NCBI GenBank assembly: GCA_964512925.1 | Contig: CAZEKH010000001.1 | Coordinates: forward strand, 200,226 to 264,225 | Length of the DNA: 64,000 nt | DNA from: an uncultured Candidatus Saccharibacteria bacterium | GTDB lineage: Bacteria; Patescibacteriota; Doudnabacteria; UBA920 | Reading direction: 5' to 3' | Shown here: in pieces, positions 1-64,000 of the stretch | Layout of the letters: each line of letters starts with the position of its first letter | Position numbering within the stretch: the first letter of the stretch is position 1 | Notes under the pieces: model-generated | Databases searched by the model: none | What the model saw: only the letters and a program-made list of their open reading frames with translations | Told to the model about the DNA's origin: nothing | Made by a program: the position numbers and the translations under genes

Positions 1-407
1 AAATTGACTCTTTTCCTACACCTGGAAGTTTGAGTCAAAGCGGGCAGAGCGTGGCAGTTTTAGGAAGCAGAGTATTTTTAGGGAGAGCCGGCGGGCTTCC
101 AGCTTCCGGTATAAAGGAATTATATGAATTTTCAACGAGCGATTTTCATAACCAAACAGCTGAAGCAGATCTCAATACTTCGGTAAAAGATATGTTTATC
201 CGAGGCGGCTACTTGTTTTTAGCCACTGGGGATGATGCGGCAGAATTAAAAATTTATACCCTCGAAAATTTAAGTTTTGTAGGATCGGCTGATTTAGTGG
301 GGGATGCGGTAGCGTTAGATTGCGAAGGAGATAAATTTTTTGTGTCCAGTTTTAAAAGTTCAGAACCAAAAAAATCTGAGCTGCAGATTTTTGGTCCGGG
401 AAATTAG
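1..407 (+). CDS. hypothetical protein, C-terminal fragment (frame open to window start)
   Basis: ORF 30..407 has no in-frame stop back to position 3; no recognisable motif. Confidence 0.3.
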   Translation, partial: IDSFPTPGSLSQSGQSVAVLGSRVFLGRAGGLPASGIKELYEFSTSDFHNQTAEADLNTSVKDMFIRGGYLFLATGDDAAELKIYTLENLSFVGSADLVGDAVALDCEGDKFFVSSFKSSEPKKSELQIFGPGN

Positions 408-722
408 CTTTTTTAGCGCTATGGTTTTGTAGGTTATTGGAAAAAGATAAAAAACAAAGACCCCCAAACTTTGAGGGCCTTTCTAAGAACGGAGACATTT
501 TTAGGGGAAAATGCCGCCTGTCCGGCTTATGTTGTCATGCGTTTTGAGCTAAAACCCCTTGCTCTAACACCCGCCGATACCTCCTTATTAGCCTCGCGCA
601 ACCGTTTACCTCCCCAGGGACAGCTACAAGGGACTTCGGAGTTCATCTGTCATTGCGCGCGCATCCTTACGGAAAGGAGCAGGGTTATATTAACATAAAT
701 ATTTTTTTTATATTTTTAACAG

Positions 723-749
723 TTATCACTTGACACCATTGAGTGATAA
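723..749. promoter_or_regulatory. CIRCE-like HrcA operator variant TTATCACTT-N9-GAGTGATAA overlapping a TTGACA(-35)/TATTAT(-10) promoter of hrcA
   Basis: 9-bp inverted repeat with 9-bp spacer 16 nt upstream of hrcA ATG; spacer contains TTGACA; compare canonical TTAGCACTC-N9-GAGTGCTAA. Confidence 0.7.
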
Positions 750-764
750 TGATATTATCAGACT

Positions 765-1520
765 ATGAGTGAAAGTGATAACCAATTAAATCCCAGGCAG
801 GCAAAGATACTGGCTGCCATAGTCAAAGAGCACTGCGATACTTGCCAGCCGGTCGGTAGTAAAGAGCTGTTTGAAAGCTACAGTTTTGGCGTGTCAGCTC
901 CGACTATACGAAACGAAATGCAGGAACTGGAAAAAATGGGTTTTTTGTCTCAGCCCCATACTTCAGCCGGACGCATCCCTACTGACAAAGGTTTTCGCTA
1001 TTTTGTAAATCAGCTGATGGACAAAGTTAAGCTGACTTTAGTAGAGCAGGATAAACTAAAAAAAGAACTGATGAAACTTCAACTTGCCCATATGGAGATG
1101 GGCAGACGTTTGACTAAAATTCTGTCCGACTCCAGCCACCAGGCATCGTTTGCTTTGTTTGAAGATGAGGTTTCTACGATGGGTCTGTCCAATATACTTT
1201 CAAACCCCGCGCTTCCGACTGAGGATGCGAAAGAAATTGCCAAATTTTTTGACAACATAGACGAGCACGCAGAAAGTATGATTGCCGAATACGGAGGCAA
1301 ACAGGCTGAAGCCAGGATCGGCAGGGAAATAGCGCTTTCGGAAAAGTCCGACTACTCAATGGTGGTTTCCGGGCTCAAACTTCCTTCAGGGAAAAAAGGC
1401 GTGATCGGCGTGGTGGGCCCGAAAAGTATGAAATATGAGAAAAATATGAGTCTTTTGGAATATATTTCCAAATTACTCAGTGGCGGGACGGCGATGTATA
1501 TACTTTTTTTAATAAAATAA
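765..1520 (+). CDS. hrcA: heat-inducible transcription repressor HrcA
   Basis: N-terminal wHTH and HrcA-like sequence (QAKILAAIVKEH..., GRIPTDKGFRYFV); precedes grpE-dnaK. Confidence 0.85.
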   Translation: MSESDNQLNPRQAKILAAIVKEHCDTCQPVGSKELFESYSFGVSAPTIRNEMQELEKMGFLSQPHTSAGRIPTDKGFRYFVNQLMDKVKLTLVEQDKLKKELMKLQLAHMEMGRRLTKILSDSSHQASFALFEDEVSTMGLSNILSNPALPTEDAKEIAKFFDNIDEHAESMIAEYGGKQAEARIGREIALSEKSDYSMVVSGLKLPSGKKGVIGVVGPKSMKYEKNMSLLEYISKLLSGGTAMYILFLIK

Positions 1521-1634
1521 ACATTTAAAATTACTAATTTACCTAAGTACGCTAATTATTCTAAATAAATCTTAAAATCCCAATTTGGGCATTATTTAGG
1601 TTAATTAGAATAATTAGGTCAATTAGCATAATTT

Positions 1635-2246
1635 ATGACTGAAGATATCAAAGACGATCAAAATTCATCTGGGCAAGTTGCTTTAGAGATGCTGCAAAAC
1701 GATTTAAATGAGGCTCTGTCGGGTTGGAAACGCACTGCTGCGGATTTTGAAAACTATAAAAGAAGAACAGCCGAGCAGCAGAAAGAGTTGGCAGAGTTTG
1801 CCCGCGAGGCTTGTGTAGCCAAGCTGCTGCCAACTTTGGACGCTTTAAGCCAGGCTTTAAGGCATTTGCCGGAAGCGGGAGATCAGGAAGCTAGCGAGTT
1901 AGAGAGTAAGAGTGTTAGAGAGTTAGAAGACCGAGGCAACGGCGAGTCAGTAGATCAGTTGACCAAGGGATCAGCTGACCGGGGATTTTGGGGAAAATAT
2001 AAGTCTTGGCAAACGGGGATTTCCGGTATATTGGTGAATCTGGATAAGGTTTTGTCAGAATTGGGGGTAAAAAAGATTGAAGCTAGGGGCAAAAAGTTTG
2101 ACCCGCACCTTCACGAGGCAGTCCGGGATATGGAAAGCGAAGAAGAAGAGGGGGTTGTGGTGGAAGAACTGCAAAGCGGTTATGAGTTAAATGGAAAACT
2201 TATACGTCCAAGCCAGGTGATTATCAGTAAAAAGAAAGATGATTGA
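1635..2246 (+). CDS. grpE: nucleotide exchange factor GrpE
   Basis: GrpE motifs (FENYKRRT..., GKKFDPHLHEAV..., LIRPSQVIISK). Confidence 0.85.
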   Translation: MTEDIKDDQNSSGQVALEMLQNDLNEALSGWKRTAADFENYKRRTAEQQKELAEFAREACVAKLLPTLDALSQALRHLPEAGDQEASELESKSVRELEDRGNGESVDQLTKGSADRGFWGKYKSWQTGISGILVNLDKVLSELGVKKIEARGKKFDPHLHEAVRDMESEEEEGVVVEELQSGYELNGKLIRPSQVIISKKKDD

Positions 2247-2266
2247 AATTACCGCGAAAATATTTT

Positions 2267-2557
2267 ATGGAAAAACCCATTGAAACCAAGCCTTTATCGG
2301 AAAGATATAATTTTGAGCATTTAAAGCAGATTGTAAAATTTATAGATGAAGGATATAAATTGGCAGGTATAAATCAATTTTCAGGAGGGCAATATACTAC
2401 GACCTTACAGATGGGCGTTAATGTTAAAGAATTTAGGCATCATATGCCACTTGATGTAATGCTTCCTGGTAAACAAGACCAACAGGATGCTCAGGATTAT
2501 AAGACTAAAATATTTAAAGAACAACTTCAAATGTTGATAAAAAATGCAGAAAAATAA
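2267..2557 (+). CDS. hypothetical small protein (AT-rich ORFan between grpE and dnaK)
   Basis: ORF track 2243..2557 uses a TTG overlapping the grpE stop; first ATG at 2267; no known motif. Confidence 0.4.
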   Translation: MEKPIETKPLSERYNFEHLKQIVKFIDEGYKLAGINQFSGGQYTTTLQMGVNVKEFRHHMPLDVMLPGKQDQQDAQDYKTKIFKEQLQMLIKNAEK

Positions 2558-2594
2558 ATTAAGTAGTACATTAATTCATTAAAGAAAGAAATTT

Positions 2595-2888
2595 ATGAAA
2601 ATCGCCGAGATGTTTGAGGTTAGAGAGATAATGGAGATGGACGATAAGGATAAAAAAATTAAGCCTTTGGATGACAATGACTGCGTAATAGAAAGCAAAT
2701 CGTTAAACAAGAACAAAATTATATTGAGAATGCTCAGAGAGTCAGATCAAAGCCAAGGCAATGTTTTTGTAAAACTAAAAGACGAGCACAAAGACCAATT
2801 TCCGGTTTCCAAAAAACTCTTAGCCAGCCAGAAAGTCATCGGCCTGACCTTGAAACAGTTTAAAGAATTTTTAACAGAAGATTTATAA
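2595..2888 (+). CDS. hypothetical small acidic/basic protein (AT-rich ORFan between grpE and dnaK)
   Basis: 97-aa ORF, no known motif, lower GC than flanking chaperone genes. Confidence 0.4.
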   Translation: MKIAEMFEVREIMEMDDKDKKIKPLDDNDCVIESKSLNKNKIILRMLRESDQSQGNVFVKLKDEHKDQFPVSKKLLASQKVIGLTLKQFKEFLTEDL

Positions 2889-3002
2889 ATATACTATTAA
2901 TGCCGATTAACAGATTGTCGGATTAAAAAGATACTTATAGCTCATTAAATCTGCAAGTATCAGAAAAATCCGCTAAATCAGTAGATCGGAATATAAAAAT
3001 AT

Positions 3003-4874
3003 ATGTCAAAAATTATTGGAATAGATTTGGGAACTTCAAATTCAGCGGCTTCCGTGATGGAAGGGCAGACCCCGGTGATCATACCGGCTGCTGAAGGGGC
3101 ATCTTTGGGTGGAAAAGCTTTTCCTTCTTATGTAGCTTTTACTAAAGAAGGTCAGTTACTCGTGGGTGAGCCGGCCAGGCGCCAGGCCGTTACCAACCCG
3201 GAAGGCACTATCTTTGAAGCTAAGAGAAAGATGGGAACCAAGGAAAAATTTACAGTCTTTGGCAAGGAATACACGCCTGAGCAGATTTCCGCCTATATTT
3301 TACAAAAAATCAAGAAAGACGCGGAAAGCTTTTTAGGCCAACCGGTGTCCAAGGCGGTCATCACCGTGCCTGCGTATTTTGACGACACCCAAAGGCAGGC
3401 GACTAAAAATGCGGGTGAAATCGCTGGACTGGAAGTGGTGCGCGTGATCAATGAGCCGACTGCCGCGGCTTTTGCTTATGGACTCGATAAAACCGGCAAA
3501 GACCAGAAAATTTTGGTTTTTGACTTAGGCGGCGGCACTTTGGATGTAACCATTATGGATTTTGGCGAGCACGACGGGCAAGCCACTTTTGAGGTTTTGT
3601 CCACTTCGGGCGACACTCAGCTGGGAGGCAAAGATATGGACAAAGCGCTGATAGATTATGTCGTGTCTGAATTTAAAGCTAAGGAAGGCGATGACCTGAC
3701 TAAAGACGCTATGGCAATGAACCGGGTTCGCCAGGAAGTGGAAAAAGCCAAGATTGAGCTTTCTACGGTTTTTGAAACCGACCTAAATATTCCCTTTATT
3801 GTTTTGCAAAAAAACTTGCTGATGAAAATCACCAGAGCCAAACTGGAAGAGCTGATCAAGCCAATAGTGGAGAGAATGAAAAAGCCAGTTGAGCAAGCTA
3901 TTGCGGATGTGTCCAAGAAAACTGGTTCTTCTTTCGGCCCTCAAAACATCGATAAAATAATTTTAATCGGCGGACCTACCAGGATGCCGATGGTTAAAAA
4001 ATTGGTAGAGGACTATATCGGCAAGCAGGTGGAAGGCGGCATAGATCCGATGGAAGCCGTAGCCAAAGGAGCGGCGGTGCAGGCCGGTATTTTAGGCGGA
4101 GATGTAACCAGCAAAGATATTTTGCTTTTGGATGTTACGCCTTTAACTTTGGGTCTGGAAACTTTAGGCGGCGTTCGTACTCCCTTGATTGAGCGAAATA
4201 CGACTATTCCTACTTCAAAATCCCAGACTTTTTCTACTGCCGCTGACAATCAGACATCCGTGGAAATACACGTTCTTCAGGGAGAACGCGAGTTTGCCGC
4301 TGACAACAAGTCATTGGGTAAATTTATTTTGGACGGTATCCCGCCTGCCCCAAGAGGCATCCCCCAGGTGGAAGTGGTGTTTGATATAGACGCAAATGGT
4401 ATACTTACTGTAAAGGCTAAAGACAAGGCCACGGGCAAGGAACAGCATATTACTATTCAAGGCTCTTCAAATTTGTCTAAGGATGAGATAGAAAAGATGA
4501 AAAAAGAAGCGGAAAGTCACGCGGCTGACGACAGAAAGCGCAAAGAGCTGGTGGAGATGAGAAACCAGGCGGATACTTTGATTTCAGTCAGTGAAAAAAC
4601 TTTAAAAGATGCCGGAGACAAAGCTCCAGCTGCCGATAAATCGGCTGTGGAAGAAAAAATCAAAAACTTGAAGGATGTTAAAGATAAGGAAGACGGAGCT
4701 GCAATTAAAAAAGCTATGGATGAACTGTCGGAAGCTGTGCAAAAAGTCGGCGCCGCAATGTACCAACAGCCATCTCAGACCCCAAACCCTGAAGCTTCTC
4801 AGCCTTCAGACCAGCCAGGTAAAGCAGGCGAGGGTAAAGATCCGGTTGATGCGGATTTTAAAGAAGTTAAATAA
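3003..4874 (+). CDS. dnaK: molecular chaperone DnaK (Hsp70)
   Basis: [18 protein letters not shown], full Hsp70 ATPase plus substrate-binding domain. Confidence 0.95.
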
Positions 4875-4984
4875 ATCCAGTCTTTGCCAGAATTTTTTAG
4901 TTTAATATATAGCAGTGAGAAGATTGGGATAAAACAAAATATGCAAATCCATAAATTCCATATCAATTAAACCAAAACAAAAAT

Positions 4985-5722
4985 ATGAAAGCCATAATAG
5001 CTATCTTGGTTATATTATTTTCCGGCATATATATTTATATATATTGGCAAAGCCACCGGGATTTAAACAGCGGTTTTAACCAAACAACCAGGTTTCAAAT
5101 AGGCAAAAAGCCCTGGGCAAGAAAATTATGGGCACTGCATAATGATGGCGATGCCCGCGCCCAGTATTTACTTGGCTCTGAGCCGATGATTGTAGAAATA
5201 GTCAGACCGGACAGTATAGATTTTCACGAAGAGTTAAATACCAATTTGAGAAAAAAGCTGGGTAAAATATTAGGCCGTCCGGTTCAGACTTTCAGCGTGG
5301 ATTTTATCAAGCAGGGGAATTTAACTGAAGATGATATTGAAAATATTGTCCATACCAAGCAAAGGCATAATTTGCCAGACCAGCCGCATTTTTTTATTAT
5401 TCTGGCTGACAGTTATGAAGGTGAGGGTCTGGAGTTGGGAAAAACTTATCAAGAATTTGGGATGTTATTGTCCAATAAGCGCCTAAAAGAGGTTTCTGCG
5501 GATTTAGGGGCAACGTCCGTAGATCAATATATGGAGTCCACCATACTTCACGAGTTTGGCCATCAGATCGGACTGCCTCATAACCAAGATGAGGATTGTA
5601 TTATGAATGAAAAAGTTGCTCACGCTGACGACTCAGGTTTTTTTAGCGGAATTTATACTCCGACCGATTATTGCGCTTTAGAAGTCACGCAAATTACCCA
5701 ACTGAGGGACAGTCTTAGATAA
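4985..5722 (+). CDS. membrane-anchored metzincin-type zinc metalloprotease
   Basis: N-terminal TM helix; HEFGHQIGLPH (HExxHxxGxxH) followed by CIM Met-turn-like segment. Confidence 0.55.
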   Translation: MKAIIAILVILFSGIYIYIYWQSHRDLNSGFNQTTRFQIGKKPWARKLWALHNDGDARAQYLLGSEPMIVEIVRPDSIDFHEELNTNLRKKLGKILGRPVQTFSVDFIKQGNLTEDDIENIVHTKQRHNLPDQPHFFIILADSYEGEGLELGKTYQEFGMLLSNKRLKEVSADLGATSVDQYMESTILHEFGHQIGLPHNQDEDCIMNEKVAHADDSGFFSGIYTPTDYCALEVTQITQLRDSLR

Positions 5723-5736
5723 ACTAATTTTATTCA

Positions 5737-6024
5737 ATGACTCAAAATACTCAACAAGTGCAAATCAAAGCTGAAAACGCTGATTTTAAAGGAGCTTATG
5801 CCAATATGGTGCAAATCGCGCATACTCCCGAAGAGTTTGTATTGGATTTTTTAAGTATATTTCCCCCCCAGGGCAGTTTGGTTTCCAGGGTGATTTTGTC
5901 GCCAAGCCATACTAAAAGGATGTCCCAAGCATTGCAGGAAAATATTGCTAAGTATGAAAAAGAATTTGGGGTTATTTCTTTAGCTGTTGTTCCGGACAGT
6001 AAGATCGGCTTTAGAACAGAATAG
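5737..6024 (+). CDS. DUF3467 family protein
   Basis: ~95 aa, YANMVQIAHTPEEFVLDF...ILSPSHTKRM...QENIAKYEKEFG pattern typical of DUF3467. Confidence 0.55.
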   Translation: MTQNTQQVQIKAENADFKGAYANMVQIAHTPEEFVLDFLSIFPPQGSLVSRVILSPSHTKRMSQALQENIAKYEKEFGVISLAVVPDSKIGFRTE

Positions 6025-6104
6025 TTTTTACCACTAATCATGAATTGTCCAAATATCACTGATTAATTTTGTAATAGTTCGGGTTATTGGTGTATTTCGA
6101 AAAT

Positions 6105-7256
6105 ATGAATAATTACTACGATATTTTAGGCGTGGCCAAATCCGCTTCGCCCGAAGAGATTAAGAGGGCTTTTAGAAAAAAAGCCCACGAACACCATCCG
6201 GATAAAGGAGGGGGAGATGAGAAAAAGTTTAAGGAAGTGAACGAAGCGTATCAGGTTTTGTCTGACAAGCAAAAACGCCAACAATACGATACCTATGGTA
6301 CAACTTTTGACCAGGCCTCAAGAAACGGCCAGGGTTTTTCCGGCAATCCTTTTGGCGGGGGATTTGGAGGTTTTTCTGAAGCTAATGAATGGGATTTTAA
6401 CGCCGGGGGTTTTGGGGATCTGGGCGATATTTTTGAGGGGTTATTTGGATCCGAATCCAAGCGCGCATCAAGGCGAGCCCGCGGTATAGATTTAGAAATA
6501 TCGGTAAAGATAGATTTTAAAGAAGCGGTGTTTGGTGTAAATAAGAAAGTTGTTTTGGAAAAACTTGATGTTTGTAAAACTTGTTCGGGTTCGGGCGCCG
6601 CTGACAAGAGCAAAATTGTAACCTGCCCAAAATGCCACGGCCAAGGGCAAATCCAAACCGCCAGAAGGACTATTTTTGGTATGGTGCAAAGCCGGGCAAT
6701 GTGCGATAACTGCGAAGGAACTGGCAAAATTCCAGAAGTCGTTTGTAAGGCTTGTGGCGGAAAAGGTTCTTCAAGGCAGCAAAAAACCATAGAAGTGCAG
6801 ATTCCGGCGGGGATAGATAACGGCCAAAAAATTCGGATTTCAGGCGAAGGCGAGGCCGGATACAGAGGTTCTCAGCCGGGCGATTTGTTTTTGGTCGTTG
6901 AAGTCAGGTCGGACAAAGATTTTACCCGCGATGGTTTTGATATATATAAGGACTTGCCGTTGAGTTTTGTTCAAGCGGCTTTGGGCAGTAAAATGTTGGT
7001 TGAAACTTTAGACGGCCAGATTGAGCTTAAAGTCCCCCCTGGAACTCAGCATGGCACTGTTTTTAAGGTTAAAGAGCGGGGAGTGCCTCACTTAGGACGC
7101 GCCCAAAGGGGTAGCCTGCTGGTTACAGCCAGAATTGTTGTGCCGAAAAAATTGACCAAAGAAGAAAGGGAACTGTTAACGAATTTAGCAAAGCTGCGGG
7201 GCGAAACCGTTGAGATTGAAAACGGTTTTTGGCAATCAATAAAAAACTCGTTTTAA
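6105..7256 (+). CDS. dnaJ: molecular chaperone DnaJ
   Basis: J domain with HPD, Gly/Phe-rich linker, four CxxCxGxG zinc-finger repeats; ATG 6105 in frame with track start 6087 (TTG). Confidence 0.9.
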
Positions 7257-7330
7257 GAGTGCTATAATATTTATATCTGCCGCCGGAGATGGTAAAAAGC
7301 TTAATATTATCCGGCGAGTTGTAAATTTGT

Positions 7331-7882
7331 TTGTCAATGTACCAAATACCTGCTAACATTGCAATTTCAGGTTTTTTGGCAGCCTCCTGGGATGCCCCGC
7401 TTTTGTTTTTCTGGCTCGGGGGTTCTTTGCTTTATGTTTTTTATGCCAGAAAAGGCAGAATTTTGAATGCTTTGCTGAGCATATATATCTCCAAATTATT
7501 TTTGCTAGAACTGAATTTAGGAGCTAATTTTTTGCCGGCAAGTATGCCTCCGGCGGTTTTGTTGTTACAACAGATTGTTATATTTAGTTTAATATTTTTA
7601 ATTGTCTTTTTTTTATTTTCCTCATACGGTCTAAGGCTTGGGCGCAATGCTTTTGGAGTTTTTTCCGGATTTTTTACTTCGGTTATTTTTTCTATTTTAC
7701 AAATCGGACTGCTAATTAACATAGTTCTCAGCTTGATGCCTGTAAAATTTTTGGAAAATTTTTCATCCTTAATTTTGAAAATATTTGTTGATTTTCCGGC
7801 AGGGGTTATCTGGTTGGTATTACCGCTTTTTAGTTTTGTTTTGATCAATAAGTTATTTCATAATAAAAATTATCCGGAGTAA
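7331..7882 (+). CDS. hypothetical polytopic membrane protein
   Basis: several hydrophobic helices; no motif. Confidence 0.35.
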   Translation: MSMYQIPANIAISGFLAASWDAPLLFFWLGGSLLYVFYARKGRILNALLSIYISKLFLLELNLGANFLPASMPPAVLLLQQIVIFSLIFLIVFFLFSSYGLRLGRNAFGVFSGFFTSVIFSILQIGLLINIVLSLMPVKFLENFSSLILKIFVDFPAGVIWLVLPLFSFVLINKLFHNKNYPE

Positions 7883-7904
7883 TATTCGGGGAATATAAGA
7901 ATTT

Positions 7905-8294
7905 ATGCTACACCCAGCAAAACATATAATTGGAATAGTGGATGACGATGGTTTGATTTCAGGAACTTTAAAAAACCGCTTTGAGAGCGGGGGTATGATG
8001 GTCTATACTGCTTCTGATTCCGAAGGGGCAAAAGAGATTTTAAAAAAATACAAGCCGGAAATTTTGTTGTTGGATTTGCTTTTAACTAAAGATGAGGGCA
8101 GCCAGGGAATTTTGGATTATATAAAAAGCGTTCCCGAGTTGTCTTCAATGCCTGTGTTGGTTTTAACCAACTTGGACAAGCCTGAGTTAAAAAATATGCT
8201 GCTAAGCCAGGGAGTAAGGGAATATATAGTCAAAGGAAGCCTCAGTCTGGACGACCTGTATGAAAAGGTGTTGGGATACTTGGAACCGGTTTAA
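7905..8294 (+). CDS. stand-alone response-regulator receiver (CheY-like) domain protein
   Basis: IVDDDG...LLLDLLL...VLVLTNL..K receiver signature. Confidence 0.65.
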   Translation: MLHPAKHIIGIVDDDGLISGTLKNRFESGGMMVYTASDSEGAKEILKKYKPEILLLDLLLTKDEGSQGILDYIKSVPELSSMPVLVLTNLDKPELKNMLLSQGVREYIVKGSLSLDDLYEKVLGYLEPV

Positions 8295-9277
8295 GGGTTA
8301 GACCAACTGATTCGGGAAAAAATTCCCGTCGAAATAAGGCGGGTTTTTTTAATTGGACAGTTGTGGTTCAAACAAAGCTCGCCAAATTCAATGCGGCCTG
8401 GTTTTTTCAAGCTGGCATCTTCCAGCAGGTTTTTTAAAGCTATAGCTGACGAATTGGTGGCATATCCGTTTATAATCAAAAACTTAGCTTCAGTTGAGAG
8501 AATTTTAAAACAGTCAGACAAGAGTTCGGGTAAATTTTCATTGAATTTCCAGATTTTGCCTTCCGGCGATCTGCCATAGGCGGGCGGGTCCATAATAATG
8601 CCGTCATAAGTATTTCCGCGCTTGATTTCTCTTTTAACAAATTTTACAGCATCATCTAAAATCCACCTGACAGCATCTTCGGGGAGGTTATTAAGTTTGG
8701 AATTTTCATTGGCCCAGCTTATTGCCGGTTTGGAGGCATCCACGTGGGTTACTTTACAGCCCAGTTTGGCTAAAACCATAGTAGCCCCGCCGGTATAGGC
8801 AAATAGATTTAGCACCCTCACCCTACCCTCTCCCACTGGGAGAGGGGAAGGGGAGAGGGTTGATTTTTGATCTTCAAATTTTAAATCATTTAATCTTTCG
8901 ATCATATATTCCCAATTGGCAGCCTGTTCGGCAAAAATACCGGTGTGTTTGAAGGGGGATAGTTTAAGATGAAATTTAACCGAAGTATCTCCCTCTCCCT
9001 TGAGGGGGGAGGATGGGTGGGGGTGAGAAGTTGGAAATTTTATTATCCAAGGTTCAGGGATTTTATTTTTTATTTCCCATCTGCCTTTTTCCCCTCCCAC
9101 ACCTTGCTGAAAAATTGCATCGGCTTTTGTCCATTCTGACTCAGACAGGCTTTTTTGCCATATAATCTGTGGATCTGGACGTTGTAAAATAACTTTGCCC
9201 CAACGTTCCAAACGAAAACCAGCGCCTGTGTCCAGGAGTTCAAAGTCCCAAGTTTTATTGTAAGATTCTAAAAGCAT
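8291..9277 (-). CDS. class I SAM-dependent rRNA methyltransferase, RlmI/YccW-like
   Basis: VLNLFAYTGG...VDAS...IMDPPAYGRS motifs; two in-frame palindromic-element insertions (…PLKGEGD… and …PLPVGEGR…). Confidence 0.6.
   Translation of the reverse strand: MLLESYNKTWDFELLDTGAGFRLERWGKVILQRPDPQIIWQKSLSESEWTKADAIFQQGVGGEKGRWEIKNKIPEPWIIKFPTSHPHPSSPLKGEGDTSVKFHLKLSPFKHTGIFAEQAANWEYMIERLNDLKFEDQKSTLSPSPLPVGEGRVRVLNLFAYTGGATMVLAKLGCKVTHVDASKPAISWANENSKLNNLPEDAVRWILDDAVKFVKREIKRGNTYDGIIMDPPAYGRSPEGKIWKFNENLPELLSDCFKILSTEAKFLIINGYATNSSAIALKNLLEDASLKKPGRIEFGELCLNHNCPIKKTRLISTGIFSRISWSNP
8813..8862. repeat. Family-A nested GC-rich palindromic element (core CCTCTCCC-loop-GGGAGAGG)
   Basis: in frame inside the rlmI-like CDS. 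Confidence 0.7.
8988..9030. repeat. Family-A element
   Basis: second copy in the rlmI-like CDS (TCTCCCTCTCCC TTGA GGGGGGAGG…). Confidence 0.65.
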
Positions 9278-9361
9278 ATAAATAAAACTTATAACCGGTA
9301 ATTTTTAACCTGTAACATAAAGTTACTTGTTATCTATTATAAGTTATAAGTTTATTAAAAA

Positions 9362-9760
9362 CTATTTTGCTACGATGTCGCCCAGGTTAAAGCTGTCAAT
9401 TGTGCCCTGATAAGTTACTTTAACTTCTTTGCCCAATAAGCTTGAAAAATCCCGGCTAGTTTTGATGTAAATAGTATGGGCTGAAGTTTGAAGCTTGTAG
9501 TTGCCTTTGCTTATGTTGTCTGAAGCTGTCAGTGTTCCTTCCCAAATCGCGGCAGCTGACTCACCCGGTTGGATTTTGGCCGGGTTTGATGATTTGCCGG
9601 AATTGGCGCTTTCGCCGGCATTTTCATTTTCCGCATCTTTTTGTATAACCGAACTGTTGTCAGTGCCGGTTATTTCAGAGTTATTTTTTCCGTATTGCCA
9701 GGCTGCAATAAGGAGCAAAATCAATGCCCCTATTATGAGGTAATTTTTGTTATTTTTCAT
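9362..9760 (-). CDS. hypothetical secreted/membrane-anchored protein
   Basis: N-terminal hydrophobic signal/anchor; no other motif. Confidence 0.35.
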   Translation of the reverse strand: MKNNKNYLIIGALILLLIAAWQYGKNNSEITGTDNSSVIQKDAENENAGESANSGKSSNPAKIQPGESAAAIWEGTLTASDNISKGNYKLQTSAHTIYIKTSRDFSSLLGKEVKVTYQGTIDSFNLGDIVAK

Positions 9761-9986
9761 AGGATTTAGTTAATATTCTCTCAATAGTTTAAAGGATTTA
9801 CGAAATTTGTCAAAAATAATTTTTGGATCTTAAAGTTTATTAGTTACTATTAATTATTAAGACAAAAGTCCTACTTCGCTAAAGCTATGTAGGACACTTC
9901 TTTATGTATATGTAATTTTACAACTTCTCCGACAATGTATGATTATGCAAGATTAGTGTCTGCGCTTCGTAGCCTTGGCGAAGAAG

Positions 9987-10062
9987 TGGTGGGATGGGAG
10001 GGGATCGAACCCTCGACAAACGGCTTAAAAGGCCGCTGCTCTACCGACTGAGCTACCATCCC
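9987..10062 (-). tRNA. tRNA-Lys (anticodon UUU)
   Basis: reverse complement gives GGGATGG acceptor stem, D-arm GCTCAGTCGGTAGAGC, anticodon loop CTTTTAA, GTTCGATCC T-loop, encoded CCA. Confidence 0.85.
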
Positions 10063-10173
10063 AGATTTGACTATCTTGCATATCTTACAACATTCCTGGT
10101 TTTTTTTCAATATCCACACTGAAGTTATTTTTTATGGTATAATGATATAAATTCAAAATCATTAGAAACCAAA

Positions 10174-10698
10174 ATGTATTTATCCAAAATAAAGACTTTT
10201 TCCAGGAAGCAAAATCATGGGTTTACTTTAATTGAACTTCTGGTAGTAGTGGCAATTATTGCCCTTTTGTCATCAGTGGCTTTGATTGCTTTCATATCCG
10301 CCAGGCAGAAATCCAGAGATGTAAAAAGGCTGTCCGATATGACGCAAATGAATACGGCGCTTGAACTTTTTTATTCCGCCAATAAAGGTTATCCCGCTGG
10401 GATAGGAGGTATACCCCAGGGGATGACTCCAACTGCAGTGGGAATCATTCCCACAGCTCCCATAACTCCTGACGGGATATGCGACGGACTTACGCACTCT
10501 GCGGATAGCTGTGTGATGGGCGATGCGGCTTGTAACGGCGTGCCGCAAAATACTTACTATTATGTGGCTACGGGCACAATGTATAACTTAGGCGGGCCGG
10601 ATTTGTACCCGGATTATAATTACTTTTTTTGCTTGGGTAAAAATACTGCAAATTTTGAAGCAGGACCCAGGATCATAACGCCAAAAGGCATACGATAA
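10174..10698 (+). CDS. type IV pilin-like protein with prepilin N-terminal cleavage/methylation domain
   Basis: leader then G/FTLIELLVVVAIIALL class III signal; Cys-rich C-terminal part. Confidence 0.7.
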   Translation: MYLSKIKTFSRKQNHGFTLIELLVVVAIIALLSSVALIAFISARQKSRDVKRLSDMTQMNTALELFYSANKGYPAGIGGIPQGMTPTAVGIIPTAPITPDGICDGLTHSADSCVMGDAACNGVPQNTYYYVATGTMYNLGGPDLYPDYNYFFCLGKNTANFEAGPRIITPKGIR

Positions 10699-10749
10699 TT
10701 TTTAAAAGGAATGCTTGGCAAAACCAAACATTCCTTTTAAAATGCCTAT

Positions 10750-11973
10750 ATGGAAGAAATAAAGAAGCAAATTTTTGTAAAACGCCCTGTTTTAGGCGAG
10801 ATATACAAAAATTTTGGGCATTTGAAATTAGCGGAATACATCAGGTTATGGCAAATATCTCATATTGAGCCTGACCCGCTTTTTTTAACTGTATTAAATA
10901 GCAAAGCCAACGGGCTTTACGGAGCTGAAATCGCTCAAAAGCTAACTGAGCAAATCAAGAGTCGTCCTATTGTTTCAACCGTTGATCATTTGGGCATCTG
11001 GGGGCATCCGATTTTTGTTAACGCTACAACAATTTTTTCTTTGGCTTTTAAGCAGGACGAGCTAGTTCCAGTCCTTGCAACTGAAAGTGTTTCTTTAAAC
11101 AATACCAGCTCATGGTCGGGGAGTGTTTTAAATCGTCAGGAAGATGGTAAGTTGGTGAGGCACTCCTTTTTTCCTGACAGGCAAAAAACACTGCCTGTGT
11201 TTTCCTGCCCGGAGGTTTCAGAGGAAAGGTATAGCAAAATTTTACAAAAAATTCAGCCCCGCTTTTTACCGGAGAGGCTGCCTGAAGAAAACAATTTTTC
11301 TTCCCAGGCTTGTCTTTTAAGTAGTCATATATGTCAGCAAGTGTTTCCTTCTGCGCCAAAACTGGCATATCTCCCATTGGAGAGCATTGTGGGGGAGTAT
11401 CTAGAGAAGGTTATAAAAGACAAAAATCATCCCATCGCAAAAATCATCATATCCAGCAAAGGGTATGAACTTTGGCAAAAGCATTTCTCCAGCGAACACA
11501 CTTTTTTGTTTTGGGGAATAGATCAAAAGGGGAGAAGAGATAAAATTGAAAAAGAGAAGTATATTGAAATATTGGACAAAAACCAATTGGCGGAACTTTT
11601 GGAACAAAGAAAAATTTATGCTTCAAGCCCGTTGTGCTTTTTAGTTTTGCTCTACTCCGGCCTTACTTGCGCGGGCGGGTTTACCCAGACAACCTGGCTT
11701 TCGGATACCAAAGAAAAAATTATTGAAATCTTTCAAGAAATGGGGGAGAGTGATGCTTTAAATAATATCAATAATATGCCGACAAAAAATTTCGCAGAAA
11801 GTCTTTTGGCAAGCCTTGGAACAGAAGGAGAGCAATATATTCCAACCGCGCTTGATTTGTTTAACTCAGGTAAGGACTGGTACCCGGAGTTTAAAGCCAA
11901 AGCAGAAATGATTAGCTTGAAAGAATCCATAGATACCTTTTTGCCAGAGATATATAAAGTGGTGTGTGGTTAG
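10750..11973 (+). CDS. hypothetical protein
   Basis: 407-aa ORF, no recognisable motif. Confidence 0.35.
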   Translation: MEEIKKQIFVKRPVLGEIYKNFGHLKLAEYIRLWQISHIEPDPLFLTVLNSKANGLYGAEIAQKLTEQIKSRPIVSTVDHLGIWGHPIFVNATTIFSLAFKQDELVPVLATESVSLNNTSSWSGSVLNRQEDGKLVRHSFFPDRQKTLPVFSCPEVSEERYSKILQKIQPRFLPERLPEENNFSSQACLLSSHICQQVFPSAPKLAYLPLESIVGEYLEKVIKDKNHPIAKIIISSKGYELWQKHFSSEHTFLFWGIDQKGRRDKIEKEKYIEILDKNQLAELLEQRKIYASSPLCFLVLLYSGLTCAGGFTQTTWLSDTKEKIIEIFQEMGESDALNNINNMPTKNFAESLLASLGTEGEQYIPTALDLFNSGKDWYPEFKAKAEMISLKESIDTFLPEIYKVVCG

Positions 11974-12055
11974 GTAAAACCCTTTCGGCTATTGGAGAGC
12001 TGCCCGCCGTGGCTGTTCGGGCGGGAATCCTTTATATTTATTACAATTGTTGTAA

Positions 12056-12097
12056 CCTCACCCCAACCCTCTCCCATATGGGAGAGGGGGAGGTTGG
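12056..12097. repeat. Family-A element, full form CCTCACCCCAACCCTCTCCC-ATAT-GGGAGAGGGGGAGGTTGG
   Basis: intergenic; outer and inner arms both complementary. Confidence 0.75.
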
Positions 12098-12263
12098 TTT
12101 GACAACTTTTATTTTCCTGTTAAACTATATTTATATATGAAGTATATAATCTTAAATTCCTATTGGTTTTGGTTTACCCGCTCGTTTGAGCTTGGGAATT
12201 TTGGGTTATGTTCAAAGTACTGATATTTGATATACTGATGATCTACTAAACTAACCCCAAACT

Positions 12264-12295
12264 TCCGGACTCAAGCTGATGTCCGGGTTTTTTTA
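12264..12295 (+). terminator. rho-independent terminator (CCGGAC…GTCCGGG + T-run)
   Basis: GC hairpin followed by TTTTTTTATTTTT. Confidence 0.6.
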
Positions 12296-12317
12296 TTTTT
12301 GCTTTAGGAGGTAGTAA

Positions 12318-12491
12318 ATGCAAAAGGAACTTCGATGCACAAAAGGTCACCTGTTGGTGACCAGAGAATCTGCGGCTGGCATTGAAGCCAGTTGCCCAAC
12401 CTGTCAAATTGAATTAACCCATATTAGCATATTATTGAAAGCTAATGAGGCTGTATGGGCACAAAAGGAGGAAACCTCAACCGCTGTTTAA
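12318..12491 (+). CDS. hypothetical 57-aa protein with zinc-ribbon-like CxxxH…CxxC spacing
   Basis: strong SD AGGAGG 8 nt upstream of ATG; lies between two rho-independent terminators; below the 60-aa ORF-track cutoff. Confidence 0.3.
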   Translation: MQKELRCTKGHLLVTRESAAGIEASCPTCQIELTHISILLKANEAVWAQKEETSTAV

Positions 12492-12532
12492 GTTTTGGTT
12501 TTGTCAGGGCGAGGAATTTGAGTTTTCTTACT

Positions 12533-12597
12533 ATGTCATTCCGGCCATCGAGCCGGAATCTATGTACCTGGATCCTGGATCAAGTCCGGGATGACAT
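12533..12597. repeat. Family-B hairpin elements (ATGTCATTCCGGCC-N6-GCCGGAATCTAT … GATCAAGTCCGGGATGACAT)
   Basis: intergenic; outer arms ATGTCATYCCGG / CCGGGATGACAT. Confidence 0.6.
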
Positions 12598-12738
12598 AAA
12601 TAATAGACCATTTTCCTGACCCTGAATAAAAGGGCGAGATTGAGAAAGGAGGAGTGTCATGCGATGGCCTGATGCCACTGGTTGGGGAAATTGATCAAAA
12701 TGATCCGCTTGTAGCCAGAGGGGCGAAGTGCTTTGGCT

Positions 12739-12767
12739 GGCCGAGATTTATTCTCGGCCTTTTTTTA
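12739..12767 (+). terminator. rho-independent terminator (GGCCGAGA…TCTCGGCC + T7)
   Basis: perfect 8-bp stem and T-run. Confidence 0.6.
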
Positions 12768-12899
12768 TTGGACATTTTCAGCTATAATTATATAAATAAA
12801 AAAAATGATGAAAATGAGCATAAATGATAAAAATTGTAGGATTTTTGCATTTAATTTTTGTCATTTGTTTAATTTTTGATCATTCTTGTCATTCATATT

Positions 12900-13616
12900 A
12901 TGTCTCTCATACAAATCAAAAATCTGACCAAAGATTATATAAACGAAGACGTGGTAACATCGGTACTTCACGGGATGACTTTTAACATAGAAAAAGGCGA
13001 GTTTGTCGCGATAATGGGCCCTTCCGGTAGCGGTAAGTCCACGCTTATGCACATTCTTAGTTTTTTAGACAGGCTTTCAGGAGGGGAGTATTTTTTTGAA
13101 GGACAGGACACAAGAAATTTCGAAGACGAGTATTTGTCTACTTTGAGAAACGAAAAAGTGGGATTTGTGTTTCAGTCTTTCAATCTGCTGCCTAGAACTA
13201 CAGTTTTAGACAATGTTAAACTACCACTTTTGTATTCAGATCTCAAAAATCACGACGAACTGGCAAAAAAAGCTTTGGACTCAGTCGGACTCTCACATAG
13301 AATGGAATTTTTTACTAACCAGATATCTGGTGGGGAAAAACAAAGAGTAGCCATAGCCAGGGCTTTGGTTTGTAACCCTTCTGTGCTTTTTGCAGACGAA
13401 CCTACCGGCAACTTGGACTCAAAAAGCGGCAACACGGTAATGCAAATTTTGCAAAAACTTAATAACGAAGGCAGAACAATCATACTTGTCACCCACGAGC
13501 AGGACACAGCTAATCACGCTAAAAGAATTATACGAGTAAAAGATGGACTTGTTGCCTCAGATGAGCAAGTCAAGCAAAGGACTATTGCTAGTGGAGACAA
13601 GGAGCTGCTTAAATAG
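12900..13616 (+). CDS. ABC transporter ATP-binding protein, LolD/MacB/FtsE-like
   Basis: Walker A GPSGSGKST, signature LSGGEKQRVAIARAL, Walker B LFADEPTGNLD; ATG 12900 in frame with track start 12876 (TTG). Confidence 0.85.
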   Translation: MSLIQIKNLTKDYINEDVVTSVLHGMTFNIEKGEFVAIMGPSGSGKSTLMHILSFLDRLSGGEYFFEGQDTRNFEDEYLSTLRNEKVGFVFQSFNLLPRTTVLDNVKLPLLYSDLKNHDELAKKALDSVGLSHRMEFFTNQISGGEKQRVAIARALVCNPSVLFADEPTGNLDSKSGNTVMQILQKLNNEGRTIILVTHEQDTANHAKRIIRVKDGLVASDEQVKQRTIASGDKELLK

Positions 13617-13652
13617 TATTAAGTATGTTGTATAAAGTATTTTGCGATAAGA

Positions 13653-13708
13653 CTCCTTCTCCGATACCTGCCCGTCCGGCAGGCGGGTCGGAGAGGGTTG
13701 GGGTGAGG
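13653..13708. repeat. Family-A long variant with extra inner hairpin (…TCTCCGACCCGCCTGCCGGACGGGCAGGTATCGGAGA…)
   Basis: intergenic; near-identical to copy at 18383 in opposite orientation. Confidence 0.75.
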
Positions 13709-13821
13709 TAATAAAGTTTGAATATCAAACCAACTTTAGATTATTACAATTGTTAATATATCATTGTCGTCAATTGCTTTAGATTTCAAGAATATGTTAT
13801 CCATTTGCTGAATATATAGTA

Positions 13822-13857
13822 GAAAAAAAGAAGACCGGCATCGAGGAGCGATGCCGG
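13822..13857 (-). terminator. rho-independent terminator on minus strand (CCGGCATCG…CGATGCCGG + T-run)
   Basis: 9-bp perfect stem; A-run on plus strand = T-run on minus strand. Confidence 0.5.
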
Positions 13858-13885
13858 CGGATGTTCCGGGCGCATCACGCACTGG

Positions 13886-14083
13886 TTAGTGCGTGATGCG
13901 CCACACGATCCCCGCGAGGGTTTTGGTTATCGGGAGGAATGCCTCCCGAATTAGTCCCCCCCAGGGACCCCAAAGTGCTACAATCACGAACGCCACGGCT
14001 GCAAGCAGCCACATGTGTTCGATGATCGCATTTGCTTTCCGGTCGTGCCGGAAAGCGGAAAAAACGGAATGAAACGATGTCAT
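13886..14083 (-). CDS. hypothetical small (65-aa) membrane protein in a high-GC pocket
   Basis: ATG at 14083 within ORF 13886..14173; one TM helix (WLLAAVAFVIVALWGPWGG); followed on the minus strand by two strong hairpins and a T-run. Confidence 0.3.
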   Translation of the reverse strand: MTSFHSVFSAFRHDRKANAIIEHMWLLAAVAFVIVALWGPWGGLIREAFLPITKTLAGIVWRITH

Positions 14084-14188
14084 CTCTCTCTCTTTTCTAG
14101 AAACCCACACAACGGTGTTGCTAGGAGAGAGGAGATGAACTGCGAAGATAACTTTAGAAATTATAACATACATTAACTATACTGTCAA

Positions 14189-15454
14189 GTGAATTTTATT
14201 AGCACAATTAGGCTGGTTATAAGGGGGCTTTTGGCAAGAAAAGGCCGGTCGTTTTTGACGATTTTAGGTATTGTGATTGGAGTTGCCGGGGTGGTGGTTA
14301 TCATTGCTTTGGGCGCTGGCGCTCAGAGTTTGGTGTTAGGGCAGGTGTCTAAATTGGGCAGTAATATAGTTGGGATTTTACCAGGCAAGAGCAATGAAAC
14401 CGGACCGCCGGCAGCTGTGTTTGGCATACAAATAAAAACTTTGACCCTGGAAGACGCGGAAGCTATAAAAAAAAGCGGACGCGTGCCAAATGTGTCAGCA
14501 GTAGCCGGGTTTGCCCGCGGCCAGGGGACAGTAGTTTTTCAGGATAAAAATGTCGACACTTTTTATACTGGCGCTCAGGCGTCGGTAGTTAACATTCAAA
14601 ATATAGAAATGGAAGCCGGTAGATTTTTTACCGAGGAAGAGGAAAAAGGCGGGGCGCAGGTTGTAGTTTTGGGTTTTAGCGTTAAAGAGCAGTTGTTCGG
14701 TAGCGAGGACGTTTTAGGTAAGGCCATAAAAATTTCAGTAACCAGAGGCGACCAGACTTTTTCCGTACCGGCTATGGTGATAGGCACCATAAAAAAACAA
14801 GGCACAGTGGCTTTTCAAAACCAGGATGACCAGGTCTATATTCCCCTAAGCATTGCCCAAAAGCAACTTTTGGGTATCTCGCATTTGCAGTTTATCCGCG
14901 CCAAAGTTGTGGGAGAAGAAAACATTAAGTCCGTTATGGCTGACATCAAACAGCTTTTGATGGAGAGGCATAAAATCAAAACCGAAGACGAAGTGGATTT
15001 TTCTGTTCGGGACTTGGCTGACGCTCTCAAGCTTCTTTCCGGCATCACTGACGGGATGCGGATGTTTTTGACTTTGATGGCGGCGATTTCGCTGATAGTC
15101 GGAGGAATAGGGATTATGAACATAATGCTGGTAACCGTGGCAGAAAGAACCAGAGAGATTGGTTTAAGAAAAGCAGTGGGCGCCACAGCGAGGGACATAA
15201 GAAATCAGTTTTTACTTGAATCCTCTTTGGTTACTTTGCTCGGAGGTGTGATTGGTATTGTTTTAGGGGCATTCTTGGCTTACCTGGCAGCGTTAGGCGC
15301 GCGTTATGCGGGCTACGACTGGGCCTATGTGGTTTCGCTTGGTTCTATAGCTATGGCTGTGGGAGTTTCAATTTTAACCGGAATGGTTTTTGGGCTTTAC
15401 CCGGCCTTAAAAGCGTCAAAATTAGACCCAATAGAAGCTTTGAGATATGAGTGA
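14189..15454 (+). CDS. ABC transporter permease, MacB/LolCE (FtsX) family
   Basis: N-terminal TM, MacB periplasmic domain, C-terminal FtsX helices; downstream of the ABC ATPase. Confidence 0.8.
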   Translation: MNFISTIRLVIRGLLARKGRSFLTILGIVIGVAGVVVIIALGAGAQSLVLGQVSKLGSNIVGILPGKSNETGPPAAVFGIQIKTLTLEDAEAIKKSGRVPNVSAVAGFARGQGTVVFQDKNVDTFYTGAQASVVNIQNIEMEAGRFFTEEEEKGGAQVVVLGFSVKEQLFGSEDVLGKAIKISVTRGDQTFSVPAMVIGTIKKQGTVAFQNQDDQVYIPLSIAQKQLLGISHLQFIRAKVVGEENIKSVMADIKQLLMERHKIKTEDEVDFSVRDLADALKLLSGITDGMRMFLTLMAAISLIVGGIGIMNIMLVTVAERTREIGLRKAVGATARDIRNQFLLESSLVTLLGGVIGIVLGAFLAYLAALGARYAGYDWAYVVSLGSIAMAVGVSILTGMVFGLYPALKASKLDPIEALRYE

Positions 15455-15571
15455 GAAAATTTCTAATTACCTAATTCTGAATTAACCTAATTAAATCCCA
15501 AAATAAAACGATTTAAATAAATATGTGTATTATTAGAAATGAGAATAATTAGTTTAATAGAATAATTTGCT

Positions 15572-16831
15572 ATGCTCGTCGCTTTACAACAATCTATCAA
15601 AACACTTAGAAGCAACCTGGTACGCACTGCCCTGACGACTCTTGGCATTGTAATTGGCATTGCTTCGGTGGTGATGGTGCTGTCGGCAGGGGCGGGTTTT
15701 AAGTCGTACATAAATTCCCAGGTTTCCGCTTTTGGCAGCAATTTTATTACCGTGGAAACACGGGTGCCTCCTACAACTAAAAATCGGGCATCTGGTTCTT
15801 CCGGCGGTTCGCAGTCAAATTCGGCGAGTCAGGCGGTCGGCATAACCACTTTAAAGCAAAAAGATGTGGATGAAATTTCCAGGCTGCCAAATATTTCCGG
15901 AGCTTACGGCGCAGTGATCGGCCAGAAGATTGTTTCCTACAAAGCGGTGAGTAAAAATTCATTTGTGTTTGGAGCAAATGCGTAAAGATTTTCCATTGAT
16001 AGGGGAGTTTTGGCTAAAGGCAGGCCTTATAGCGAGATTGAGGATAGAGCGGCTGATCAGGTTGCAGTTTTGGGCGCGGATATCGCAATAGATCTTTTTG
16101 GTCAGGAAGACCCGCTAGGAAAGACCGTCAGGGTCGGTGAATATAATTTTTTAGTCATAGGGGTATATGAAAGAAGGGGTAGTTTTGGTTTTTCCAACGA
16201 CGACCAGCAAGTTTTTGTGCCGCTCAAGACAGCCCAAAAAAAACTTTTAGGAATTGATCATTTATTTTATGTCTTGGCGCAGGCCAAGGATCCTGCACAA
16301 GCAGAGGCCACTGCCGAAGATATGAGGTATATACTCAGGCAGAATCACGATATACAAGATCCTGCAAAAGATGATTTTGCGGTGCAAACCCAGGCGCAGG
16401 GACTGGAAACATTTGATCAAATCTTAAAAGGTATTACTTTTTTGCTCATTGCTGTGGCAGCGATTTCACTTTTGGTGGGCGGGGTGGGTATTATGAACAT
16501 AATGTATGTGGCGGTGACTGAAAGGATTGCTGAGATTGGGCTGAAAAAAAGCGTGGGCGCCAAAGAAAAAGATATTTTAGCTGAGTTTTTAACCGAAGCC
16601 GTGATCCTGACTGTTTTGGGGGGTGTTTTAGGTATACTTTTGGGAGCTCTACTATCTTATGGTGTAGCTTTGGGAGCTAGGGCTTTTGGTTTTGCCTGGG
16701 ATTTTTCAGTGCCAGCGTCTGGCGTGTTTTTGGGCTTGGGTGTTTCTACGGTAATCGGTTTGTTGTTTGGAGTTTTTCCGGCCAGGACTGCTGCAAAGAT
16801 GCAGCCTATCGATGCCCTCAGGAGCGAGTAA
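15572..16831 (+). pseudogene. second MacB/LolCE-family permease interrupted by an in-frame TAA (15983..15985); pieces 15572..15985 and 16010..16831 are in the same frame
   Basis: the two ORFs together match the full-length paralog 14189..15454; the stop falls where an aromatic residue is expected (…FGANA*RFSIDRG…), consistent with TAY->TAA. Confidence 0.6.
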
Positions 16832-16943
16832 AATAATCGATGATTGCAGATTAAATGATTTAACATTTGTTATGTATTATAATTACATTATAAGCTTTGA
16901 AAAGTTTTGCGCAAAAAATCAATCTAAAATCAAATAAATTTTT

Positions 16944-18176
16944 ATGAAAACAATTGTTATAGTCGGCGGGGGCTTTGCCGGGATTAATTGCGCCTTAGCT
17001 TTGGATAAAAACTTAAGTAAAGACGAAAGAGCGGAAATTTTGCTTTTAGACCGGCGGGATTATCATTTATTTACTCCGAATTTATATGAAATTGCCGCTG
17101 CGGACGAAGAATTTGTTTCAGTCGATGGTTTGAAAAAAAGCATTGCCTTGCCTTATGAAGAAATTTTTCAGGGCACTCAGGTAAAGTTTGCCCAGGGTGA
17201 AGTTTCAGACATGGATATAGTTAACAAAACTTTAAAATGTGGAATTCGGAAAATCAGTTTTGATTTTTTGGCGCTTACCGGCGGGTCGGAAAGTTTTGAT
17301 TTTGGCATTGATGGAGCCAAAGAGTATGCGTTGCCTTTAAAAACCTTGAAAGACGCGCTTCGTATCCGCAATGCTTTGAGTTTTGCTATAGAGCGAAGAA
17401 AAAGTGAAAATCCTTTGCCGGTTTTGAGGTTTGTGGTGGCTGGAGGCGGATATAGTGGGGTGGAAACCGCAGGTGAGTTGAGCGAACTTTCGGAAATTTT
17501 GGCTTGGAAGTACAGTTATCCTATAGAAAAGATTGAGATTTTAGTTTTAGAGGCGTCGAATGAATTGGTGTCTGGGTTTGACAAAAGGTTTAGCCAAGAT
17601 GCTTTGGCTAGGCTGAAGAATTTGGGAGTTAAAGTTTTGCTTAACGCTAAAATTTGCAAGATTGATCAAAATTTGGTTTATTTGCTTGGCGGGGAAGCGG
17701 TGCATTATGACGCGCTAGTTTGGACAGTTGGGGTTAAGGCGGTTAAACTGCCGGTTTTAGATACTCTGCCTATGGATGCGCGGGGCAGGATTTTGGCTGA
17801 TGAGCATTTAAAAGTTAAAACCAAGGCAAATATTTTTATAGCCGGCGATGTCGCGTCAGTTGCGGACAGTACAGGCAGGCCGGTTGTGCAGACTGCGCAA
17901 AACGCTATCCACCAGGGAAGGTTTTTAGGAGAAAATATTTACCGCGCAATGAAAAATTTGCCTCTTAAAGTTTACACGCCGAAAACCCACGGCTTTATAG
18001 CCTCGGTGGGCGGCAAGTGGGCAATTTTAAAATACGGCAATTTTTATTTAACTGGCATCATAGCCTACTTAGCCAACAAATTCGCTCACTTTAAATACTA
18101 TTGGGAAGTGGTTGGTTTTTGGAAAGCCTTTAAATACATTTGGCTCGAATGGGATGTTTATGGCAGAAATGATTAA
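16944..18176 (+). CDS. type II NADH dehydrogenase-like FAD/NAD(P)-binding oxidoreductase
   Basis: two Rossmann GxGxxG motifs (IVIVGGGFAG, VVAGGGYSGVE) and AGDVAS motif. Confidence 0.7.
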   Translation: MKTIVIVGGGFAGINCALALDKNLSKDERAEILLLDRRDYHLFTPNLYEIAAADEEFVSVDGLKKSIALPYEEIFQGTQVKFAQGEVSDMDIVNKTLKCGIRKISFDFLALTGGSESFDFGIDGAKEYALPLKTLKDALRIRNALSFAIERRKSENPLPVLRFVVAGGGYSGVETAGELSELSEILAWKYSYPIEKIEILVLEASNELVSGFDKRFSQDALARLKNLGVKVLLNAKICKIDQNLVYLLGGEAVHYDALVWTVGVKAVKLPVLDTLPMDARGRILADEHLKVKTKANIFIAGDVASVADSTGRPVVQTAQNAIHQGRFLGENIYRAMKNLPLKVYTPKTHGFIASVGGKWAILKYGNFYLTGIIAYLANKFAHFKYYWEVVGFWKAFKYIWLEWDVYGRND

Positions 18177-18261
18177 GAGAGTCTTTGATTTAAAGATTTA
18201 ATGATTGAAAATAAAATGATTGTTAACAGGAAATAATAAAAAAATAACTTATATTACAAAA

Positions 18262-18292
18262 ACCTCGGAATATTCCGAGGTTTTTGTTTTTT
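18262..18292 (+). terminator. rho-independent terminator (ACCTCGGAATATTCCGAGGT + T-run)
   Basis: perfect palindrome plus TTTTTGTTTTTT. Confidence 0.65.
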
Positions 18293-18295
18293 AAA

Positions 18296-18330
18296 ACCCT
18301 CTCCCATTTGGGAGAGGGGTAGGGGTGAGG
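18296..18330. repeat. Family-A element
   Basis: intergenic, just after the NDH-2 terminator. Confidence 0.7.
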
Positions 18331-18382
18331 TTACGATGAATGTAAAAATAACTAGAGTTTAATTAAAATTTGAACTTTATTA

Positions 18383-18440
18383 CCTCACCCCCTAACCCTC
18401 TCCGACCCGCCTGCCGGACGGGCAGGTATAGGAGAGGGAG
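18383..18440. repeat. Family-A long variant
   Basis: abuts the topA stop codon. Confidence 0.75.
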
Positions 18441-20795
18441 TTATTGAGCTTTCTTTTTACCATAAACCTTGCGAGGTTTTGGAGGGTTTTCCTTCCAGTG
18501 TTTTAGGGCTTCTTGGAGTTCTGCTTCACTTTCAGGTTTTTTGGACATTATAAAGTTGCAATCCGGAAAACGATTGCAGGCATAAAAGAGTTTACCGCGG
18601 CCGCGGGATTTTCTTTCTACCACATCGCCAGTTTGGCAATTGGGACATTTAAACCCGGTTTTGTTCCAAATTTTGCTGATGCCTTTGCATTTGGGGTAGT
18701 CAACACAGCCCAAGAAAAATCCAAACCGCCCTTTTTTGACTTTCATTTCTTTGCCGCAGATGGGGCAGACTTCGCCCTTGGTTTTTTCTTCCAAAGCTTT
18801 GATCTGGGCTTCTTCTTCCGGCATTGGCTTGGTGGTTTTGCACTCAGTATCTGGGCAGGCCATAAATTTACCGGTCCGGCCGAATTTGATGATCATCATT
18901 TTGCCGCATTTCGGACAGGGGATGGTGGTTACCTCAATCTGTTTTTCCACACTCGCTTCTTTTTCTTTCAGATGTTTTTTGAAAGGTCCGTAAAATTCGT
19001 GCATTACCTCGGTCCATTTCATTTTGCCTTCCGCTATCTGGTCAAATTCTTCTTCTATATGCGAAGTAAAGTTTATATCTACGATCTCAGGAAAATTTTC
19101 AACCAGCATATCGGTTACCAAAAACCCTTCTTCAGTGGGCTTGAATTTTTTTTCTTCCTTGGTTACATAACCGCGGACCTCTATGGTGGACAGTGTAGGA
19201 GCATAGGTTGAGGGTCTGCCAATGCCGTGGGCTTCCAGCGCTTTAACCAGGCTGGCGTCCGTATACCTGGCAGGGGCTTCAGTAAAATGCTGGAGCGGCA
19301 AAAGCTCGTGAAGTTTGAGTTTTTCTTGTTCTGACAGCTCAGGCAGCATACCTTCTATCTCATCTTCCGGTTTTTCATCCGACCCTTCGGTATAGGCGCG
19401 GATAAATCCGTCAAACTTTATGACTTGTCCGTTGGCGCGAAAGACATAATTATTGATCTGCTGATTTTCTGCTTGCCCTTCATAGCCTTGGCGAAGGAGG
19501 GATCTACTGGCAGGCTTGGCTTCTATATCCACCGCAGTTTGTTCCATCAACGCAGCCTGCATCTGACAAGCGATGGTTCGTTTCCAGATTAAGTCATAGA
19601 GCCGAAACTGCTGTCTGTCTAAATATTGTTTTAAATTTTCAGGTTTTCTTAAGACATCGGTTGGACGTATGGCTTCGTGCGCTTCCTGCGCGCCTTTAGA
19701 CTTGTTGGTAAAATGTCTGGGTTCAGACAGACCGTATTCTTTGCCGAATTCGGCAGAGATGACTTGGCCTATGGCAGTTAAAGCTGATTGAGCCAGGTTC
19801 AAACTGTCGGTACGCATATAGGTGATAAGTCCCTGGTGGCCTTCATCGCCAATATCAATTCCTTCATAGAGCTGTTGAGCTACCATCATTGTCTGTTTGG
19901 CTGACATACCGAGTTTGCGCGCCGCTTCTTGTTGGAGCGTGGAAGTGGTAAAAGGGGCGGATGGATTTCTTTTAACTTCTTTTTTGGTAATTTCAGAAAT
20001 TTGATAATTTGCGCCTTCAAGATCAGCGACAATTTTTTTGCCTTCAGTCTCAGACTTGATATCCATTTTGCCCACAGTTTTGTCGCCGATTTTGTGGAGT
20101 TTGGCTATGAAGGTTTTATAACTCCCCCCATCCCCCTCTTTAGTTAAAGAGGGGGTGCCGGAGGCGGGGGAGTTTTTGGATAGCTTTGCTTCTATGCTCC
20201 AATACTCTTCCGCAACGAATTTTTGGATTTCCCTTTCCCGTTCAACAACAAGCCTGACAGCCACTGACTGGACGCGTCCGGCTGAAAGACCATACCGGAT
20301 TTTTCGCCAAAGAAAAGGGGAGAGTTCATAACCTACAAGCCTGTCTAAAACCCGCCGAGCCTGTTGGGCGTCAACCAAGTTGATATCTATAGAGCGGGGG
20401 TTTTCTAAGGCGTGTTGGATGGCGGTTTTGGTAATCTCGTGGAAAACGATGCGTTGAATGTTTTTGACGGATGAGGTTTTGCCTTTAGTTTTATTGAGAT
20501 CCAGCGCTTCTATCAAATGCCAGGAGATACTTTCTCCTTCGCGGTCTTCGTCAGTGGCAAGGATGATTTCCTGGCTGTCCTTGGCCAGTTTTTTTAGTTT
20601 GGCAACAGTTTCTTTGGCTTTAGCTGGGATGGAGTAGGTGGGTTCAAAGTCGTGTTCAGTGTCCACGCCCATTTTGCTTTTTGGCAAGTCGCGTACGTGA
20701 CCAAAGCTGGCTTCTACTGTGTAGCCACTGCCTAAAAAACGCGAGATGGTTCTCGCTTTGGTCGGGGACTCGACGATGATAAGAGGCTTGGACAT
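18441..20795 (-). CDS. topA: DNA topoisomerase I
   Basis: TOPRIM N-terminus, Topo IA core, C-terminal zinc-ribbon repeats; in-frame palindromic-element insertion encoding …NSPASGTPSLTKEGDGGS…. Confidence 0.9.
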   Translation of the reverse strand: MSKPLIIVESPTKARTISRFLGSGYTVEASFGHVRDLPKSKMGVDTEHDFEPTYSIPAKAKETVAKLKKLAKDSQEIILATDEDREGESISWHLIEALDLNKTKGKTSSVKNIQRIVFHEITKTAIQHALENPRSIDINLVDAQQARRVLDRLVGYELSPFLWRKIRYGLSAGRVQSVAVRLVVEREREIQKFVAEEYWSIEAKLSKNSPASGTPSLTKEGDGGSYKTFIAKLHKIGDKTVGKMDIKSETEGKKIVADLEGANYQISEITKKEVKRNPSAPFTTSTLQQEAARKLGMSAKQTMMVAQQLYEGIDIGDEGHQGLITYMRTDSLNLAQSALTAIGQVISAEFGKEYGLSEPRHFTNKSKGAQEAHEAIRPTDVLRKPENLKQYLDRQQFRLYDLIWKRTIACQMQAALMEQTAVDIEAKPASRSLLRQGYEGQAENQQINNYVFRANGQVIKFDGFIRAYTEGSDEKPEDEIEGMLPELSEQEKLKLHELLPLQHFTEAPARYTDASLVKALEAHGIGRPSTYAPTLSTIEVRGYVTKEEKKFKPTEEGFLVTDMLVENFPEIVDINFTSHIEEEFDQIAEGKMKWTEVMHEFYGPFKKHLKEKEASVEKQIEVTTIPCPKCGKMMIIKFGRTGKFMACPDTECKTTKPMPEEEAQIKALEEKTKGEVCPICGKEMKVKKGRFGFFLGCVDYPKCKGISKIWNKTGFKCPNCQTGDVVERKSRGRGKLFYACNRFPDCNFIMSKKPESEAELQEALKHWKENPPKPRKVYGKKKAQ
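20123..20172. repeat. Family-A-like element
   Basis: in frame inside topA. Confidence 0.65.
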
Positions 20796-20984
20796 TAAAT
20801 AATTTTTAAGATTGATGATTTAAGATTTATTGACTGTCTGTCAATGAGTTAGAGTTTAACTTCAAAAAAAAAGATTGTCAAACTGGCTACAAATACTTTA
20901 TAGAGATCTACCAATACCTACAAATAAAATCTGCTTGATTTTTTATAGAAATTTATATATTTTATCTTGAAAGAAGGAGGAGTG

Positions 20985-21068
20985 ATGAAATACATTCACT
21001 TCTTGTATTTTTTGATGATTGATCTTTGCACTCTTTTTTGGTGCTGGATCAAAACCCTGAAACGTTAG
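20985..21068 (+). CDS. 27-aa hydrophobic/aromatic peptide (MKYIHFLYFLMIDLCTLFWCWIKTLKR)
   Basis: perfect SD GAAGGAGG 6 nt upstream of ATG; stop overlaps a strong rho-independent terminator. Confidence 0.35.
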   Translation: MKYIHFLYFLMIDLCTLFWCWIKTLKR

Positions 21069-21106
21069 GCGGCCGACAGTGCGTTCGGCCGCCGCTTTTT
21101 TATTTT
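21068..21106 (+). terminator. rho-independent terminator (GGCGGCCGA…TCGGCCGCC + T-run)
   Basis: 9-bp GC stem followed by TTTTTTATTTT. Confidence 0.65.
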
Positions 21107-22413
21107 AAAGTACTTTCTTTTTCCCCGATTTTTTCTAGGATTTTTTTTGACTCTTCGGGCGTGGCTGGACGGGGCGTGGAAAAGTTTTCTATGATTACCG
21201 GAATTAGTTCTATTGAGTCAAGTTTAGCAGGAGTTTTTGTTCCCTGAAGCTCATTTTGTCCGCCAGCTGGCGGATTGATTTTTGCCTGCCCGCCTTGTGC
21301 GTTCGGGCGGGATATTTGAATTTTTAAAGCTAGTCCTTCTTTGGTTTCCTGACTCCACTCTTGGTCAAAGATGAAGTTGCCGAGAGAGTAGAAGATATAT
21401 TTGGGGTTTGGGCATTGTGTTTTATCAACCTCTCCCCCCGCCATCCCTTCTTGAGGGGAGGGAGTTTCTTGAATCCCCCTCGCCTCTTGAGGAGAGGGGT
21501 TAGGGGAGAGGTTGTCTTTCGCGCAATACCTCTCTATAGTCTGCACCCAGTGAGGGTGAGCGCCGATGACTATGTCTGCCCCGTAGTCTATGGCGCTGTG
21601 GGCAAAGTCAATTTGGGACTGGTTGGGCGTGCGGGTGTATTCTGTTCCGGCGTGCATTGTAGCCACGACAAAATCGCAAAGCGATTTTGAATACTCAATA
21701 TTCAACTTTAAATTTTCAATATCTTCTATCCTGGCTACGAAATCATTCATTATTTTACCCCCGTCATTTACAGAGGAGTAGGAAGCCCCGACAAAACAAA
21801 TTTTTATCCCGTTTTTTTCTAACATAGCAGGCTGCCAGGCCTCTTTTATATTACTTCCTGTTCCCATATGCTTGATACCCGCATCATTCAATTTTTGTAT
21901 AGTTAGGTCCAGCCCGGTTTTTAGTTGGTCTAACGCATGGTTATTGGCCAAGTTCAAAACCTCAAAATTATATTTTTTTAATATATCAACAGAAGAAGTG
22001 GCAGCGCCGAAGACCAGGGAGCTGCCGCCGATTACAGCTTTTTTTGCCAAAGGACTTTCCAGGTTGCCGAAAGCAAAATCTGCGGATTTGAGCTGTTCAG
22101 CCATTTTTAAAAAAGGCAGTTCTGGATCGCCGAATTCTTTGGCTTTAAGGGCAACCTTGCGGGAGAGGATGATATCGCCGACCGCAAGGAAACTTGCGGA
22201 TGTTGTTTTGGGTTCTGTTTTTTCGCCTCTGAGCTCCTGCCCTTTTTTATAAAAAGCCAAAAGGTCGTTTTGCAAATCGCCTGTTTGGGCAGTGGTCGGC
22301 AGGCCTGTAAAGTCATTTTCATTGCTGCGTAAAAGTCCCAAGAGAGCCGCTAGCGCTAAAATACTCGCCACTATAATAGAAATAATTTTTGTTTTTGACA
22401 TAGTTGTAATCAA
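21100..22413 (-). CDS. CapA/PgsA-family metallophosphoesterase-like protein
   Basis: N-terminal TM; CapA motifs (MHAGTEYTRTP…IVIGAHPHWVQ); two adjacent in-frame palindromic-element insertions (…SPNPSPQEARGIQETPSPQEGMAGGE…). Confidence 0.65.
   Translation of the reverse strand: MITTMSKTKIISIIVASILALAALLGLLRSNENDFTGLPTTAQTGDLQNDLLAFYKKGQELRGEKTEPKTTSASFLAVGDIILSRKVALKAKEFGDPELPFLKMAEQLKSADFAFGNLESPLAKKAVIGGSSLVFGAATSSVDILKKYNFEVLNLANNHALDQLKTGLDLTIQKLNDAGIKHMGTGSNIKEAWQPAMLEKNGIKICFVGASYSSVNDGGKIMNDFVARIEDIENLKLNIEYSKSLCDFVVATMHAGTEYTRTPNQSQIDFAHSAIDYGADIVIGAHPHWVQTIERYCAKDNLSPNPSPQEARGIQETPSPQEGMAGGEVDKTQCPNPKYIFYSLGNFIFDQEWSQETKEGLALKIQISRPNAQGGQAKINPPAGGQNELQGTKTPAKLDSIELIPVIIENFSTPRPATPEESKKILEKIGEKESTLK
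21429..21464. repeat. Family-A element
   Basis: in frame inside capA-like CDS. Confidence 0.65.
21475..21513. repeat. Family-A element
   Basis: adjacent second copy inside capA-like CDS. Confidence 0.65.
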
Positions 22414-22481
22414 AATATTTCGTTATCTCCCGCATTTTTTGTACGGAAAATATTAGAAATTAGAATAATTTATTGTCCAGT

Positions 22482-23576
22482 TTATCTGGACAATATGTAT
22501 TGCTGTCCTCCCATATTTCTCACTTTGCCTTTCATTTCCAAAAAAGTCAATGCCGAAGTTGCCAGCCTTGCGTTTAACCCGGAGTCTTTGATCAGCTGGT
22601 CAAGCAGTTTAGGTTCTTTGGACAAGACTGCCAGAATGGATTTTTCTTCAACACTGAGGTCAAAAAGATTTTGCGCTTCCTCGTTTTCCGGCAGAGCTTG
22701 AATGTTTAGGTCTTCAAGGATGTCCGAGGCTTTGGTAACTGGTTTGGCGCCCATCTTTAAAAGGTTATTAGGGCCTTCTGACATCGGGGAGTATATGGGT
22801 CCGGGCACGGCAAAGACCTGGCGGTTTTGTTCCAGCGCGTGGCGGGCTGTGATTAGGCTGCCTGAGTCAAGCCCGCATTCTACCACCAAAGTAGCTGAAG
22901 ACATCCCGGAGATAATGCGGTTTCTGGAAATAAAATGGTGTTGGAGATTTGGAGTTTTAGGCGGGTATTCTGACAACAGAGCTCCGCCGGTTTCAATGAT
23001 TTGCTGAGCCAGCAGTTGGTGATGCTTTGGGTAAACGCTTTGTTCGTCCACGCCGCCGCCTAACACAGCCATAGTCCTTTTTCCGGCTTTGACCGCGGTT
23101 TCGTGCGCCAGCGCATCCACGCCAAAAGCCAGGCCGGAAACTATGGTTGCGCCCTGTCGGCAAAGCGGTAAAACTAAATCCGGCGTTACTGTCCGGCCGT
23201 AAGTCGTGATTTTTCTTGAGCCTACCACAGCCACGCAGAGTTCCTCGGTGTTTTCCATTTTACCCCTGACATATAACAGGGGAGGGAGGTCGGGGATCTC
23301 CAGTAAAAGTTTGGGATAGTTTTCAGACTTAAAATCTATTATTTGGATGTTTTGTAAATCGAGTTTTTCTTTTTCTTTTTCCAAATCCAAGGAGGATTTA
23401 AGTTTCAGCCATTCCTCTATAATAGAGTTTTCGAGCCCGGCTTGTTGTAACTGCTCTGCTTTGGCGTTAAATGCTGATTTAAAATCATTGTGAAAATACC
23501 GGCAAATACGCATTAGCCTTGTCGGGCCTATGGAAGGGATAAGTTTAAACGCGTGCAAAAATATGGAATTATTCAT
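22482..23576 (-). CDS. dprA: DNA processing protein DprA (Smf)
   Basis: Rossmann-like DprA core VAVVGSRK…SGLAFGVDA…GGGVD. Confidence 0.8.
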   Translation of the reverse strand: MNNSIFLHAFKLIPSIGPTRLMRICRYFHNDFKSAFNAKAEQLQQAGLENSIIEEWLKLKSSLDLEKEKEKLDLQNIQIIDFKSENYPKLLLEIPDLPPLLYVRGKMENTEELCVAVVGSRKITTYGRTVTPDLVLPLCRQGATIVSGLAFGVDALAHETAVKAGKRTMAVLGGGVDEQSVYPKHHQLLAQQIIETGGALLSEYPPKTPNLQHHFISRNRIISGMSSATLVVECGLDSGSLITARHALEQNRQVFAVPGPIYSPMSEGPNNLLKMGAKPVTKASDILEDLNIQALPENEEAQNLFDLSVEEKSILAVLSKEPKLLDQLIKDSGLNARLATSALTFLEMKGKVRNMGGQQYILSR

Positions 23577-23613
23577 TTTTGCTTTTATTTAAAAAGGAAA
23601 ACAAGAAAGAGTC

Positions 23614-23642
23614 TTGACAAAATGCTGTAAAAGGGATATAAT
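23614..23642 (+). promoter_or_regulatory. consensus sigma70-type promoter TTGACA-17-TATAAT
   Basis: perfect -35 and -10 hexamers with 17-bp spacer. Confidence 0.6.
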
Positions 23643-23649
23643 ATTATAT

Positions 23650-23836
23650 CAAATAAATACTTTTGTAGTTTCTGCCCTGTCTGTAGGTTGCGAAACTTTG
23701 GTGACATCCCTCCTAACACCAGAGTCTTAGCCCCAAGTAAAGGTACTAAAGCGATTGCTTTATGCTTTTCACCTGCAGGTGGGGTAGAGAATACAATTTA
23801 AAATCCCATACCGATATCTGTCGGGATGGGATTTTA
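23650..23836 (+). ncRNA. candidate small non-coding RNA (~185 nt; size and context 6S-RNA-like, identity unverified)
   Basis: begins just downstream of the consensus promoter; ends at hairpin ATCCCATACCGA…TCGGGATGGGAT + T-run; no ORF; 5' and 3' segments can pair. Confidence 0.35.
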
Positions 23837-24400
23837 TAAATTTAAAAATTTTTTTATTTCCAGTTCAATTTTTGGAAAGACTTCTTTCTGCAGCTGTTCC
23901 AGCTCAGTTTGTAAGAAATTTTGTAATACAAAGGCTTCTGTGGGCAAGATGGTTTTCTCCAGCCTGGATTCAACCCCAATCCTGAGGCGCTGAAAATCCT
24001 GAGTGCCTAAGTGTTCGATTATGCTTTTTATGCCGTTGTGTCCGGCTGCGGAAGAGGAGTGGGTATGGCGGATTTTTCCAAGAGGTAAATCTATTTCATC
24101 CTGTAACACTAACAGATCTTTTGTATAATTAAGTTTATAGAAATCGCAAATTTCTTTAACTGCTTTTCCCGACTCATTCATATAAGTTTGGGGTTTAACA
24201 ACTATTACCCCTCCTCTTAAGGTAAGAGGAGGTAGGGGGGAGTTATGAATCTCCAAAATTTCAGAATGGAATTTTTTTTCCCAATTTGCATTCTGCAATT
24301 TAAATTCTGCAATCAAAAAATCCAAAGCCAGCCACCCGACGTTGTGCCTAGTGTTTTTATATTTTTCTCCCGGATTGCCCAATGCAACAATGATTTTCAT
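23834..24400 (-). CDS. pth: peptidyl-tRNA hydrolase
   Basis: MKIIVALGNPG…TRHNVGW…HNGIKS motifs; in-frame palindromic-element insertion (…SPLPPLTLRGG…). Confidence 0.85.
   Translation of the reverse strand: MKIIVALGNPGEKYKNTRHNVGWLALDFLIAEFKLQNANWEKKFHSEILEIHNSPLPPLTLRGGVIVVKPQTYMNESGKAVKEICDFYKLNYTKDLLVLQDEIDLPLGKIRHTHSSSAAGHNGIKSIIEHLGTQDFQRLRIGVESRLEKTILPTEAFVLQNFLQTELEQLQKEVFPKIELEIKKFLNL
24208..24242. repeat. Family-A-like element (CCCCTCCTCTTAAGGTAAGAGGAGGTAGGGGGGAG)
   Basis: in frame inside pth. Confidence 0.65.
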
Positions 24401-24477
24401 AAATAATATTTTGGATTTGCTTTTGAAATTATAACTCTTTTTGCTAATCGCTACCCTTACTACCCACTATTTACTAA

Positions 24478-25875
24478 CTATTTTTTATCTTTACCTAAAA
24501 GTTTTAGTTTTATCGGTGTGCCCCAGAAGCCCAGTTCTTTGATGATGGCATTTTCCAGAAATTTTCTAAATTGCATTGAGATGGCGGCAGGATGATTGAC
24601 GTAGAGCTGGAACATCGGCGGATTGGTTTCCAGCTGGCTAAGCGAAAAGACTTTGGGAGTTTTCTGGTCGCGCAAAAGTTTGGGCGGATTGGTTTTGAGT
24701 TTTTGTTGTAAAAAACTGTCCAGCTCGGTTTGCTCAATGTTTTTATGGCGCGCTTCAAAGATGGGCTTAACCGCTTTTAGCGCTTCGTCTAGGCCTTCGC
24801 CGGTTTTGGCTGAAACAAAAAACATCGGGCAAAGCCAAAGGAAAGGGAAATGATGGGACACCAAATCGCGGAGCGTCTGATAGCTGTCGTCGGTTTTGCC
24901 TTTTTGGTTTTTGCTTTTTTTTGCAGTTTTAGACGACAGGGGAACGGCAGAGTCGTAAGCGTCAATTTTGTTGGCGAGTATGACGCATCCTTTGTCCATA
25001 GCAAAAATTTCCTGCGCCACTCTTTGGTCTTGCTTTGTGATAGGCTCGTTGGTGTCTATGACAAACAAACAAACATCTGATCTGCGGATGGATTTGAAAG
25101 TTTGAAAACCCGAGAAGACATCCGGCTGTTCCTGACGGTGTTCTTTTTTCTTTAAGCCCGCAGTGTCAATAAAATTAAAAATAGTATCGCCGATTTTAAT
25201 CCGGCTGTCCACGGAATTGCGCGTGGTGCCGGGAACGGCTGAAACCACGGAACGTTCGTCTTTGAGGATTTTGTTAAACAAGCTGGACTTGCCCACGTTG
25301 GGCTTGCCCACAATGGCAACTGATATCATATTGGGCGTGGTTTCGGGGCCTGGAATTTCCTTTACGAATTTTTCCGCCGCTTCAGCCAAAGCGTCCAAAA
25401 GATCGCCCACGCCAAGACCGCTGATAGCAGAAACTGCAAACATCTTTTTTACGCCCAATTTTCTAAATTCCAAAAGATCAAAATCCCGTTTTTTTGGCGA
25501 GTCAAGTTTGTTGACTGCCAGGACAACCGGTTTTTTGGAGTTGCGGAATTTTTTTAAAAGCGGCGCGCTCAGCCTCCTGGCTGGCTCTTTGCCGTCCATT
25601 ATCAAAAGTATGATGTCGGCTTCTTCAATCGCGATATCTACTTGTTTTAACACATTGGTTTCCAGTTCATCTGAAGCCCTGTCCGACAGTCCGGCCGTGT
25701 CAGCCAAAACAAAATCAACCCCGTTCCAGGAGGTTTCTACATATTGGCGGTCGCGGGTGGTGCCAGCCACTTCGGAAGTGATGGCTAAAGGTTTGCCGGC
25801 GATTTTATTTAACAAAGTGGATTTGCCGGCGTTTGGCGGACCAACGATGGCAATGATGGGTTTTTTGAGCGCCAT
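24478..25875 (-). CDS. der: ribosome-associated GTPase Der (EngA)
   Basis: two tandem GTPase domains (GPPNAGKSTLLN, GKPNVGKSSLFN) plus KH-like C-terminus. Confidence 0.9.
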   Translation of the reverse strand: MALKKPIIAIVGPPNAGKSTLLNKIAGKPLAITSEVAGTTRDRQYVETSWNGVDFVLADTAGLSDRASDELETNVLKQVDIAIEEADIILLIMDGKEPARRLSAPLLKKFRNSKKPVVLAVNKLDSPKKRDFDLLEFRKLGVKKMFAVSAISGLGVGDLLDALAEAAEKFVKEIPGPETTPNMISVAIVGKPNVGKSSLFNKILKDERSVVSAVPGTTRNSVDSRIKIGDTIFNFIDTAGLKKKEHRQEQPDVFSGFQTFKSIRRSDVCLFVIDTNEPITKQDQRVAQEIFAMDKGCVILANKIDAYDSAVPLSSKTAKKSKNQKGKTDDSYQTLRDLVSHHFPFLWLCPMFFVSAKTGEGLDEALKAVKPIFEARHKNIEQTELDSFLQQKLKTNPPKLLRDQKTPKVFSLSQLETNPPMFQLYVNHPAAISMQFRKFLENAIIKELGFWGTPIKLKLLGKDKK

Positions 25876-25920
25876 AGAAATTGACAGCTTTCTTTAAATG
25901 CCGTTATTACAATATATAAC

Positions 25921-27342
25921 CTAATTGTCCCCGAGAATGATGATAATGTCAACCTTTTTCGGGTCAACCTTCATCCCCGGAGGGGGCAGGAAAACTTCGG
26001 CGGCGGAAAGTTTATTTTTTAAAATTTGCGCGCTGGCGGGTTTGGGCGTGGCTTGGTAGACGATATCCGCAAAAATCGGTTTTTCCGGCGTGTAGATAAA
26101 CTCATAAACAGTATAACCTTCTTGGGTTAAAAGATCGTAAGTTTTTTTAAACCGGGTTTTGCCCGCGCTGGCGTCAGCCAGCCAGATGACAGGCTGTTCT
26201 TTTTTTGCTTCGGCGGCGTATAAGCTGTTTTTAAAAAAATTCCAAATATCACTTTGATTTTTGCCCGGACAAGTAAACAACACCCAAGCCCCGCTGGCTT
26301 CTAAAATTTTAGGACAGACCAGGCCGGTTTGTTCGTCCAGGCTTAAAGACAGCAAATTTTCTCCTTTGAGATTTTTGGTCAAAGAGTATAATCTCAGGAT
26401 TTCTTGCGGTCTGAGGTTGGTATGGAAATGATTTGCAAAAGTATTTAAAAGCGCATTCACTTTACCCACATCTGTCAGCAGATTCAGATCGTATAATTTT
26501 GTTTTAAAGGCTGAGATGACTTTTTGCTGTCTGAGGCTTCGGGCGTAGTCCGAGCCTTCGTTGTTGTTGCCGTGACGTGAACGGGCAAATTGCAAAGCTC
26601 TTTTGCCGTTCATATGCTCCGGCCCTTTGTTAAAAGTCAGCGGCGGCAAGTAGCCTAAAGTATCGTTCGGGAATTCCGCGTCCGTAAAAGTCCTGTCAAT
26701 ATAAATATCCAGTCCGCCTATTTTGTCCACGCCGTTTTCAAACCCGCTGAAATCAACCACCGCAAAATAGGGGATTTTCATCCCGCTTACATCTTCTGCG
26801 GACGCCAGCGCCCATTCTCCGGCTCTGGCAAAGTTTTTATCTTTGCCCAAGCCTTCGGCAAAAGCCGAATTGATTTTTTGCATACCCAAATCCGGATTTT
26901 TCAGCCTGGCTAAAAGATCTCTAGGGATGGAGGTTAAAACCGCCTTGCCGGTTTTGGGCTGGATTTGCGCCAAGATGATGGTATCTGTCAGATATGGGCC
27001 TTCGTGGTTTTCTCCGCCTATGCCTAAAACCAGAATGTTTATGCGATCTTCGTTTTCGCCTTTGAGTACGGTGTCATTTTTGCCCGTAGCCGCGGAAAGC
27101 GCGATTTTCAGTTTGTCAAAAAAAGAGGTTTTATTGCCAACAAAAATTTTATCAGACAGGCTGAAAGTTTTTTGTACAAAAATAGCTGTTATGATTACAA
27201 AAAGAAGAAAAAGCCCGAGTAAGATTTTTTTAAACGGGATTTTTTTTCCTGCAGTTTTAGTCTGCGGCGGGATTTTTTTTTGAGTTGGCGGAGTATCGCT
27301 GATATGCACTTCCGGCGGCCGGATGGAGTCAAATTGGTTCAT
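25921..27342 (-). CDS. LytR-CpsA-Psr (LCP) family protein
   Basis: N-terminal TM; LCP core NILVLGIGGENHEGPYLTDTIIL…SIPRDL. Confidence 0.75.
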   Translation of the reverse strand: MNQFDSIRPPEVHISDTPPTQKKIPPQTKTAGKKIPFKKILLGLFLLFVIITAIFVQKTFSLSDKIFVGNKTSFFDKLKIALSAATGKNDTVLKGENEDRINILVLGIGGENHEGPYLTDTIILAQIQPKTGKAVLTSIPRDLLARLKNPDLGMQKINSAFAEGLGKDKNFARAGEWALASAEDVSGMKIPYFAVVDFSGFENGVDKIGGLDIYIDRTFTDAEFPNDTLGYLPPLTFNKGPEHMNGKRALQFARSRHGNNNEGSDYARSLRQQKVISAFKTKLYDLNLLTDVGKVNALLNTFANHFHTNLRPQEILRLYSLTKNLKGENLLSLSLDEQTGLVCPKILEASGAWVLFTCPGKNQSDIWNFFKNSLYAAEAKKEQPVIWLADASAGKTRFKKTYDLLTQEGYTVYEFIYTPEKPIFADIVYQATPKPASAQILKNKLSAAEVFLPPPGMKVDPKKVDIIIILGDN

Positions 27343-27424
27343 TTTACAGTATTGGTTAACTTTGATATTATACTCTAAATAATTTTCAAAATAAAGAGTT
27401 TTTGGAAGGTTATCCGGTTTTTAT

Positions 27425-27501
27425 GGACAATTAGCTCAGTTGGTTAGAGCGCGCCGTTCACATCGGCGAGGCCACTGGTTCGAGTCCAGTATTGTCCACC
27501 A
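27425..27501 (+). tRNA. tRNA-Val (anticodon CAC)
   Basis: GGACAAT/ATTGTCC acceptor stem, GCTCAGTTGGTTAGAGC D-arm, anticodon stem CGCCG/CGGCG with loop TTCACAT, GGTTCGAGTCC T-arm, encoded CCA. Confidence 0.85.
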
Positions 27502-27830
27502 CGCTTAGCGTGGTGAATGGTACGCTCAGCGTACCCACCATATACCACTCGATGACTCGGGTATATGGCACTGCCAATATAAGTAGAAAGTTTGTAAAGT
27601 TATTCCTGCAGAGCAGGATCACGCTTTGTGTGAAAAGTTTTTTCTTTCGACATTACGGGCTTGATAAATTTTTAACAATTTAGTGACTCGCTTTCTGATT
27701 TTTTATAAAAAAAGCCATAAATTTATTCATAAGGGCTTGACTTTGTTCAGATCCTAAGTAAAATATATACACTTGTCGTAAAATAAATCTTTCTTTTATT
27801 TTTTGCGACTTATCTAAAGCAGAAATTTTT

Positions 27831-28430
27831 ATGGAGACTGAAACAAACACTCAAAATTTTTCGCAAAAACCGCCGGTTTTCCAAGTAGGAGCATTTTTTT
27901 GGGACTTATTTAAAATTTTAGTCATAGCTTTTGCCATCATTATCCCTTTTCGCACCTTTATCGCCGAACCTTTCGTGGTTTCCGGTTCTTCAATGGTGCC
28001 CAATTTTCACGACAAAGATTATTTGGTAATAGACCGTATTTCTTATCTGGCAAAAGAAGATCCTAAAAGGGGAGATGTGGTGGTGTTAAAATTTCCCAAA
28101 GACACCAGCCAGTATTTCATTAAGCGCATTATTGGTTTGCCCGGCGAAAGGGTTGCTTTTCAGAGCGGGGATGTTTATATTTTTAACAAAGAGCGTCCCG
28201 AAGGTTTTCGTTTGGATGAATCTTATATACCCAAAGGCGTAGAAACTCTCGGCCAAAGCAATAATTTAACTCTAGGCACGGATGAATTTTTTGTTTTGGG
28301 TGACAACAGGACCCAGAGTTCTGATTCCAGGGTCTGGGGTATTTTGCCCAGGGAAGACATAGTGGGGAAAGTTTTTTTGCGGGTTCTGCCGCCTAAAAAT
28401 TTTGGAACTTTTAAGCAGCCTCAGTATTAA
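27831..28430 (+). CDS. lepB: signal peptidase I
   Basis: GSSMVP (Ser box), KRIIGLPGE, VLGDNRTQSSDSRVWG boxes. Confidence 0.85.
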   Translation: METETNTQNFSQKPPVFQVGAFFWDLFKILVIAFAIIIPFRTFIAEPFVVSGSSMVPNFHDKDYLVIDRISYLAKEDPKRGDVVVLKFPKDTSQYFIKRIIGLPGERVAFQSGDVYIFNKERPEGFRLDESYIPKGVETLGQSNNLTLGTDEFFVLGDNRTQSSDSRVWGILPREDIVGKVFLRVLPPKNFGTFKQPQY

Positions 28431-28447
28431 AACCTAACTTTTCAAAT

Positions 28448-29746
28448 ATGGGAAGACCAAAAAAAAATATTGCAGCCACTGACAGCCCGCCGGTAAAAAA
28501 AGTTGAAAGTCTGGAAGGCAGTTTGGATATTCTCACTTCCACCGATCTGATTTGGGATTTGATACTAAAAAGATTGTCAAAAATTTCCCGCACTTATGGG
28601 TTTTTAAAAACCGAAACTCCGTGCTTTGAAGACGCCAGGCTGTATGAAAATTTTTTTCAAAAACAGCTTTCCGAGCTTTCCCACTTGGTTTTTTTTGAAC
28701 AGAAAAACAAACACGCGGCATTTCGTCCGCAGATTTTGCCGTCAGTGCTTCGCGCTTTCTGCGAGCGTAAGGTTTTAGAACAGTCCCCGATGGAAAAGTG
28801 GTCTTATTCGGGCCAGACATATCAGAAGATGCTGGACGGTCAACTGAAAGAGGGGTATGAGTTTGGGTTTGAGGTTTTGGGGAATTTCAACCATTTAACC
28901 GAAGCTCAAACTTTGGCAGCAGCCTGGGAATTTTTTTCTTCCCTGGGACTTCCCGATTTGGTGATAGAGATCAACCATATTGGAGACGCGGCATGCCAGC
29001 GGGCGTACGGAGAAAGTTTAGGCGAATATTTGCGCGGCAGAAAATATGAGCTGTGCGACAACTGCAACGACCATTTAAACGGCCGAGTGCTCAATGTTTT
29101 AAGATGCAGCAATCTGGATTGCCAGTCTGTCGCTTCAGAGTCCCCAAGTGTTTTGGATTTTTTGGATCCGGATTCGCACAAGCATTTTACTTCAATTTTG
29201 GAAGCCTTGGATGAAATTTCCGTGCCCTATCAGCTCAGCCCTTTATATGCCGGACCCGACGGTTACAGCAAGACCAATCTGGTTGTCAAATCTAAATATA
29301 AAAATCAAACCATAGTTTTGGGCGAAGCTGGTTATCACGACGACCTAATGAGCCAGGTTTATGGAAAAAATTATTGCTGTTTCGGTTTTGTTGGAAATTT
29401 GATGGCTGTATATCAGCTGTTGGAAGCGCAAAAAATTACCGTGGAAAAAAGCGGAGATAGTGAAGTATATTTGGTGCCTTTGGGCGAGCTGGCTGCTAAA
29501 AAATCACTCCGTTTATTTACGGATCTCTTAAGGCACAAAGTCGGGGTGTATGACCATTTTGGCAGCGGGGGAGTAAAAAATCAGCTGAAAGCCGCTGAAG
29601 CTTTCAAAGTCCCGATCGCTTTGATTATGGGACAGAAGGAAGCTATGGACGAAATGGTGATTCTTAGAGATGTTAAAAGCGGGATGCAGGAAATTATTTC
29701 CTATGATAAAATTGTTGATGAAGTAAAAAAACGTCTTGGACGGTAG
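28448..29746 (+). CDS. histidyl-tRNA synthetase-like class II aaRS (divergent motifs)
   Basis: regions resembling HisRS motif 2 (…YEFGFEVLG…) and motif 3 (…GEAGYHDDLMSQVYGKN…GFVGNLMAV…) plus an anticodon-binding-like C-terminus; GGRYD box not conserved. Confidence 0.45.
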   Translation: MGRPKKNIAATDSPPVKKVESLEGSLDILTSTDLIWDLILKRLSKISRTYGFLKTETPCFEDARLYENFFQKQLSELSHLVFFEQKNKHAAFRPQILPSVLRAFCERKVLEQSPMEKWSYSGQTYQKMLDGQLKEGYEFGFEVLGNFNHLTEAQTLAAAWEFFSSLGLPDLVIEINHIGDAACQRAYGESLGEYLRGRKYELCDNCNDHLNGRVLNVLRCSNLDCQSVASESPSVLDFLDPDSHKHFTSILEALDEISVPYQLSPLYAGPDGYSKTNLVVKSKYKNQTIVLGEAGYHDDLMSQVYGKNYCCFGFVGNLMAVYQLLEAQKITVEKSGDSEVYLVPLGELAAKKSLRLFTDLLRHKVGVYDHFGSGGVKNQLKAAEAFKVPIALIMGQKEAMDEMVILRDVKSGMQEIISYDKIVDEVKKRLGR

Positions 29747-29847
29747 AAAAGTGAGATAAATTTTTAAGTTTGTGATTATGTTTTAAAGATTTCCGCAAAA
29801 GCGGAAAACAAAAATTTTTCATTTTGATTTTTTAATTTTAAATTTTT

Positions 29848-30183
29848 ATGAACGAATGCGTATTTTGCAACATTGCCAATAAAAGCTTGTCTTCGGAAAT
29901 TTTGTTTGAAAACGACCGCGTACTGGTTATCCGCGATATTTTGCCTAAAGCGCCGGTGCATCTGTTGATTTTACCGAAGGAGCATATTGTATCTATCAGT
30001 CATTTAAAAGATGAACAGGCTCCGCTGCTTGGCGAGATGATTGTTATTGCTCGGCAGATGGGCGAGAAATTCGGTGTTTCCGAAACCGGCTACAAGCTGA
30101 TGTTCAATGTAGGCAGGGACGGCGGCCAGGTTATTCCTCATCTCCACCTCCATCTTTTGGGTGGAAAAAATATGGGCGACTAG
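29848..30183 (+). CDS. HIT-family (histidine triad) protein
   Basis: HLHLHLLGG histidine triad. Confidence 0.85.
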   Translation: MNECVFCNIANKSLSSEILFENDRVLVIRDILPKAPVHLLILPKEHIVSISHLKDEQAPLLGEMIVIARQMGEKFGVSETGYKLMFNVGRDGGQVIPHLHLHLLGGKNMGD

Positions 30184-30185
30184 TT

Positions 30186-30298
30186 TTTACGAATACCTTT
30201 TTACGAATACGAATCCGCTTACTGGCGGAGTACGAAATTACGAAGTCAAATCAACTGCTTTGAATTTTCGTATGTTCGTAAATTTCGTATTCGTAAAG
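30186..30298. repeat. dyad array of TACGAA(T) repeats (5 direct copies, central spacer, 4 inverted TTCGTA copies)
   Basis: begins at the HIT gene stop; between HIT and rpsU. Confidence 0.55.
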
Positions 30299-30376
30299 TT
30301 TACAGTTTGCCAAAATCCCATAACAATGTTAAAATGCATTCATAATTCTGATTGAAAGGAGAGTGAGTGTTTTTTT

Positions 30377-30616
30377 ATGGTCGAAGTTAAAAAGAAAGAT
30401 GGGGAATCTTTTGAATCCCTGCATCGCAGATTCAGCCGCAAGATCCAGCAAAGCGGCGTTTTGATCCGTGCCCGCAAAACCAGGTTTCATACCAGGGAAA
30501 AGTCCCGCAATTTGCAAAAAGTTGCTGCCCGAAGGCGCAGCAAAGTCCGGGAAGAAAAAGAAGAGCTGAAAAAACTCGGCAAATTTGTTCCAGTCCGCAA
30601 ATTTGGACGCAGATAA
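30377..30616 (+). CDS. rpsU: 30S ribosomal protein S21
   Basis: 79-aa basic protein, …HRRFSRK…SGVLIRARKTRFH… matches bS21. Confidence 0.75.
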   Translation: MVEVKKKDGESFESLHRRFSRKIQQSGVLIRARKTRFHTREKSRNLQKVAARRRSKVREEKEELKKLGKFVPVRKFGRR

Positions 30617-30704
30617 GATTAATTTCTAATCATTCTAATTGCTCTAATCATCTAAATTATTATTAGAATAATTAGGGCAATTAGGTTAATTAGATATTTG
30701 AATT

Positions 30705-31178
30705 ATGATTGATTTAAAACAAATTGAAGAAGATTTAAAACAGGCAATGAAAATCAAAGATGCGGTTGCTTTGGGGACTTTGCGCGGACTTAAAACCCGG
30801 GTGCAAAACGAACAGGTGGCTAAAATATCCCGCGGAGCGGGATCCGCCTCTGGCGGAAGGGAAACTTTAACTGAAGATGAAATTTTTGCTTTGGTAAAAT
30901 CCGAAATTAAAAAGCGCAAAGAAGCGGCGGAAAGTTTTAAGGCCGGCGGACGCTCAGACGCTTATGAAAAAGAACTGGCTGAGGTTAAAATTTTAGAAAA
31001 ATATATGCCAACCCAGCTGTCTGAAGAAGAAATCGGTAAAATGGCGGAAGAGATTGTTTCCGCAAATTCTTTTACAGCTCAAGATTTTGGGAAAGCGATG
31101 GGTATGCTGAAAGCCAAAGTCGGCAACACTGCCGACGGCGCATTGGTAGCAAAAATTCTCAAAGAAAGATTAAAATAG
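30705..31178 (+). CDS. GatB/YqeY domain protein
   Basis: length and sequence pattern of the YqeY family. Confidence 0.6.
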   Translation: MIDLKQIEEDLKQAMKIKDAVALGTLRGLKTRVQNEQVAKISRGAGSASGGRETLTEDEIFALVKSEIKKRKEAAESFKAGGRSDAYEKELAEVKILEKYMPTQLSEEEIGKMAEEIVSANSFTAQDFGKAMGMLKAKVGNTADGALVAKILKERLK

Positions 31179-31268
31179 TTTTAGTTCCTGGTTAAAATAA
31201 AAATTTTTTACAGAGCACTTATAGGGTCAGTATTTGGATATCAGTGTTATCTGTGTATTTGTGATCAA

Positions 31269-32519
31269 ATGGCAAAAGAACAATACATCGTAGGTCTGGA
31301 CATTGGCACGCAAAATATGCGCGCGGTTCAAGCTAAGATAGACCGGGAAACCGGTAAATTTTCAGTTGTCGGATTAAGCGAAACTCCGTCTTTGGGTATG
31401 CGCAAAGGCCAGCTGGTAGACATAGAAGAAGCGGTATCGTGCATTTCTCAGGTTTTAGAGAAATTGGAAAGGATGACCGGCGTGCCTGTTTCTTCGGCCT
31501 ATGTATCCATCGGCGGCAGTCATATTTTGTCTATGAACTCACACGGCGTGATCGCCGTTTCTCGTCCGGACGGCGAGATCGCGGAAGCGGACATTGTCCG
31601 TTGCGTGGACGCCAGCCAAGCCATAGCTTTGCCGCAAAACCGGGAAGTTTTGCACGTGTTTCCGAAAAATTTTGTTCTGGACGGACAGACCGGGATAAAA
31701 GACCCTTTGGGTATGTCCGGCATCAGGCTTGAGGTGGATACCATTATAGTCCACGCGGGTCTGCCTTTTGTGCGCAATTTAAACAAAGCTGTTTTGCAGG
31801 CTGGGCTTGAAAGCGAAGAGTTGGTGTTAGCTCCGCTGGCCGCTTCAGAAGCAGTGTTGTCTAAAAAACAAAAAGAGCTGGGCGTATGTGTTTTGGATTT
31901 GGGCGCTGGTACAACCGGCCTGACTGTGTTTGAAGAAGGGGATTTGCTACATACCGCTGTTTTGCCTTTGGGCTGCCAACATATAACCAATGACATTGCT
32001 ATTGGGCTTAGAACTTCTGTGGAAACCGCGGAAAAAGTTAAACTTTTATACGGCCACGCAGACCCCAAGGCCGCGGAAAAAGGCGAAGAGATAGATCTGT
32101 CCAAGATTGACGCGCACGAAGTGGAAAGCGCGGACCGGCAATATGTTTTAGAGATCATTGAAGCGCGCCTGGAAGAAATTTTTCATTTGGTGTCCGGGGA
32201 ACTAAAAAAAATCTCCCGCGACGGCAAGTTGCCGGCTGGGGTGGTTTTGTGCGGCGGGGGAGCGGAGCTGCCCGGGATACTGGATTACGCGAAAAAAACA
32301 CTTCGCCTGCCTGCGGTTTTAGGCTCTGCCCAAAACATAGAAACCGTGATAGATCGCGCTTATGATCCGGCGCTTGCCACCGCAGTCGGACTTTTACTCT
32401 GGCAAAAACAGTATGGCAGCGGCGGAAGCTTCGGCTCGTCCTTCGGCTCTGTCACCAAAGCCTTCTCCGGCCCGGGAGTGGAAAAAGTAAAAAATTGGTT
32501 TAAAGCATTATTACCGTAA
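31269..32519 (+). CDS. ftsA: cell division protein FtsA
   Basis: actin-like ATPase (VGLDIGTQNMR…), C-terminal amphipathic tail. Confidence 0.9.
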   Translation: MAKEQYIVGLDIGTQNMRAVQAKIDRETGKFSVVGLSETPSLGMRKGQLVDIEEAVSCISQVLEKLERMTGVPVSSAYVSIGGSHILSMNSHGVIAVSRPDGEIAEADIVRCVDASQAIALPQNREVLHVFPKNFVLDGQTGIKDPLGMSGIRLEVDTIIVHAGLPFVRNLNKAVLQAGLESEELVLAPLAASEAVLSKKQKELGVCVLDLGAGTTGLTVFEEGDLLHTAVLPLGCQHITNDIAIGLRTSVETAEKVKLLYGHADPKAAEKGEEIDLSKIDAHEVESADRQYVLEIIEARLEEIFHLVSGELKKISRDGKLPAGVVLCGGGAELPGILDYAKKTLRLPAVLGSAQNIETVIDRAYDPALATAVGLLLWQKQYGSGGSFGSSFGSVTKAFSGPGVEKVKNWFKALLP

Positions 32520-32526
32520 AAAATAT

Positions 32527-33435
32527 ATGGGAAAATTTTCATCAGCAATGGGTCATGCGGGCGAAGGCGTAAGCCGTGAAAAATATACAAGTCAAGAAAT
32601 AAGGCCAGATCAATTAGAAAAAATAAAAAATATCCCAACAGAGAAAGTTGCGATTGAAAGAGAGCCGCACGAGTCTTTTGAATTTGATTCAGATTTGATA
32701 ATTTATGATGCCCCTAACAAAAATCAGGATTTTTATGTTGAACAGCCGGAATTTGGTATGTATGGTGTTTTTGACGGACGTTTTGACGAGGGTAAAAATT
32801 ATTCAAAAAGTTTAGCTAAAATTGCTGGTAGGTTGGCAAAAAATATTAAGCCTGATATGGTTTTGGTTTTGTGGGAAAAAGCTGTAGAAAATTTTTTTAT
32901 AGAATTTGAAAAAGAAGCCAGTATAAGTGTTCCCATAAAAAAAGTAGGCATTTTCAAGAAAAAAATTCAACCGTTGGGAGATTCTACATCAACAATTCTA
33001 TTTTTTCACTCATCCGGTGAAGTGAGGGGTAAAAATCGCGGGGATTCGCCAGTTTATTTTTATGATATTAAAACTGGGTTATTAAAACAACAAACAGTTC
33101 CAACTTCTAAAATCGGAAAAGACGAAAAAGGTAGTACAATTTCTTATCCAGGGGGCTATTCCGGTGAAAATCAACAGCCATCCAATAATATCAAAACGAG
33201 GATTGGTTCCAATTCTTTAGTTTTACTTTCAACAGATGGCTGGATACAAACTAGCTATCAGAAAGGTTTGCGTCCAGAAGTTGATATACCTAAAGCTTTT
33301 AAAGCTTTAGGTGAAAATTTAACGCCAAAAAATGCCACTGAGGCGATACAAAAACTTTTAGAAAATCCAGAAGATGATGTAACTTTGTTTGCTATATTGC
33401 CCAGAAAAAAACAAAGTTCAGCCGCAGCAGGCTAG
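32527..33435 (+). CDS. PP2C/PPM-like Ser/Thr phosphatase domain protein (degenerate catalytic motifs)
   Basis: YGVFDGRFDEG (cf. FGVFDGHGG), …GDSPVYF…, LLSTDGW (cf. ASDGLWD), DDVTLFAIL; starts 7 nt after the ftsA stop. Confidence 0.45.
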   Translation: MGKFSSAMGHAGEGVSREKYTSQEIRPDQLEKIKNIPTEKVAIEREPHESFEFDSDLIIYDAPNKNQDFYVEQPEFGMYGVFDGRFDEGKNYSKSLAKIAGRLAKNIKPDMVLVLWEKAVENFFIEFEKEASISVPIKKVGIFKKKIQPLGDSTSTILFFHSSGEVRGKNRGDSPVYFYDIKTGLLKQQTVPTSKIGKDEKGSTISYPGGYSGENQQPSNNIKTRIGSNSLVLLSTDGWIQTSYQKGLRPEVDIPKAFKALGENLTPKNATEAIQKLLENPEDDVTLFAILPRKKQSSAAAG

Positions 33436-33461
33436 TATATTTATATTTAAAATCACATAAC

Positions 33462-33509
33462 AAAGACGCTTTTTGGCCTTCAAGAGGGCTTGACAAAAGC
33501 GTCTTTTTT
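33462..33509 (+). terminator. rho-independent terminator (AAAGACGCTTTTT…AAAAGCGTCTTT + T-run) overlapping a TTGACA-17-TATATT promoter (33490..33518)
   Basis: 12-bp inverted repeat plus T-run; -35/-10 hexamers embedded. Confidence 0.55.
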
Positions 33510-33650
33510 ATGTATATTATACAGTTACTTGATGGTATGATACTTGAATCAATTTCTCAGGTTTGTGTCATTCTGGAAACTCCTTAAGTTATAGGATTTA
33601 TACGGAATTTTAACTACTTGACTTGTTAATTTGAGAATTTGTAGATTATT

Positions 33651-33700
33651 TTGTCATCCCGGCCGATCCGCCAGCAGGCGGAGAGAGCCGGGATCCAGGG
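33651..33700. repeat. Family-B element TTGTCATCCCGG…CCGCCAGCAGGCGG…CCGGGATCC
   Basis: intergenic, upstream of the high-GC block. Confidence 0.6.
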
Positions 33701-33770
33701 TTCTAAAGCACCTGCAAAATTAAATCCACACAAACATTTTAGCCTGGTTTTTTCAGATATTCATCTTAGT

Positions 33771-33806
33771 CTCCCTCTCCAATACTTGGAGAGGGACGGG
33801 GAGAGG
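33771..33806. repeat. Family-A element
   Basis: intergenic, upstream of high-GC gene 33917. Confidence 0.7.
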
Positions 33807-33916
33807 TTAAGAATATCTCCAAACATCAGGCTGAAATCCAGCTTGAACCCCGCGTAAGCGAGGGAAGAAGTTGTGTTTCGGTCTAGCTCTTTCGATTTTT
33901 TGCCTGAGGAGGCACT

Positions 33917-35002
33917 ATGAAATTGCGTTTTTCTTGCGCCCTCGCGGCGCTTTTGCTGTTCGTTTTTGCTTCGGCTGCCCACGCGGCTGAAGATGTTGAA
34001 ATTTCGTTGGTTGGACAGCCGGGGGTGATGGACGCCCTTCAGGCGTCCGACCTAGAGCTCAACGAGCAGATTGGCGGGATTGAAAACCCTGCCAATCTTA
34101 TCAGCCAGCTTCATCTGGCTGATGGTTCTCGGGTTACGCCCGAGAATGCTCACACGCTTTCGGTCAAGTCAGTTTTTTTGAGCAGAAATGCTCAGGAAGA
34201 CGGCCCTGGCGCCGCTCGGTTCCTTGCCGAGTGCAACCGCCTCGCTACCACCCGGCAGCAGGCTATTGCCTCCGCCCGCCGTTCAGCCAACCGCATCGAT
34301 GCGGTTCAGTCCGAAGCGGACGACCGCCAGCTGCTCACGCAGATGGCGGAAATGCAGTCCGAAATCAACGCGCTCAACGAGCGCGTTGAAACTCTCGTCG
34401 AAGAAAAAACCGCCGCCGTTCAGCGTGCGGAAACCGCGGAGCAAAAACTAGCCGCCCTCCAAGCGGCTGGAACCCCGAAACCTTCATCGGCCGCCCCTCC
34501 GGCGACCGACACCCAGAAACAGTTCGAACCAGCTGGCACGAGCCAGAAGAAAGGTGTTTTGGCGGTTCGCCAGGTTGTGCCTCCGTGCCGACCCGGTGTC
34601 AACACTCGGCCGTGCAGTATGGCTGAGGTTGAAAAAACCATTTTAGAGCAGGAACTGGGGGGCATTATACCCCAAATCACAACGCTCTTAATAGTTTTGT
34701 TGATATTTTTCTCGGCCGCGATTGTTGCGGGTACGAGTGGTGCGTTCCAAGCGTGGGCTGATGTCTACGCCACGGTTAAAAAAGCTGGGAAACCCCAGCA
34801 ACCCATCGCGGCCTCAAATATCTATGCTGTTTTACAGCAGCAAGCCAATTTGGGAAATCCACCCAACCTAGAATCTTTAAAAAACCGGCGTCCCACATGG
34901 GAACGTAGAGAAAAAGATAGAAGGGATGGTGGCGACCGCAGGTCGCCAGAATCGGGTCAAGTCATTGAAATTTCGACCGACGCGAGTCGGGCAACAGGCT
35001 GA
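33917..35002 (+). CDS. secreted coiled-coil protein with C-terminal TM helix and Arg-rich tail (high-GC gene)
   Basis: signal peptide MKLRFSCALAALLLFVFASAAHA; Ala/Glu/Gln-rich coiled coil; GC and GC3 clearly above the genome background. Confidence 0.5.
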   Translation: MKLRFSCALAALLLFVFASAAHAAEDVEISLVGQPGVMDALQASDLELNEQIGGIENPANLISQLHLADGSRVTPENAHTLSVKSVFLSRNAQEDGPGAARFLAECNRLATTRQQAIASARRSANRIDAVQSEADDRQLLTQMAEMQSEINALNERVETLVEEKTAAVQRAETAEQKLAALQAAGTPKPSSAAPPATDTQKQFEPAGTSQKKGVLAVRQVVPPCRPGVNTRPCSMAEVEKTILEQELGGIIPQITTLLIVLLIFFSAAIVAGTSGAFQAWADVYATVKKAGKPQQPIAASNIYAVLQQQANLGNPPNLESLKNRRPTWERREKDRRDGGDRRSPESGQVIEISTDASRATG

Positions 35003-35249
35003 AAACGCAAAAAAAGTGAAAAAGGTCTCACCGCGGTTGCGGTGAGGTAAAGATCTCCATCGGCGCTATACGCGCCGCAAGTCAGGTAAACCCTGATGAT
35101 GAGATCCCTAAAATTCACAAAACACCAGCCGCTCCGATGTCCATCGGAGCGGCTTTTACATTGCAATATTTTATATGTTTTTACCTGACAATCTTATATA
35201 AATAAAATCTAAAAATTATTAACAACCCAAACCTCCAAAACCTCAAAAA

Positions 35250-35280
35250 AAACTGAAAAAACTGAAAAAACTGAAAAAAA
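35250..35280. repeat. tandem (AACTGAAAA)x3
   Basis: immediately 5' of the Family-E palindrome. Confidence 0.6.
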
Positions 35281-35336
35281 TTTTGCTGTCAACTATGACA
35301 CATATGTGTTACGATTGACAGCAAAATTTTTTTCAG
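35270..35336. repeat. Family-E AT-rich long palindrome (…AAATTTTGCTGTCAACTATGACACATATGTGTTACGATTGACAGCAAAATTT…)
   Basis: 35 nt upstream of the PaaX-like gene; inverted copy at 36031..36078 and a third copy at 61966..62016. Confidence 0.7.
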
Positions 35337-35365
35337 GTATTTTGGATTAAATAACAAAAATATAT

Positions 35366-36025
35366 ATGGGTTACCATAAAAATTCATTTGTTTCTGAGAT
35401 TAACAATGCTACCGCTACTAACAAACCTGTTTTTGAGTTAAGCGATCAGCAAGTGGAGCAGTTTAAAACCGCATCAGCCTATGTTTTAGGAGTGGTGGGG
35501 GTTTTGGGTGTGGTGGCAGTAGCCGCAGTAGCTCCCAATTTGGTTGGCGCTATTTACAAAATTCATAAAACTTTCAAAAAGAAAAAGCCGCTTTTTCAAC
35601 AAAGGCAAAAGGCCGTGGCTGAAACATTCTTTTATCTGAAAAGGCATGGGTTTATAGATATTTCCAAAACTGAGAAGGGCTTTTTTGCAAACATAACTGA
35701 AAAAGGGAAAAAGCGTTTACTAAAATTGACTATGGACAATGTTTTTGTGCCGAAGCGCCAAAAATGGGATGGTAAATGGTGGCTGGTTGCAGCTGACGTG
35801 CCAACAAAGAAATATAGGGCCGGAGCGGATTCTTTGCGCAGAAAGATTAAACAAATGGGTTTATTTCCGCTTCAGAGGACAATGTGGTTTTATCCTTTTG
35901 ACCCTTCAGCACAAATAGAGTACATTGCCAATCATTTTGGCATTGGGAATTTTGTGACTGTGATGGAGGTTTCGCGTCTCGATAAAGAAGATGAAAAAAA
36001 ACTAAAGGATTTCTTTAAAATTTAA
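35366..36025 (+). CDS. membrane-anchored PaaX-like (PaaX_C-type) putative transcriptional regulator
   Basis: TM segment; C-terminal WDGKWWLVAADVP…LRRKIKQMGLFPLQRTMWFYPF resembles the PaaX C-terminal domain; gene bracketed by inverted palindromic repeats. Confidence 0.4.
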   Translation: MGYHKNSFVSEINNATATNKPVFELSDQQVEQFKTASAYVLGVVGVLGVVAVAAVAPNLVGAIYKIHKTFKKKKPLFQQRQKAVAETFFYLKRHGFIDISKTEKGFFANITEKGKKRLLKLTMDNVFVPKRQKWDGKWWLVAADVPTKKYRAGADSLRRKIKQMGLFPLQRTMWFYPFDPSAQIEYIANHFGIGNFVTVMEVSRLDKEDEKKLKDFFKI

Positions 36026-36030
36026 TACTT

Positions 36031-36078
36031 GAATTGCTGTCAATCATAACACATATGTGTCATAGTTGACAGCAATTC
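36031..36078. repeat. Family-E palindrome, inverted relative to the 35281 copy
   Basis: begins 6 nt after the PaaX-like gene stop. Confidence 0.7.
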
Positions 36079-36373
36079 AGTGTTGTTTAGTAGCATTGGC
36101 AGAATTAGCATTGGCAGTGTTGTGGAGTTTTTAGGTGTATTTTGATTTTTGAAGTTATAAATTCATTCAAATGGCAACAATTTTGCTATCTAGTTCAGCT
36201 ATAAAAAAACCTCATAAATAAAGCAGAAAAACTGGTTAATTTGGTTTTAACAAACTCTTGACAAGTGGGGGTTTTTTTGTTATAATGTTAAGTCATTATT
36301 ATCAGTGGCTTTTGGGATGGTGTTTTTAAAACATTTATCCCTAAAATCCGGTAGTAATGAAGCACATTTACAA

Positions 36374-36512
36374 ACGCGGATTTTCGCAGACTGTAGCAAT
36401 ACAGCGCGGATTTTACGCGGAAATAGCGTTACTTATATATACGCGGACTTTGTAGACTGAACGCGGACTGACGCGGATCTTGGAAACAAGGCGCGGATTT
36501 CATGCGGATTCG
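36374..36512. repeat. array of ~8 degenerate direct repeats of (A/G)CGCGGA(T/C)TT
   Basis: ACGCGGATTTT, GCGCGGATTTTA, CGCGGAAAT, ACGCGGACTTT, ACGCGGACTGA, CGCGGATCTT, GCGCGGATTTCA, TGCGGATTCGG within 140 bp. Confidence 0.6.
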
Positions 36513-36589
36513 GTACACAAGAAAAATCTTCATAAACATTGTTCGTGTCCTTTGCGGTAAATGTCTTATTGCTTTTAACAGAGGTTCGA

Positions 36590-36644
36590 CCTCTCCCGCC
36601 CCGATGTCCATCGGGGCACCCTCCCCAGGCCTGGGGAGGGTAAG
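36590..36644. repeat. Family-A variant with inner CCCCGATGTCCATCGGGG hairpin
   Basis: intergenic; CCGATGTCCATCGG core recurs at 35131..35150. Confidence 0.6.
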
Positions 36645-36793
36645 AAGAATAGGACTATTGCTGCAAAGGACACAAATCCTTTGGTGAATTTGAGTTTGGT
36701 TTTTTTAAGTTTTTCTGCCCGTCACTTCTGCCGCTTGGCAAAAAGGACGAGGCATAACAAGAAATTGATCGAAATCTGTCTTAGGAGACTACA

Positions 36794-37426
36794 ATGTTTG
36801 GAAAAAAGAGTTCGTTCATTCTTGCCGCGGCTTTCGCGGCTTCCACGATGATCGCGCCCGTTATGGCGCAAAACCAGTTTTTGCCCACGACGGTAAACCC
36901 ACCGGCAACGGTGACCCCGGCCGCAGGTGGGCAGGTGATTTTCCTGCCTCTTGCACCACAGGCGCAACCCGCGCCACCGCCCGCAGCTTCGATTGCGACC
37001 TGTCCGGCTCCGCCGGCGGGTATGCAGATCACTTGCACCCCGGTGCAAGGCACTCAACAAGCTTGCTGCAATACGCAAACTTCTACGGCTTCGGTTGTGT
37101 GGTGGTCCACAATGTGGACGCCGTTAATCATTTTGACCTTACTAGGCATCTTGGGCTATTGGCTAACCCACCGCCGCGCAGCCGCTCCGGTCAACCAGAT
37201 GGTAGGCCAAGCAAACGTGGTCTGGCAGCCGCCTACTGTCACGGTTTCGGCCGTGCCATTTGTGGTTGGCGGACCTCAACCAGTTTTTCCAGGAGCTCCG
37301 GCTCCTGTCCGCCCGGTTGGCGCGCCTCGTCCGGCTCCTGCGGCAGGTAACTGTCGGCATTGCGGACAACCGCATCCTGCAGCAAGCATTTTCTGCCCCA
37401 CCTGTGGTGGGCAACTCATGCCGTAG
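36794..37426 (+). CDS. secreted/membrane proline-rich protein with C-terminal CxxC…CxxC zinc ribbon (high-GC gene)
   Basis: signal peptide, Pro/Ala-rich regions, central TM helix, C-terminal CRHCG…CPTCGG; preferred over overlapping minus-strand ORFs because of the signal peptide and SD. Confidence 0.45.
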   Translation: MFGKKSSFILAAAFAASTMIAPVMAQNQFLPTTVNPPATVTPAAGGQVIFLPLAPQAQPAPPPAASIATCPAPPAGMQITCTPVQGTQQACCNTQTSTASVVWWSTMWTPLIILTLLGILGYWLTHRRAAAPVNQMVGQANVVWQPPTVTVSAVPFVVGGPQPVFPGAPAPVRPVGAPRPAPAAGNCRHCGQPHPAASIFCPTCGGQLMP

Positions 37427-37452
37427 GCGGTAGTTTGAAAAAGGAAAAAATC

Positions 37453-38016
37453 ATGAAAGTTATATTCGTTCTCCTTTTTTCTCTGGGCGTCATGAACGCC
37501 CAGAGCGTGATAACTGCCGTGCCTTGCACGGTCGGCGGGCAAACCGGTTGGTGCGCAATTTTGCCGCCGGTACAATCCCTGGCCGCACAGCCCGCGCCAC
37601 CGCCTGCTCCGAGACCGCAGCCAACCAGAGTATTCGATCCAAAAGATCGGGCACTTCTGGAGAAAATCGTCGCCCTTGCCGAACGGCAAGGATCGGTTGT
37701 CACGGTTCAGCCCCACCAGGCCGCACAGACCGTCGCTACTCCATCCGTCTCCCAGCCACAACAACCGGTCGTTCAGTCGATCGTGTCCCAGAAGACAATG
37801 GACACTATCGACCGTCGGCTGACTGCCTTGGAAACAGGGCAGAATACCCATGCCGAGAGGATTAACCAGATCGGCGACCGAGTGGTCGCCGTAGAGGGTC
37901 GTGCCAACGAGGCTCTGTCCGCCGCCCAAGCGACGGCGAATGCAGAGCAGCAGCTCCGCAACGCCGTACGCCAGTACGGCACAAAGGACCTGAAAAAGGT
38001 TCTGAACAAGAAGTAA
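37453..38016 (+). CDS. secreted proline-rich coiled-coil protein (high-GC gene)
   Basis: ATG 37453 preceded by AAAGGAAAAAA; signal peptide MKVIFVLLFSLGVMNA; APPPAPRPQP then coiled coil. Confidence 0.45.
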   Translation: MKVIFVLLFSLGVMNAQSVITAVPCTVGGQTGWCAILPPVQSLAAQPAPPPAPRPQPTRVFDPKDRALLEKIVALAERQGSVVTVQPHQAAQTVATPSVSQPQQPVVQSIVSQKTMDTIDRRLTALETGQNTHAERINQIGDRVVAVEGRANEALSAAQATANAEQQLRNAVRQYGTKDLKKVLNKK

Positions 38017-38103
38017 CGCTATTTATCTAACACTTCAATCTTGATTTTTTCCCTTGCTTACATCAGTTAAGCGAGGCAATCAGAAGTGTTAGGTACGAAA
38101 AAC

Positions 38104-38141
38104 GAGGGGGAGAGCAGATGCAATGTCTGTCTCTCCCCCTC
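38104..38141. repeat. Family-A variant GAGGGGGAGAG-N16-CTCTCCCCCTC (11-bp arms)
   Basis: first element of the 38.1-39.05 kb repeat hotspot. Confidence 0.65.
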
Positions 38142-38163
38142 AATTCCTTTATTTCAAGTACAA

Positions 38164-38197
38164 CCTCTCTGTCCCGATCTGATCGGGACATCTCTCC
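38164..38197. repeat. Family-D hairpin CTCTCTGTCCCGAT-CTG-ATCGGGACATCTCTCC
   Basis: copies also at 38839..38870 and, inverted, 51201..51232. Confidence 0.6.
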
Positions 38198-38266
38198 TCC
38201 GCCAGCTGGCGGATTGGGGAGAAAAATATTGAATACTGCTTTGGGATTTATGATTTAGAGTTGCAA

Positions 38267-38303
38267 CCTCTCCCCAACCCTCCCCTCAGTAGGGGAGGGA
38301 GTA
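38267..38303. repeat. Family-A element
   Basis: repeat hotspot. Confidence 0.65.
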
Positions 38304-38696
38304 AGGATGTTGAACTCTGAAATGTGGGTCTTGATATTAGAAAGGAATAGGGATACCAACTTTGTCTGCTACTAGTTTCGCCCATTCTTCCAGCCTTTGA
38401 ATTTTTTTGTGGTTGACTGTTAGTTCTTCGTGAATGGTTTTGGTAAGATGGGATAAATTTGTAAGAGCGGTAGAATGAACATTTAAAGTTTCTTTAATTT
38501 CTTTAAATTGAGCATCTACTTCGGCAAATTTTTCATCCAAATATGTAAAAATTGATTGTAAATTTATATCCATAAAGTTACTGAATGAATTGTTGTAAAA
38601 GTATTATAACAATTAACAAAATGAGTGGCAAATTATGTGGATTTAATGAGGGTTTGGGTGAGAGTATGGAAATTGGTGCATTAACCAAGTCTGTAA

Positions 38697-38732
38697 CCTC
38701 ACCCCAGCCCTCTCCGAACCGGAGAGGGAGGG
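38697..38732. repeat. Family-A element CCTCACCCCAGCCCTCTCC-GAACC-GGAGAGGGAGGG
   Basis: repeat hotspot; near-identical to 44892 copy. Confidence 0.7.
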
Positions 38733-38740
38733 AAATGCAA

Positions 38741-38765
38741 GATTCCCGTATGCACGGGAATGACA
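38741..38765. repeat. Family-B subtype GATTCCCGT-ATGC-ACGGGAATGACA
   Basis: near-identical to 60943 copy. Confidence 0.6.
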
Positions 38766-38838
38766 GAGACAAGTAAGGAATGACAAATAAAGTTAGGAGG
38801 ATGTTCTTTAAAAATTTAGCGTTTGTTTTTTGGTAGCA

Positions 38839-38870
38839 CCCTCTCTGTCCCGATCTGATCGGGACATCTC
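38839..38870. repeat. Family-D hairpin
   Basis: identical core to the 38164 copy. Confidence 0.6.
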
Positions 38871-38888
38871 CCCCCAAAGGGGGAGAGA
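38867..38888. repeat. Family-A short form TCTCCCCCC-AAA-GGGGGAGAGA
   Basis: repeat hotspot. Confidence 0.55.
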
Positions 38889-38930
38889 AAAAGGAAGGTC
38901 TATCCGGACGCGTAGGAAAGATTTGTATTT

Positions 38931-38967
38931 TTCCCCCTCTCTTAAGATAAGAGAGGGTTGGGGTGAG
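38931..38967. repeat. Family-A element
   Basis: repeat hotspot. Confidence 0.6.
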
Positions 38968-38983
38968 TTATGAAACTTCATAA

Positions 38984-39020
38984 CCCCCTCCATCTCCCCC
39001 TTACCTTAAGGGGGAGGGTG
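38984..39020. repeat. Family-A-like element
   Basis: repeat hotspot. Confidence 0.55.
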
Positions 39021-48486: not shown

Positions 48487-51165
48487 ATGCAAATCAAAGA
48501 AAATCTGCAAACAAGAAAAAAAAACGCTTTAGGCGAGTTGGGCGAAAAAATCTTTTTGGACCGCTATGCGGTCAAAGATATGAAAAGGGAAACCTTGGCC
48601 GTGGGCGACCGGGTGGTGGTTTTGGTTAATCCAAAAACCGGACAACGCGAGATAGGCGAAATAGAAACTTTGGATTTGACGCTAAATCAGGTGACAGTTA
48701 AGATGCGCGACGGACAGATAGAAACCAGACTGATTGAGCATATAGACAAGCCGCTGGAAACTGTGCCGGAACAGATGTTTGAGAGAATGGCCAAACATAT
48801 CGCCAGCGCCGAGAGGACAGAAGAAAAAAAGAAAGAGTGGACAGACAAGTTCCGCGAAATGATGGATGACTGGAAATATGTGCCAGCTGGGCGCATCTTT
48901 ACTGGCGCGGGCACGGGACAGAACCTGACTTTTTATAACTGCTATGTTTTGCCTTGTCCGAAAGATTCCCGCTCCGGCATTTTTAAAGCTTTGTCCGATA
49001 TGGCGGAGATTTTTTCCCGCGGCGGCGGCAACGGGCTGAATGTTTCCACTCTCAGGCCAAAATACGCTTATGTTAAAGGCGTGAACGGACGCTCTTCCGG
49101 CGCGGTTTCCTGGGCATCGTTGTATTCATTTGTTACAGGTTTGATAGAGCAAGGCGGCAGTAGGCGCGGCGCTTTGATGTTGATTTTAAATGTCTGGCAT
49201 CCGGATGTGATTGATTTCATTAACTCTAAAAAACAAGCTGGCAATATCACCAATGCCAACATTTCCGTTGGTATCACAGACGAGTTTATGAAAGCCGTAA
49301 AAGAAGACGCGCCTTGGGATTTGGTTTTCCCAGACACTTCCGACCCTTTGTACGACTCCCACTGGCAGGAATGCCAGGGCGACATCCGCAAGTGGAAAAC
49401 TTTAGGCGGCAAAATCAACAAATACAAAACTGTCAGAGCCCGAGACATTTGGGACAATATCATTGAGTCGGCCTGGTCTTCGGCTGAGCCGGGGATGTAT
49501 TTCATTGATCAGGCTAACTATTATTCCAACTCCTGGTACTATGCCACTTTGCCTTGCACCAACCCGTGCGGCGAGCAGCCACTGCCGGCTTGGGGTGTTT
49601 GCAATTTAGGGCACGTGAATTTAGCCAAGCATATCAACAAAGATACCGGTGAAGTTTTGTGGAACGACCTAAAGCAAACCGTGTCGTACGCGGTACGTTT
49701 TCAGGATGATGTCATAGACGCCACCCCGTACTTTTTCGATGAAAATAAAAATCAGCAGATGGGGGAGAGACGGGTTGGCTTAGGAACTTTGGGTTTGGCG
49801 GAAATGCTTATCTATAAACAGATTCGTTACGGCAGTCCAGAGGCTGTGGAGTTCATAGACAAACTCTACCAGTTCATTGCCATCACGGCTTACGAAACTT
49901 CAGTTGAGTTGGCGCGGGAAAAAGGCGCGTTTCCGAAGTTTGACGCGGAAAAGTTTTTACAATCCGGATTTATGAAAGGTATGCCGGAATACATCCGCCA
50001 GATGGTGCGCCAGCACGGCATCAGAAATGTTACCATCTTAACCCAGGCGCCGACCGGCACTGTGGGAACAATGGTTGGAACTTCCACTGGCATTGAACCG
50101 TTTTTCTCCTGGACGTATTTTAGAAAGTCCAGGCTTGGCGTTCACGAAGAAAAAATAAAACTGGCTTCCGAATATTTGGAAAAGCATCCGGAAATTTCCG
50201 AGCTGCCGAAGTTTTTTGCCACAGCTATGGATTTAACCCCGGAAGAGCACGTAAAAGTTCAGGCTGCGGTGCAAAGATGGACTGACTCAGCTATCTCTAA
50301 AACTTGCAATGCTCCTTCTAACTACTCCATCGAACAAACCAAACAGCTTTATACTTTGATGTATGATTTGGGCTGTAAAGGCGGAACTATTTACCGCGAC
50401 GGCAGCAGGGATGAGCAGATCTTAGCCACTGACCATAAAAAACTGGGCAAGGATGCTTCGGACCAGGTGGAGGCTTCTTCAGTCAAGGAGCAGGCTAAAG
50501 AAGGCAAAGAAGAAAGAGTGAGAGAGGTGATGTCAGTATCTGGAGAAAATGTACAGATCAAAATCGCGCCGCGTCAGAGGCCGGACACAATGCAGGGCGT
50601 AACTTATAAGATGAATACAGCTTACGGCAATTTGTATGTAACCATCAACGAAGACTTGCATGGTCCGTTTGAAGTTTTTGCCCAGATGGGCAAAGCTGGA
50701 GGGTTTTTCTCAGCCCAGACTGAAGCTATCACTCGGCTTGTGTCTTTGTCACTTAGAAGCAATGTGGCTATAGAAGAAATCATTGACCAGCTTAAAGGTA
50801 TCCGCGGGCCAGATGTGTCGTTCTCCCAGGAAGGCATGGTATTTTCTCTTCCCGATGCTATGGCCAAAGTTTTGGAAAAGCATATCAAACGCGGCCAACA
50901 GCAGCTGAGTTTGCCAATGAACCAGCCGGATTTGTCTTTAAAATCGCCTTCAGCTCCTGCGGTAGAAAAAGTCCAGGAAAAAGTTGTGGAAACTTTGTCC
51001 TCGGTGCAGGTGACAGCCGGCGGCGCTACTTTGACCCAAAAAACCCAAAGGGTGTCCATAGCTAACTTAGGCAATGCTCCGGTGTGCCCCACCTGCGCCA
51101 ATATGATGGTTTTTGCGGAAGGCTGTATGAAATGCGAAGCTTGCGGGTACAGTAAATGCGGATAG
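48487..51165 (+). CDS. nrdJ: class II (adenosylcobalamin-dependent) ribonucleotide reductase
   Basis: RNR class II core (…CNLGHVNL…, …TCNPCGEQPLP…), C-terminal CxxC…CxxC zinc ribbon; adjacent nrdR. Confidence 0.85.
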   Translation: MQIKENLQTRKKNALGELGEKIFLDRYAVKDMKRETLAVGDRVVVLVNPKTGQREIGEIETLDLTLNQVTVKMRDGQIETRLIEHIDKPLETVPEQMFERMAKHIASAERTEEKKKEWTDKFREMMDDWKYVPAGRIFTGAGTGQNLTFYNCYVLPCPKDSRSGIFKALSDMAEIFSRGGGNGLNVSTLRPKYAYVKGVNGRSSGAVSWASLYSFVTGLIEQGGSRRGALMLILNVWHPDVIDFINSKKQAGNITNANISVGITDEFMKAVKEDAPWDLVFPDTSDPLYDSHWQECQGDIRKWKTLGGKINKYKTVRARDIWDNIIESAWSSAEPGMYFIDQANYYSNSWYYATLPCTNPCGEQPLPAWGVCNLGHVNLAKHINKDTGEVLWNDLKQTVSYAVRFQDDVIDATPYFFDENKNQQMGERRVGLGTLGLAEMLIYKQIRYGSPEAVEFIDKLYQFIAITAYETSVELAREKGAFPKFDAEKFLQSGFMKGMPEYIRQMVRQHGIRNVTILTQAPTGTVGTMVGTSTGIEPFFSWTYFRKSRLGVHEEKIKLASEYLEKHPEISELPKFFATAMDLTPEEHVKVQAAVQRWTDSAISKTCNAPSNYSIEQTKQLYTLMYDLGCKGGTIYRDGSRDEQILATDHKKLGKDASDQVEASSVKEQAKEGKEERVREVMSVSGENVQIKIAPRQRPDTMQGVTYKMNTAYGNLYVTINEDLHGPFEVFAQMGKAGGFFSAQTEAITRLVSLSLRSNVAIEEIIDQLKGIRGPDVSFSQEGMVFSLPDAMAKVLEKHIKRGQQQLSLPMNQPDLSLKSPSAPAVEKVQEKVVETLSSVQVTAGGATLTQKTQRVSIANLGNAPVCPTCANMMVFAEGCMKCEACGYSKCG

Positions 51166-51183
51166 AGCGAAGCACTATATTTT

Positions 51184-51204
51184 TCTCCCCAAGACTTGGG
51201 GAGA
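51184..51204. repeat. Family-A short form TCTCCCC-AAGACTT-GGGGAGA
   Basis: directly after nrdJ stop, fused to a family-D element. Confidence 0.55.
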
Positions 51205-51232
51205 TGTCCCGATGAATATCGGGACAGAGAGG
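51201..51232. repeat. Family-D hairpin (GAGATGTCCCGAT-GAAT-ATCGGGACAGAGAGG)
   Basis: directly after nrdJ. Confidence 0.6.
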
Positions 51233-51300
51233 TTGAGTAAAAATTGAAAATTTAAAAATCAAAAATTAAAATTACAGTTTAAAATTTAAAATTAAGAAAT

Positions 51301-51627
51301 ATGCCTTATATCAATCAAAAATATAGAACTGATTTGGATCCAATAATAGACAATGCCGCAGAAGTGATTGTCAGGCAAGCAAAAGAGATGGGGTACGACG
51401 GGGCATTTTTTGGGTTGCTTAATTATTTTTGCACCCGCTTGGCTCTGCAAATAATAAAACAAAATTTTGGAAAATTGAGATACTGGCTGATAGCCGGGAC
51501 AGTTGGAGTGTTTAAAAATATTGGCGATGAGTTTTACCGAAGACTTGGATACCCTTATGAGGATAAGCAAATTAAAGAAAATGGCGATGTGGACTTGTAT
51601 GGGGAATTTGAGAAAGGTATAAAATAA
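51301..51627 (+). CDS. hypothetical protein
   Basis: 108-aa ORF, no motif. Confidence 0.35.
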   Translation: MPYINQKYRTDLDPIIDNAAEVIVRQAKEMGYDGAFFGLLNYFCTRLALQIIKQNFGKLRYWLIAGTVGVFKNIGDEFYRRLGYPYEDKQIKENGDVDLYGEFEKGIK

Positions 51628-51719
51628 AAAATCAGGCGGCCTCGTCGTCTCCGAGAACCGCCTTATTGATGTTCATCACTGACTCCTTTAGGAGTGTATG
51701 ATTGCAAAATTGTTATATT

Positions 51720-52406
51720 ATGTCAATAAAAAAGAAACCCACAAATAAACGGATCAAAATGCCGGAGAAGTTTTCTGACGAGCCGAAGGGGTTGGTGATT
51801 TGTTATTTGGGGGCGGGGAAGGGGAAGACTACGGCGGCGATGGGGATGGCTGTTAGGGCGGCTGGAGCCGGGATGAATGTTTATATACTGCAGTTTGTAA
51901 AAGCAAAGGGAGCGGACGAGGAGGGGAAAAAAGTCGGCGAGTGGCCGGTGTCGAGCGAAATTGAGTTTTTTAATGCTTTGGAACAATATCACCCCCTAGC
52001 CCCCTCTTATGCTAAGAGGGGGAATGAAGGGGAGGGAAGAATTGGAAATATCTATAATGAGCAAGTTGGTTTAGGGTTTGTGGGGATATTGGGCGACCAG
52101 AAAGAAAAGGCAGTTCATATCAAAGCGGCGCTGGATGGGTTAAACAAAGCCAGGGAAATTATTTCCAGCGGACGATACCAAGTCGTTATTTTAGACGAGA
52201 TTATTTCCGCTTTGGAATCCAAACTTTTGGAAGAAAGGGATATTTTGGATTTAATCTCCGTCAAAAGTCCACTTCAGCATCTGGTTTTGACGGGACATAA
52301 TAAATTCCCTAAAATACTGGAGCGTTGTGATTTGGTTACGGAAATGGTGATGGTGAAGCACCCATACTATAAAGGGATACTTGCGCAAAGAGGAATAGAT
52401 TATTAG
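51720..52406 (+). CDS. cobO: ATP:cob(I)alamin adenosyltransferase, CobO/BtuR family
   Basis: P-loop GAGKGKTTAA…, …VVILDE…, …LVLTGHN…; in-frame palindromic-element insertion; start uncertain (TTG 51702, ATG 51720 or 51759). Confidence 0.7.
   Translation: MSIKKKPTNKRIKMPEKFSDEPKGLVICYLGAGKGKTTAAMGMAVRAAGAGMNVYILQFVKAKGADEEGKKVGEWPVSSEIEFFNALEQYHPLAPSYAKRGNEGEGRIGNIYNEQVGLGFVGILGDQKEKAVHIKAALDGLNKAREIISSGRYQVVILDEIISALESKLLEERDILDLISVKSPLQHLVLTGHNKFPKILERCDLVTEMVMVKHPYYKGILAQRGIDY
51991..52036. repeat. Family-A-like element
   Basis: in frame inside cobO. Confidence 0.6.
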
Positions 52407-52498
52407 AATTGTTCCTGCCTACCAGCAGGCAGGCTAATTTCTAATTATACTAATTGACCTAATAAAATTTTCAATAAACAATTTTCAATCAATTTTAA

Positions 52499-52912
52499 AT
52501 GCTTAAATTTTTGAATGTTAAAAAAGGTATTTATTTAGGGTTAGTAATTTTTTTAGCCGCAAGTTGTGGCGTAAAAACTAAACCCTCTACCCTTGACCCT
52601 ATACCCTCAGCCGTACAGCAAATCCAGGTGAGGCATAAAGTTGAGGGAGTGGACAGGGGTGACCAGCTGTTTAACTTTTATGAAAATGAAAACAAAACCG
52701 CTTTAGACCTTTTAAAAAGCGGGCACAATGTGGAGACAAAAAGTTTTTCCGGAGTGGGTGAGTTTGTGGAAAGTATAAACGGAGTTAAAGCGGACGGGAA
52801 AAAAGAATTTTGGGCATTTTACTTAAACGGTCAGCAAGCCCAGGTTGGGGCATCGGATTATAAGCCAAAAAATGGAGATGTGATAGAATGGAAAGTGGAG
52901 AAGATCAAGTAG
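52499..52912 (+). CDS. DUF4430-like lipoprotein (putative cobalamin-binding)
   Basis: lipobox LAASC; C-terminal …FWAFYLNGQQAQVGASDYKPKNGDVIEW… typical of DUF4430. Confidence 0.5.
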   Translation: MLKFLNVKKGIYLGLVIFLAASCGVKTKPSTLDPIPSAVQQIQVRHKVEGVDRGDQLFNFYENENKTALDLLKSGHNVETKSFSGVGEFVESINGVKADGKKEFWAFYLNGQQAQVGASDYKPKNGDVIEWKVEKIK

Positions 52913-53094
52913 TTGAACAAAGTTATACTTTTGGGTTAGGGTTTAAGTGAATAAATTAAAATAATATTTAACAGACATTGAAAATTAATCTAATTTCTAA
53001 TTGTTCTAATTGACCTAAAATTAAATTGCTTCGGATTTTTTAGAATAATTATTAATTAGTCCGCCAGATGGCGGAAATTAGAACAATTTAAAAT

Positions 53095-53694
53095 ATGGTT
53101 TACTTAATAATACTTTTAGCAGTTTTGTCCAGGTTTGTGCCGCATATGCCAAACTTTGCGCCCATAACCGCTTTGGCTATTTTTACCGCAGCTTATATGC
53201 CGTGGAAAAAAGCCGCGGGACTGACTTTGGTTGTTCGTTTGATCAGCGACATTTTTTTGGGATTTTTCTCCTGGCCGATGATGCTGGCTGTTTATGCTTC
53301 GCATCTGGCAGGAATTGTGTTTGGAGTATGGATAAAGAACTCCTCCCGGCCTCCTCTTTGCCAAAGAGGAGGAGTTAAAGAGAAGTTATATTCCCCCTCT
53401 TTACCAAAGAGGGGGTTAGGGGGAGTTAATTTTTCTAAGGTTTTTGTGTCCTCGTTAGGTTCCTCAATAATCTTTTTTTTAGTCACAAACTTTGCTTTTT
53501 TGTATTCTAACTACCCGCATACGTTAGCGGGCATACTTCAAGCTTATATAAACGGCCTGCCTTTTTTGCGCGGTACGATGTTTGGCGATTTAGTTTATTC
53601 CTTTGCTTTTTTTGGAGCGTATGCTTTGGCTTCAATGAAGTTCAAATTTGCAAATAGGACAAATCTACAAATGATTACAAATGATAAATATTAG
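53095..53694 (+). CDS. small polytopic membrane protein, possibly an ECF-type S component (speculative)
   Basis: 5-6 TM helices; two in-frame palindromic-element insertions in a loop; adjacent to the DUF4430 gene. Confidence 0.3.
   Translation: MVYLIILLAVLSRFVPHMPNFAPITALAIFTAAYMPWKKAAGLTLVVRLISDIFLGFFSWPMMLAVYASHLAGIVFGVWIKNSSRPPLCQRGGVKEKLYSPSLPKRGLGGVNFSKVFVSSLGSSIIFFLVTNFAFLYSNYPHTLAGILQAYINGLPFLRGTMFGDLVYSFAFFGAYALASMKFKFANRTNLQMITNDKY
53350..53373. repeat. Family-A-like short palindrome CCTCCTCTTTGCCAAAGAGGAGG
   Basis: in frame inside the 53095 membrane-protein CDS. Confidence 0.55.
53393..53425. repeat. Family-A-like element
   Basis: second in-frame copy inside the 53095 CDS. Confidence 0.55.
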
Positions 53695-53724
53695 AAAATT
53701 TGTTTCAGTTGTATATAAGAATTT

Positions 53725-54171
53725 ATGCAAAAAGGTATAGATTTTGTTGGAGTGGCGGTTACTTATTTTTGCCACGATGGCAAAGGAAATTTTGTTTTAG
53801 ACAAGCGAGGTCCAAACAGCCGTGACGAGCAAGGTTTGTGGGAGCTGGGCGGCGGAGGTTTGGAGGTTAAGGATTCTGTGGAAGAAACCTTAAGAAAAGA
53901 AATCAAAGAAGAGTATGGCTGTGATGTAATATCTTTTGAATTTTTAGGTTTTCGTGATGTATTTCGTTCGATAAATGACATACAGACGCATTGGGTAACT
54001 TTGGATTTCAAAGTGTTGGTTGACCCAAAACAGGTTAAGAATGGCGAGCCAAATAAGCTTGAAGATGTTAGATTTTTTACGTTTGAAAATATTCCCGACA
54101 AAGATCAATGTCACTCCCAGCTTTGGCATTTTTTAAACAAGTATAGGCAAAAACTTGAAACTAACAGTTAA
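53725..54171 (+). CDS. NUDIX hydrolase
   Basis: NUDIX box GGGGLEVKDSVEETLRKEIKEEYG. Confidence 0.8.
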   Translation: MQKGIDFVGVAVTYFCHDGKGNFVLDKRGPNSRDEQGLWELGGGGLEVKDSVEETLRKEIKEEYGCDVISFEFLGFRDVFRSINDIQTHWVTLDFKVLVDPKQVKNGEPNKLEDVRFFTFENIPDKDQCHSQLWHFLNKYRQKLETNS

Positions 54172-54382
54172 AGTCCATCCCAATTCCAAAAATCCCCGTT
54201 TGGAAAAATCCGCGGATGGGCTTTTTGATATCTATGTAAAAGAATCGCCCCAGCAAGGAAAAGCCAACGAAGCAGTGGTAGAGGCTCTGTCTGAGTATTT
54301 TAAAATCCCCAAAACCACTATCACTCTGGTCAGAGGAGGTAAGTCAAAAATTAAAATTTTCAACCTAAGCTTACCATCCTAA
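54155..54382 (+). CDS. DUF167 (YggU/UPF0235) family protein
   Basis: 75 aa, …KANEAVVEALSEYF…TLVRGGKSK… pattern. Confidence 0.55.
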   Translation: MKLTVKVHPNSKNPRLEKSADGLFDIYVKESPQQGKANEAVVEALSEYFKIPKTTITLVRGGKSKIKIFNLSLPS

Positions 54383-54417
54383 CCCCTACTTACTACTTAC
54401 TAACCGCTAGTTTTTAT

Positions 54418-55872
54418 ATGTTAAGCAAGTCAAAACTTTTTATCTTAGCTTGTTTGTCCTTTTGCGCAGGGGTGTTTTTTTCTTCTTTCGTGTTTTGGGA
54501 AAATCCGGTTTGGTACAGTTTGATGTTTTTAGCTACATTTTTTTTAGGCTTTGGGATTTTGTTTAAGTATTTTAAGGTAGCGACTGGAGTTTTGGCATTG
54601 CTGTTTTTTGTTTTAGGCGCTTTAAGGCTGAATTCGAGCTTTCAGCCAAATGAATATGCAAATTTCTTTGACCAAAAAACAGCTTTTGAAGGTTTTGTGT
54701 CCGAAGACCCGGATGTTAGGGAGGACAAACAGTTTATCACCTTTCAGCCGGAAAATTTTACACAAAAGGTTTTACTAACTTTGCCTCTGGGGCAGGAGTT
54801 TTTTTACGGAGACAGGATATTTGTTGAAGGAAAAATCCAGGAAGCGAAAAATTTTTCAGAGTTTGACTATAAAGGTTATTTGGAAAGGTATGAGGTTTAC
54901 GCGGTTTCTCAGCGCCCCAAGGTTTTGATTCTAAAAAGCAACCAGCAAAACCCTGTGAAGTATTATCTTTTAAAAATAAAGCATAAGTTTTCGCAAAGAA
55001 CCGGCAAGTTTTTGCCTGAGCCGCACAACAGTTTACTTTTAGGTATTTTGATAGGCGCAAAAAAAGGTTTGCCAAAAAATATTATTGAGCATTTCAACAT
55101 ATCAGGCTTAACTCATATTTTGGCAGCTTCAGGGTTTAATATTTCTATCATAGTGATGGCAGTGGGGGAGTCGGCAAGGCTTATTGGCAGGAAAAAAAGT
55201 TTTTGGCTTTCCATCTTGGCTGTTTTCGCCTTTGGCGTGATCGCCGGGATGTCTGCTTCGGTAGTTAGGGCTTTGGTGATGGGAGGAATTTTGCTTTTCG
55301 CGTTTCGTTTTGGCAGGCTTTACCGGGTGGGCGGGTCTTTGGTTTTGGCGGCATTTTTAATGCTTCTTTTAAACCCAAAGATTTTAGTTTGGGATGTGGG
55401 TTTTCAGCTGTCTTTTGCCGCTACTTTAGGCATTGTTTACGGGATGAAGATATTTCAAGGGTTTAATTTAGAAAATGAATTTGAATTGATAAGTTCAATA
55501 AAAACTCTTTTACTCGCCAGCTTGTGCGCTATTGTCGCAACTTTGCCTTTAAGCCTTTTGCATTTTGGCCAAGCTTCGCCTTATGCTTTGCTTGCTAACT
55601 TGCTCGTTTTGCCATTGGTGCCTTACTTGATGCTAATCGGGTTTCTGTCGGTATTGCCTGTGGTTGCTCCAGCCTTGGGATTTTTAGCCTTTTTAGGCAC
55701 AAGTTATATGCTGTTTGTGGTTTCATTTATTGACAGGCTTCCGGGATCGTCTTTACAATTTAGTATTCCATGGTGGGTTGCTGCCGGGGTATATATAGTT
55801 ATGATTTCGGGATACTTGAGCTGGCATCAGCAGAGAAAAAAAGCGGTTGCCAAGGCTTTGAAATTATGTTAA
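54418..55872 (+). CDS. comEC: ComEC/Rec2 family competence channel protein (no metallo-beta-lactamase domain)
   Basis: DUF4131-like N-terminus plus competence domain with LTHILAASGFNISII. Confidence 0.75.
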   Translation: MLSKSKLFILACLSFCAGVFFSSFVFWENPVWYSLMFLATFFLGFGILFKYFKVATGVLALLFFVLGALRLNSSFQPNEYANFFDQKTAFEGFVSEDPDVREDKQFITFQPENFTQKVLLTLPLGQEFFYGDRIFVEGKIQEAKNFSEFDYKGYLERYEVYAVSQRPKVLILKSNQQNPVKYYLLKIKHKFSQRTGKFLPEPHNSLLLGILIGAKKGLPKNIIEHFNISGLTHILAASGFNISIIVMAVGESARLIGRKKSFWLSILAVFAFGVIAGMSASVVRALVMGGILLFAFRFGRLYRVGGSLVLAAFLMLLLNPKILVWDVGFQLSFAATLGIVYGMKIFQGFNLENEFELISSIKTLLLASLCAIVATLPLSLLHFGQASPYALLANLLVLPLVPYLMLIGFLSVLPVVAPALGFLAFLGTSYMLFVVSFIDRLPGSSLQFSIPWWVAAGVYIVMISGYLSWHQQRKKAVAKALKLC

Positions 55873-55904
55873 GTTAAATAGGCAAAAAAATTAATACTAA
55901 AAAA

Positions 55905-56597
55905 ATGAGCAATAAAATATTAACAATAATTTCTTTGGTTGTGGTTTTTGCAGCCGGCGTATTTGCCTACTTTCAACTGAAAGGGCAGGCGCCTTACGAA
56001 ATCCAGCCAGAAAACAACGAAACAACTATGGATAACCAAACCCAAACTCCTGAAGCGGTTTGTCAGAGGAACTACGACGAACAGAAATTTAAAACCGACA
56101 AAGTCGCAACCAAAAACCAAAAGGTAAAAATCTCAGTCAAAGGTTTTGGGGAAATTGTAGTAGCTTTGGATGACGCGGCTGCGCCGAAAACCGTGGAGAA
56201 TTTTTTAAAACTGACAAACGCGGGATTTTATAACTGTTTGACTTTTCACAGGCTGGCTCGGGATTTCGTAGTGCAGGGCGGGGATCCGGAAGGAACCGGC
56301 AGGGGCGGACCTGGTTTTACAGTACCAGCCGAGATCAAGCTTAAACACTTAAAAGGCAGCATCGCGATGGCCAGGCTGGGGGATGATGCCAATCCAAAGA
56401 GAGATTCTTCCGGCAGCCAGTTTTATATTGCTTTAAACGATTTGCCTATGCTTGATGGGGCTTACACGGTGTTTGGCAAAGTGGAGTCAGGTATGGATGT
56501 GGTGGAAAAAATCGGTTCTCAAACTATAGCCGGCGGTGGCCAGGACGGCCCGCCCCAAACCCCGATTGTTATGGAAAGCGTAACGATAGTAAAATAA
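55905..56597 (+). CDS. cyclophilin-type peptidyl-prolyl cis-trans isomerase with N-terminal TM anchor
   Basis: FHRLARDFVVQGGDP…GRGGPGF… cyclophilin signature. Confidence 0.85.
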   Translation: MSNKILTIISLVVVFAAGVFAYFQLKGQAPYEIQPENNETTMDNQTQTPEAVCQRNYDEQKFKTDKVATKNQKVKISVKGFGEIVVALDDAAAPKTVENFLKLTNAGFYNCLTFHRLARDFVVQGGDPEGTGRGGPGFTVPAEIKLKHLKGSIAMARLGDDANPKRDSSGSQFYIALNDLPMLDGAYTVFGKVESGMDVVEKIGSQTIAGGGQDGPPQTPIVMESVTIVK

Positions 56598-56635
56598 TTA
56601 TTAAATATCTAGGACTTAATTACTTTCCCTTCTTT

Positions 56636-56668
56636 CCCCCTCCCTTGAGGGGAGGGGTTAGGGGAGGG
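56636..56668. repeat. Family-A element
   Basis: intergenic between cyclophilin and ndk. Confidence 0.7.
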
Positions 56669-56722
56669 TGATAATAATAGCCGTATCATTTAGCTTTGAT
56701 CATTAATTTTTAAAAAATTTAA

Positions 56723-57313
56723 ATGCAACATTTAAAACAAGAAAAAACTTTAGTATTGGTAAAGCCGGACGGCGTAAAGCGCGGACTTATAGGCGAGATT
56801 GTAGGCCGCATTGAACGCAGGGGACTGAAAGTCATTGCTTTGAAAATGGTTCAGGTAGGACGGGAACATTTGGAAAATCATTTTCCGAAAAGCGATGAGT
56901 GGGTAGGAAGGCTCGGGGATAAAGGACTTTCAACTTTTGCGGACTATAAACTGGATCCAAAAGAGCATCTCGGGACCGATGACAGAATGGAGATTGGCAG
57001 GAAAGTCAAAGAAAGCCTTTTTGCTTATATGACTTCTGGGCCCATAGTGGCTTTAGTCATAGAAGGTATTCACGCTATAGATATGGTTAGGAAATTGGCT
57101 GGGCATACTTTGCCTTTTAAAGCTGAGATGGGAACTTTGAGAGGGGATTTCTCCGTGGATAGTCCAGCTATTGCCAATGTAGAAGGTAGAGCCATAAAAA
57201 ATATAATGCACGCTTCTGAAACTCCGGAAGAAGCTAAAAACGAAATCGCTTTGTGGTTTAAGCCGGAAGAGATCCACAGCTACAAGCGGGCAGAAGAAGA
57301 CATAATGTTTTAA
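56723..57313 (+). CDS. ndk: nucleoside diphosphate kinase (with internal insertion)
   Basis: TLVLVKPDGVKRGLIGEIVGRIERRGLKV…, NIMHASE active-site His region. Confidence 0.75.
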   Translation: MQHLKQEKTLVLVKPDGVKRGLIGEIVGRIERRGLKVIALKMVQVGREHLENHFPKSDEWVGRLGDKGLSTFADYKLDPKEHLGTDDRMEIGRKVKESLFAYMTSGPIVALVIEGIHAIDMVRKLAGHTLPFKAEMGTLRGDFSVDSPAIANVEGRAIKNIMHASETPEEAKNEIALWFKPEEIHSYKRAEEDIMF

Positions 57314-57364
57314 AGACGCGGACTAACGCCGACTAAACGCAAACTTTTTCTTAAAATACAATTA

Positions 57365-57403
57365 AAAAATCCCCCCACTTATAATTTTATTGGGGATTTT
57401 TTT
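57365..57403. terminator. bidirectional rho-independent terminator (AAAAATCCCC…GGGGATTTTT)
   Basis: 10-bp stem flanked by A-run and T-run between convergent ndk and rel. Confidence 0.6.
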
Positions 57404-57451
57404 AACCTTGATCATTGTAGATCAGCGAAAAGTCCTATTAAGTCCGCGTTT

Positions 57452-58963
57452 TTAGCTTTTGCGGAAAAAAGTTGGTAGGGAGATGTTTCTTAGTTCTTTG
57501 ATGCGGTCTACCAGGCCTTTGTTTTGAAGTTTGAGCATATGTTTGATCTTTGCCCTAGCTGAAGAGGTGTGAGCCGCTTCCAGCCAATCGCGGGAGATTT
57601 TTACCGGCTGTTTGTTTTTGGTGATCTCTACCACATCGCCTTTGTTTAGGGTGTCGTAGATGCGGGCAATTTTGCCGTTAATCTTACAGCCGATCATATG
57701 CGAGGCGATGTCAGTGTGAACCGCAAACGCAAAATCTATTACGCTTGCGCCAAGCGGCAGGTTTTTGATATCGCCTTTGGGAGTAAAGACAAAGATACGG
57801 TCACGGAAAAAATCTATTTTTAGGCTTTCCATAAAATCCGAGTTTTCACTTTCTTCCTGCCAGGAGTTTAGTTCCTTTATCCATTCGGATTGAAGTCTGC
57901 CTAAAGTATCGGGCTTGCCTTCTTCCGCGTAAAACCAGTGAGCTGCCACCCCGCGTTCAGCTTCTTCATTCATAAGGTCGGTGCGGATTTGAATTTCTAC
58001 CGGAATTCTTTTGCGGGAAAACACTGTAGTGTGCAAGGATTGGTAACCGTTGGGTTTGGGTATGGAAATGTAGTCTTTGATGCGGCCGGGTAAAGGCTGG
58101 AAATGTTTGTGGATCACACCTAAGGCCGCATAACAGTCAGCCGTAGATTTGGTAATGATGCGAAAAGCCACGATATCGTAAATTTTGTTGATATCGCCGT
58201 CGTACTTGGCGAGTTTTTTGTTTAGGGAATACAAACGTTTGGTGCGTCCTGTCACTTCTTGGTATTTGATACCTTCTATGTGAAGAATCTGGTTAAGCTC
58301 TTTTTCCATATCTTTACCCGAGTCGTCAAAATTGGCAAGCCATCCATCCAGCAGATTTTTAGTTTTTTCAAACTCTTCAGGGCTGACGATCTTAAAAGAC
58401 AAATCTTCCAGCTCATCTTTCCAGGAGTTGATGCCCAACCGGCCAGCTATGGGCGCGTAGACTTCCAGAGTTTCGGTTGCCACTTTCAGTTGTTTTTCCG
58501 CAGGGATGTGTTCAATGGTGCGCATATTGTGCAGGCGGTCTGAAAGCTTGATGAGTATAACCCTGACATCCTGGCTGGTGGCTATAAAAAGTTTTCTTAA
58601 GTTGTCAACATAAACTTTGTCTGTGCTGTTTTTGTATCTAACGTGGCCGAGTTTGGTAACGCCGTCAACTAAGAGGGCGATTTCTTCCCCGAATTCATTT
58701 TTCAGCTCTTCCACAGTAACTTGAGTGTCTTCCGGCACGTCGTGAAGCAAAGTGGCGCAAAGGGTTTTGCAGTCAGGAAATATCTGACCCAAGATGGTGG
58801 CTGAGTGTATGCAATGAACAAAATAATCCTCGCCACTTTTTCTTTTTTGACCTTGATGGGCTTTTTTGGCGCAGTTAAAACTTTTTTCTAACAACTGCTC
58901 TTCAGCAGGTTTAAATTTATGGGGAATGGATTTGAGAAAATCTTTAAAAGTTTTCATAAACAA
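57452..58963 (-). CDS. short RelA/SpoT-family (p)ppGpp synthetase/hydrolase (HD + synthetase + TGS; no ACT)
   Basis: HD motif HD…, YQSLHTTV synthetase motif, TGS-like C-terminus. Confidence 0.8.
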   Translation of the reverse strand: MFMKTFKDFLKSIPHKFKPAEEQLLEKSFNCAKKAHQGQKRKSGEDYFVHCIHSATILGQIFPDCKTLCATLLHDVPEDTQVTVEELKNEFGEEIALLVDGVTKLGHVRYKNSTDKVYVDNLRKLFIATSQDVRVILIKLSDRLHNMRTIEHIPAEKQLKVATETLEVYAPIAGRLGINSWKDELEDLSFKIVSPEEFEKTKNLLDGWLANFDDSGKDMEKELNQILHIEGIKYQEVTGRTKRLYSLNKKLAKYDGDINKIYDIVAFRIITKSTADCYAALGVIHKHFQPLPGRIKDYISIPKPNGYQSLHTTVFSRKRIPVEIQIRTDLMNEEAERGVAAHWFYAEEGKPDTLGRLQSEWIKELNSWQEESENSDFMESLKIDFFRDRIFVFTPKGDIKNLPLGASVIDFAFAVHTDIASHMIGCKINGKIARIYDTLNKGDVVEITKNKQPVKISRDWLEAAHTSSARAKIKHMLKLQNKGLVDRIKELRNISLPTFFRKS

Positions 58964-59017
58964 ATATTACGCTAGATGCTATAATTGTAGCAATATTAAG
59001 CTGAAATATCTACTCTT

Positions 59018-60022
59018 ATGCCAGAACTCCCGGAAGTTGAAACAGTTGTCAGAGAACTCAACAAAAAACTAAAAAATCTAACATTGAGTAAGGTGGTTGT
59101 TAACTATGGAAAAATGGTGCATTTGGGTGAGCAAATAGTGAGTAACAAAAGGCAGGATGACAATGGTAGGGTTAAGCAGTTTAAAAATTTATTGGTCGGC
59201 GCCAAAGTGTTAAGTGTGACAAGAAGGGCTAAGCTGTTAATTTTTAGATTGGAGAGCGCCCCCACCCCCCAGCCAACAGCTAGACAGTTAGGCGGGCAGG
59301 CATCCCTCCTCCGCAGTGCGGGAGAGGGGATGCTATATTTATTAGTCCACTTAAAAATGACCGGACAGTTCATCTTTGAAGATGAAAAGCTGAAGAAGAA
59401 GACAGGCAGCCATTACCGCCTATTAAACAAAAAAACAGCACCTTTGGTACAGCTTCCTGGAAAACATACCCACATATTTTTTTATTTTACTGACGGTTCG
59501 GTTTTGTATTTTAACGACGTACGCAAGTTTGGGTATATGAAACTGTTGGTTGGTGGTGAAGCGGTAAAAGTTTTAGCATTTCCCGAGTACGGTCCGGAGC
59601 CTTTGGACAAGAAATTTAAATTACGACAATTTTTAACAGCTGTTAAAAATTGTCAAAAAAGAAAAATCAGCATCAAGATGTTGTTAATGGAGCCTTCCTT
59701 TGTGGCGGGCATCGGCAACATTTACAGCGACGAAATATTATTCCACGCTGGAGTTAAGCCGGACAGGAAAGTTGGAACATTGAAAAAACTAGAAATAGAA
59801 GAAATATATAGAAACATTAAACCAGTTTTGCTAACTGGCATAAAAGCCAAAGGTTCCAGTGTGGGGGATTTTGTGCGCACAGATGGCAGTTGGGGGAAAA
59901 TGGGCAAATATCACTATGTTTACGGCCGGCGCGGGCAAAAATGCAAAAAATGCGGTACAATGATACAAAGCCTAAAGCTGGGTGGCAGGACAGCGAGTTT
60001 TTGTCCCAAATGCCAGGGGTAG
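59018..60022 (+). CDS. mutM: formamidopyrimidine-DNA glycosylase
   Basis: MPELPEVETV N-terminus, H2TH, C-terminal zinc finger CKKCG…CPKCQ; in-frame GC-rich insertion (…SAPTPQPTARQLGGQASLLRSAGEGM…). Confidence 0.85.
   Translation: MPELPEVETVVRELNKKLKNLTLSKVVVNYGKMVHLGEQIVSNKRQDDNGRVKQFKNLLVGAKVLSVTRRAKLLIFRLESAPTPQPTARQLGGQASLLRSAGEGMLYLLVHLKMTGQFIFEDEKLKKKTGSHYRLLNKKTAPLVQLPGKHTHIFFYFTDGSVLYFNDVRKFGYMKLLVGGEAVKVLAFPEYGPEPLDKKFKLRQFLTAVKNCQKRKISIKMLLMEPSFVAGIGNIYSDEILFHAGVKPDRKVGTLKKLEIEEIYRNIKPVLLTGIKAKGSSVGDFVRTDGSWGKMGKYHYVYGRRGQKCKKCGTMIQSLKLGGRTASFCPKCQG
59266..59332. repeat. Family-A-like GC-rich insertion
   Basis: in frame inside mutM. Confidence 0.5.
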
Positions 60023-60192
60023 TAGTAAGTATTAAGTATTTTGTATAAAGTATTAAGCAAAAAAGTTTGAGAGATAAAATATTTAGTATTAATTCCGATT
60101 TACTGATGAAACAAATTTTACCGATACCTGCAGATATTTAATATCCGTAGGTATCGGTATATCTGTAATCTGTATATCGGCATATTTATGTT

Positions 60193-60414
60193 ATGGAAAA
60201 TCAACAAATAGAAAATAAGATCCAAGAAATGTCTACGGAAGATCTGTTAAAGGAAATTTTGGAAAACACCCGAAAGACCAAAAACTACATAAAGTGGCAG
60301 ATGTATATCACTGTGGCGTTTGTGGTGCTACCGCTTTTGGCGGCTTTGGCTATTATCCCAATGGTAATGAGTAATTTAACCGGCCTGGCTGGGGCTTATG
60401 GGCTAGGGCAATAA
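60193..60414 (+). CDS. hypothetical small membrane protein
   Basis: 73 aa with one TM helix. Confidence 0.35.
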   Translation: MENQQIENKIQEMSTEDLLKEILENTRKTKNYIKWQMYITVAFVVLPLLAALAIIPMVMSNLTGLAGAYGLGQ

Positions 60415-60459
60415 AATATTTAATTTGAGTATTGACTGATATTTATATAAACACTCAAA

Positions 60460-60493
60460 CCTCTCCCTAGCCCTCCCCAAGCTTTGGGGAGGG
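60460..60493. repeat. Family-A element
   Basis: intergenic, upstream of 60512. Confidence 0.65.
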
Positions 60494-60511
60494 AAACTAA
60501 AAGGAAATGCT

Positions 60512-60859
60512 ATGACAGAAGAAAAATGGCAGGAGATAGTGGCGATGGTTCAAAAAAATTATCCGGGATCAAAATTAACCCAGGAAGATTTGGAAATGGA
60601 TACGCCGGACGGGCCGGTAAAAAACGGGACCGCGGATGTTTTGAGTTTTACCAATTCGGACGGCGACCGGTTTGAGCTGGTTCGCGAAAACAAGCCTGTG
60701 GTTTTGAAAAAAAAGGAACTCTATTCCACCCGCGCTGGCCAGTCCGCCCAGGTCCAATACAAATTTTCCGACAGCGAAACATCTCACAAGCTTAGGGTTT
60801 ACAAAGAGGTGGGGTTTGATGAGTGGGAAGAGATAACTTTAGACAAGCTCAGCTTGTAA
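60512..60859 (+). CDS. hypothetical protein
   Basis: 115-aa ORF, no motif. Confidence 0.35.
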   Translation: MTEEKWQEIVAMVQKNYPGSKLTQEDLEMDTPDGPVKNGTADVLSFTNSDGDRFELVRENKPVVLKKKELYSTRAGQSAQVQYKFSDSETSHKLRVYKEVGFDEWEEITLDKLSL

Positions 60860-60884
60860 TTTTTAAATAATATAGGCAACTCAT

Positions 60885-60967
60885 TTGTCATTCCGGCCCA
60901 AGAGCCGGAATCTAGTTAATTTGATTGTATTTTTTTAAACAAGATTCCCGTTTTCACGGGAATGACA
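60885..60967. repeat. pair of Family-B subtypes (TTGTCATTCCGGCC-N6-GCCGGAATCTAG and GATTCCCGT-TTTC-ACGGGAATGACA)
   Basis: intergenic between 60512 and 61023 genes. Confidence 0.6.
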
Positions 60968-61022
60968 ATTTGAATTTTTTCTAATAAATAATAAATTTTA
61001 AACAAAAGCTCAAATGTAAAAT

Positions 61023-61940
61023 ATGCTCAAAAACCGAATTATACAAACTTTAAAATTTTTTGATTTGCAGGAGTATCCGCTGACACTGTTGGAACTTGGG
61101 CGGTTTTTGCTTTCGGATACAGAAGCTTTAAAAGCAAAGCTGGACGCGCAGTTTGATCTAAAAGAAATTTCTGGTAGCTACGAAGCTTCTGTTCCAACTT
61201 CAGAAATTTTGGCTTGTTTAGAAACTGAATGCCGGGAAGAAGTATGCAGTATAAACGGCTTTTATTACCTAAAAGGGAGGGAATTTTTGATTCAGAATAG
61301 GCAGGATTTTTTTCTAAACGGTTTTGTGAGGGAAAAACGCATTTGGAAGTATGTAGGATATTTAAAATATATACCTTTTGTTAGGGCTGCAGCTTTAGGC
61401 GGAAGCCAGGCGATGGGCAGGCAGAATAAAGATTCTGATATAGATCTTTTGATAATGACTGATGAAAGATTTATGTACTTAGCCAGGACTTTGGTTACTG
61501 CTTTTTTTCATATTTTGGGAGTAAGAAGGCATAACAAAAAAGTGGCCAATAGGTTTTGTTTAAATCACTATTTGGCCAAACCAAAATTTTTACAAAAATA
61601 TCAGAACCTTTATACCGCAATGGAATACGGCAGGCTTCGTCCGTTGTGGGACACGGGGGTGATGGCGGAATTTCAAACACAAAATTCTATCTGGATAAAA
61701 ATTTTTTTCCCCAACTGGGCGGTTGAGCCTGGACTTCTGGACAACCAGGCTTGGTTTCAGAAAGCTATGGAAAAAATTTTATTTTTTAGTTTGGGCAATA
61801 GACTGGAAAGAGTGTTAAAAAACTGGCAGGAGCCGAAGTTTAAAAAAGAAAAGTTTATAGTTATTGAGAAGGACGAACTGTCTTTCCATCCTGAAAGCAA
61901 ACAGGAAGGACTTTTGCGAAGTTTTTTTAATTCAATTTAG
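61023..61940 (+). CDS. nucleotidyltransferase-domain (Pol-beta superfamily) protein
   Basis: GGSQAMGRQNKDSDIDLLIMTDE (GS…DxD) motif. Confidence 0.5.
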   Translation: MLKNRIIQTLKFFDLQEYPLTLLELGRFLLSDTEALKAKLDAQFDLKEISGSYEASVPTSEILACLETECREEVCSINGFYYLKGREFLIQNRQDFFLNGFVREKRIWKYVGYLKYIPFVRAAALGGSQAMGRQNKDSDIDLLIMTDERFMYLARTLVTAFFHILGVRRHNKKVANRFCLNHYLAKPKFLQKYQNLYTAMEYGRLRPLWDTGVMAEFQTQNSIWIKIFFPNWAVEPGLLDNQAWFQKAMEKILFFSLGNRLERVLKNWQEPKFKKEKFIVIEKDELSFHPESKQEGLLRSFFNSI

Positions 61941-61965
61941 ATTTTACAATTTAATATCCCTAACA

Positions 61966-62016
61966 AAAATTTTGCTGTCAACTATAGTACATATGTGTTA
62001 TGTTTGACAGCAAAGT
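61966..62016. repeat. Family-E palindrome, third copy
   Basis: between convergent genes 61023..61940(+) and 62043..62780(-), flanked by A-run and T-run. Confidence 0.7.
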
Positions 62017-62042
62017 TTTTTAGGAATTATTTGACAAATACA

Positions 62043-62780
62043 TTATTTGATAAATACTAAAATTAATATCAAAGGATAGCGGTAGAGACGGTAAACGAGG
62101 TCGAACTTTGGCGAGTCGGTGGGGGATTTGAGTTCATTGAATGCCGAAAGCGAGAGTCCGGTTTTTTTTGCAGCCTCAAAATAGTCAGCCAAGGTATAAA
62201 AGTGCGAATTGATGTATTCGCCTTTTTTAAATTCTCTTTGCACATTGCCCGGCTGAAAATAGGAAGAATTTATTTTTAGACTTGGTTTTTTAAAAGTCAG
62301 TATATCCAAAAGGCCGCGTTTCCATTCTGAGACAGGGTAAGTAAAGGCTGGATTTGGGATAGTCAGAATAAGTTTTGCCCCTTGTTTCATTAATTTTGAA
62401 ATATTTTTAAAAGCTTCAGATAAATTGCTTAGATCCGGAGCCGCCATATTTAAAACTACAGCATCAAAGATTAAATTTTCATAAGCAAAACCGATTTCTA
62501 TATCCTGAAGTTCAAATTTTATATTCGGACAATGTTTTTTAGCTTCATTTAGAAGAGGTTCGGAATTATCACAGCCTTGGGTGTTCGGGTATTTGGCTGC
62601 AATTTGTTTTGTCAGCCAGCCCGAACCTGAGGCGCAGTCTAAAATTTGAGAGGCGCGGTTTTCCGGCAGGTGTTTTTCTATGGCAGCCCAAAGGAACTGC
62701 TGCTGAAGCCGTCCGTCAGAAGAAGCTAAAAAATCAAGATATTTTTTGGCATTTATTGGATTTTGATATGCGCGAGACAT
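62043..62780 (-). CDS. class I SAM-dependent methyltransferase
   Basis: motif I ILDCASGSGWLT, acidic motif II. Confidence 0.7.
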   Translation of the reverse strand: MSRAYQNPINAKKYLDFLASSDGRLQQQFLWAAIEKHLPENRASQILDCASGSGWLTKQIAAKYPNTQGCDNSEPLLNEAKKHCPNIKFELQDIEIGFAYENLIFDAVVLNMAAPDLSNLSEAFKNISKLMKQGAKLILTIPNPAFTYPVSEWKRGLLDILTFKKPSLKINSSYFQPGNVQREFKKGEYINSHFYTLADYFEAAKKTGLSLSAFNELKSPTDSPKFDLVYRLYRYPLILILVFIK

Positions 62781-62881
62781 ATATGTATTATAGCGTGTTT
62801 TTCACAAATTGGACTAATTTAGAGAGGTATATAGGGCGTAATAGGACATATTTGACGTATGGATTTAATGAAATTGTAGCT

Positions 62882-62908
62882 TTATCACTCCTCTTGACAG
62901 AGTGATAA
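62882..62908. promoter_or_regulatory. CIRCE-like HrcA operator variant TTATCACTC-N9-GAGTGATAA overlapping the TTGACA/TATAAT promoter of groES
   Basis: same variant and same architecture (-35 TTGACA inside the spacer) as upstream of hrcA. Confidence 0.7.
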
Positions 62909-62978
62909 AATCGGATATAATTATGAAGCATAGAATTAAATTTCGCTCTTTTTAAAAGGCGAATGTTGGAGAAAACAA

Positions 62979-63284
62979 ATGACAGTCAAACCAATCGGCA
63001 ACCGGGTGTTGGTCAAACAGCTGAGCGAAGAACAGGTTACCAAAAGCGGTATTGTTCTTCCCGACACTGCGGATAAAGAAAAAAAAGCCCAGGGGAAAAT
63101 AGTAGCTGTGGGCTCTGGTGAAGAAATAAAAACTTTAGGATTAAAAGTGGGGGATGTAGTGGTTTTTGGCAAATATGCAGGCGATGAGATTGAGATGGAA
63201 GAAAACGGTCAAAAAGTTGAATATAAAATTTTGTATGTAGGGAAAGAGAAAGATGAATCGGATATTTTAGCTTTAGTTGAATAA
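62979..63284 (+). CDS. groES: co-chaperonin GroES
   Basis: KPIGNRVLVK…GIVLPD…GKIVAVG… Cpn10. Confidence 0.9.
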   Translation: MTVKPIGNRVLVKQLSEEQVTKSGIVLPDTADKEKKAQGKIVAVGSGEEIKTLGLKVGDVVVFGKYAGDEIEMEENGQKVEYKILYVGKEKDESDILALVE

Positions 63285-63378
63285 AATTAACATAATTCGA
63301 ATTATCCGAACAAGACAATCCAAATTCCACGAATATTTGGAGCATTCGGAGATTAATTCGGGTTATTAGGATTATATT

Positions 63379-64000
63379 ATGTCAAAAATTATCAAATCAG
63401 GCTTTGCTGCAAAGCAGGCTATAAAAAACGGGGTAGATATCGCGGCCAACGCGATCAAAGTAACTTTAGGTCCAACCGGCAAGGCAGTCATCATTGACAA
63501 GTCTTACGGCAGTCCGACTATTTCCGATGACGGTGTAACCGTAGCAAAAGAGATAGAGCTAGAAGATAAGTTTGAAAATATCGGCGCGTCTTTGATCCAG
63601 GAAGTAGCCAACAAAACCAACGAAGAAGCAGGGGATGGAACTACCACTGCCACGGTGCTTGCCCAAAAAATGATAGAAAAAGCTTTTGAGGCGGCAGCTT
63701 TGGCTTCTTCGCATTCGGGCGAGATCAAGCGCGGGATGGACAAGGCTGTGGAGTTTGTTGTTGAGGAATTAAACAAAGTTAAAAAAGAAGTTAAAACCAA
63801 AGAAGAAATCCAGCAGGTTGCCACCATTGCATCTCTCGATCCGGAAGTCGGACAGCTGATTGCCGAAGCTATGGAAGAAGTCGGGCACGATGGAGTTATC
63901 ACTGTGGAAGAAGGGCAAACTACTGGCCTTCAGAAAGAAGTGGTGAAAGGTATGCGGTTTGATAAGGGATTTGTTAATCCGTATATGGTAACTAACGCGG
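63379..64000 (+). CDS. groEL: chaperonin GroEL (5' portion; continues beyond the window)
   Basis: AAKQAIKNGVDIAANAIKVTLGPTGKAVIID…DGTTTATVLAQ…. Confidence 0.9.
   Translation, partial: MSKIIKSGFAAKQAIKNGVDIAANAIKVTLGPTGKAVIIDKSYGSPTISDDGVTVAKEIELEDKFENIGASLIQEVANKTNEEAGDGTTTATVLAQKMIEKAFEAAALASSHSGEIKRGMDKAVEFVVEELNKVKKEVKTKEEIQQVATIASLDPEVGQLIAEAMEEVGHDGVITVEEGQTTGLQKEVVKGMRFDKGFVNPYMVTNA

Follow-up and report, generated by a model that had tools for sequence, protein, structure and literature searches.

Repeats and genes in the window

The window, by which we mean the whole 64-kb stretch of DNA that was analysed, comes from a small Doudnabacteria-like bacterium and carries about 27 copies of a short triplex motif. 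Some lie between genes and others within seven genes whose ORFs are all intact: those encoding a 2igt-like methyltransferase, TopA, a CapA-like protein, Pth, CobO, a DUF6580 protein and MutM. Copies were sought by a strict scan requiring stems of at least 8 nt, with at most one Watson-Crick mismatch and at most one triplet violation. Host genes and the copies within them are as follows.

8291-9277, minus strand: 2igt-like SAM methyltransferase gene, two copies
8815-8859, unstranded: triplex motif with tails on both strands (CCCTCACCCTA-CCCTCTCCC-act-GGGAGAGGG-gaag-GGGAGAGGG), in frame in the methyltransferase gene; peptide STLSPSPLPVGEGRVRV
8992-9023, plus: triplex motif with one Watson-Crick mismatch, in frame in the 2igt-like methyltransferase gene; peptide HPHPSSPLKGEGD
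18441-20795, minus: topA
19440-19500, unstranded: possible decayed copy at a second variable site of TopA (PASRSLLRQGYEGQ), from comparison with L003 and L005
20119-20172, minus: in-frame triplex motif of topA with 10/10 triplets and a further tail on its opposite side; peptide NSPASGTPSLTKEGDGGS
21100-22413, minus: capA-like gene, two copies
21429-21463, minus: degenerate copy, in frame in the capA-like gene
21476-21512, plus: triplex motif, in frame in the capA-like gene
23834-24400, minus: pth
24210-24244, plus: triplex motif, in frame (antisense) in pth; peptide NSPLPPLTLRGG
51702-52406, plus: cobO
51987-52022, minus: triplex motif, in frame (antisense) in cobO; peptide YHPLAPSYAKRG
53095-53694, plus: DUF6580 membrane protein gene, two copies
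53338-53372, minus: triplex motif, 9/9 triplets, in frame in the DUF6580 gene
53393-53428, plus: triplex motif, 10/10 triplets, in frame (sense) in the DUF6580 gene
59018-60022, plus: mutM
59258-59332, unstranded: degenerate composite copy, in frame in mutM (SAPTPQPTARQLGGQASLLRSAGEGM)

The two copies in the capA-like gene jointly encode NLSPNPSPQEARGIQETPSPQEGMAGGE. The intergenic and composite copies are these.

12055-12088, minus: triplex motif, intergenic, CCCTCTCCC atat GGGAGAGGG ttg GGGTGAGGT (strict scan)
13653-13708, plus: long variant, intergenic, with an extra hairpin (CCTGCCCGTCCGGCAGG) in loop 1 of the triplex motif (sequence comparison)
18297-18331, plus: triplex motif, intergenic, one substitution away from the published TM_ECO pattern, sharing about 89% identity with BoxC copies of E. 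coli (strict scan)
18383-18440, minus: the other copy of the long variant, oriented opposite to that at 13653 and adjoining the topA stop codon (sequence comparison)
33772-33806, plus: triplex motif, intergenic (strict scan)
36588-36640, unstranded: composite of a GCCCCGAT..ATCGGGGC hairpin and a CCCTCCCC..GGGGAGGG hairpin, mirror tail absent
38160-38215, unstranded: composite with GTCCCGAT-N-ATCGGGAC and CCGCCAGCTGGCGG hairpins
38266-38299, minus: triplex motif, intergenic (strict scan)
38696-38728, minus: triplex motif, intergenic (strict scan)
38839-38888, minus: triplex motif whose loop 2 holds the GTCCCGAT hairpin
38935-38969, plus: triplex motif, intergenic, 9/9 triplets, stem AAGAGAGGG, tail GGGTGAGTT (strict scan)
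38981-39016, minus: triplex motif, intergenic (strict scan)
44891-44924, minus: triplex motif, intergenic, downstream of a 1420-aa ORF (strict scan)
46816-46847, plus: triplex motif, intergenic (strict scan)
51183-51236, plus: triplex motif whose loop 2 holds a GTCCCGAT hairpin; the ribonucleotide reductase gene lies upstream
56637-56668, plus: triplex motif, intergenic, between a PPIase gene and an NDK gene (strict scan)
60460-60493, minus: triplex motif, intergenic, upstream of ORF 60512-60859 (strict scan)

The strict scan returned 20 motifs at 19 loci, or about 3 per 10 kb, compared with 0 or 1 in each of 20 sequences simulated under a first-order Markov model. In the window, 23 hairpins combine an arm of at least 7 nt made up solely of C and T with the complementary arm (about 0 expected); together with the two long variants, the composite copies and the degenerate mutM copy, they make up a broader family. 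It is for this family that the count of more than 25 copies in 64 kb, given by the sequence-only reading, is borne out; the exact core named there, CCTCTCCC-N3-7-GGGAGAGG, occurs only four times (0 expected). That reading had also noted a longer variant at 13653 and 18383 in opposite orientations, and these two copies are indeed about 90% alike. The counts support the conclusion that the elements are multi-copy and non-random. Coding DNA is about 5-fold depleted of copies; those in frame comprise eight strict loci and three degenerate copies (8-11 overall) within the seven intact CDSs.

Architecture of the repeat unit

Each unit consists, in order, of a C-rich stem, a loop, the complement of the stem, a second loop of 2-4 nt and a third stem. 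This last stem is a mirror image of the purine stem: G faces G, and A in the purine stem faces A or T. The C/T stems are 8-10 nt long, loop 1 has 3-7 nt and loop 2 mostly 3 nt, the elements span 32-58 nt, and their feet are AAC...GTT or absent. A second sub-family (B), CCCCCTCTT..AAGAGGGGG..GGGGGAGTT, has another stem sequence and the same design, and some variants hold additional hairpins within loop 1 or loop 2. On single-stranded DNA, the third stem might occupy the major groove in antiparallel orientation and form G.G-C, A.A-T and T.A-T triplets.

Among the 20 perfect-stem hairpins of the window, 17 have a mirror tail with at most one violation (10 are perfect) and only three have it on both sides; the mirror reading of the tail outnumbers the direct-repeat reading by 12:1. 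In 87 further hairpins from other phyla, a minority of which are the search-pattern hits themselves, the tail has at most one violation in 73, and the ratio of mirror to direct-repeat readings is 59 to 4. Stem and tail covary in an example outside the window, where tail GGATGAGGG goes with stem GGGAGAAGG. The unit is thus rarely a nested palindrome. The nested, RPE-type architecture proposed earlier was a misreading of a triplex motif whose tail is usually one-sided, and the outer arms described as frequent are both present in only about three copies (8815-8859, 20119-20172 and, partly, 12055-12093). Full nested palindromes, which fold as long hairpins, are confined to a few copies (8815-8859, DNA fold z-score -4.9, and 20119-20172, z-score -6.1).

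Relation to BoxC/PIT/TM_ECO

We identify the elements as BoxC, also called PIT element or TM_ECO, a G/C-rich class II intrastrand triplex motif originally described in E. coli (Bergler 1992; Hoyne et al. 2000; Holder et al. 2015, PMC4666352). They share with it the three-stem architecture, the stem lengths, the loop sizes and the loop-2 sequences (TTA, CCG/CTG; the published types TTA and CCG agree with window copies), as well as multiple copies in mixed orientation with occasional inverted pairs, the absence of a transposase nearby and a copy number that varies greatly among relatives. The sequences are near-identical (E. coli CCCTCTCCCTTAGGGAGAGGGGTAGGGTGAGGG, window CCCTCTCCCATTTGGGAGAGGGGTAGGGGTGAGGT), and the window copy at 18297 shares about 89% identity with the holC-pepA copy of E. 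coli. The exact TM_ECO pattern, CCCTCNCCC-N3-6-GGGNGAGGG-N3-GGGNGAGGG, is found in an E. coli copy and nowhere in the window, where one copy differs from it by one substitution and 11 by two or three. The E. coli member forms an intrastrand triplex on single-stranded DNA in vitro, and the triplex was undetected in vivo or on double-stranded DNA (PMC4666352).

The window differs in that its host is a small-genome Patescibacterium, in the second sub-family and the variants with hairpins in loop 1 or loop 2, and in carrying 8-11 in-frame copies in conserved genes, whereas all 23 copies in E. coli K-12 are intergenic. The motif occurs in many phyla and in viral contigs, Cyanobacterial matches included, and outside Patescibacteria there are copies in long open frames with recognisable enzyme domains. 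Judged from these frames, coding copies are not CPR-specific, and in-frame copies are seen in other phyla too. The repeat family is found in many bacterial phyla and is linked with local genome instability.

In-frame copies and their orthologues

Every host gene in which the sequence-only reading had placed an in-frame copy was confirmed, and the RPE-like in-frame behaviour that it described is real. When host proteins are aligned to relatives, the check that it proposed, the segments are insertions, missing from many orthologues and solved homologues. The TopA insert is missing in three syntenic relatives, and at the protein's second variable site a clean motif is present in L003 and no motif in L005. 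The CapA loop is absent in L005 and other relatives have different inserts there; most Pth homologues are without the insert, as are seven short-loop CobO orthologues, and both methyltransferase inserts are gaps in the alignment to PDB 2igt. The two DUF6580 copies add 31 aa, with protein residues 2-183 corresponding to profile positions 10-159, and the N-terminal domain of MutM has 174 residues compared with a 117-position profile. The same loops in relatives repeatedly host inserts, but different ones. Motif density in the syntenic relatives is uneven (2.9, 0 and 0.5 per 10 kb in L003, L005 and L007, respectively).

Net insert length is below motif length (+7 aa in Pth, +14 aa in TopA), which indicates that each insertion came with a deletion or replacement. 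No target-site duplication is evident at the TopA, Pth and CapA sites, where orthologues are about 60-80% identical and exact junctions unreadable, and no clean pair of empty and filled sites was found at the DNA level. In the window Pth copy Watson-Crick pairing is intact and one triplet is violated, so that the hairpin may matter more than the triplex; relative to this copy, the L128 Pth insert has two stem positions changed on both sides, with pairing kept. A loop placement of inserts, as earlier supposed, stands for Pth, whose insert is modelled as a low-confidence loop between two beta-strands, this location applying to Pth only.

These comparisons support the reading of the coding copies as true in-frame insertions and not ancestral low-complexity loops. 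Such copies would survive where the net length change keeps the frame, no stop codon arises and the site is a tolerant loop, and they are presumably translated as Pro/Ser/Leu ... Gly/Glu/Arg loops.

Alternative explanations

Rickettsia palindromic elements (Ogata et al. 2000, 2002), whose in-frame behaviour is summarised in PMC10969869, resemble the present elements as selfish-looking repeats that lie in frame in unrelated housekeeping genes and add peptide at fold-compatible positions. This parallel, and the two copies that fold as full nested palindromes (8815-8859, 20119-20172), would suit RPE- or MITE-like elements of a lineage-specific non-autonomous transposon, with arms recognised by a transposase and frame neutrality arising by chance. 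We regard that as quite unlikely: the tail lies mostly on one side and mirrors the adjacent stem instead of pairing with a partner, neither a transposase gene nor a target-site duplication was seen, and the elements show no enrichment in open frames (3.25-3.9 of 6, compared with 3.69 for random 35-mers). RPEs are, moreover, simple long palindromes of about 100-150 bp found only in Rickettsia, while the elements here, set apart by length and description, have 32-58 nt, a mirror third stem and near-identical counterparts in E. coli and many phyla. RPEs are an analogy for the window elements, not their family. Selection of the structures where they stand, for a role in the host such as transcription termination, mRNA stabilisation, translational pausing or the binding of nucleoid proteins, would account for intergenic copies directly downstream of genes (12055, 18383, 44891, 51183), for the two-sided changes that keep stems in Pth orthologues and for hairpins more stable than those of shuffled sequences. 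It is nevertheless unlikely, given that earlier work on E. coli members saw no promoter or terminator activity and no tie to gene class or distance, that a canonical T-tract terminator already lies next to copies (18256-18287), that strict motifs are of mixed orientation (9 plus, 11 minus) with both sense and antisense copies within genes, and that the same sites are empty in closely related genomes.

Ancestral Pro/Gly-rich low-complexity loops with incidental palindromy are very improbable and are refuted by the orthologue comparisons. Although the Pth, CapA and CobO loops are long and Pro/Gly-rich in several relatives too, the segment is missing from many orthologues, whose loops are short, PDB homologues have clean gaps in its place, different lineages carry different motif variants as inserts, and the same DNA motif recurs in unrelated proteins and intergenic DNA (the peptide KEGDGGSY, for example, is common to the window TopA and one relative's Pth). 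The divergence of Logan contig L004 from L003 right after a motif suggests that assemblers break or misjoin at these repeats; an assembly or amplification artefact is nonetheless scarcely credible as the source of the elements, with the identical pth gene, insert included, assembled independently from two other runs and related inserts in many MAGs and in complete E. coli genomes. We favour, with a probability of roughly 75%, membership of the BoxC/PIT/TM family, dense here, with some copies kept in frame in tolerant loops and presumably translated.

A candidate nuclease partner

Outside the window, in 65 of 80 metagenomic cases, inverted triplex motifs flank the gene for DUF559 (a Vsr-like nuclease; YcjD in E. 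coli) on both sides, with a 35-fold local enrichment of motifs near it. A LeuRS with an embedded DUF559 domain was also observed. Neither a DUF559 gene nor any transposase was found in the 64-kb window or in L003, L005 and L007. Because DUF559 genes elsewhere are bracketed by inverted motif copies, the most likely spreading agent would be a DUF559 (Vsr-like PD-(D/E)XK) nuclease acting in trans.

This layout looks analogous to REP/REPIN-RAYT systems, in which short GC-rich structured repeats likewise far outnumber a single-copy nuclease gene flanked in inverted orientation. The window motifs differ from these in having no GTAG/CGTC foot and in lying also within genes, whereas REPs are extragenic; the associated gene encodes a Vsr-like PD-(D/E)XK nuclease and not a Y1 transposase, and no Y1 (RAYT) transposase was found among the window ORFs. 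By description, the motifs may also be likened to the small dispersed repeats of cyanobacteria, very short repeats within genes, which Elhai and colleagues reportedly described in 2008 as mobile and present inside genes and other repeats.

We tentatively propose, at somewhat less than even odds, that triplex motifs are non-autonomous partners or homing targets of DUF559 (YcjD-type) nucleases in a REP/RAYT-like arrangement spanning many phyla, with motif/DUF559 units and solo motifs that settle in frame in essential genes, the LeuRS with its DUF559 domain and the TopA, Pth, CobO and CapA loops of the window being examples. If this is true, a 30-year-old orphan repeat would gain a candidate enzyme, and motif insertion would be a general source of new protein loops.

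Abundance and arrangement of the repeat

The window has a G+C content of ~42% and contains ordinary housekeeping genes, namely those for HrcA-GrpE-DnaK-DnaJ, TopA, DprA, Pth, EngA, HisRS, FtsA, FtsZ, NrdR, ribonucleotide reductase, CobO, ComEC, RelA/SpoT and MutM; named homologues of Pth and CobO come from Candidatus Doudnabacteria or Patescibacteria MAGs. Two tRNAs were identified by tRNA scan, and no rRNA was found by the Rfam and tRNA scans.

We found 23 hairpins, counted as a pure C/T 5' arm plus its complement, against four in the reverse, purine-first arrangement. Lone pyrimidine or purine runs are at chance level (122 observed vs 110-132 simulated); it is the paired arrangement alone, not the single runs, that is special. 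The sequence-only reading had described more than 25 copies of an element built around a core. Taken exactly, that core is non-random (four occurrences vs zero expected), but the higher figure is reached only by a looser family, which comprises the 23 hairpins, composites, a degenerate mutM copy and two long variants:

13653-13708: long variant, counted in the looser family
18383-18440: long variant, counted in the looser family

A strict scan (stems of at least 8 nt, at most one Watson-Crick mismatch and one triplet violation) yielded 20 motifs at 19 loci in the window, compared with 0-1 in simulations. Coding DNA makes up 80% of the window yet holds only eight of the 19 strict loci, corresponding to 0.16 loci per kb of coding and 0.86 per kb of intergenic sequence. 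Selection thus acts against motif copies in genes, although a number of them have survived there. Density also varies strongly among three syntenic relatives (2.9, 0 and 0.5 motifs per 10 kb in L003, L005 and L007 respectively).

Architecture and family membership

The nested palindrome first proposed as the basic unit was not borne out. When window copies are aligned on their loops, outer arms are present on both sides in only about three; in most copies the outer arm is one-sided and unpaired, and it is a mirror image of the adjoining purine stem, with G opposite G and A opposite A or T. A tail of this kind, allowing for a single violation, accompanies 17 of the 20 perfect-stem hairpins in the window, and tails on both sides were seen in three only. 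Loop 2, between purine stem and tail, is mostly 3 nt long in the strict window motifs (TTA, TTG, CTG, CTA or CCG). This layout is that of the class II purine-motif intrastrand triplexes, i.e. BoxC, also named PIT element and then TM_ECO, with the pattern CCCTCNCCC-N3-6-GGGNGAGGG-N3-GGGNGAGGG (PMC4666352); the design has thus already been described. The E. coli holC-pepA copy is ~89% identical to the intergenic window copy at 18297. Rfam, which lacks a model of the motif, gave no match in the window or in 18 loci of other phyla, and a literature search by literal motif sequence returned unrelated primer matches only.

The published survey recorded 3610 TM copies in 262 proteobacterial genomes, and all 23 TM_ECO copies of E. 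coli K-12 were intergenic (PMC4666352). The triplex formed in vitro on single-stranded DNA and was not detected in vivo; neither promoter or terminator activity nor a nearby transposase was found, and local variability was raised at TM_ECO sites (PMC4666352).

We scanned a sequence collection with the pattern GGAGAGGG-N2-3-GGGGWGAGGT and recovered at least 120 loci. The matches listed include Bacteroidota, Cyanobacteria, Alphaproteobacteria, Verrucomicrobiota, Planctomycetota, Chloroflexota, Armatimonadota and several Patescibacteria, and nearly all of them carry the complementary 5' stem, which was not part of the query. In 73 of 87 further hairpins within the matches listed a mirror tail is present, again with no more than one violation; this set is not fully independent, as a minority are themselves matches to the search pattern. 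For GGAGAGG-type stems the tail could equally be read as a direct repeat or as an alternative pairing partner. This reading is ruled out by sub-family B, whose stem AAAGAGGGGG, loop TTA and tail GGGGGAGTTA give 10/10 triplets and decide for a mirror rather than a direct repeat, and by covariation of tail with stem (GGGAGAAGG with GGATGAGGG; GGAGAAGGGGG with GGGGGTTGAGG). Among hairpins from other phyla, the mirror reading prevails over the direct-repeat reading by 59 to 4.

Pattern matches elsewhere fall within long open frames in 23 of 127 cases, and Pfam domains could be recognised in all ten such frames scanned, among them TGT, FemAB, asparagine synthase, altronate dehydratase, a DHH protein and pseudouridine synthase. 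Motifs that apparently lie in frame within ORFs are not confined to CPR genomes.

In-frame copies within host genes

The named host ORFs are all intact, with the element in frame and read, in conceptual translation, as Pro/Ser/Leu ... Gly/Glu/Arg segments, in agreement with the sequence-only reading. Relatives suitable for comparison were available because the order Pth-DprA-CapA-TopA-oxidoreductase-FtsX is kept in L003, L005 and L007. Comparison of host proteins with orthologues or homologous structures confirmed inserted segments in TopA, CapA, Pth, CobO and the methyltransferase. In TopA, NSPASGTPSLTKEGDGGSY is missing from all three relatives, while the flanks are otherwise highly conserved. 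In CapA, L005 is empty between EKY and NGKYIF; at this point the inserts of the window, L003 and L007 all differ from one another. The Pth segment (example peptide spanning the insert, NSPLPPLTLRGG) is missing in most of 26 homologues, several of which have other segments at the same loop; it corresponds to an alignment gap of 8 residues against a solved Pth structure, and in an AlphaFold model (mean pLDDT 90) residues 52-64 form a loop of low confidence that connects strand 46-51 with strand 65-70. CobO has a short loop in seven orthologues and inserts of varied length at that point in others. Both methyltransferase inserts are gaps relative to PDB 2igt (E = 6.5e-54). For DUF6580 and MutM, insertion is suggested by profile length only (182 residues over 150 profile positions and 174 over 117, respectively).

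These segments might instead be ancestral low-complexity loops, a reading refuted by the comparisons with relatives: relatives with short loops, differing inserts at the same point and gaps against PDB structures all speak against it. Another possibility is that the motif is stop-free by design, its pure arms keeping all six frames open; the arms do not do so, however, open frames amounting to 3.9/6 for intergenic copies and 3.25/6 for coding copies, vs 3.69/6 for random 35-mers. As the motif is not inherently frame-neutral, the copies seen in genes are probably a filtered set. The net gain in length (+7 aa in Pth, +14 aa in TopA) is smaller than the motif, and the insertions therefore came with deletions or replacements. 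The motifs inside genes are intact, with 9/9 or 10/10 triplets, and run either with the gene or against it. In the Pth orthologue L128 (62% protein identity), two stem positions of the insert are changed on both sides with pairing retained, and the window copy has gained one triplet violation relative to it.

The likeness to Rickettsia palindromic elements (RPE) thus stands for the in-frame insertion, which is genuine, but not for a new RPE-like class, as the element belongs to a known, widespread repeat family. Whereas E. coli BoxC/PIT/TM copies are strictly intergenic, window copies are also found within essential genes, here in a genome that is reduced.

Separately, the nucleoside diphosphate kinase (56723-57313, 196 aa) matches a 135-position Pfam profile in two stretches, implying an insertion in its N-terminal part; no recognisable triplex motif is present at that insertion.

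Association with DUF559

A DUF559 (PF04480) nuclease domain lies in frame, bracketed by motif-encoded peptides, in three of the motif-bearing open frames from outside the window:

L057 2645-2971: DUF559 embedded in LeuRS, Bacteroidota-type genome
L118 3237-3563: DUF559 embedded in LeuRS, Bacteroidota-type genome
L069 1966-2292: DUF559 embedded in a Type ISP restriction enzyme

DUF559 was detected by local HMM in nine of the 120 listed loci found through the motif, with motifs directly beside the ORF in most. We carried out the reciprocal test on 80 metagenomic DUF559 genes (L133-L212) chosen without reference to the motif. A motif lies within 200 nt of the gene in 65 of the 80; 50/74 have one upstream and 49/74 one downstream. 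Motifs number 4.63 per kb close to the gene vs 0.133 per kb beyond 400 nt. Usually an inverted pair flanks the DUF559 gene, both tails pointing toward it (upstream motifs on the + strand in 45/52, downstream motifs on the - strand in 45/51). Stems are more similar between the two motifs of one gene than between different genes (0.85 vs 0.76), and 14/38 pairs are identical. The ORF that contains the domain is 493-1182 aa long in seven of the 80 cases. E. coli K-12 has a BoxC copy ~170 nt downstream of the DUF559 gene ycjD, in the ycjD-fabI spacer (L132 3706-3740).

No DUF559 gene is present within the window or the three related loci (L003, L005 and L007). The family is huge, and its best 120 profile matches are uninformative on taxonomy, and so on whether Patescibacteria carry it. 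We found no paper tying DUF559, YcjD or PF04480 to these repeats. By analogy with REP/RAYT, to which the DUF559 gene with flanking inverted motifs seen in other genomes may be likened, DUF559 is a candidate for the enzyme that would create, move or maintain triplex motifs. In IMG/VR (L230-L309 and L214-L229), DUF559 also occurs on 16 viral contigs, and the motif pattern was seen in 108 viral-contig stretches, one contig having more than ten copies. Viruses may thus carry motifs and DUF559 from one lineage to another.

Other features of the window and assembly effects

Positions 33900-39900 form an island of ORFs with GC of 0.5-0.6 and signal peptides or membrane helices, separated by triplex-motif clusters, five motifs lying within 38266-39016. 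No Pfam family scored above cut-off for the ORFs at 33917-35002, 36794-37426, 37453-38016 and 39094-39852. Horizontal acquisition or hypervariability of the island seems likely; rRNA with insertions was rejected as an explanation of the GC-rich 34-40 kb region, since neither the Rfam nor the tRNA scan detected any rRNA. A PaaX/Cas2-like gene (35366-36025) sits between two near-identical ~42-nt palindromes (~35285-35325 and 36030-36079; TTGCTGTCAA...TTGACAGCAA), with a short AAAAAACTG tandem just upstream. About eight copies of CGCGGAYT in 140 nt of non-coding DNA (36378-36515) are possibly a binding-site array.

Small hairpins of a second family (GTCCCGAT-N-ATCGGGAC and related forms) occur at 35129-35152, 36598-36617, 38169-38187, 38845-38863 and 51205-51224. 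Most often they sit inside loop 2 of a triplex motif, as if one repeat had inserted into another. A stop codon divides the second MacB/FtsX paralogue (15572-16831) into ORFs of 137 aa and 273 aa, relatives having an intact ~420-aa gene; an element was rejected as the cause, there being no motif or repeat at the break (15985-16010).

L003 (12850-13150) and L004 (6150-6450) share an identical Pth gene and diverge directly after a triplex motif in their capA. They were rejected as a strain-level filled/empty pair, as the contigs just diverge past the motif, probably at an assembly break. Many DUF559 and Pth homologues are on contigs shorter than 2 kb. The motif probably breaks short-read and metagenome assemblies.

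Significance

The observation is real, and what is unusual is the location in genes, not the element: knowledge of BoxC/PIT/TM repeats goes back to 1992, and their triplex formation in vitro has been shown. New are the coding location at such density, the repeated use of the same loops in proteins, the occurrence in a CPR host and the link to DUF559. The repeat hits the same loops again and again in related lineages and lies inside essential genes; it therefore shapes proteins, not intergenic DNA alone. The strong, reciprocal association with DUF559 makes the origin and movement of these repeats a testable question.

Follow-up and report, generated by a model that had tools for sequence, protein, structure and literature searches.

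Short palindromic repeats with a CGTC or TGTC tag form a superfamily of REPs that includes Neisseria dRS3 and Rickettsia RPE-4/RPE-6 (Di Nocera 2013; PMC3733652). They are defined by an unpaired CGTC (or TGTC/CCTC) tag, an 8-9 bp stem beginning with AT, a 3-nt tail, and an arrangement mostly in opposed dimers; their loop is given as 4-5 nt, families with other loop lengths being also noted, and no RAYT or other transposase was associated with them in the 2013 survey (PMC3733652). A 2025 study described such repeats anew, under the name NTS/SRM, as the ssDNA that the Ssn GIY-YIG nuclease targets (Chenal et al., PMC11893778); this nuclease is the demonstrated partner of the superfamily. Specifically, in assays of the Neisseria enzyme, the GTC located 5' of the palindrome and the C located 3' of it are critical for cleavage/binding, and 19% of SRM-rich genomes carry no Ssn homologue (PMC11893778).

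The window analysed here is a 64-kb stretch of a Patescibacteria genome, about 80% of which is coding. On its sequence, one of its hairpin repeats, Family B, is assigned to the REP superfamily with the CGTC/TGTC tag, of which it is a Patescibacteria representative, and is thus a repeat of an already-known kind. The exact core TGTCATYCCGG occurs six times in the window, versus 0.04 expected from shuffles, and the total reaches eight copies once the CCCGT variant is admitted; all eight positions proposed by an earlier, sequence-only reading are recovered, with shifts of 1-5 nt. The copies are listed below; those on the + strand start at their lower coordinate and those on the - strand at their higher one.

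12534-12563, + strand: subtype B1, with TGTC tag, stem ATTCCGGC/GCCGGAAT, and tail CTA; it folds as DNA at -8.0 kcal/mol (z -4.1) and is the left member of an opposed dimer whose spacer is 10 nt
12568-12596, - strand: subtype B2, TGTCATCCCGGACTTGATCCrGGATCCAG, right half of the dimer; weak fold (z 0.06), decayed by a single G->A in the 3' arm
33652-33698, + strand: copy with a long loop that encloses the small palindrome TCCGCCAGCAGGCGGA (33667-33682); fold -16.4 kcal/mol, z -5.3
38738-38765, - strand: subtype B3, ATTCCCGT-GCAT-ACGGGAAT (ATTCCC-N8-GGGAAT); exact match to the published SRM pattern
46526-46568, + strand: copy with a long loop, with ftsZ 264 nt upstream; 100% identical in Logan contigs L151/L152
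47447-47496, - strand: B2 type, with a GC-rich hairpin of about 21 nt inserted into the 3' arm; Logan contig L151 terminates within this copy, at 47477
60886-60915, + strand: subtype B1, the left member of an opposed dimer whose spacer is 30 nt; Logan contig L001 begins next to it, at 60885
60940-60967, - strand: subtype B3, right half of the dimer; exact match to the published SRM pattern

The TGTC tag, a stem that opens with AT, a covarying third base pair, and a C 3' of the palindrome are found in every one of the eight copies, and the positions critical for Ssn cleavage/binding (TGTC-AT...AT-C) are thus present in 8/8. The tails are CTA, CCA or CTT, the stems of the folded B1 and B3 copies are perfect over 8 bp, and DNA hairpin folding beats shuffles in seven of the eight copies (z -2.5 to -5.7). 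Like SRMs, the repeats are multi-copy and extragenic (8 copies in 64 kb, 8/8 intergenic); like CGTC REPs, they form opposed dimers, of which the two close ones in the window are both ordered '+ then -' and pair different subtypes. The loop is 4 nt only in the two B3 copies and spans 5-23 nt elsewhere, in some cases with nested hairpins, and therefore departs from the 4-5 nt of the CGTC definition. The published search pattern for SRMs, HGTCWYN(0-2)YYVSBRHN(0-5)WNVSBRGN(0-2)RNCYNB (PMC11893778), fits two of the eight copies (38738-38765 and 60940-60967), versus 0.14 expected in shuffles, and the other six miss it solely through longer stems or loops.

Family B has in common with NTS/SRM the oriented 5' (C/T)GTC tag, the AT-first stem, the C directly after the palindrome, and the CYA/CYRG tail, as well as the intergenic, multi-copy occurrence and the flanking pairs with outward tags. 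In contrast, six copies have CCGG-type stems with 6-23-nt loops or nested hairpins that lie beyond the published pattern, and the host is a Patescibacteria genome with neither an ssn gene nor any other GIY-YIG gene within the 64-kb window. Similarly, Family B resembles the CGTC-1 to -4 repeats (PMC3733652) in its TGTC tag variant, AT-first 8-bp stems, 4-nt loop in B3, 3-nt tail, opposed dimers, several subtypes per genome, and lack of a linked transposase, but differs from them in loops that exceed 4-5 nt, in a tail that is often CTA/CTT rather than CCA, and in a phylum outside the five listed for CGTC repeats (PMC3733652).

The Family B motif is also matched in at least 120 IMG/VR stretches. 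Among the matches listed, a CA(G/T) tail, which is absent from the search pattern, follows about 80% of the copies, the bases of the third stem pair change together (C-G 42, T-A 37, mismatched 5), and close pairs are ordered '+ then -' in 23 of 32 cases; the SRM pattern gives 144 hits in these listed Family B loci, where short-loop CCGG-type relatives match. Moreover, in contig L097 a GIY-YIG gene (PF01541) is flanked by SRM(+)...SRM(-).

The second repeat, Family D, had been described as a palindrome at 38164, 38839, and 51201. The palindrome TGTCCCGAT-N3/4-ATCGGGACA is found within a few bases of these positions, at 38170, 38846, and 51205, and constitutes merely hairpin 1 of a conserved two-hairpin module of about 55 nt, AACCY-CTC-TGTCCCGAT-loop-ATCGGGACA-TCTCYCC-loop-GGRGAGA, which the sequence-only reading had missed. 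The copies, all intergenic, and a variant are the following.

38162-38222, + strand: Family D copy 1, with AACCT-CTC, hairpin 1 TGTCCCGAT-CTG-ATCGGGACA, and hairpin 2 TCTCTCC...GGGGAGA; a small palindrome at 38198-38213 is nested in the hairpin-2 loop, and the fold gives -19.3 kcal/mol (z -5.6)
38837-38886, + strand: Family D copy 2, with hairpin 1 at 38846-38866 and hairpin 2 at 38867-38886
51184-51235, - strand: Family D copy 3, with hairpin 2 at 51184-51204 and hairpin 1 at 51205-51226; it starts 19 nt past the nrdJ stop, antisense to nrdJ
36588-36641, + strand: D-like variant, GACCTCTCCC, hairpin GCCCCGAT-GTCC-ATCGGGGC, hairpin CCCTCCCC...GGGGAGGG, with a 76% match to contig L165; a fourth copy, overlooked before

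Copies 1 and 2 share an identical 28-nt core, 25 specified bases are common to the three copies and recur in other genomes, and copy 3 has 85-94% identity over 51-76 nt with the unrelated contigs L145, L154, L165, L188, and L194; a loose 10-mer test for the family is not significant alone (6 versus 2.0 expected). Family D has neither the unpaired tag nor the AT-first stem of CGTC REPs and is not filed under them because its TGTC is base-paired with GACA and its stem begins with TG. Without an AT-first stem and without a C after the palindrome, it is no SRM by definition.

The module occurs at 24 loci in 11 GTDB genomes that belong to several Patescibacteria classes, Leptospiraceae, and Bdellovibrionales, and in about 50 metagenome contigs with a GC content of 28-64%; it was found in no viral contig. 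Hairpin 2 nearly always accompanies hairpin 1, and its 12 arm variants pair with their own partners at 7.3/8 positions versus 6.2/8 with the arms of other copies. Hairpin-1 variants set in the same frame retain TGTC...GACA, with the inner stem altered in a compensatory manner, and, as in Family B, flank and stem bases are invariant while the loops vary freely. Across 84 loci, no protein, transposase included, is recurrently linked to Family D, and no published description of the module was found: it is an undescribed two-hairpin repeat that is also present in unrelated phyla. The nearest Rfam model, RF01762 (whalefall-1), aligns over its full length with the minus strand of copy 2, scoring 20.5 bits where the gathering score is 37, and matches none of 20 other Family D loci at E<=0.1. 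In both, a CUCUCC/GGAGAG hairpin is separated by a short spacer from another hairpin with a GUCC start and a GGAC end, and the 3' flank is purine-rich, but the latter hairpin has a different stem sequence; whalefall-1 is an RNA motif, and no sign that Family D acts as RNA was seen. The identification as whalefall-1 RNA was rejected on the score below the gathering threshold.

Families B and D adjoin each other and Family A, as the sequence-only reading had noted, most clearly in a cluster at 38.1-39.0 kb where A, B, D, and a small palindrome surround a 78-aa ORF. The small palindrome CCGCCAGCWGGCGG lies at about 21260, 33668, 38199, and 53061 with 0-1 mismatch; the four sites formerly proposed are therefore real, although the positions given for two of them, 21253 and 53064, were off by 7 and 3 nt. 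With up to two mismatches, the window contains 11 strand-matches versus 0.52 expected. Some of these palindromes are nested in Family B and Family D loops, a feature previously overlooked, as was the tendency of B copies to form opposed pairs; the remaining two of the four sites are as follows.

21259-21274, no strand assigned: small palindrome TCCGCCAGCTGGCGGA, within the C-terminal tail of a PGA_cap-domain ORF (21100-22413, - strand)
53060-53075, no strand assigned: small palindrome TCCGCCAGATGGCGGA, solitary in an AT-rich spacer

The description of the sequence as repeat-rich stands, with 48 GC-rich perfect hairpins in the window versus 3.0 +/- 1.4 in shuffles, an enrichment of about 16-fold. 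Hairpins interleaved with other repeat families recall the neisserial intergenic mosaic elements (NIMEs), in which dRS3-type repeats are similarly interleaved, but the units interleaved here are unrelated in sequence to neisserial RS elements.

The hairpins could function as RNA elements, either as intrinsic terminators or as 3' stabilisers of mRNA against exonucleases, which is the classical proposal for REPs. The stems are stable, all copies are intergenic and mostly lie between same-direction genes, Family D copy 3 and the Family B copy at 60886 are located 19-27 nt past a stop codon, and many REPs are transcribed, as argued by Di Nocera et al. (PMC3733652). Nevertheless, most Family B copies are 195-600 nt away from the upstream stop codon, only one of 11 copies receives a terminator-like call, none has a proper T-tail, and genes already have terminators of their own that are separate from the repeats (e.g. 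47280-47317 and 44613-44648). The asymmetric tag and tail of Family B are conserved, yet both orientations relative to transcription are used, 4+/4- in the window and 35 versus 35 among the matches listed in IMG/VR (148 copies); Family D is likewise found in 3 versus 3 orientations relative to flanking genes. Moreover, neither strand of the Family B or Family D hairpins has the G-U excess that selection on one transcribed strand would leave. A role in RNA, which had been suggested for these hairpins, is therefore unlikely, and the lack of orientation bias and of G-U strand asymmetry argues for a role at the DNA level.

In the three closest relatives (FtsZ identity of 77-78%), the syntenic regions, 62 kb in all, contain no copy of Family A, B, or D, which points to a recent gain of the repeats. 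Chance matches, local duplication, or an assembly artefact are barely credible as sources of these copies: the 676 nt that separate Family D copies 1 and 2, with their identical cores, would suit a local duplication, but chance is excluded by the shuffle statistics, and the motifs recur in hundreds of unrelated contigs. Likewise, the repeats are not an assembly artefact because Logan contigs assembled independently from two samples are 100% identical to 44881-47477, repeats included. Families B and D, intergenic in the window and present in many other genomes, are thus dispersed REP-type families, as had been proposed, and are not confined to the window.

A recent gain would also suit REPINs or MITEs whose mobility depends on a transposase encoded elsewhere, either a RAYT (IS200/IS605-type Y1) or another one, as would the opposed dimers, whose outward ends recall REPINs or MITE terminal inverted repeats, and the small hairpins nested in other hairpins. 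Indeed, Family B shares with GTAG REP/BIMEs and with the REPINs linked to RAYTs palindromes that are short, GC-rich, and extragenic and lie in AT-richer spacers, the opposed dimers, and the mosaic clusters with other repeats, here at 38.1-39.0 kb. However, the tag is TGTC/CGTC whereas RAYTs recognise GTAG, and the superfamily of this tag is not RAYT-linked (PMC3733652). Neither a RAYT nor any other gene with a transposase domain, Y1_Tnp included, is encoded in the window, the copy boundaries show no target-site duplications, and no gene recurs next to Family D in 84 loci. The MITE/RAYT partner suggested by the sequence-only reading consequently finds no counterpart here, and mobilisation of this type is quite improbable.

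Enterobacterial REP/BIMEs bind IHF and gyrase, a precedent for repeats that serve as immobile double-stranded sites bound by a protein of the chromosome (a nucleoid protein, gyrase, or a regulator) and are kept for a host function, and stem bases are conserved here across very different genomes. Such a role is very improbable for Families B and D: the orthologous spacers of close relatives are free of repeats, which are therefore not conserved host sites, the copy variants, decayed copies, and nested insertions point to turnover, and the compensatory stem changes favour a hairpin over a duplex site.

The reading that we consider probable, with some reserve, is that Families B and D are non-coding hairpin repeats that function and propagate as DNA elements and not as RNA signals, B being SRM-like and linked to a nuclease and D to a separate enzyme. 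The trans-acting enzyme is only inferred, because neither an Ssn nor a RAYT or transposase gene is found in the window. In Family B, an unpaired 5' TGTC tag precedes an AT-first stem; the loop varies, the tail is C(Y)A, and the copies often form opposed pairs with the tags outward. The gene between the opposed Family B copies at 46526 and 47496 is conserved and syntenic, so opposed copies need not delimit mobile cassettes. By analogy with the characterised Ssn system, when DNA becomes single-stranded, during transformation uptake, replication, or repair, the Family B hairpin would be bound by a small single-domain Ssn-family GIY-YIG nuclease, putatively encoded elsewhere in the genome, whose nick would fall a few bases 5' of the tag; the window itself encodes the ssDNA-uptake proteins DprA and ComEC and a pilin-like protein. 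Such nicking may restrict or modulate the integration of incoming DNA, and Family B copies probably multiply as passengers of a selfish or domesticated nuclease. In turn, Family D (CYCTC, TGTC-stem-loop-stem-GACA, TCTCYCC-loop-GGRGAGA) would be recognised by a different trans-acting, sequence-specific ssDNA-binding enzyme. More tentatively, the Family D module may be the recognition element of a second site-specific ssDNA enzyme that moves between phyla like Ssn/NTS (Patescibacteria, Leptospiraceae, Bdellovibrionales, and high-GC organisms) and, with Family A and the small palindromes, may insert preferentially in or beside existing hairpins, even in frame in genes.

With the CCCGT variant counted, all eight Family B hairpins proposed by the sequence-only reading were recovered at 12534 (+), 12596 (-), 33652 (+), 38765 (-), 46526 (+), 47496 (-), 60886 (+) and 60967 (-), and TGTCATYCCGG occurs six times in the window against 0.04 expected. 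Once aligned, the copies share the layout TGTC, AT(Y)CCSG, loop, CSGG(R)AT and C(Y)A. Two close dimers (12534/12596 and 60886/60967) are composed of a plus-strand copy followed by a minus-strand copy, with the tags outward and the halves belonging to different subtypes; the strand order of the eight copies alternates strictly (+-+-+-+-), a pattern that carries no compelling statistical weight when each of the two dimers is treated as one unit. The CGTC-tagged REP superfamily, defined by Di Nocera et al. 2013 and including Neisseria dRS3 and Rickettsia RPE-4/6, has stems of 8-9 bp that begin with AT, a tail of 3 nt, and dimers that are for the most part opposed, with TGTC as a frequent form of the tag and no associated transposase (PMC3733652). 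A longer form of dRS3 was renamed NTS (CGTCATTCCCGCGMAVGCGGGAATCYRG), and its relatives Ssn-related motifs (SRMs), by Chenal et al. 2025 (PMC11893778). SsnA, a single-domain GIY-YIG protein of 94 aa, binds the NTS hairpin only when it is ssDNA and cuts it a few bases upstream; cutting depends critically on the GTC 5' of the palindrome, and binding on the C 3' of it. SRMs are reported close to 71% of ssn homologues, and Ssn is encoded by 81% of the genomes with more than 200 SRMs (PMC11893778). The positions critical in NTS are kept in all eight window copies of Family B, two of which match the published SRM regular expression, while the remaining six depart from it only in having longer stems or loops.

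An IMG/VR scan with the CCGG-type core of the window returned at least 120 stretches. Among the matches listed, the tail CA(G/T), which was absent from the search pattern, is carried by about 80% of the B-type copies, indicating one family rather than chance; in the same listed matches, the third stem pair covaries (C-G in 42, T-A in 37, mismatched in 5) and 23 of 32 close pairs are in the plus-then-minus order with tags outward. This order is also that of the SRMs surrounding a GIY-YIG gene (PF01541) on L097, one of these IMG/VR loci. The gene is the single one detected by regular expression and phmmer in the six-frame window and 1.85 Mb of retrieved loci, with none in the window, and a search of viral contigs for its relatives gave only two loci. 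By sequence, Family B adds a new member, from a host phylum not previously represented, to a known repeat family whose type of partner enzyme is also known; an Ssn-type nuclease, none being visible in the window, would be encoded elsewhere in the source genome. A 483-kb Moranbacteria contig (L207) has near-canonical Neisseria-type NTS copies (TTGTCATTCCCGCGGAGGCGGGAATCCAG) at 9311-9334 and 12310-12333, a few kb from a Family D module, so that classical-type SRMs do occur in Patescibacteria.

The window (GC about 42%, about 80% coding, majority of genes on the plus strand) encodes hrcA-grpE-dnaK-dnaJ, topA, der, hisS, ftsA, ftsZ, nrdR-nrdJ, a short RelA/SpoT, an LCP transferase, and groES, together with the DNA-uptake genes dprA, comEC, and a pilin-like protein. 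The best relatives of its FtsZ are at most 78% identical, and those with names are Patescibacteria. Exact-protein look-ups retrieved only Logan contigs of 1-2.6 kb (SRR14271336 and SRR14271332) that match the window at 100% identity, which excludes the repeats as artefacts of a single assembly; two of the seven ends of these contigs fall at B copies, a hint that Family B is multi-copy in that sample. GC-rich perfect hairpins number 48 in the window against 3.0 in shuffles, and the Rfam scan at gathering thresholds detected nothing but two tRNAs. A long hairpin at 35259-35349, between a 361-aa ORF and a PaaX-like ORF, has a relative at 61965-62021, in the spacer after ORF 61023-61940 (81-89% identity over about 57-69 nt, in both orientations), and the two look like another repeat family. 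Elsewhere, a MacB/FtsX-type permease is split over the adjacent ORFs 15572-15985 and 16010-16831, directly after its intact paralogue (14189-15454); a frameshift in a pseudogene or a sequencing error could explain the split.

Family D, reported by the sequence-only reading as TGTCCCGAT-N3/4-ATCGGGACA, is indeed found at 38170, 38846 and 51205, and a variant at 36598 had been overlooked; this palindrome is only half of the element, which consists of two hairpins. Nearly every real D copy reads AACCY-CTC, TGTCCCGAT-loop-ATCGGGACA and TCTCYCC-loop-GGRGAGA. The second hairpin, which lay outside the search pattern, occurs in 12 arm variants that match their own partner at 7.3 of 8 positions and the arms of other copies at 6.2 of 8. 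A custom structural scan of all retrieved DNA, chosen over a covariance model since MAFFT did not align the variable loops of hairpin 2 correctly, revealed other first hairpins in the D frame (TGTCATG...CATGACA, TGTCGCC...GGCGACA, TGTCGCGA...CGCGACA and GCCCCGAT...ATCGGGGC); hence, the conserved parts are the flanks and TGTC...GACA, and the inner stem changes are compensatory. The 5' flank (CCYCTCT) mirrors the 5' arm of hairpin 2 (TCTCYCC) at 7-8 of 8 positions, as judged by eye on the commonest flank/arm pairs (for example 38162-38169 and 38191-38197; loci L127-L212), which places the flank parallel to the purine arm GGRGAGA; flank and hairpin 2 could form a pyrimidine-purine-pyrimidine triplex or could simply be low-complexity sequence. 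A 78-aa coiled-coil-like ORF (38337-38573, minus strand), unmatched in Pfam, lies at the centre of a repeat mosaic, with the D module at 38162-38222 (D1) and a copy of Family A, a separate hairpin-repeat family, on its left, and an A copy, a B copy, and the D module at 38837-38886 (D2) on its right.

Scans with a 25-base and then a 22-base core plus flank located D at 24 loci in 11 genomes among GTDB species representatives, namely Moranbacteria/Moraniibacteriota, Parcubacteria, Shapirobacteria, Saccharibacteria, Leptospiraceae, another spirochaete, and Bdellovibrionales, with the window's organism absent among these matches. The Moraniibacteriota MAG STA_10 and Moranbacteria GW2011_GWE2_36_40 are among the carriers. 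The metagenomes yielded 60 loci (GC 28-72%), of which about 50 (GC 28-64%) were kept after leaving out five loci classed as T-box leaders and four loci without the flanks or second hairpin of the repeat, and the core-plus-flank scan of IMG/VR contigs found none. The five loci set aside as T-box leaders (L155, L156, L182, L183, L191) have a TGTCCCGAT...ATCGGGACATCTC hairpin with a shared GGTACC-type flank, and L155, the only one of them scanned against Rfam, scores 106.9 bits as a T-box leader; the stem is here a convergent or coincidental use, unrelated to the D repeat. The Rfam model nearest to D is whalefall-1, which aligns end-to-end with the minus strand of D2 in the same two-hairpin layout but reaches only 20.5 bits, below the threshold of 37, and no description of the D sequence was found in the literature. 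In other lineages, D adjoins Family A hairpins or sits within longer lineage-specific repeats, and B and A copies are also present on D-bearing loci. On a Leptospiraceae MAG contig (L149, 1-298 and 1240-1537), D is part of a unit of at least 298 nt with a second copy, 97% identical, 1.2 kb away, showing that the module is embedded in different, larger lineage-specific repeats. All-against-all BLAST of the ORFs at 84 loci identified only generic ABC ATPases and spurious repeat-read-through ORFs as genes recurring beside D. D is a REP-type two-hairpin module, previously undescribed and spread across phyla, with a putative sequence-specific ssDNA-binding factor as its partner.

The small palindromes (CCGCCAGCWGGCGG) were confirmed at 21260, 33668, 38199 and 53061, and two of the four are nested: the loop of a B copy encloses one, and hairpin 2 of D1 has another in its loop. 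Hairpins within hairpins occur at four window sites, which suggests that insertion prefers hairpins already present:

18396-18438, A copy with a small GC-rich palindrome in its loop
33652-33698, B copy with a small GC-rich palindrome in its loop
38194-38222, second hairpin of D1 with a small GC-rich palindrome in its loop
47447-47496, B copy with a small GC-rich palindrome in its 3' arm

Repeat hairpins also lie in long ORFs:

8826-8860, minus strand, methyltransferase ORF 8291-9277
20132-20155, topA, matching the end of IMG/VR contig L067 at 91% identity over 55 nt
21260-21273, tail of the PGA_cap ORF, a small palindrome site
24210-24232, pth

Moreover, a Family-A-like hairpin (CCCCCTCTT...AAGAGGGGG) is located at 52000-52022, within 51981-52040 of ORF 51702-52406, and two more at 53350-53372 and 53393-53415, within 53344-53427 of ORF 53095-53694. 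The hosts are conserved genes (CobA/BtuR and a DUF6580 protein), and the hairpins are in-frame insertions of about 15-25 aa that orthologues in L123, L125 and L126 do not have, resembling Rickettsia palindromic elements in behaviour.

Every B copy except one and every D module folds as a DNA hairpin far better than shuffles, and all B and D copies of the window are intergenic. Of the roles proposed from sequence, the REP-like character holds. A terminator function of B and D was rejected, as T-tails are missing and the flanking genes have their own terminators. Neither family is biased in orientation relative to flanking genes, and G-U pairs seldom occur on either strand, with no excess to suggest that a transcribed strand is under selection. 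Given that tag and tail are asymmetric yet conserved, the simpler reading is that a DNA strand is recognized. The MITE or RAYT (REP-associated tyrosine transposase) reading is not supported: Pfam and NCBIfam searches of about 58 window ORFs detected no RAYT, transposase or nuclease, and neither target duplications nor a linked gene were found at the repeats. The B pair 46526/47496 was rejected as a bracket of mobile cargo because the 128-aa ORF between its two copies is a gene conserved in synteny; the same role is not supported for 33652/38765, where the high GC is explained by Pro/Ala-rich secreted ORFs. Such secreted or membrane ORFs (33917-35002, 36794-37426, 37360-38016, 39094-39852; local GC raised to 52-65%) surround ORF 35366-36025, which matches the central Cas2-like domain of PaaX (PF20803, E 1.8e-13). 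No A, B or D copies were found in the syntenic 20-kb regions of three relatives with the same gene order (FtsZ 77-78% identical), and the window holds one decayed copy, diverse subtypes, and hairpin-in-hairpin insertions, which together argue for repeats that are gained and turning over rather than conserved host signals.

The finding accounts for many spurious "hypothetical proteins" in metagenome annotations that are translated from these repeats. With about 25 near-invariant bases and a covarying second hairpin, D is a precise search handle. It occurs in unrelated phyla, in genomes of 28-64% GC and with no described partner, and phylogenetic profiling of carriers against non-carriers could yield a new hairpin-specific nuclease or transposase. 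Hairpin-specific enzymes such as Ssn are useful ssDNA tools (PMC11893778). Family B would bring the recently discovered ssDNA-restriction system Ssn/NTS into a Patescibacteria genome of ultra-small size. Such organisms are presumed to rely on DNA uptake, and dprA and comEC lie in the same window as Family B, a natural case in which to ask what these repeats do outside Neisseria.

Follow-up and report, generated by a model that had tools for sequence, protein, structure and literature searches.

The window analyzed here, a 64-kb stretch of DNA to which all positions refer, comes from an uncultured Patescibacteria (CPR) bacterium. Its nearest counterparts among GTDB genomes and metagenomes are MAGs that carry the label Doudnabacteria, Yanofskybacteria or 'Saccharibacteria' and whose TopA proteins are at most 75% identical to that of the window; a TopA scan of GTDB genomes and JGI metagenomes yielded no relative above this value, and in a search of 5.8 billion protein clusters with the CapA protein the next-best match was 58% identical. 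According to Pfam, the minus strand carries the genes der, pth, dprA, a PGA_cap/CapA-like gene (referred to below as capA) and topA, in this order (Table 1). A sequence-only reading had proposed a tiny gene of its own between topA and capA, and both flanking genes were confirmed by Pfam. The spacer between them is 304 nt long (20796-21099), and the mini-gene lies on its plus strand. The sole further copy of the locus is in a Logan contig that is 100% identical; the mini-ORF is not called as a gene there, nor was it called by any gene caller or source.

Table 1. Features in and around the topA-capA spacer and at the nrdR locus (positions in the window; hairpins 1 and 2 are predicted)
Feature	Position	Strand	Details
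topA	18441-20795	-	Pfam: Toprim, Topoisom_bac, Zn ribbons
topA promoter	20853-20881	-	TTGACA-17-TAAACT (promoter scan); divergent from the mini-gene
Three CTACMAATA copies	20887-20926		Starts 20887, 20908 and 20918; between the divergent topA and mini-gene promoters
Putative mini-gene promoter	20935-20963	+	Weak; -35 TTGATT (20935-20940), 17-nt spacer, -10 TATTTT (20958-20963)
Hairpin 1	20965-21018	+	SD GGAGG and AUG paired with codons 5-9 (CAUUCACUUCUU); -14.4 kcal/mol
Shine-Dalgarno sequence	20973-20980	+	GAAGGAGG; perfect, 8 nt; read from the sequence
Mini-ORF	20985-21068	+	ATG at 20985, 27 codons, TAG at 21066-21068; product MKYIHFLYFLMIDLCTLFWCWIKTLKR
Hairpin 2	21019-21052	+	Inside the ORF; UUGAUCU..GCAC / GUGC.GGAUCAA; -13 kcal/mol
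Intrinsic terminator	21068-21106	+	9-bp stem (21068-21076 / 21085-21093), 8-nt loop, T-run from 21095
capA (PGA_cap/CapA-like)	21100-22413	-	Pfam; stop codon 21100-21102
dprA	22482-23576	-	Pfam
nrdR	47817-48263		
Class II-like ribonucleotide reductase gene	48487-51165		

Expression signals in the topA-capA spacer

A ribosome-binding signal precedes the start codon of the mini-ORF, the frame is open, and the predicted transcript has a defined end. Its 27 codons and stop are borne out by the sequence, the ORF list and the translation, although the ORF list gives the frame as 20967..21068, counted from an upstream TTG. The Shine-Dalgarno (SD) sequence that had been described in front of the ATG is present, but not the 6-nt gap said to separate the two: the measured distance is 4 nt (AGTG), and 6 nt is reached only by counting from the inner GGAG. 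In this genome such a signal is exceptional. About 4 of the 61 long genes of the window have an SD, which makes the genome almost SD-less, and the starts of long genes are instead preceded by A/T-rich sequence, as at topA (aaaaattatttaATG). The few strong SDs in the window belong to three signal-peptide proteins (33917, 36794 and 39094), to small ORFs at 12318 and 12659, and to the mini-ORF. The same contrast is seen in relatives, where topA is SD-less and the gene occupying the position of the mini-gene is SD-led.

To judge how often such a combination arises by chance, we counted strong 6-mer SDs followed 3-9 nt later by an ATG that opens a frame of at least 25 codons, using dinucleotide shuffles for comparison. 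This combination occurred in 0.18% of 5000 shuffles of the topA-capA spacer, and across the 11 kb of non-coding DNA in the window three cases were observed versus 0.19 expected. The SD and ORF signals thus exceed chance expectation. Two further SD-led frames were observed in an otherwise empty 0.9-kb gap: a 57-aa Cys-rich ORF (MQKELRCTKGH...CPTCQ...; 12307-12491) with no Pfam match, and an 11-codon mini-ORF (MRWPDATGWGN; 12648-12759) with a canonical terminator at 12739-12759.

Downstream, the stop codon overlaps a GC hairpin followed by a T-run, as had been noted: the G of TAG is the first base of the stem. The terminator scan identified a stem of GGCGGCCGA and TCGGCCGCC, in which 8 of the 9 pairs are GC, followed by GCTTTTTTAT on the plus strand; the sequence 3' of the stem reads GCTTTTTTATTTT. 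Since five of the seven T's (21095-21099) fall beyond the end of the capA ORF at 21100, coding for CapA does not account for the T-run. The terminator region is shared convergently by the mini-gene and capA. Read on the minus strand, the stem leads into UAACGUUUCAGGG, a poor U-tract. Other hairpins with T-runs in the window stand on the sense strand at gene ends (for example at 13858, minus; 18256, 12739 and 8325, plus), and because the terminators of the window match gene orientation in this way, the plus-strand T-run argues for a plus-strand transcript.

These observations bear on the simplest alternative, that the hairpin is a terminator of capA, or an insulator in front of the topA promoter, and that the SD-like string and the frame are coincidental. 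A GC hairpin does follow capA in relatives that have no gene at this position (e.g., L008 and L075), similar hairpin sequences occur in L164, L083 and L005 whatever ORF lies upstream, and hydrophobic ORFs arise from T-rich DNA. However, the spacer shuffles give a probability of 0.0018, the T-run is on the plus strand while the minus-strand tail is U-poor, SDs are otherwise rare in this genome, and relatives have positional analogues of the mini-gene. We therefore consider coincidence very improbable.

The 5' end of the unit is placed with less precision. As transcription has to start between the topA promoter and the SD, a plus-strand unit must begin within 20882-20972. The putative mini-gene promoter in Table 1, for which TATATT at 20956-20961 is an alternative -10 element, scores 8/12 and is below the threshold of the promoter scan, which instead reports TAGAGA-18-TAAAAT at 20901-20930 (9/12).

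The peptide and the capA-topA slot in related bacteria

The product has one hydrophobic helix and a basic tail: residues 4-22 form the helix (mean Kyte-Doolittle value 1.76), 11 of the 15 residues of the segment FLYFLMIDLCTLFWC are hydrophobic, and the peptide ends in W-I-K-T-L-K-R, with KTLKR as the tail. This hydrophobicity is partly compositional because a T-rich strand by itself favours F, L, Y, I, C and W codons. The codon-usage log-likelihood of the mini-ORF is -2.2, compared with means of -2.7 for spurious ORFs and +7.7 for 27-codon windows of true genes, only 1.6% of which score as low. Nevertheless, codon usage cannot separate this class of ORF, as the 71-85 aa ORFs found at the same position in relatives score equally low in their own genomes. 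Within the mini-ORF a direct repeat was also seen at 21008-21050 (TTTTTTGATGATTGATC and TTTTTTGGTGCTGGATC; 82% identical, 26 nt apart, a distance not divisible by 3); the repeat overlaps with hairpin 2 and is similar to the TTTAAGATTGAT repeats found in the topA leader.

Searches for homologues of the peptide gave nothing credible. When the peptide and the spacer were compared with 161 related loci by tblastn and blastn, the only match was to the identical Logan contig. Exact look-up of the 27-, 28- and 33-aa forms in 15 billion predicted proteins returned none, and phmmer with the 33-aa form against 1.84 billion representatives returned one spurious match (E = 8e-4). The peptide has no family match in Pfam, NCBIfam or PADLOC, blastn against a phage collection found no match, and the 64-kb window holds no paralogue or tandem copy of the mini-gene. 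The spacer can be aligned with those of relatives at the topA promoter block only, so that for the mini-gene itself there are positional analogues only.

Such analogues are frequent. Relatives with the pth-dprA-capA-topA order often have an SD-led small ORF in the slot between capA and topA, and these slot genes are divergent from topA and convergent with capA, which is the orientation of the mini-gene. Each of them has a strong SD and its own hairpin with a T-run abutting the capA stop. The ORFs are of 31 and 47 aa in L002, 34 and 48 aa in L003, 41 aa in L004, 85 aa in L162, 71 and 100 aa in L163, 82 aa in L164 and 73 aa in L083; all except the 100-aa ORF of L163 are hydrophobic and have either one TM helix or two. 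The slot proteins of L002 and L003 are homologous (47% identity, E = 7e-13). As the protein is conserved although the DNA has diverged, these two at least are real genes. In an all-against-all BLASTP comparison of the slot proteins, this was the only pair apart from a weak L003/L004 match, and the window peptide showed no similarity to any slot protein in any frame. We also considered whether the window peptide might correspond to the C-terminal helix of a two-TM slot family, but this could not be shown as BLASTP gave no pairing. In our survey of the clade, an SD-led gene divergent from topA was recurrent, being sometimes a soluble protein family further out, and slot genes upstream of topA were also found in relatives without capA. 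The slot is empty, with a spacer of 95-200 nt, in L007, L008, L075, L082, L019 and L023. With its mostly non-homologous occupants and its empty cases, this position is thus a hotspot of fast-turnover small genes.

Some details of these slots were recorded in passing. L002 (3480-4010, reverse strand) and L003 (3450-4010) each hold two tandem small ORFs; in L003 a TATAAT box lies 6 nt before the start of the first ORF (34 aa), whose mRNA may therefore be leaderless, and the first ORF of L002 is frameshifted after codon 3 relative to that of L003, being either a pseudogene or an assembly error. The slot-ORF terminator hairpin is nearly identical in L164, L083 and L005 (GGCGGTGCGAGTGACA(A/G)CG(T/C)(G/A)CCGCC), and the ORFs upstream of it, which encode two 2-TM proteins and a basic protein, are unrelated. 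In these three, the hairpin next to capA is better conserved than the gene that it terminates.

Given this turnover, the mini-ORF could be a decaying relic of a longer slot gene like those of L162, L164 and L083, in which an internal deletion left the SD, the start, a short frame and the terminator; the remnant may still be transcribed, but without a selected function. Slot genes are often gained and lost, as the six empty slots indicate. The spacer of the window is longer than those of empty slots and shorter than those of occupied slots (335-1000 nt), the mini-ORF is shorter than every slot gene found in relatives, a frameshifted slot ORF occurs in L002, the codon usage of the mini-ORF resembles that of non-coding DNA, and the window and L164 share the same layout over the topA-proximal 130 nt and differ beyond it. 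On the other hand, all expression signals are intact and the frame extends exactly to the terminator, no frame showed leftover similarity to a slot protein, and hairpins 1 and 2 are more stable than shuffled sequences, which is unexpected under random decay. On balance, we consider a relic unlikely. The proposal that a tiny gene stands here independently, with an SD and a terminator of its own, is supported by the rare signals, the orientation of the terminator and the analogous slot genes of relatives.

Predicted RNA structure and comparison with known small proteins

The transcript predicted for 20965-21106 folds into three hairpins, the third being the terminator, with a free energy of -47.7 kcal/mol and a z-score of -4.45; when the terminator is left out, z is between -3.0 and -4.3. 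For comparison, the 5' ends of 30 long genes have a mean z of -0.1 (sd 1.1) and a minimum of -2.2. Hairpin 1 has a z of -2.8, with 3 of 300 shuffles folding as well, and hairpin 2 a z of -4.7, with 0 of 300 folding as well. However, some clearly coding slot mRNAs of relatives are equally structured (L162, z = -5.8; L004, -2.9), so the z-score cannot tell an mRNA from an sRNA, and the three-hairpin fold fits either a translationally gated mRNA or an sRNA.

The latter reading would have the locus encode a structured sRNA of about 140 nt, trans-acting or dual-function, in which the ORF is incidental or vestigial. It is favoured by the strength of the fold relative to the 5' ends of long genes, by the burial of the SD and AUG in predicted hairpin 1 and by the non-coding-like codon usage. 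Yet nothing relevant was found at the mini-gene in Rfam up to an E value of 10 (the best local match was an L20 leader at 20.6 bits versus a gathering score of 58.7; at the gathering score only two tRNAs pass in the whole window), and the mini-gene RNA has no complementarity elsewhere in the window longer than 12-nt chance matches. The structure of the coding slot mRNAs also speaks against this reading, which moreover leaves unexplained why the ATG of the only long frame should have a perfect 8-nt SD 4 nt upstream of it. An sRNA is thus rather unlikely in our view. A leader peptide or attenuator was likewise considered and rejected, as downstream on the plus strand there is only antisense capA.

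The sequence-only reading had compared the peptide with type I toxins. In the type I toxin screen of Fozo et al. 2010, candidates are 16-70 aa long, with at least 10 of 15 residues drawn from I, V, L, F, C, M and A, and have a polar, aromatic or charged C-terminus (PMC2887945). The peptide, with 27 aa, 11 of 15 hydrophobic residues and a C-terminal W followed by K/R, lies within these sequence limits, and occlusion of the ribosome-binding site, a further criterion for type I toxin mRNAs, is predicted for hairpin 1. In these respects it is similar to Fst/Ldr and PepA1/SprA1, with which it shares the length of 27 aa, a hydrophobic helix with a tryptophan at its end and K/R thereafter, a predicted SD-occluded structured mRNA, and a stand-alone intergenic unit with a strong terminator. 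In contrast to these toxins, it has no detectable antitoxin RNA, tandem copies or family match. The search for an antisense promoter proposed in that reading turned up, as minus-strand promoter-like sites within 20300-21700, the two topA sites only (20881 and 20844), neither over nor beside the ORF; and Pfam, NCBIfam and PADLOC gave no match to Hok, Fst/Ldr, TisB, Ibs, ShoB, TxpA or other toxin families. As no antitoxin RNA, tandem copies or family match was found, the mini-gene is not filed as a type I toxin and the earlier label is unsupported.

A toxin is nonetheless one form that a coding gene at this locus could take: a membrane-damaging peptide silenced by the 5' hairpin and an antisense RNA, for instance from convergent capA read-through, as the minus strand has no good U-tract and capA transcripts could therefore run antisense into the mini-ORF. 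Besides the missing antisense promoter, toxin-family match and tandem or paralogous copies in the 64 kb, the slot genes of relatives argue against this, being mostly 2-TM proteins of 70-85 aa and thus unlike type I toxins. We regard this subset of the coding reading as improbable.

Small membrane proteins translated from unannotated sORFs are known in E. coli, where KdpF, PmrR, MgtS, AcrZ and CydX are examples; these proteins have known partners, belong to conserved families and are often encoded in an operon with the partner. The mini-gene resembles them in a product of less than 50 aa with one TM helix and a short charged tail, in having its own SD and in being missed by gene callers. It differs in that its peptide is an orphan, with no homologue in 1.84 billion representatives, and in that it is a stand-alone unit. 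The slot genes of relatives share with it their position and orientation, a strong SD in SD-poor genomes, a hairpin and T-run abutting capA and a hydrophobic product, but they mostly encode 41-85 aa, often with two TM helices, and have no sequence similarity to the peptide. By analogy, the mini-gene would work most like generic sORF-encoded small membrane proteins.

A neighbouring CapA-like protein brings to mind CapE/PgsE, a small membrane peptide that is encoded co-oriented in the capBCA(D)E operons for poly-gamma-glutamate synthesis. As in those operons, a small hydrophobic peptide is encoded beside a CapA/PGA_cap gene. We rejected the analogy: the mini-ORF and capA converge, the nearest other genes are dprA and topA with neither capB nor capC, and there is no Pfam match. 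Furthermore, slot genes occur upstream of topA in relatives even without capA, unlike CapE/PgsE.

Our preferred reading is that the locus carries a genuine, lineage-specific orphan mini-gene for a small membrane protein, to which we give about an even chance. Starting from what is directly seen (the sequence signals and how rare they are, the analogues at this position in relatives, and the RNA fold as predicted), we infer its transcription, translation, membrane insertion and function as follows: a short plus-strand transcript of about 130-170 nt would arise from the weak promoter at ~20935-20963, divergent from the topA promoter, and would end at the hairpin and T-run (21068-21106); translation, initiated at one of the few strong SD sites of the genome and probably throttled by the 5' hairpin that is predicted to pair the SD and AUG with codons 5-9, would yield a peptide of 27 residues that crosses the membrane once; the positive-inside rule would place its KTLKR tail in the cytoplasm and its N-terminus on the outside; and the peptide would most likely modulate a membrane function or a partner, a membrane-damaging toxin being a minority possibility. 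The mini-gene would thereby fill a capA-topA slot that in related Patescibacteria holds other fast-turnover SD-led genes for small membrane proteins. In short, it looks like an unannotated sORF for a small membrane protein, and its peptide has no detectable relatives.

Repeats between the divergent promoters and the architecture of the locus

The region between the topA promoter and the putative mini-gene promoter holds three copies of CTACMAATA. A distance of 31 bp separates copies 1 and 3, and the first copy lies within an imperfect palindrome, CTACAAATA-C-TTTATAG. The same repeat layout, at the same distances from topA, is present in L164 (CTACAGAAA three times), and L004 has a comparable tandem pair. 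The repeats may serve as a binding site for a regulator of topA, of the mini-gene or of both.

A related tandem motif was found in the spacer between nrdR and the ribonucleotide reductase (RNR) gene, at 48347-48365, 48400-48418 and 48447-48465, with a shared 13-mer, ATACCTACAAATA; the window contains six matches to this type of motif versus 0.48 expected. In Pseudomonas aeruginosa, topA is under NrdR control (PMC4409342). The CTAC repeats may be a regulator site that ties topA to the nrd regulon. As a separate observation, the canonical 16-bp NrdR-box consensus is matched best, within the window, by sites upstream of nrdR at 47700-47748 (ACACAATATGTAGTAG, 13/16; AGACTAGATAGAGTGA; ATACTAGATGTAGTAA), and these NrdR-box-like sites have GTAG, the reverse complement of CTAC, as their right half-site in place of GTGT.

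The topA leader has repeats of its own. Its 5' UTR (20805-20845) contains a tandem repeat, TTTAAGATTGAT / TTTAAGATTTAT, with starts at 20805 and 20819, and a palindrome, ATTGAC-TGTCT-GTCAAT (20829-20845), lies just downstream of the topA -10 element; L002 and L164 have similar tandem repeats in their topA leaders. The elements could form an operator or a leader stem-loop.

The arrangement also admits an explanation in which the selected feature is not the peptide but the architecture, with a short mini-gene, strongly translated, membrane-targeted and divergent from topA, tuning the topA promoter by transertion. Co-transcriptional membrane insertion would tether the complex engaged in transcription and drive negative supercoils into the promoter region common to both genes; these would tune a supercoiling-sensitive topA promoter; and the CTAC repeats, which recur in the nrdR-RNR spacer, could add nucleotide-pool sensing. 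If true, this would explain why non-homologous membrane mini-genes, each led by an unusually strong SD, repeatedly fill one slot. We consider it very improbable.

If the mini-gene, as in our preferred reading, is translated, an orphan 27-residue membrane peptide would join the small and poorly charted proteome of Patescibacteria, in whose episymbiotic lifestyle membrane functions are central and whose ORFs of this size are dropped by gene callers. The pattern as a whole may prove of greater use than the one peptide: in this SD-poor clade, a strong SD is the mark of a small membrane protein or a secreted protein, and together with the repeatedly refilled topA slot this provides a practical rule for finding small genes that have been missed. 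The pattern also makes a connection between divergent transcription of the mini-gene and the control of topA open to testing.

A further observation concerns the neighbouring capA gene. The CapA-like protein contains a low-complexity insert, NLSPNPSPQEARGIQETPSPQEGMAGGE, encoded at 21426-21525. The DNA for this insert is G/C-rich and partly palindromic, and it resembles GGGGAGGG-type elements elsewhere in the window, with a match of 23 nt at 96% identity at 56644-56666. Paired GGAGG sequences on both strands at ~36630, 38290, 56650 and 60480 look like members of the same repeat family.

Follow-up and report, generated by a model that had tools for sequence, protein, structure and literature searches.

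In membrane-integrated one-component regulators (ToxR, CadC, TcpP and BcrR), a cytoplasmic DNA-binding domain held by a transmembrane (TM) segment captures its target at the membrane; in ToxR and CadC this domain is N-terminal and is followed by a sizeable periplasmic sensor. LacI (O1-O2), GalR (OE-OI) and DeoR use a promoter operator together with an identical or similar second one, hundreds of bp downstream. In a "REPtron", inverted REP palindromes lie on both sides of a RAYT transposase gene. Cas2, a protein of CRISPR adaptation, forms dimers. PaaX (PDB 8a39, 3l09) is the phenylacetyl-CoA-responsive repressor of the paa genes in E. coli and Pseudomonas. The E. coli PaaX operator, TGATTC-N27-GAATCA, consists of inverted arms with a span of ~39 bp; at Px, the promoter of its own gene, PaaX acts as a repressor through steric hindrance, and the region of the protein that follows the winged helix provides a dimerisation motif (PMC9493321).

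The 64-kb stretch of DNA analysed here (the window) carries, at 35366..36025 on the + strand, a gene for a 219-aa PaaX-related protein with a TM anchor, a recognition helix plus wing, and a Cas2-like PaaX_M domain. A 42-nt near-palindrome of the pattern TTGCTGTCAA-N8-CATATG-N8-TTGACAGCAA occurs three times in the window, with no copy expected by chance. The putative cognate upstream site, A (35283..35324), has outer arms TTGCTGTCAA/TTGACAGCAA, imperfect spacers and a core, ACATATGT; its self-complementarity extends beyond the 42 nt and amounts to 85% across 35265-35342. The putative cognate downstream site, B (36034..36075, within a palindrome that reaches 36030-36079), is the reverse complement of A with a single mismatch (41/42 identical). 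Between the core of A and the ATG there are 41 nt, or ~34 nt when counted from its AAAATTT extension, and 8 nt separate the stop codon from the core of B, or 4 nt when counted from its extension. The solo third copy, C (61972..62013, palindrome ~61960-62021), has the same orientation as A, with 37/42 identities, and its A/T-rich flanks are similar to those of A. The genes on its two sides, 61023-61940 (+) and 62043-62780 (-), converge on it with their 3' ends, a position that counts against an operator model. The original prediction had described the same palindrome upstream and, inverted, downstream of the gene, at distances of 35 and 6 nt (about right, given the ~34 and 4-8 nt measured), a third copy between convergent genes, and a threefold tandem repeat beside A; all of these hold. 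The tandem repeat, (AAAAAACTG) x3.7 at 35247..35279 (+), is probably a slippage product, and its last unit is the outer extension of palindrome A.

Other signals lie close to site A. A promoter-like TTGACA-17-TATTTT (35315..35343, +; a consensus match only) takes its -35 hexamer from the right arm of A. Upstream, the gene at 33917-35002 ends in an intrinsic-terminator-like GC-rich hairpin followed by a T run (35127..35154, +); thus, site A is not needed as the terminator of that gene. This hairpin also forms the left boundary of the unit. As RNA, all three copies form stable folds whichever strand is read (-21 to -38 kcal/mol, z -5 to -12). Their stems are AT-rich and enclose no free loop. A and C have T runs, a feature that is not general among sites of the family, and none of the three copies was called by a promoter/terminator scan. 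An Rfam search returned only spurious microRNA-hairpin matches, far below threshold. The abundant intergenic hairpins of this genome form a separate, G-rich family. Consequently, the readings as a common intrinsic terminator or a REP-like element are not supported; the sites are specific to the protein family, and the terminator shared by many unrelated genes that would have spoken against the original prediction was not observed.

The 219-aa protein begins with a short external tail (residues 1-37) followed by the TM anchor (residues 38-56; Kyte-Doolittle 2.5), the sole strongly hydrophobic segment, in agreement with the TM anchoring that had been predicted. An invariant P57-N58 stands at the cytoplasmic end of the anchor; beyond it come a Lys-rich linker (residues 59-76), a PaaX-like recognition helix, β wing and one further helix (residues 77-124), and the Cas2-like PaaX_M domain (residues 132-212) with an invariant D144. 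The net charges of the flanks, -1 on the N-terminal and +7 on the C-terminal side, indicate an N-out, C-in topology. The external part, at most 37 residues and ~8 in shorter homologues, is so short that it would hold no sensor domain, and only ~18 residues separate the membrane from the DNA-binding helix. The protein resembles ToxR, CadC, TcpP and BcrR in joining a TM segment to a cytoplasmic DNA-binding-like domain. However, it is not homologous to this group, and unlike ToxR and CadC it has its anchor at the N-terminus, an external part of 0-37 residues and no sensor.

The relationship to PaaX lies in the middle of that protein. The PaaX central Cas2-like domain, PF20803, matches with an E value of 1.8e-13 (50.8 bits versus a cut-off of 24), and homologues match at 1e-14 to 1e-21. 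The sole sequence match in the PDB is PaaX itself (8a39), aligned over residues 56-170, that is, the recognition helix, wing and central domain. The Pfam model of the PaaX N-terminus does not match the 219-aa protein; of the PaaX winged-helix region, residues 56-103 alone align (recognition helix and wing), and in the AF2 model (pLDDT 83) the TM anchor occupies the place of the preceding PaaX helices, with one helix and the wing before the Cas2-like domain. The winged helix is thus incomplete. The full-length profile TIGR02277 scores 31.9 bits versus a cut-off of 264.55, with positions 35-148 of its 279 covered, and the protein stops at residue 219 without the helical effector-binding PaaX_C domain. 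Therefore, the resemblance to PaaX that had been noted is real, but not its assignment to the PaaX C-terminal domain.

The homologous recognition helix, wing and central domain set the protein beside PaaX, whereas the missing PaaX_C, the replacement of the first winged-helix helices by a TM anchor, the retention of a Cas2-type Asp and the lack of paa genes nearby set it apart. In a Foldseek search PaaX is the top match, ahead of MarR/PadR/AspA winged helices and of Cas2. The Cas2-type matches (3exc, 5zyf and 6jhz) share with it the ferredoxin-like β-α-β-β-α-β fold of Cas2 and VapD-like nucleases and an Asp at the end of β-1. This Asp, D144, is invariant in 30 sequences and corresponds to the catalytic Asp of Cas2, a position that is Gly in E. 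coli PaaX; the distant homologues P0059 and P0063 match Cas2 HMMs at 1e-5 to 1e-6. Unlike Cas2, the protein has a helix-wing and a membrane anchor fused to this fold, its sequence is nearer to PaaX_M than to the Cas2 models, and neither cas1, other cas genes nor a CRISPR array is present in the window or at the family loci. Searches of Pfam and NCBIfam found only PaaX_M, with no HUH, tyrosine-recombinase or serine-recombinase domain, and the matches in PADLOC and PHROGs, to Cas2, winged-helix or LmuC-like proteins, were all weak.

The bracketing of the gene is conserved across the family, in homologues down to ~28% identity. When the upstream flank of each gene was compared with its downstream flank, 57 of 69 loci had a shared flank repeat above the 99th percentile of cross-locus controls. 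After removal of near-duplicates, the repeat is present at 45/60 family genes versus 3/202 neighbouring genes from the same loci (Fisher p 7e-34), and all eight further family genes on long contigs are bracketed (8/8). The site sequence changes with the protein. Arms and cores vary between genomes, and the core type follows the protein clade (CAWWTG versus CGATCG/CTATAG/CCATGG). Paralogues on a single contig differ in the same way: the two at L111, 5 kb apart, each have their own site sequence, as do the two on contig Ga0209541_10000520 (L039/L049). Such paralogues are 30-40% identical; recent, identical ones were not seen. Despite the high variability of the site arms, the putative recognition helix keeps a well-conserved second half (FYYLKR). 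A mutual-information scan for specificity residues mostly picked up high-entropy columns and phylogeny and was uninformative.

The two copies at a locus point the same way in 26 loci and are inverted in 10, with 8 ties, and the median centre-to-centre distance between the two sites is 723 bp. Two similar sites this far apart are reminiscent of the auxiliary operators of LacI, GalR and DeoR. Here, however, the second candidate operator lies past the whole coding region, at the stop codon, the arrangement is conserved family-wide, and looping is only proposed. The family is large: a profile search recovered 709 clusters (50% identity) at E<1e-30 and 2968 at E<1e-10, and the members seen here, which come from metagenomes and MAGs (one of these labelled Candidatus Doudnabacteria), are unnamed or annotated as "hypothetical protein". 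It is essentially absent from viral contigs (1 weak match among 2.9 million). An association with phage or defence was rejected, given that single weak match and the weak PADLOC and PHROGs matches.

The architecture of the sites was obtained from a profile of 88 of them, with five mis-centred loci excluded. Counted from the centre, positions 1-4 and 10-17 nt away are highly self-complementary, those at 6-9 nt are less so, and beyond ~20 nt the signal is at background; thus, the sites are 38-40 bp long with widely spaced inverted arms. Each comprises a core that is itself palindromic, flanked on both sides by AT-rich spacers and, at ~10-18 nt from the centre, by inverted outer arms. The geometry equals that of the PaaX operator (widely spaced arms over ~39 bp, overlapping a promoter), while the additional conserved palindromic core and the rule of a second site past the stop codon are unlike PaaX. 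The spacers are conserved between the two copies at a locus (0.72-0.85), yet their self-complementarity is only 0.55-0.62, which fits a readout of sequence rather than a hairpin. Likewise, sense-strand G.T mismatches do not significantly exceed A.C mismatches (84 versus 67, p 0.19) and so lend no support to a hairpin constraint at the level of RNA.

Upstream sites coincide with promoter-like hexamers. A -10-like hexamer (>=5/6) is found on the gene-proximal side of 25/44 upstream sites, compared with 14/44 on the distal side (p 0.03) and 8/43 at downstream sites (p 3.5e-4); the hexamers were identified by their match to the consensus, and little is known about promoters in CPR bacteria. Examples include TTGCCA-17-TATAAT in L094/L075, and TTGACA/TAGACA-17-TATTTT/TATGAT in the window and L113, where an arm of the site serves as the -35 hexamer.

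Differences between the two copies at a locus are symmetric and compensated more often than expected (16 observed versus ~5.7, p 3e-4). In addition, L091 and L093 differ by 2 substitutions only in 5.8 kb, and through them a half-site takes on the reverse-complement sequence of another, a change that looks templated. Together with the excess of symmetric differences, this switch suggests that something further acts on the palindromes, be it hairpin/cruciform formation or half-site exchange. Hypervariable sites between near-identical strains are limited to L091/L093 and are absent in four other pairs. A mismatch-free tract in L103/L105 is a recombination boundary that lies 480 nt upstream and has no connection with the sites.

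In the window and at the loci covered, additional copies of a site are rare and mostly adjoin the family gene. No copies beyond the gene flanks are present at L111-L113, L115, L116 or L118, several genomes have none within +/-10 kb, and L104 and L117 have one extra nearby copy each, that of L117 after a helicase gene. A scan of a contig collection with TTGCTGTCAA-N18-26-TTGACAGCAA gave 25 single matches in unrelated taxa, about the number expected by chance; the genome of the window appears not to be in that collection. The window gene sits between ftsA and ftsZ, a context that is not conserved at the other loci, and its other neighbours encode unknown membrane or low-complexity proteins, NrdR and others. 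In 80 loci there is no conserved neighbour gene: the largest neighbour cluster covers 5 of ~78 loci, and the neighbours are housekeeping genes. Downstream neighbours are convergent in 18/28 cases, and close strain pairs are collinear.

The gene probably encodes a truncated autorepressor of the PaaX type that is tethered to the membrane; one of its operators would lie on the promoter of its own gene, the other immediately beyond the stop codon. We infer that the encoded protein binds the sites and that this binding represses. A dimer would recognize the ~40-bp tripartite palindrome, with its outer arms, AT-rich spacers and palindromic core. At the upstream site, which overlaps the gene's own promoter, bound protein would block RNA polymerase, resulting in negative autoregulation as described for PaaX at Px. 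The downstream site would most likely be an auxiliary operator that loops with the upstream site and/or a "roadblock" that insulates the gene from neighbouring transcription. The occasional further copies, such as C in the window and the one after the helicase gene at L117, may be extra targets. A pure operator model does not explain the downstream site, which is usually placed where no promoter lies, and it is not obvious what physiological output a regulator would have if most of its detectable sites flank its own gene. The incomplete winged helix and the conservation of the recognition helix despite variable arms also count against this reading.

An alternative is a structural device, in which the anchored protein pins a ~0.7-kb loop of the chromosome to the membrane for tethering, insulation or centromere-like segregation, and autoregulation is a by-product. 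Such a role is unlikely, but it would be in keeping with the ~18 residues between the anchor and the DNA-binding helix, with the near confinement of sites to the gene's own flanks, with the location of the downstream site and of C between convergent genes, where no promoter is expected, and with the lack of a conserved neighbour gene. Two other points in its favour carry their own objections: the Foldseek matches to the centromere-binding winged helices AspA and TubR reflect generic winged-helix similarity, and the ftsA/ftsZ context of the window gene is not kept elsewhere. The specific coincidence of upstream sites with promoter elements also argues against it. Protein-independent hairpins in RNA or DNA, which would act as bidirectional terminators, stabilisers, insulators or a 5'-3' pairing pair and flank the gene by coincidence, are less probable still. 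A, B and C do fold stably on both strands, the A-run/T-run flanks of A and C resemble bidirectional intrinsic terminators, no hairpin other than B is found near the stop codon, convergent genes surround C and most downstream copies, and compensated changes are in some excess. However, a generic function would be neither family-specific nor different between paralogues, and a palindromic centre leaves no free loop. The poorly paired yet conserved spacers, the missing excess of G.T over A.C, the lack of general T runs, the G-rich nature of the usual hairpins and the separate terminator of the upstream gene at 35127-35154 all point the same way, and upstream copies, which overlap the promoter, often would not be transcribed.

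The original prediction had offered two readings, a regulator flanked by its own operators and a MITE-like gene captured between inverted repeats. The first is strongly favoured by the conserved, locus-specific bracket, the paralogue-specific sites, the PaaX-like geometry and the promoter overlap. A mobile or recombining cassette, in which the palindromes are recombination or cleavage sites and the Cas2-like domain is a site-specific nuclease or recombinase (analogous to RAYT/REP REPtrons, the hairpin ends of IS200/IS605 or Xer-dif modules), is improbable. As in REPtrons and IS200/IS605, imperfect palindromes stand on both sides of the gene and co-vary with its product, and additional copies may be present elsewhere; the window pair A and B is inverted exactly, even at its asymmetric positions. 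The terminal repeats of a MITE are always inverted and bordered by target-site duplications. Family-wide, however, the orientation is mostly direct (26 versus 10), extra copies are few, with a copy number (3 in 64 kb) that is very low beside that of REPtrons, and the HUH/Y1 enzyme of those elements has no counterpart here, any more than tyrosine- or serine-recombinases do. D144 at the Cas2 catalytic position and the Cas2 matches of distant homologues would suit a nuclease, although a TM anchor is odd for a transposase. The variable genomic context, the excess of symmetric differences and the L091/L093 half-site switch speak for mobility or recombination. Against this, the paralogues are old and divergent with different sites, close strain pairs are collinear, no direct repeat (target-site duplication) is visible immediately outside A and B, and the family is virtually absent from viral contigs. 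More broadly, it is doubtful, though conceivable, that the system is not primarily a transcription switch at all, and that a Cas2-derived protein either clamps the gene ends to the membrane as a tether or insulator or acts as a site-specific nuclease or recombinase. A role of this kind would account for four features: the catalytic Asp of Cas2 that is kept, a downstream site that has no promoter, the excess of symmetric changes and the L091/L093 switch.

The literature searched contains no paper that connects PaaX-like proteins to CPR or Patescibacteria, to Cas2, or to a gene-between-sites layout. The placement of a gene between two sites, in a large uncharacterised family of uncultivated (CPR-type) bacteria, is thus undescribed in that literature. 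Even before any experiment, this layout supplies dozens of predicted pairs of protein and DNA site that are testable in vitro and that could be used to read the recognition code of PaaX-type winged helices. It also raises the question of why a tiny uncultured cell keeps a membrane-bound DNA-binding protein whose detectable putative targets lie on either side of the gene encoding it. Should the downstream site be a loop anchor, a roadblock or a membrane tether, the family would represent a new regulatory or architectural principle; if it is none of these, the family would be a tidy new subfamily of autoregulators.

Three copies of a 42-nt near-palindrome, each fitting the pattern TTGCTGTCAA-N8-CATATG-N8-TTGACAGCAA, are present in the window: A (35283-35324) and B (36034-36075), which bracket a gene at 35366-36025, and C (61972-62013). 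Shuffled sequence is expected to contain no match, and a pattern search places all three where the original prediction had put them. Apart from one mismatch, B is A in reverse complement, and since this agreement includes positions at which A is not self-complementary, A and B are true inverted repeats in the window, as had been proposed. C is oriented like A and matches at 37 of 42 positions. Self-complementarity reaches 35265-35342 (A), 36030-36079 (B), and ~61960-62021 (C), and each window site can be read as arms (TTGCTGTCAA/TTGACAGCAA), a core (ACATATGT), and imperfect spacers. The exact half-site TTGCTGTCAA occurs in the window only at A, B, and C; three one-mismatch matches elsewhere are within chance expectation. 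The tandem repeat said to lie beside the upstream copy is also present, as (AAAAAACTG) x3.7 at 35247-35279, adjoining A.

The bracketed gene (35366-36025) encodes a protein of 219 aa with a single strongly hydrophobic segment, residues 38-56. Because the N-terminal side of this segment is slightly acidic and the C-terminal side carries a net charge of +7, an N-out, C-in topology is predicted. Pfam identifies PF20803, the PaaX central Cas2-like domain, at residues 132-212 (E 1.8e-13) and nothing else above threshold. By sequence, E. coli PaaX (8a39) is the one relative with a solved structure; the alignment spans PaaX residues 56-170 and so takes in recognition helix, wing, and central domain. 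Thus, the predicted resemblance to PaaX holds, but the region thought to be the PaaX C-terminal domain is instead the central one. PaaX itself consists of a winged helix, then a dimerisation motif, then a C-terminal domain (PMC9493321). The PaaX equivalog model gives 32 bits against a cut-off of 265 and is matched only in its middle, indicating that the window protein has no counterpart of the PaaX C-terminal domain.

An AlphaFold2 model built with 30 homologues as input (pLDDT 83) contains a long hydrophobic helix; a helix (77-93), a beta hairpin, and another helix; and finally a beta-alpha-beta-beta-alpha-beta-alpha unit. With this model Foldseek returns PaaX at the top (E 4e-6), ahead of winged helices (MarR/PadR/AspA/TubR) and Cas2 proteins. 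The first strand ends in D144, a residue that never varies across the family of homologues and that occupies the position of the catalytic Asp of Cas2, whereas E. coli PaaX has Gly; more distant family members match Cas2 models directly. G48, P57, and N58 (window 35507-35539) are invariant in 30 diverse homologues. Gly48 sits inside the transmembrane helix and Pro57-Asn58 at its cytoplasmic end; such conservation is unusual, being more than expected of a mere anchor, and these residues could serve in helix packing, dimerisation, or intramembrane proteolysis.

Protein searches yield homologues of 180-240 residues, every one with PF20803 and all unnamed or "hypothetical", including one from a Candidatus Doudnabacteria MAG. 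A profile search of 1.84 billion representatives gives 709 clusters at E <1e-30 and 2968 at E <1e-10. The first two homologue contigs fetched (51% and 48% identity) have a ~40-nt palindrome on both flanks of the gene, with arms unlike those of the window and a similar centre, CACATATGTG or CACAATTGTG. Eighty family loci were fetched from metagenome contigs, many of them short, and both flanks are present in 69; in 57 of these a repeat common to both flanks scores above the 99th percentile of cross-locus controls. After removal of near-duplicates, such repeats flank 45/60 family genes versus 3/202 neighbours in the same loci (Fisher p 7e-34). At least one locus counted as negative, L103, has the pair on inspection (GAAYGCAC-N8-CCTATAGG-N8-GTGCGTTY), and all eight further family genes on long contigs are bracketed (two on L111, and one each on L112, L113, and L115-L118; L115 and L004 are one contig, L115 having the longer flanks). 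Paralogues sharing a contig carry different sites (L111, with genes 5 kb apart, and L039/L049); the site therefore belongs to the gene rather than to the genome. No conserved neighbour gene was found among the family loci. Bracketing by paired sites is characteristic of the protein family.

One of the only three "bracketed" control genes, 52499-52912, is counted because of a 29-nt direct repeat, CTAATTTCTAATTRTWCTAATTGACCTAA, present at 30619-30647, 52434-52462, and 52990-53018. Three + strand genes, 52499 (DUF4430), 53095 (DUF6580), and 30705, begin 40-80 nt downstream of a copy. The repeat adjoins a BtuR/CobO adenosyltransferase gene and probably serves a small regulon as a common promoter, operator, or leader. 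On the Doudnabacteria MAG contig L112 (11035-20678), the family gene is directly upstream of a type IV secretion-like cluster (TrbL_3, PrgI, TraC-like, TraG-type ATPase, PDDEXK_3), a context absent from the window; the related L113 (11007-20675) has a similar run of large genes downstream, with only PDDEXK_3 of these Pfam matches. On L111 (contig_3625, 223 kb), topoisomerase I, SMC, RNase III, and seryl-tRNA synthetase are among the many housekeeping genes that are each called as several fragments, suggesting an alternative genetic code or uncorrected long-read errors.

The anatomy of the site emerges from 88 sites in 44 loci aligned on their centres, five loci with a misplaced centre being left out. 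The self-complementary fraction is 0.84-1.00 at positions 1-4 from the centre, 0.55-0.62 at positions 6-9, and 0.70-0.84 at positions 10-17, falling to background past ~20. Thus, the site spans 38-40 bp and has a core that is palindromic, an AT-rich, poorly paired spacer on either side of it, and an inverted arm at each outer end. Identity between the copies within a locus is at least 0.72 out to position 17, unpaired spacers included, and at background farther out. The core varies with protein clade: CAWWTG in the clade of the window protein, and CGATCG, CTATAG, or CCATGG in the shorter-protein clades. Median distances are 44 nt from the upstream centre to the start codon (taken in every ORF as its first ATG), 46 nt from the stop codon to the downstream centre, and 723 bp between the two centres; in many loci the downstream site abuts the stop codon. 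Two or three tandem upstream copies are present in L033, L077, L081, and L082.

The E. coli PaaX site, TGATTC(N27)GAATCA, has short inverted arms over 39 bp, and PaaX represses its own Px promoter through steric hindrance of RNA polymerase (PMC9493321). The family sites match this operator in overall span and widely spaced arms. By match to consensus, the right arm of A provides the -35 hexamer of TTGACA-17-TATTTT (35315-35343), and L113 shares this layout (TAGACA-17-TATGAT). In the shorter-protein clades, a -35-like hexamer comes from the core, as in the TTGCCA-17-TATAAT of L094 and L075, and the -10 abuts or overlaps the right arm. Of the upstream sites, 25/44 have a TATAAT-like hexamer (at least 5 matching positions) on their gene-proximal side, compared with 14/44 on the distal side (p 0.03) and 8/43 to the right of downstream sites (p 3.5e-4). 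Elsewhere, window 36258-36286 contains a perfect σ70 consensus promoter (TTGACA-17-TATAAT, upstream TG), followed by ~500 nt without an ORF >60 aa, within which lie about eight CGCGGAYT copies (36375-36512) and GC-rich hairpins (36596-36617, 36620-36641). The 36258-36800 region has no Rfam match; it may encode an RNA that is not annotated, or gene 36794-37426 may have a long leader here.

Since the next gene is convergent in 18/28 loci, the downstream site does not serve as the operator of a promoter farther along; window copy C occupies the same kind of position. Looping to the upstream operator, an insulating protein roadblock, and membrane tethering would all fit. In the MAG contig L117 (sites at 6313-6352, 7045-7084, and 8387-8424), the third copy follows a RecQ-like DEAD helicase gene (7095-8378) and the middle one falls within the 57-nt gap ahead of it. 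The helicase gene is thus bracketed as well and may be a regulated target. Detectable sites of the putative regulator mostly flank its own gene.

The palindrome is not the terminator commonly used in this genome. The window is rich in hairpins of another, G-rich type (CCCTCTCC-loop-GGAGAGGG, with variants), found at no fewer than 12 intergenic places (for example 8990-9029, 12031-12105, 13652-13718, 18295-18441, 38242-38302, 44867-44929, and 56635-56674); these seem to be the usual hairpins of this genome and bear no relation to the AT-rich palindrome. The gene upstream of A has its own GC-rich hairpin and T run (35127-35154), and a scan for terminator-like sites calls none of A, B, and C. The hairpin sequence CCGCTCCGATGTCCATCGGAGC has three copies (35129-35150, 36596-36617, and 44619-44640), of which the second differs by a compensatory T/A to C/G change; their common loop sequence points to a role more specific than generic termination. 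A dispersed REP-like repeat is also disfavoured: apart from C, counted within the 64-kb window, extra copies lie close to a family gene. L104 has one 420 nt downstream of its family gene, L117 has the one after its helicase gene, and six other loci have none within +/-10 kb.

The original prediction had offered a MITE-like cassette or a regulator flanked by its own operators, and the comparison favours the latter. A recombining or mobile cassette with a Cas2-derived nuclease would accord with the retained Asp and the inverted sites of the window, but only a minority of loci share that layout: 26 have both copies in the same direction, 10 have them inverted, and 8 could not be decided (p 0.011). 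No target-site duplication is seen around the window unit, family paralogues are old, strain-level pairs are collinear, and the family is practically absent from viral contigs; such a cassette is improbable. The unit lies between ftsA (31269-32519) and ftsZ (45057-46262), 12.5 kb apart, an interval with several ORFs lacking a Pfam match and a G+C of 56-59% at 34-35, 37-38, and 39-40 kb (genome ~40%). The interval may represent an island that was inserted, or coding sequence of low complexity rich in Ala/Pro.

Hairpins acting independently of protein are just as improbable. A, B, and C would all fold if single-stranded, and both members of a mirror pair differ between the copies of a locus 38 times (23 expected), with complementarity kept in both copies 16 times (~5.7 expected, p 3e-4; L003, L036, L085, L109), alongside 159 one-sided differences. 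However, an RNA structure has little support: the centre is itself palindromic, the spacers are conserved though unpaired, upstream copies sit on the putative promoter, and sense-strand G.T and A.C counts (84 vs 67) do not differ significantly (p 0.19). L091 and L093 are identical across 5,809 bp save two substitutions 2 nt apart (L091 6557 and 6559), which change TATTGAC to TAGTCAC in the right half of the downstream site and make it the reverse complement of the upstream left half; four other strain pairs have no change of this type. Together with the symmetric differences, this pair suggests occasional half-site exchange, or selection on hairpin or cruciform formation, atop protein recognition.

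Homology, site geometry, co-variation, and paralogue specificity make it likely that the encoded protein binds the sites, and repression by it is moderately likely. The same binding could serve a structural end, as a membrane tether, insulator, or centromere-like element; this suits the anchor and the convergent downstream genes, less so the overlap with promoter-like elements, and is unlikely, though somewhat less so than the cassette or hairpins. The reading we favour, and consider rather probable, is a regulator flanked by its own operators: a membrane-tethered, truncated PaaX-type protein would bind the ~40-bp sites as a dimer, occupancy of the upstream site would repress its own promoter, and the downstream site would be used as an auxiliary operator.

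The components, a PaaX-like repressor, a palindromic operator, and autoregulation, are of known kinds. What is new is their combination with four features, none of which was found in the literature searched: an N-terminal membrane anchor that takes the place of some of the winged helix, the missing effector domain, retention of the Cas2-type Asp, and, conserved in a family of hundreds of 50%-identity clusters, a second cognate site shortly after the stop codon.
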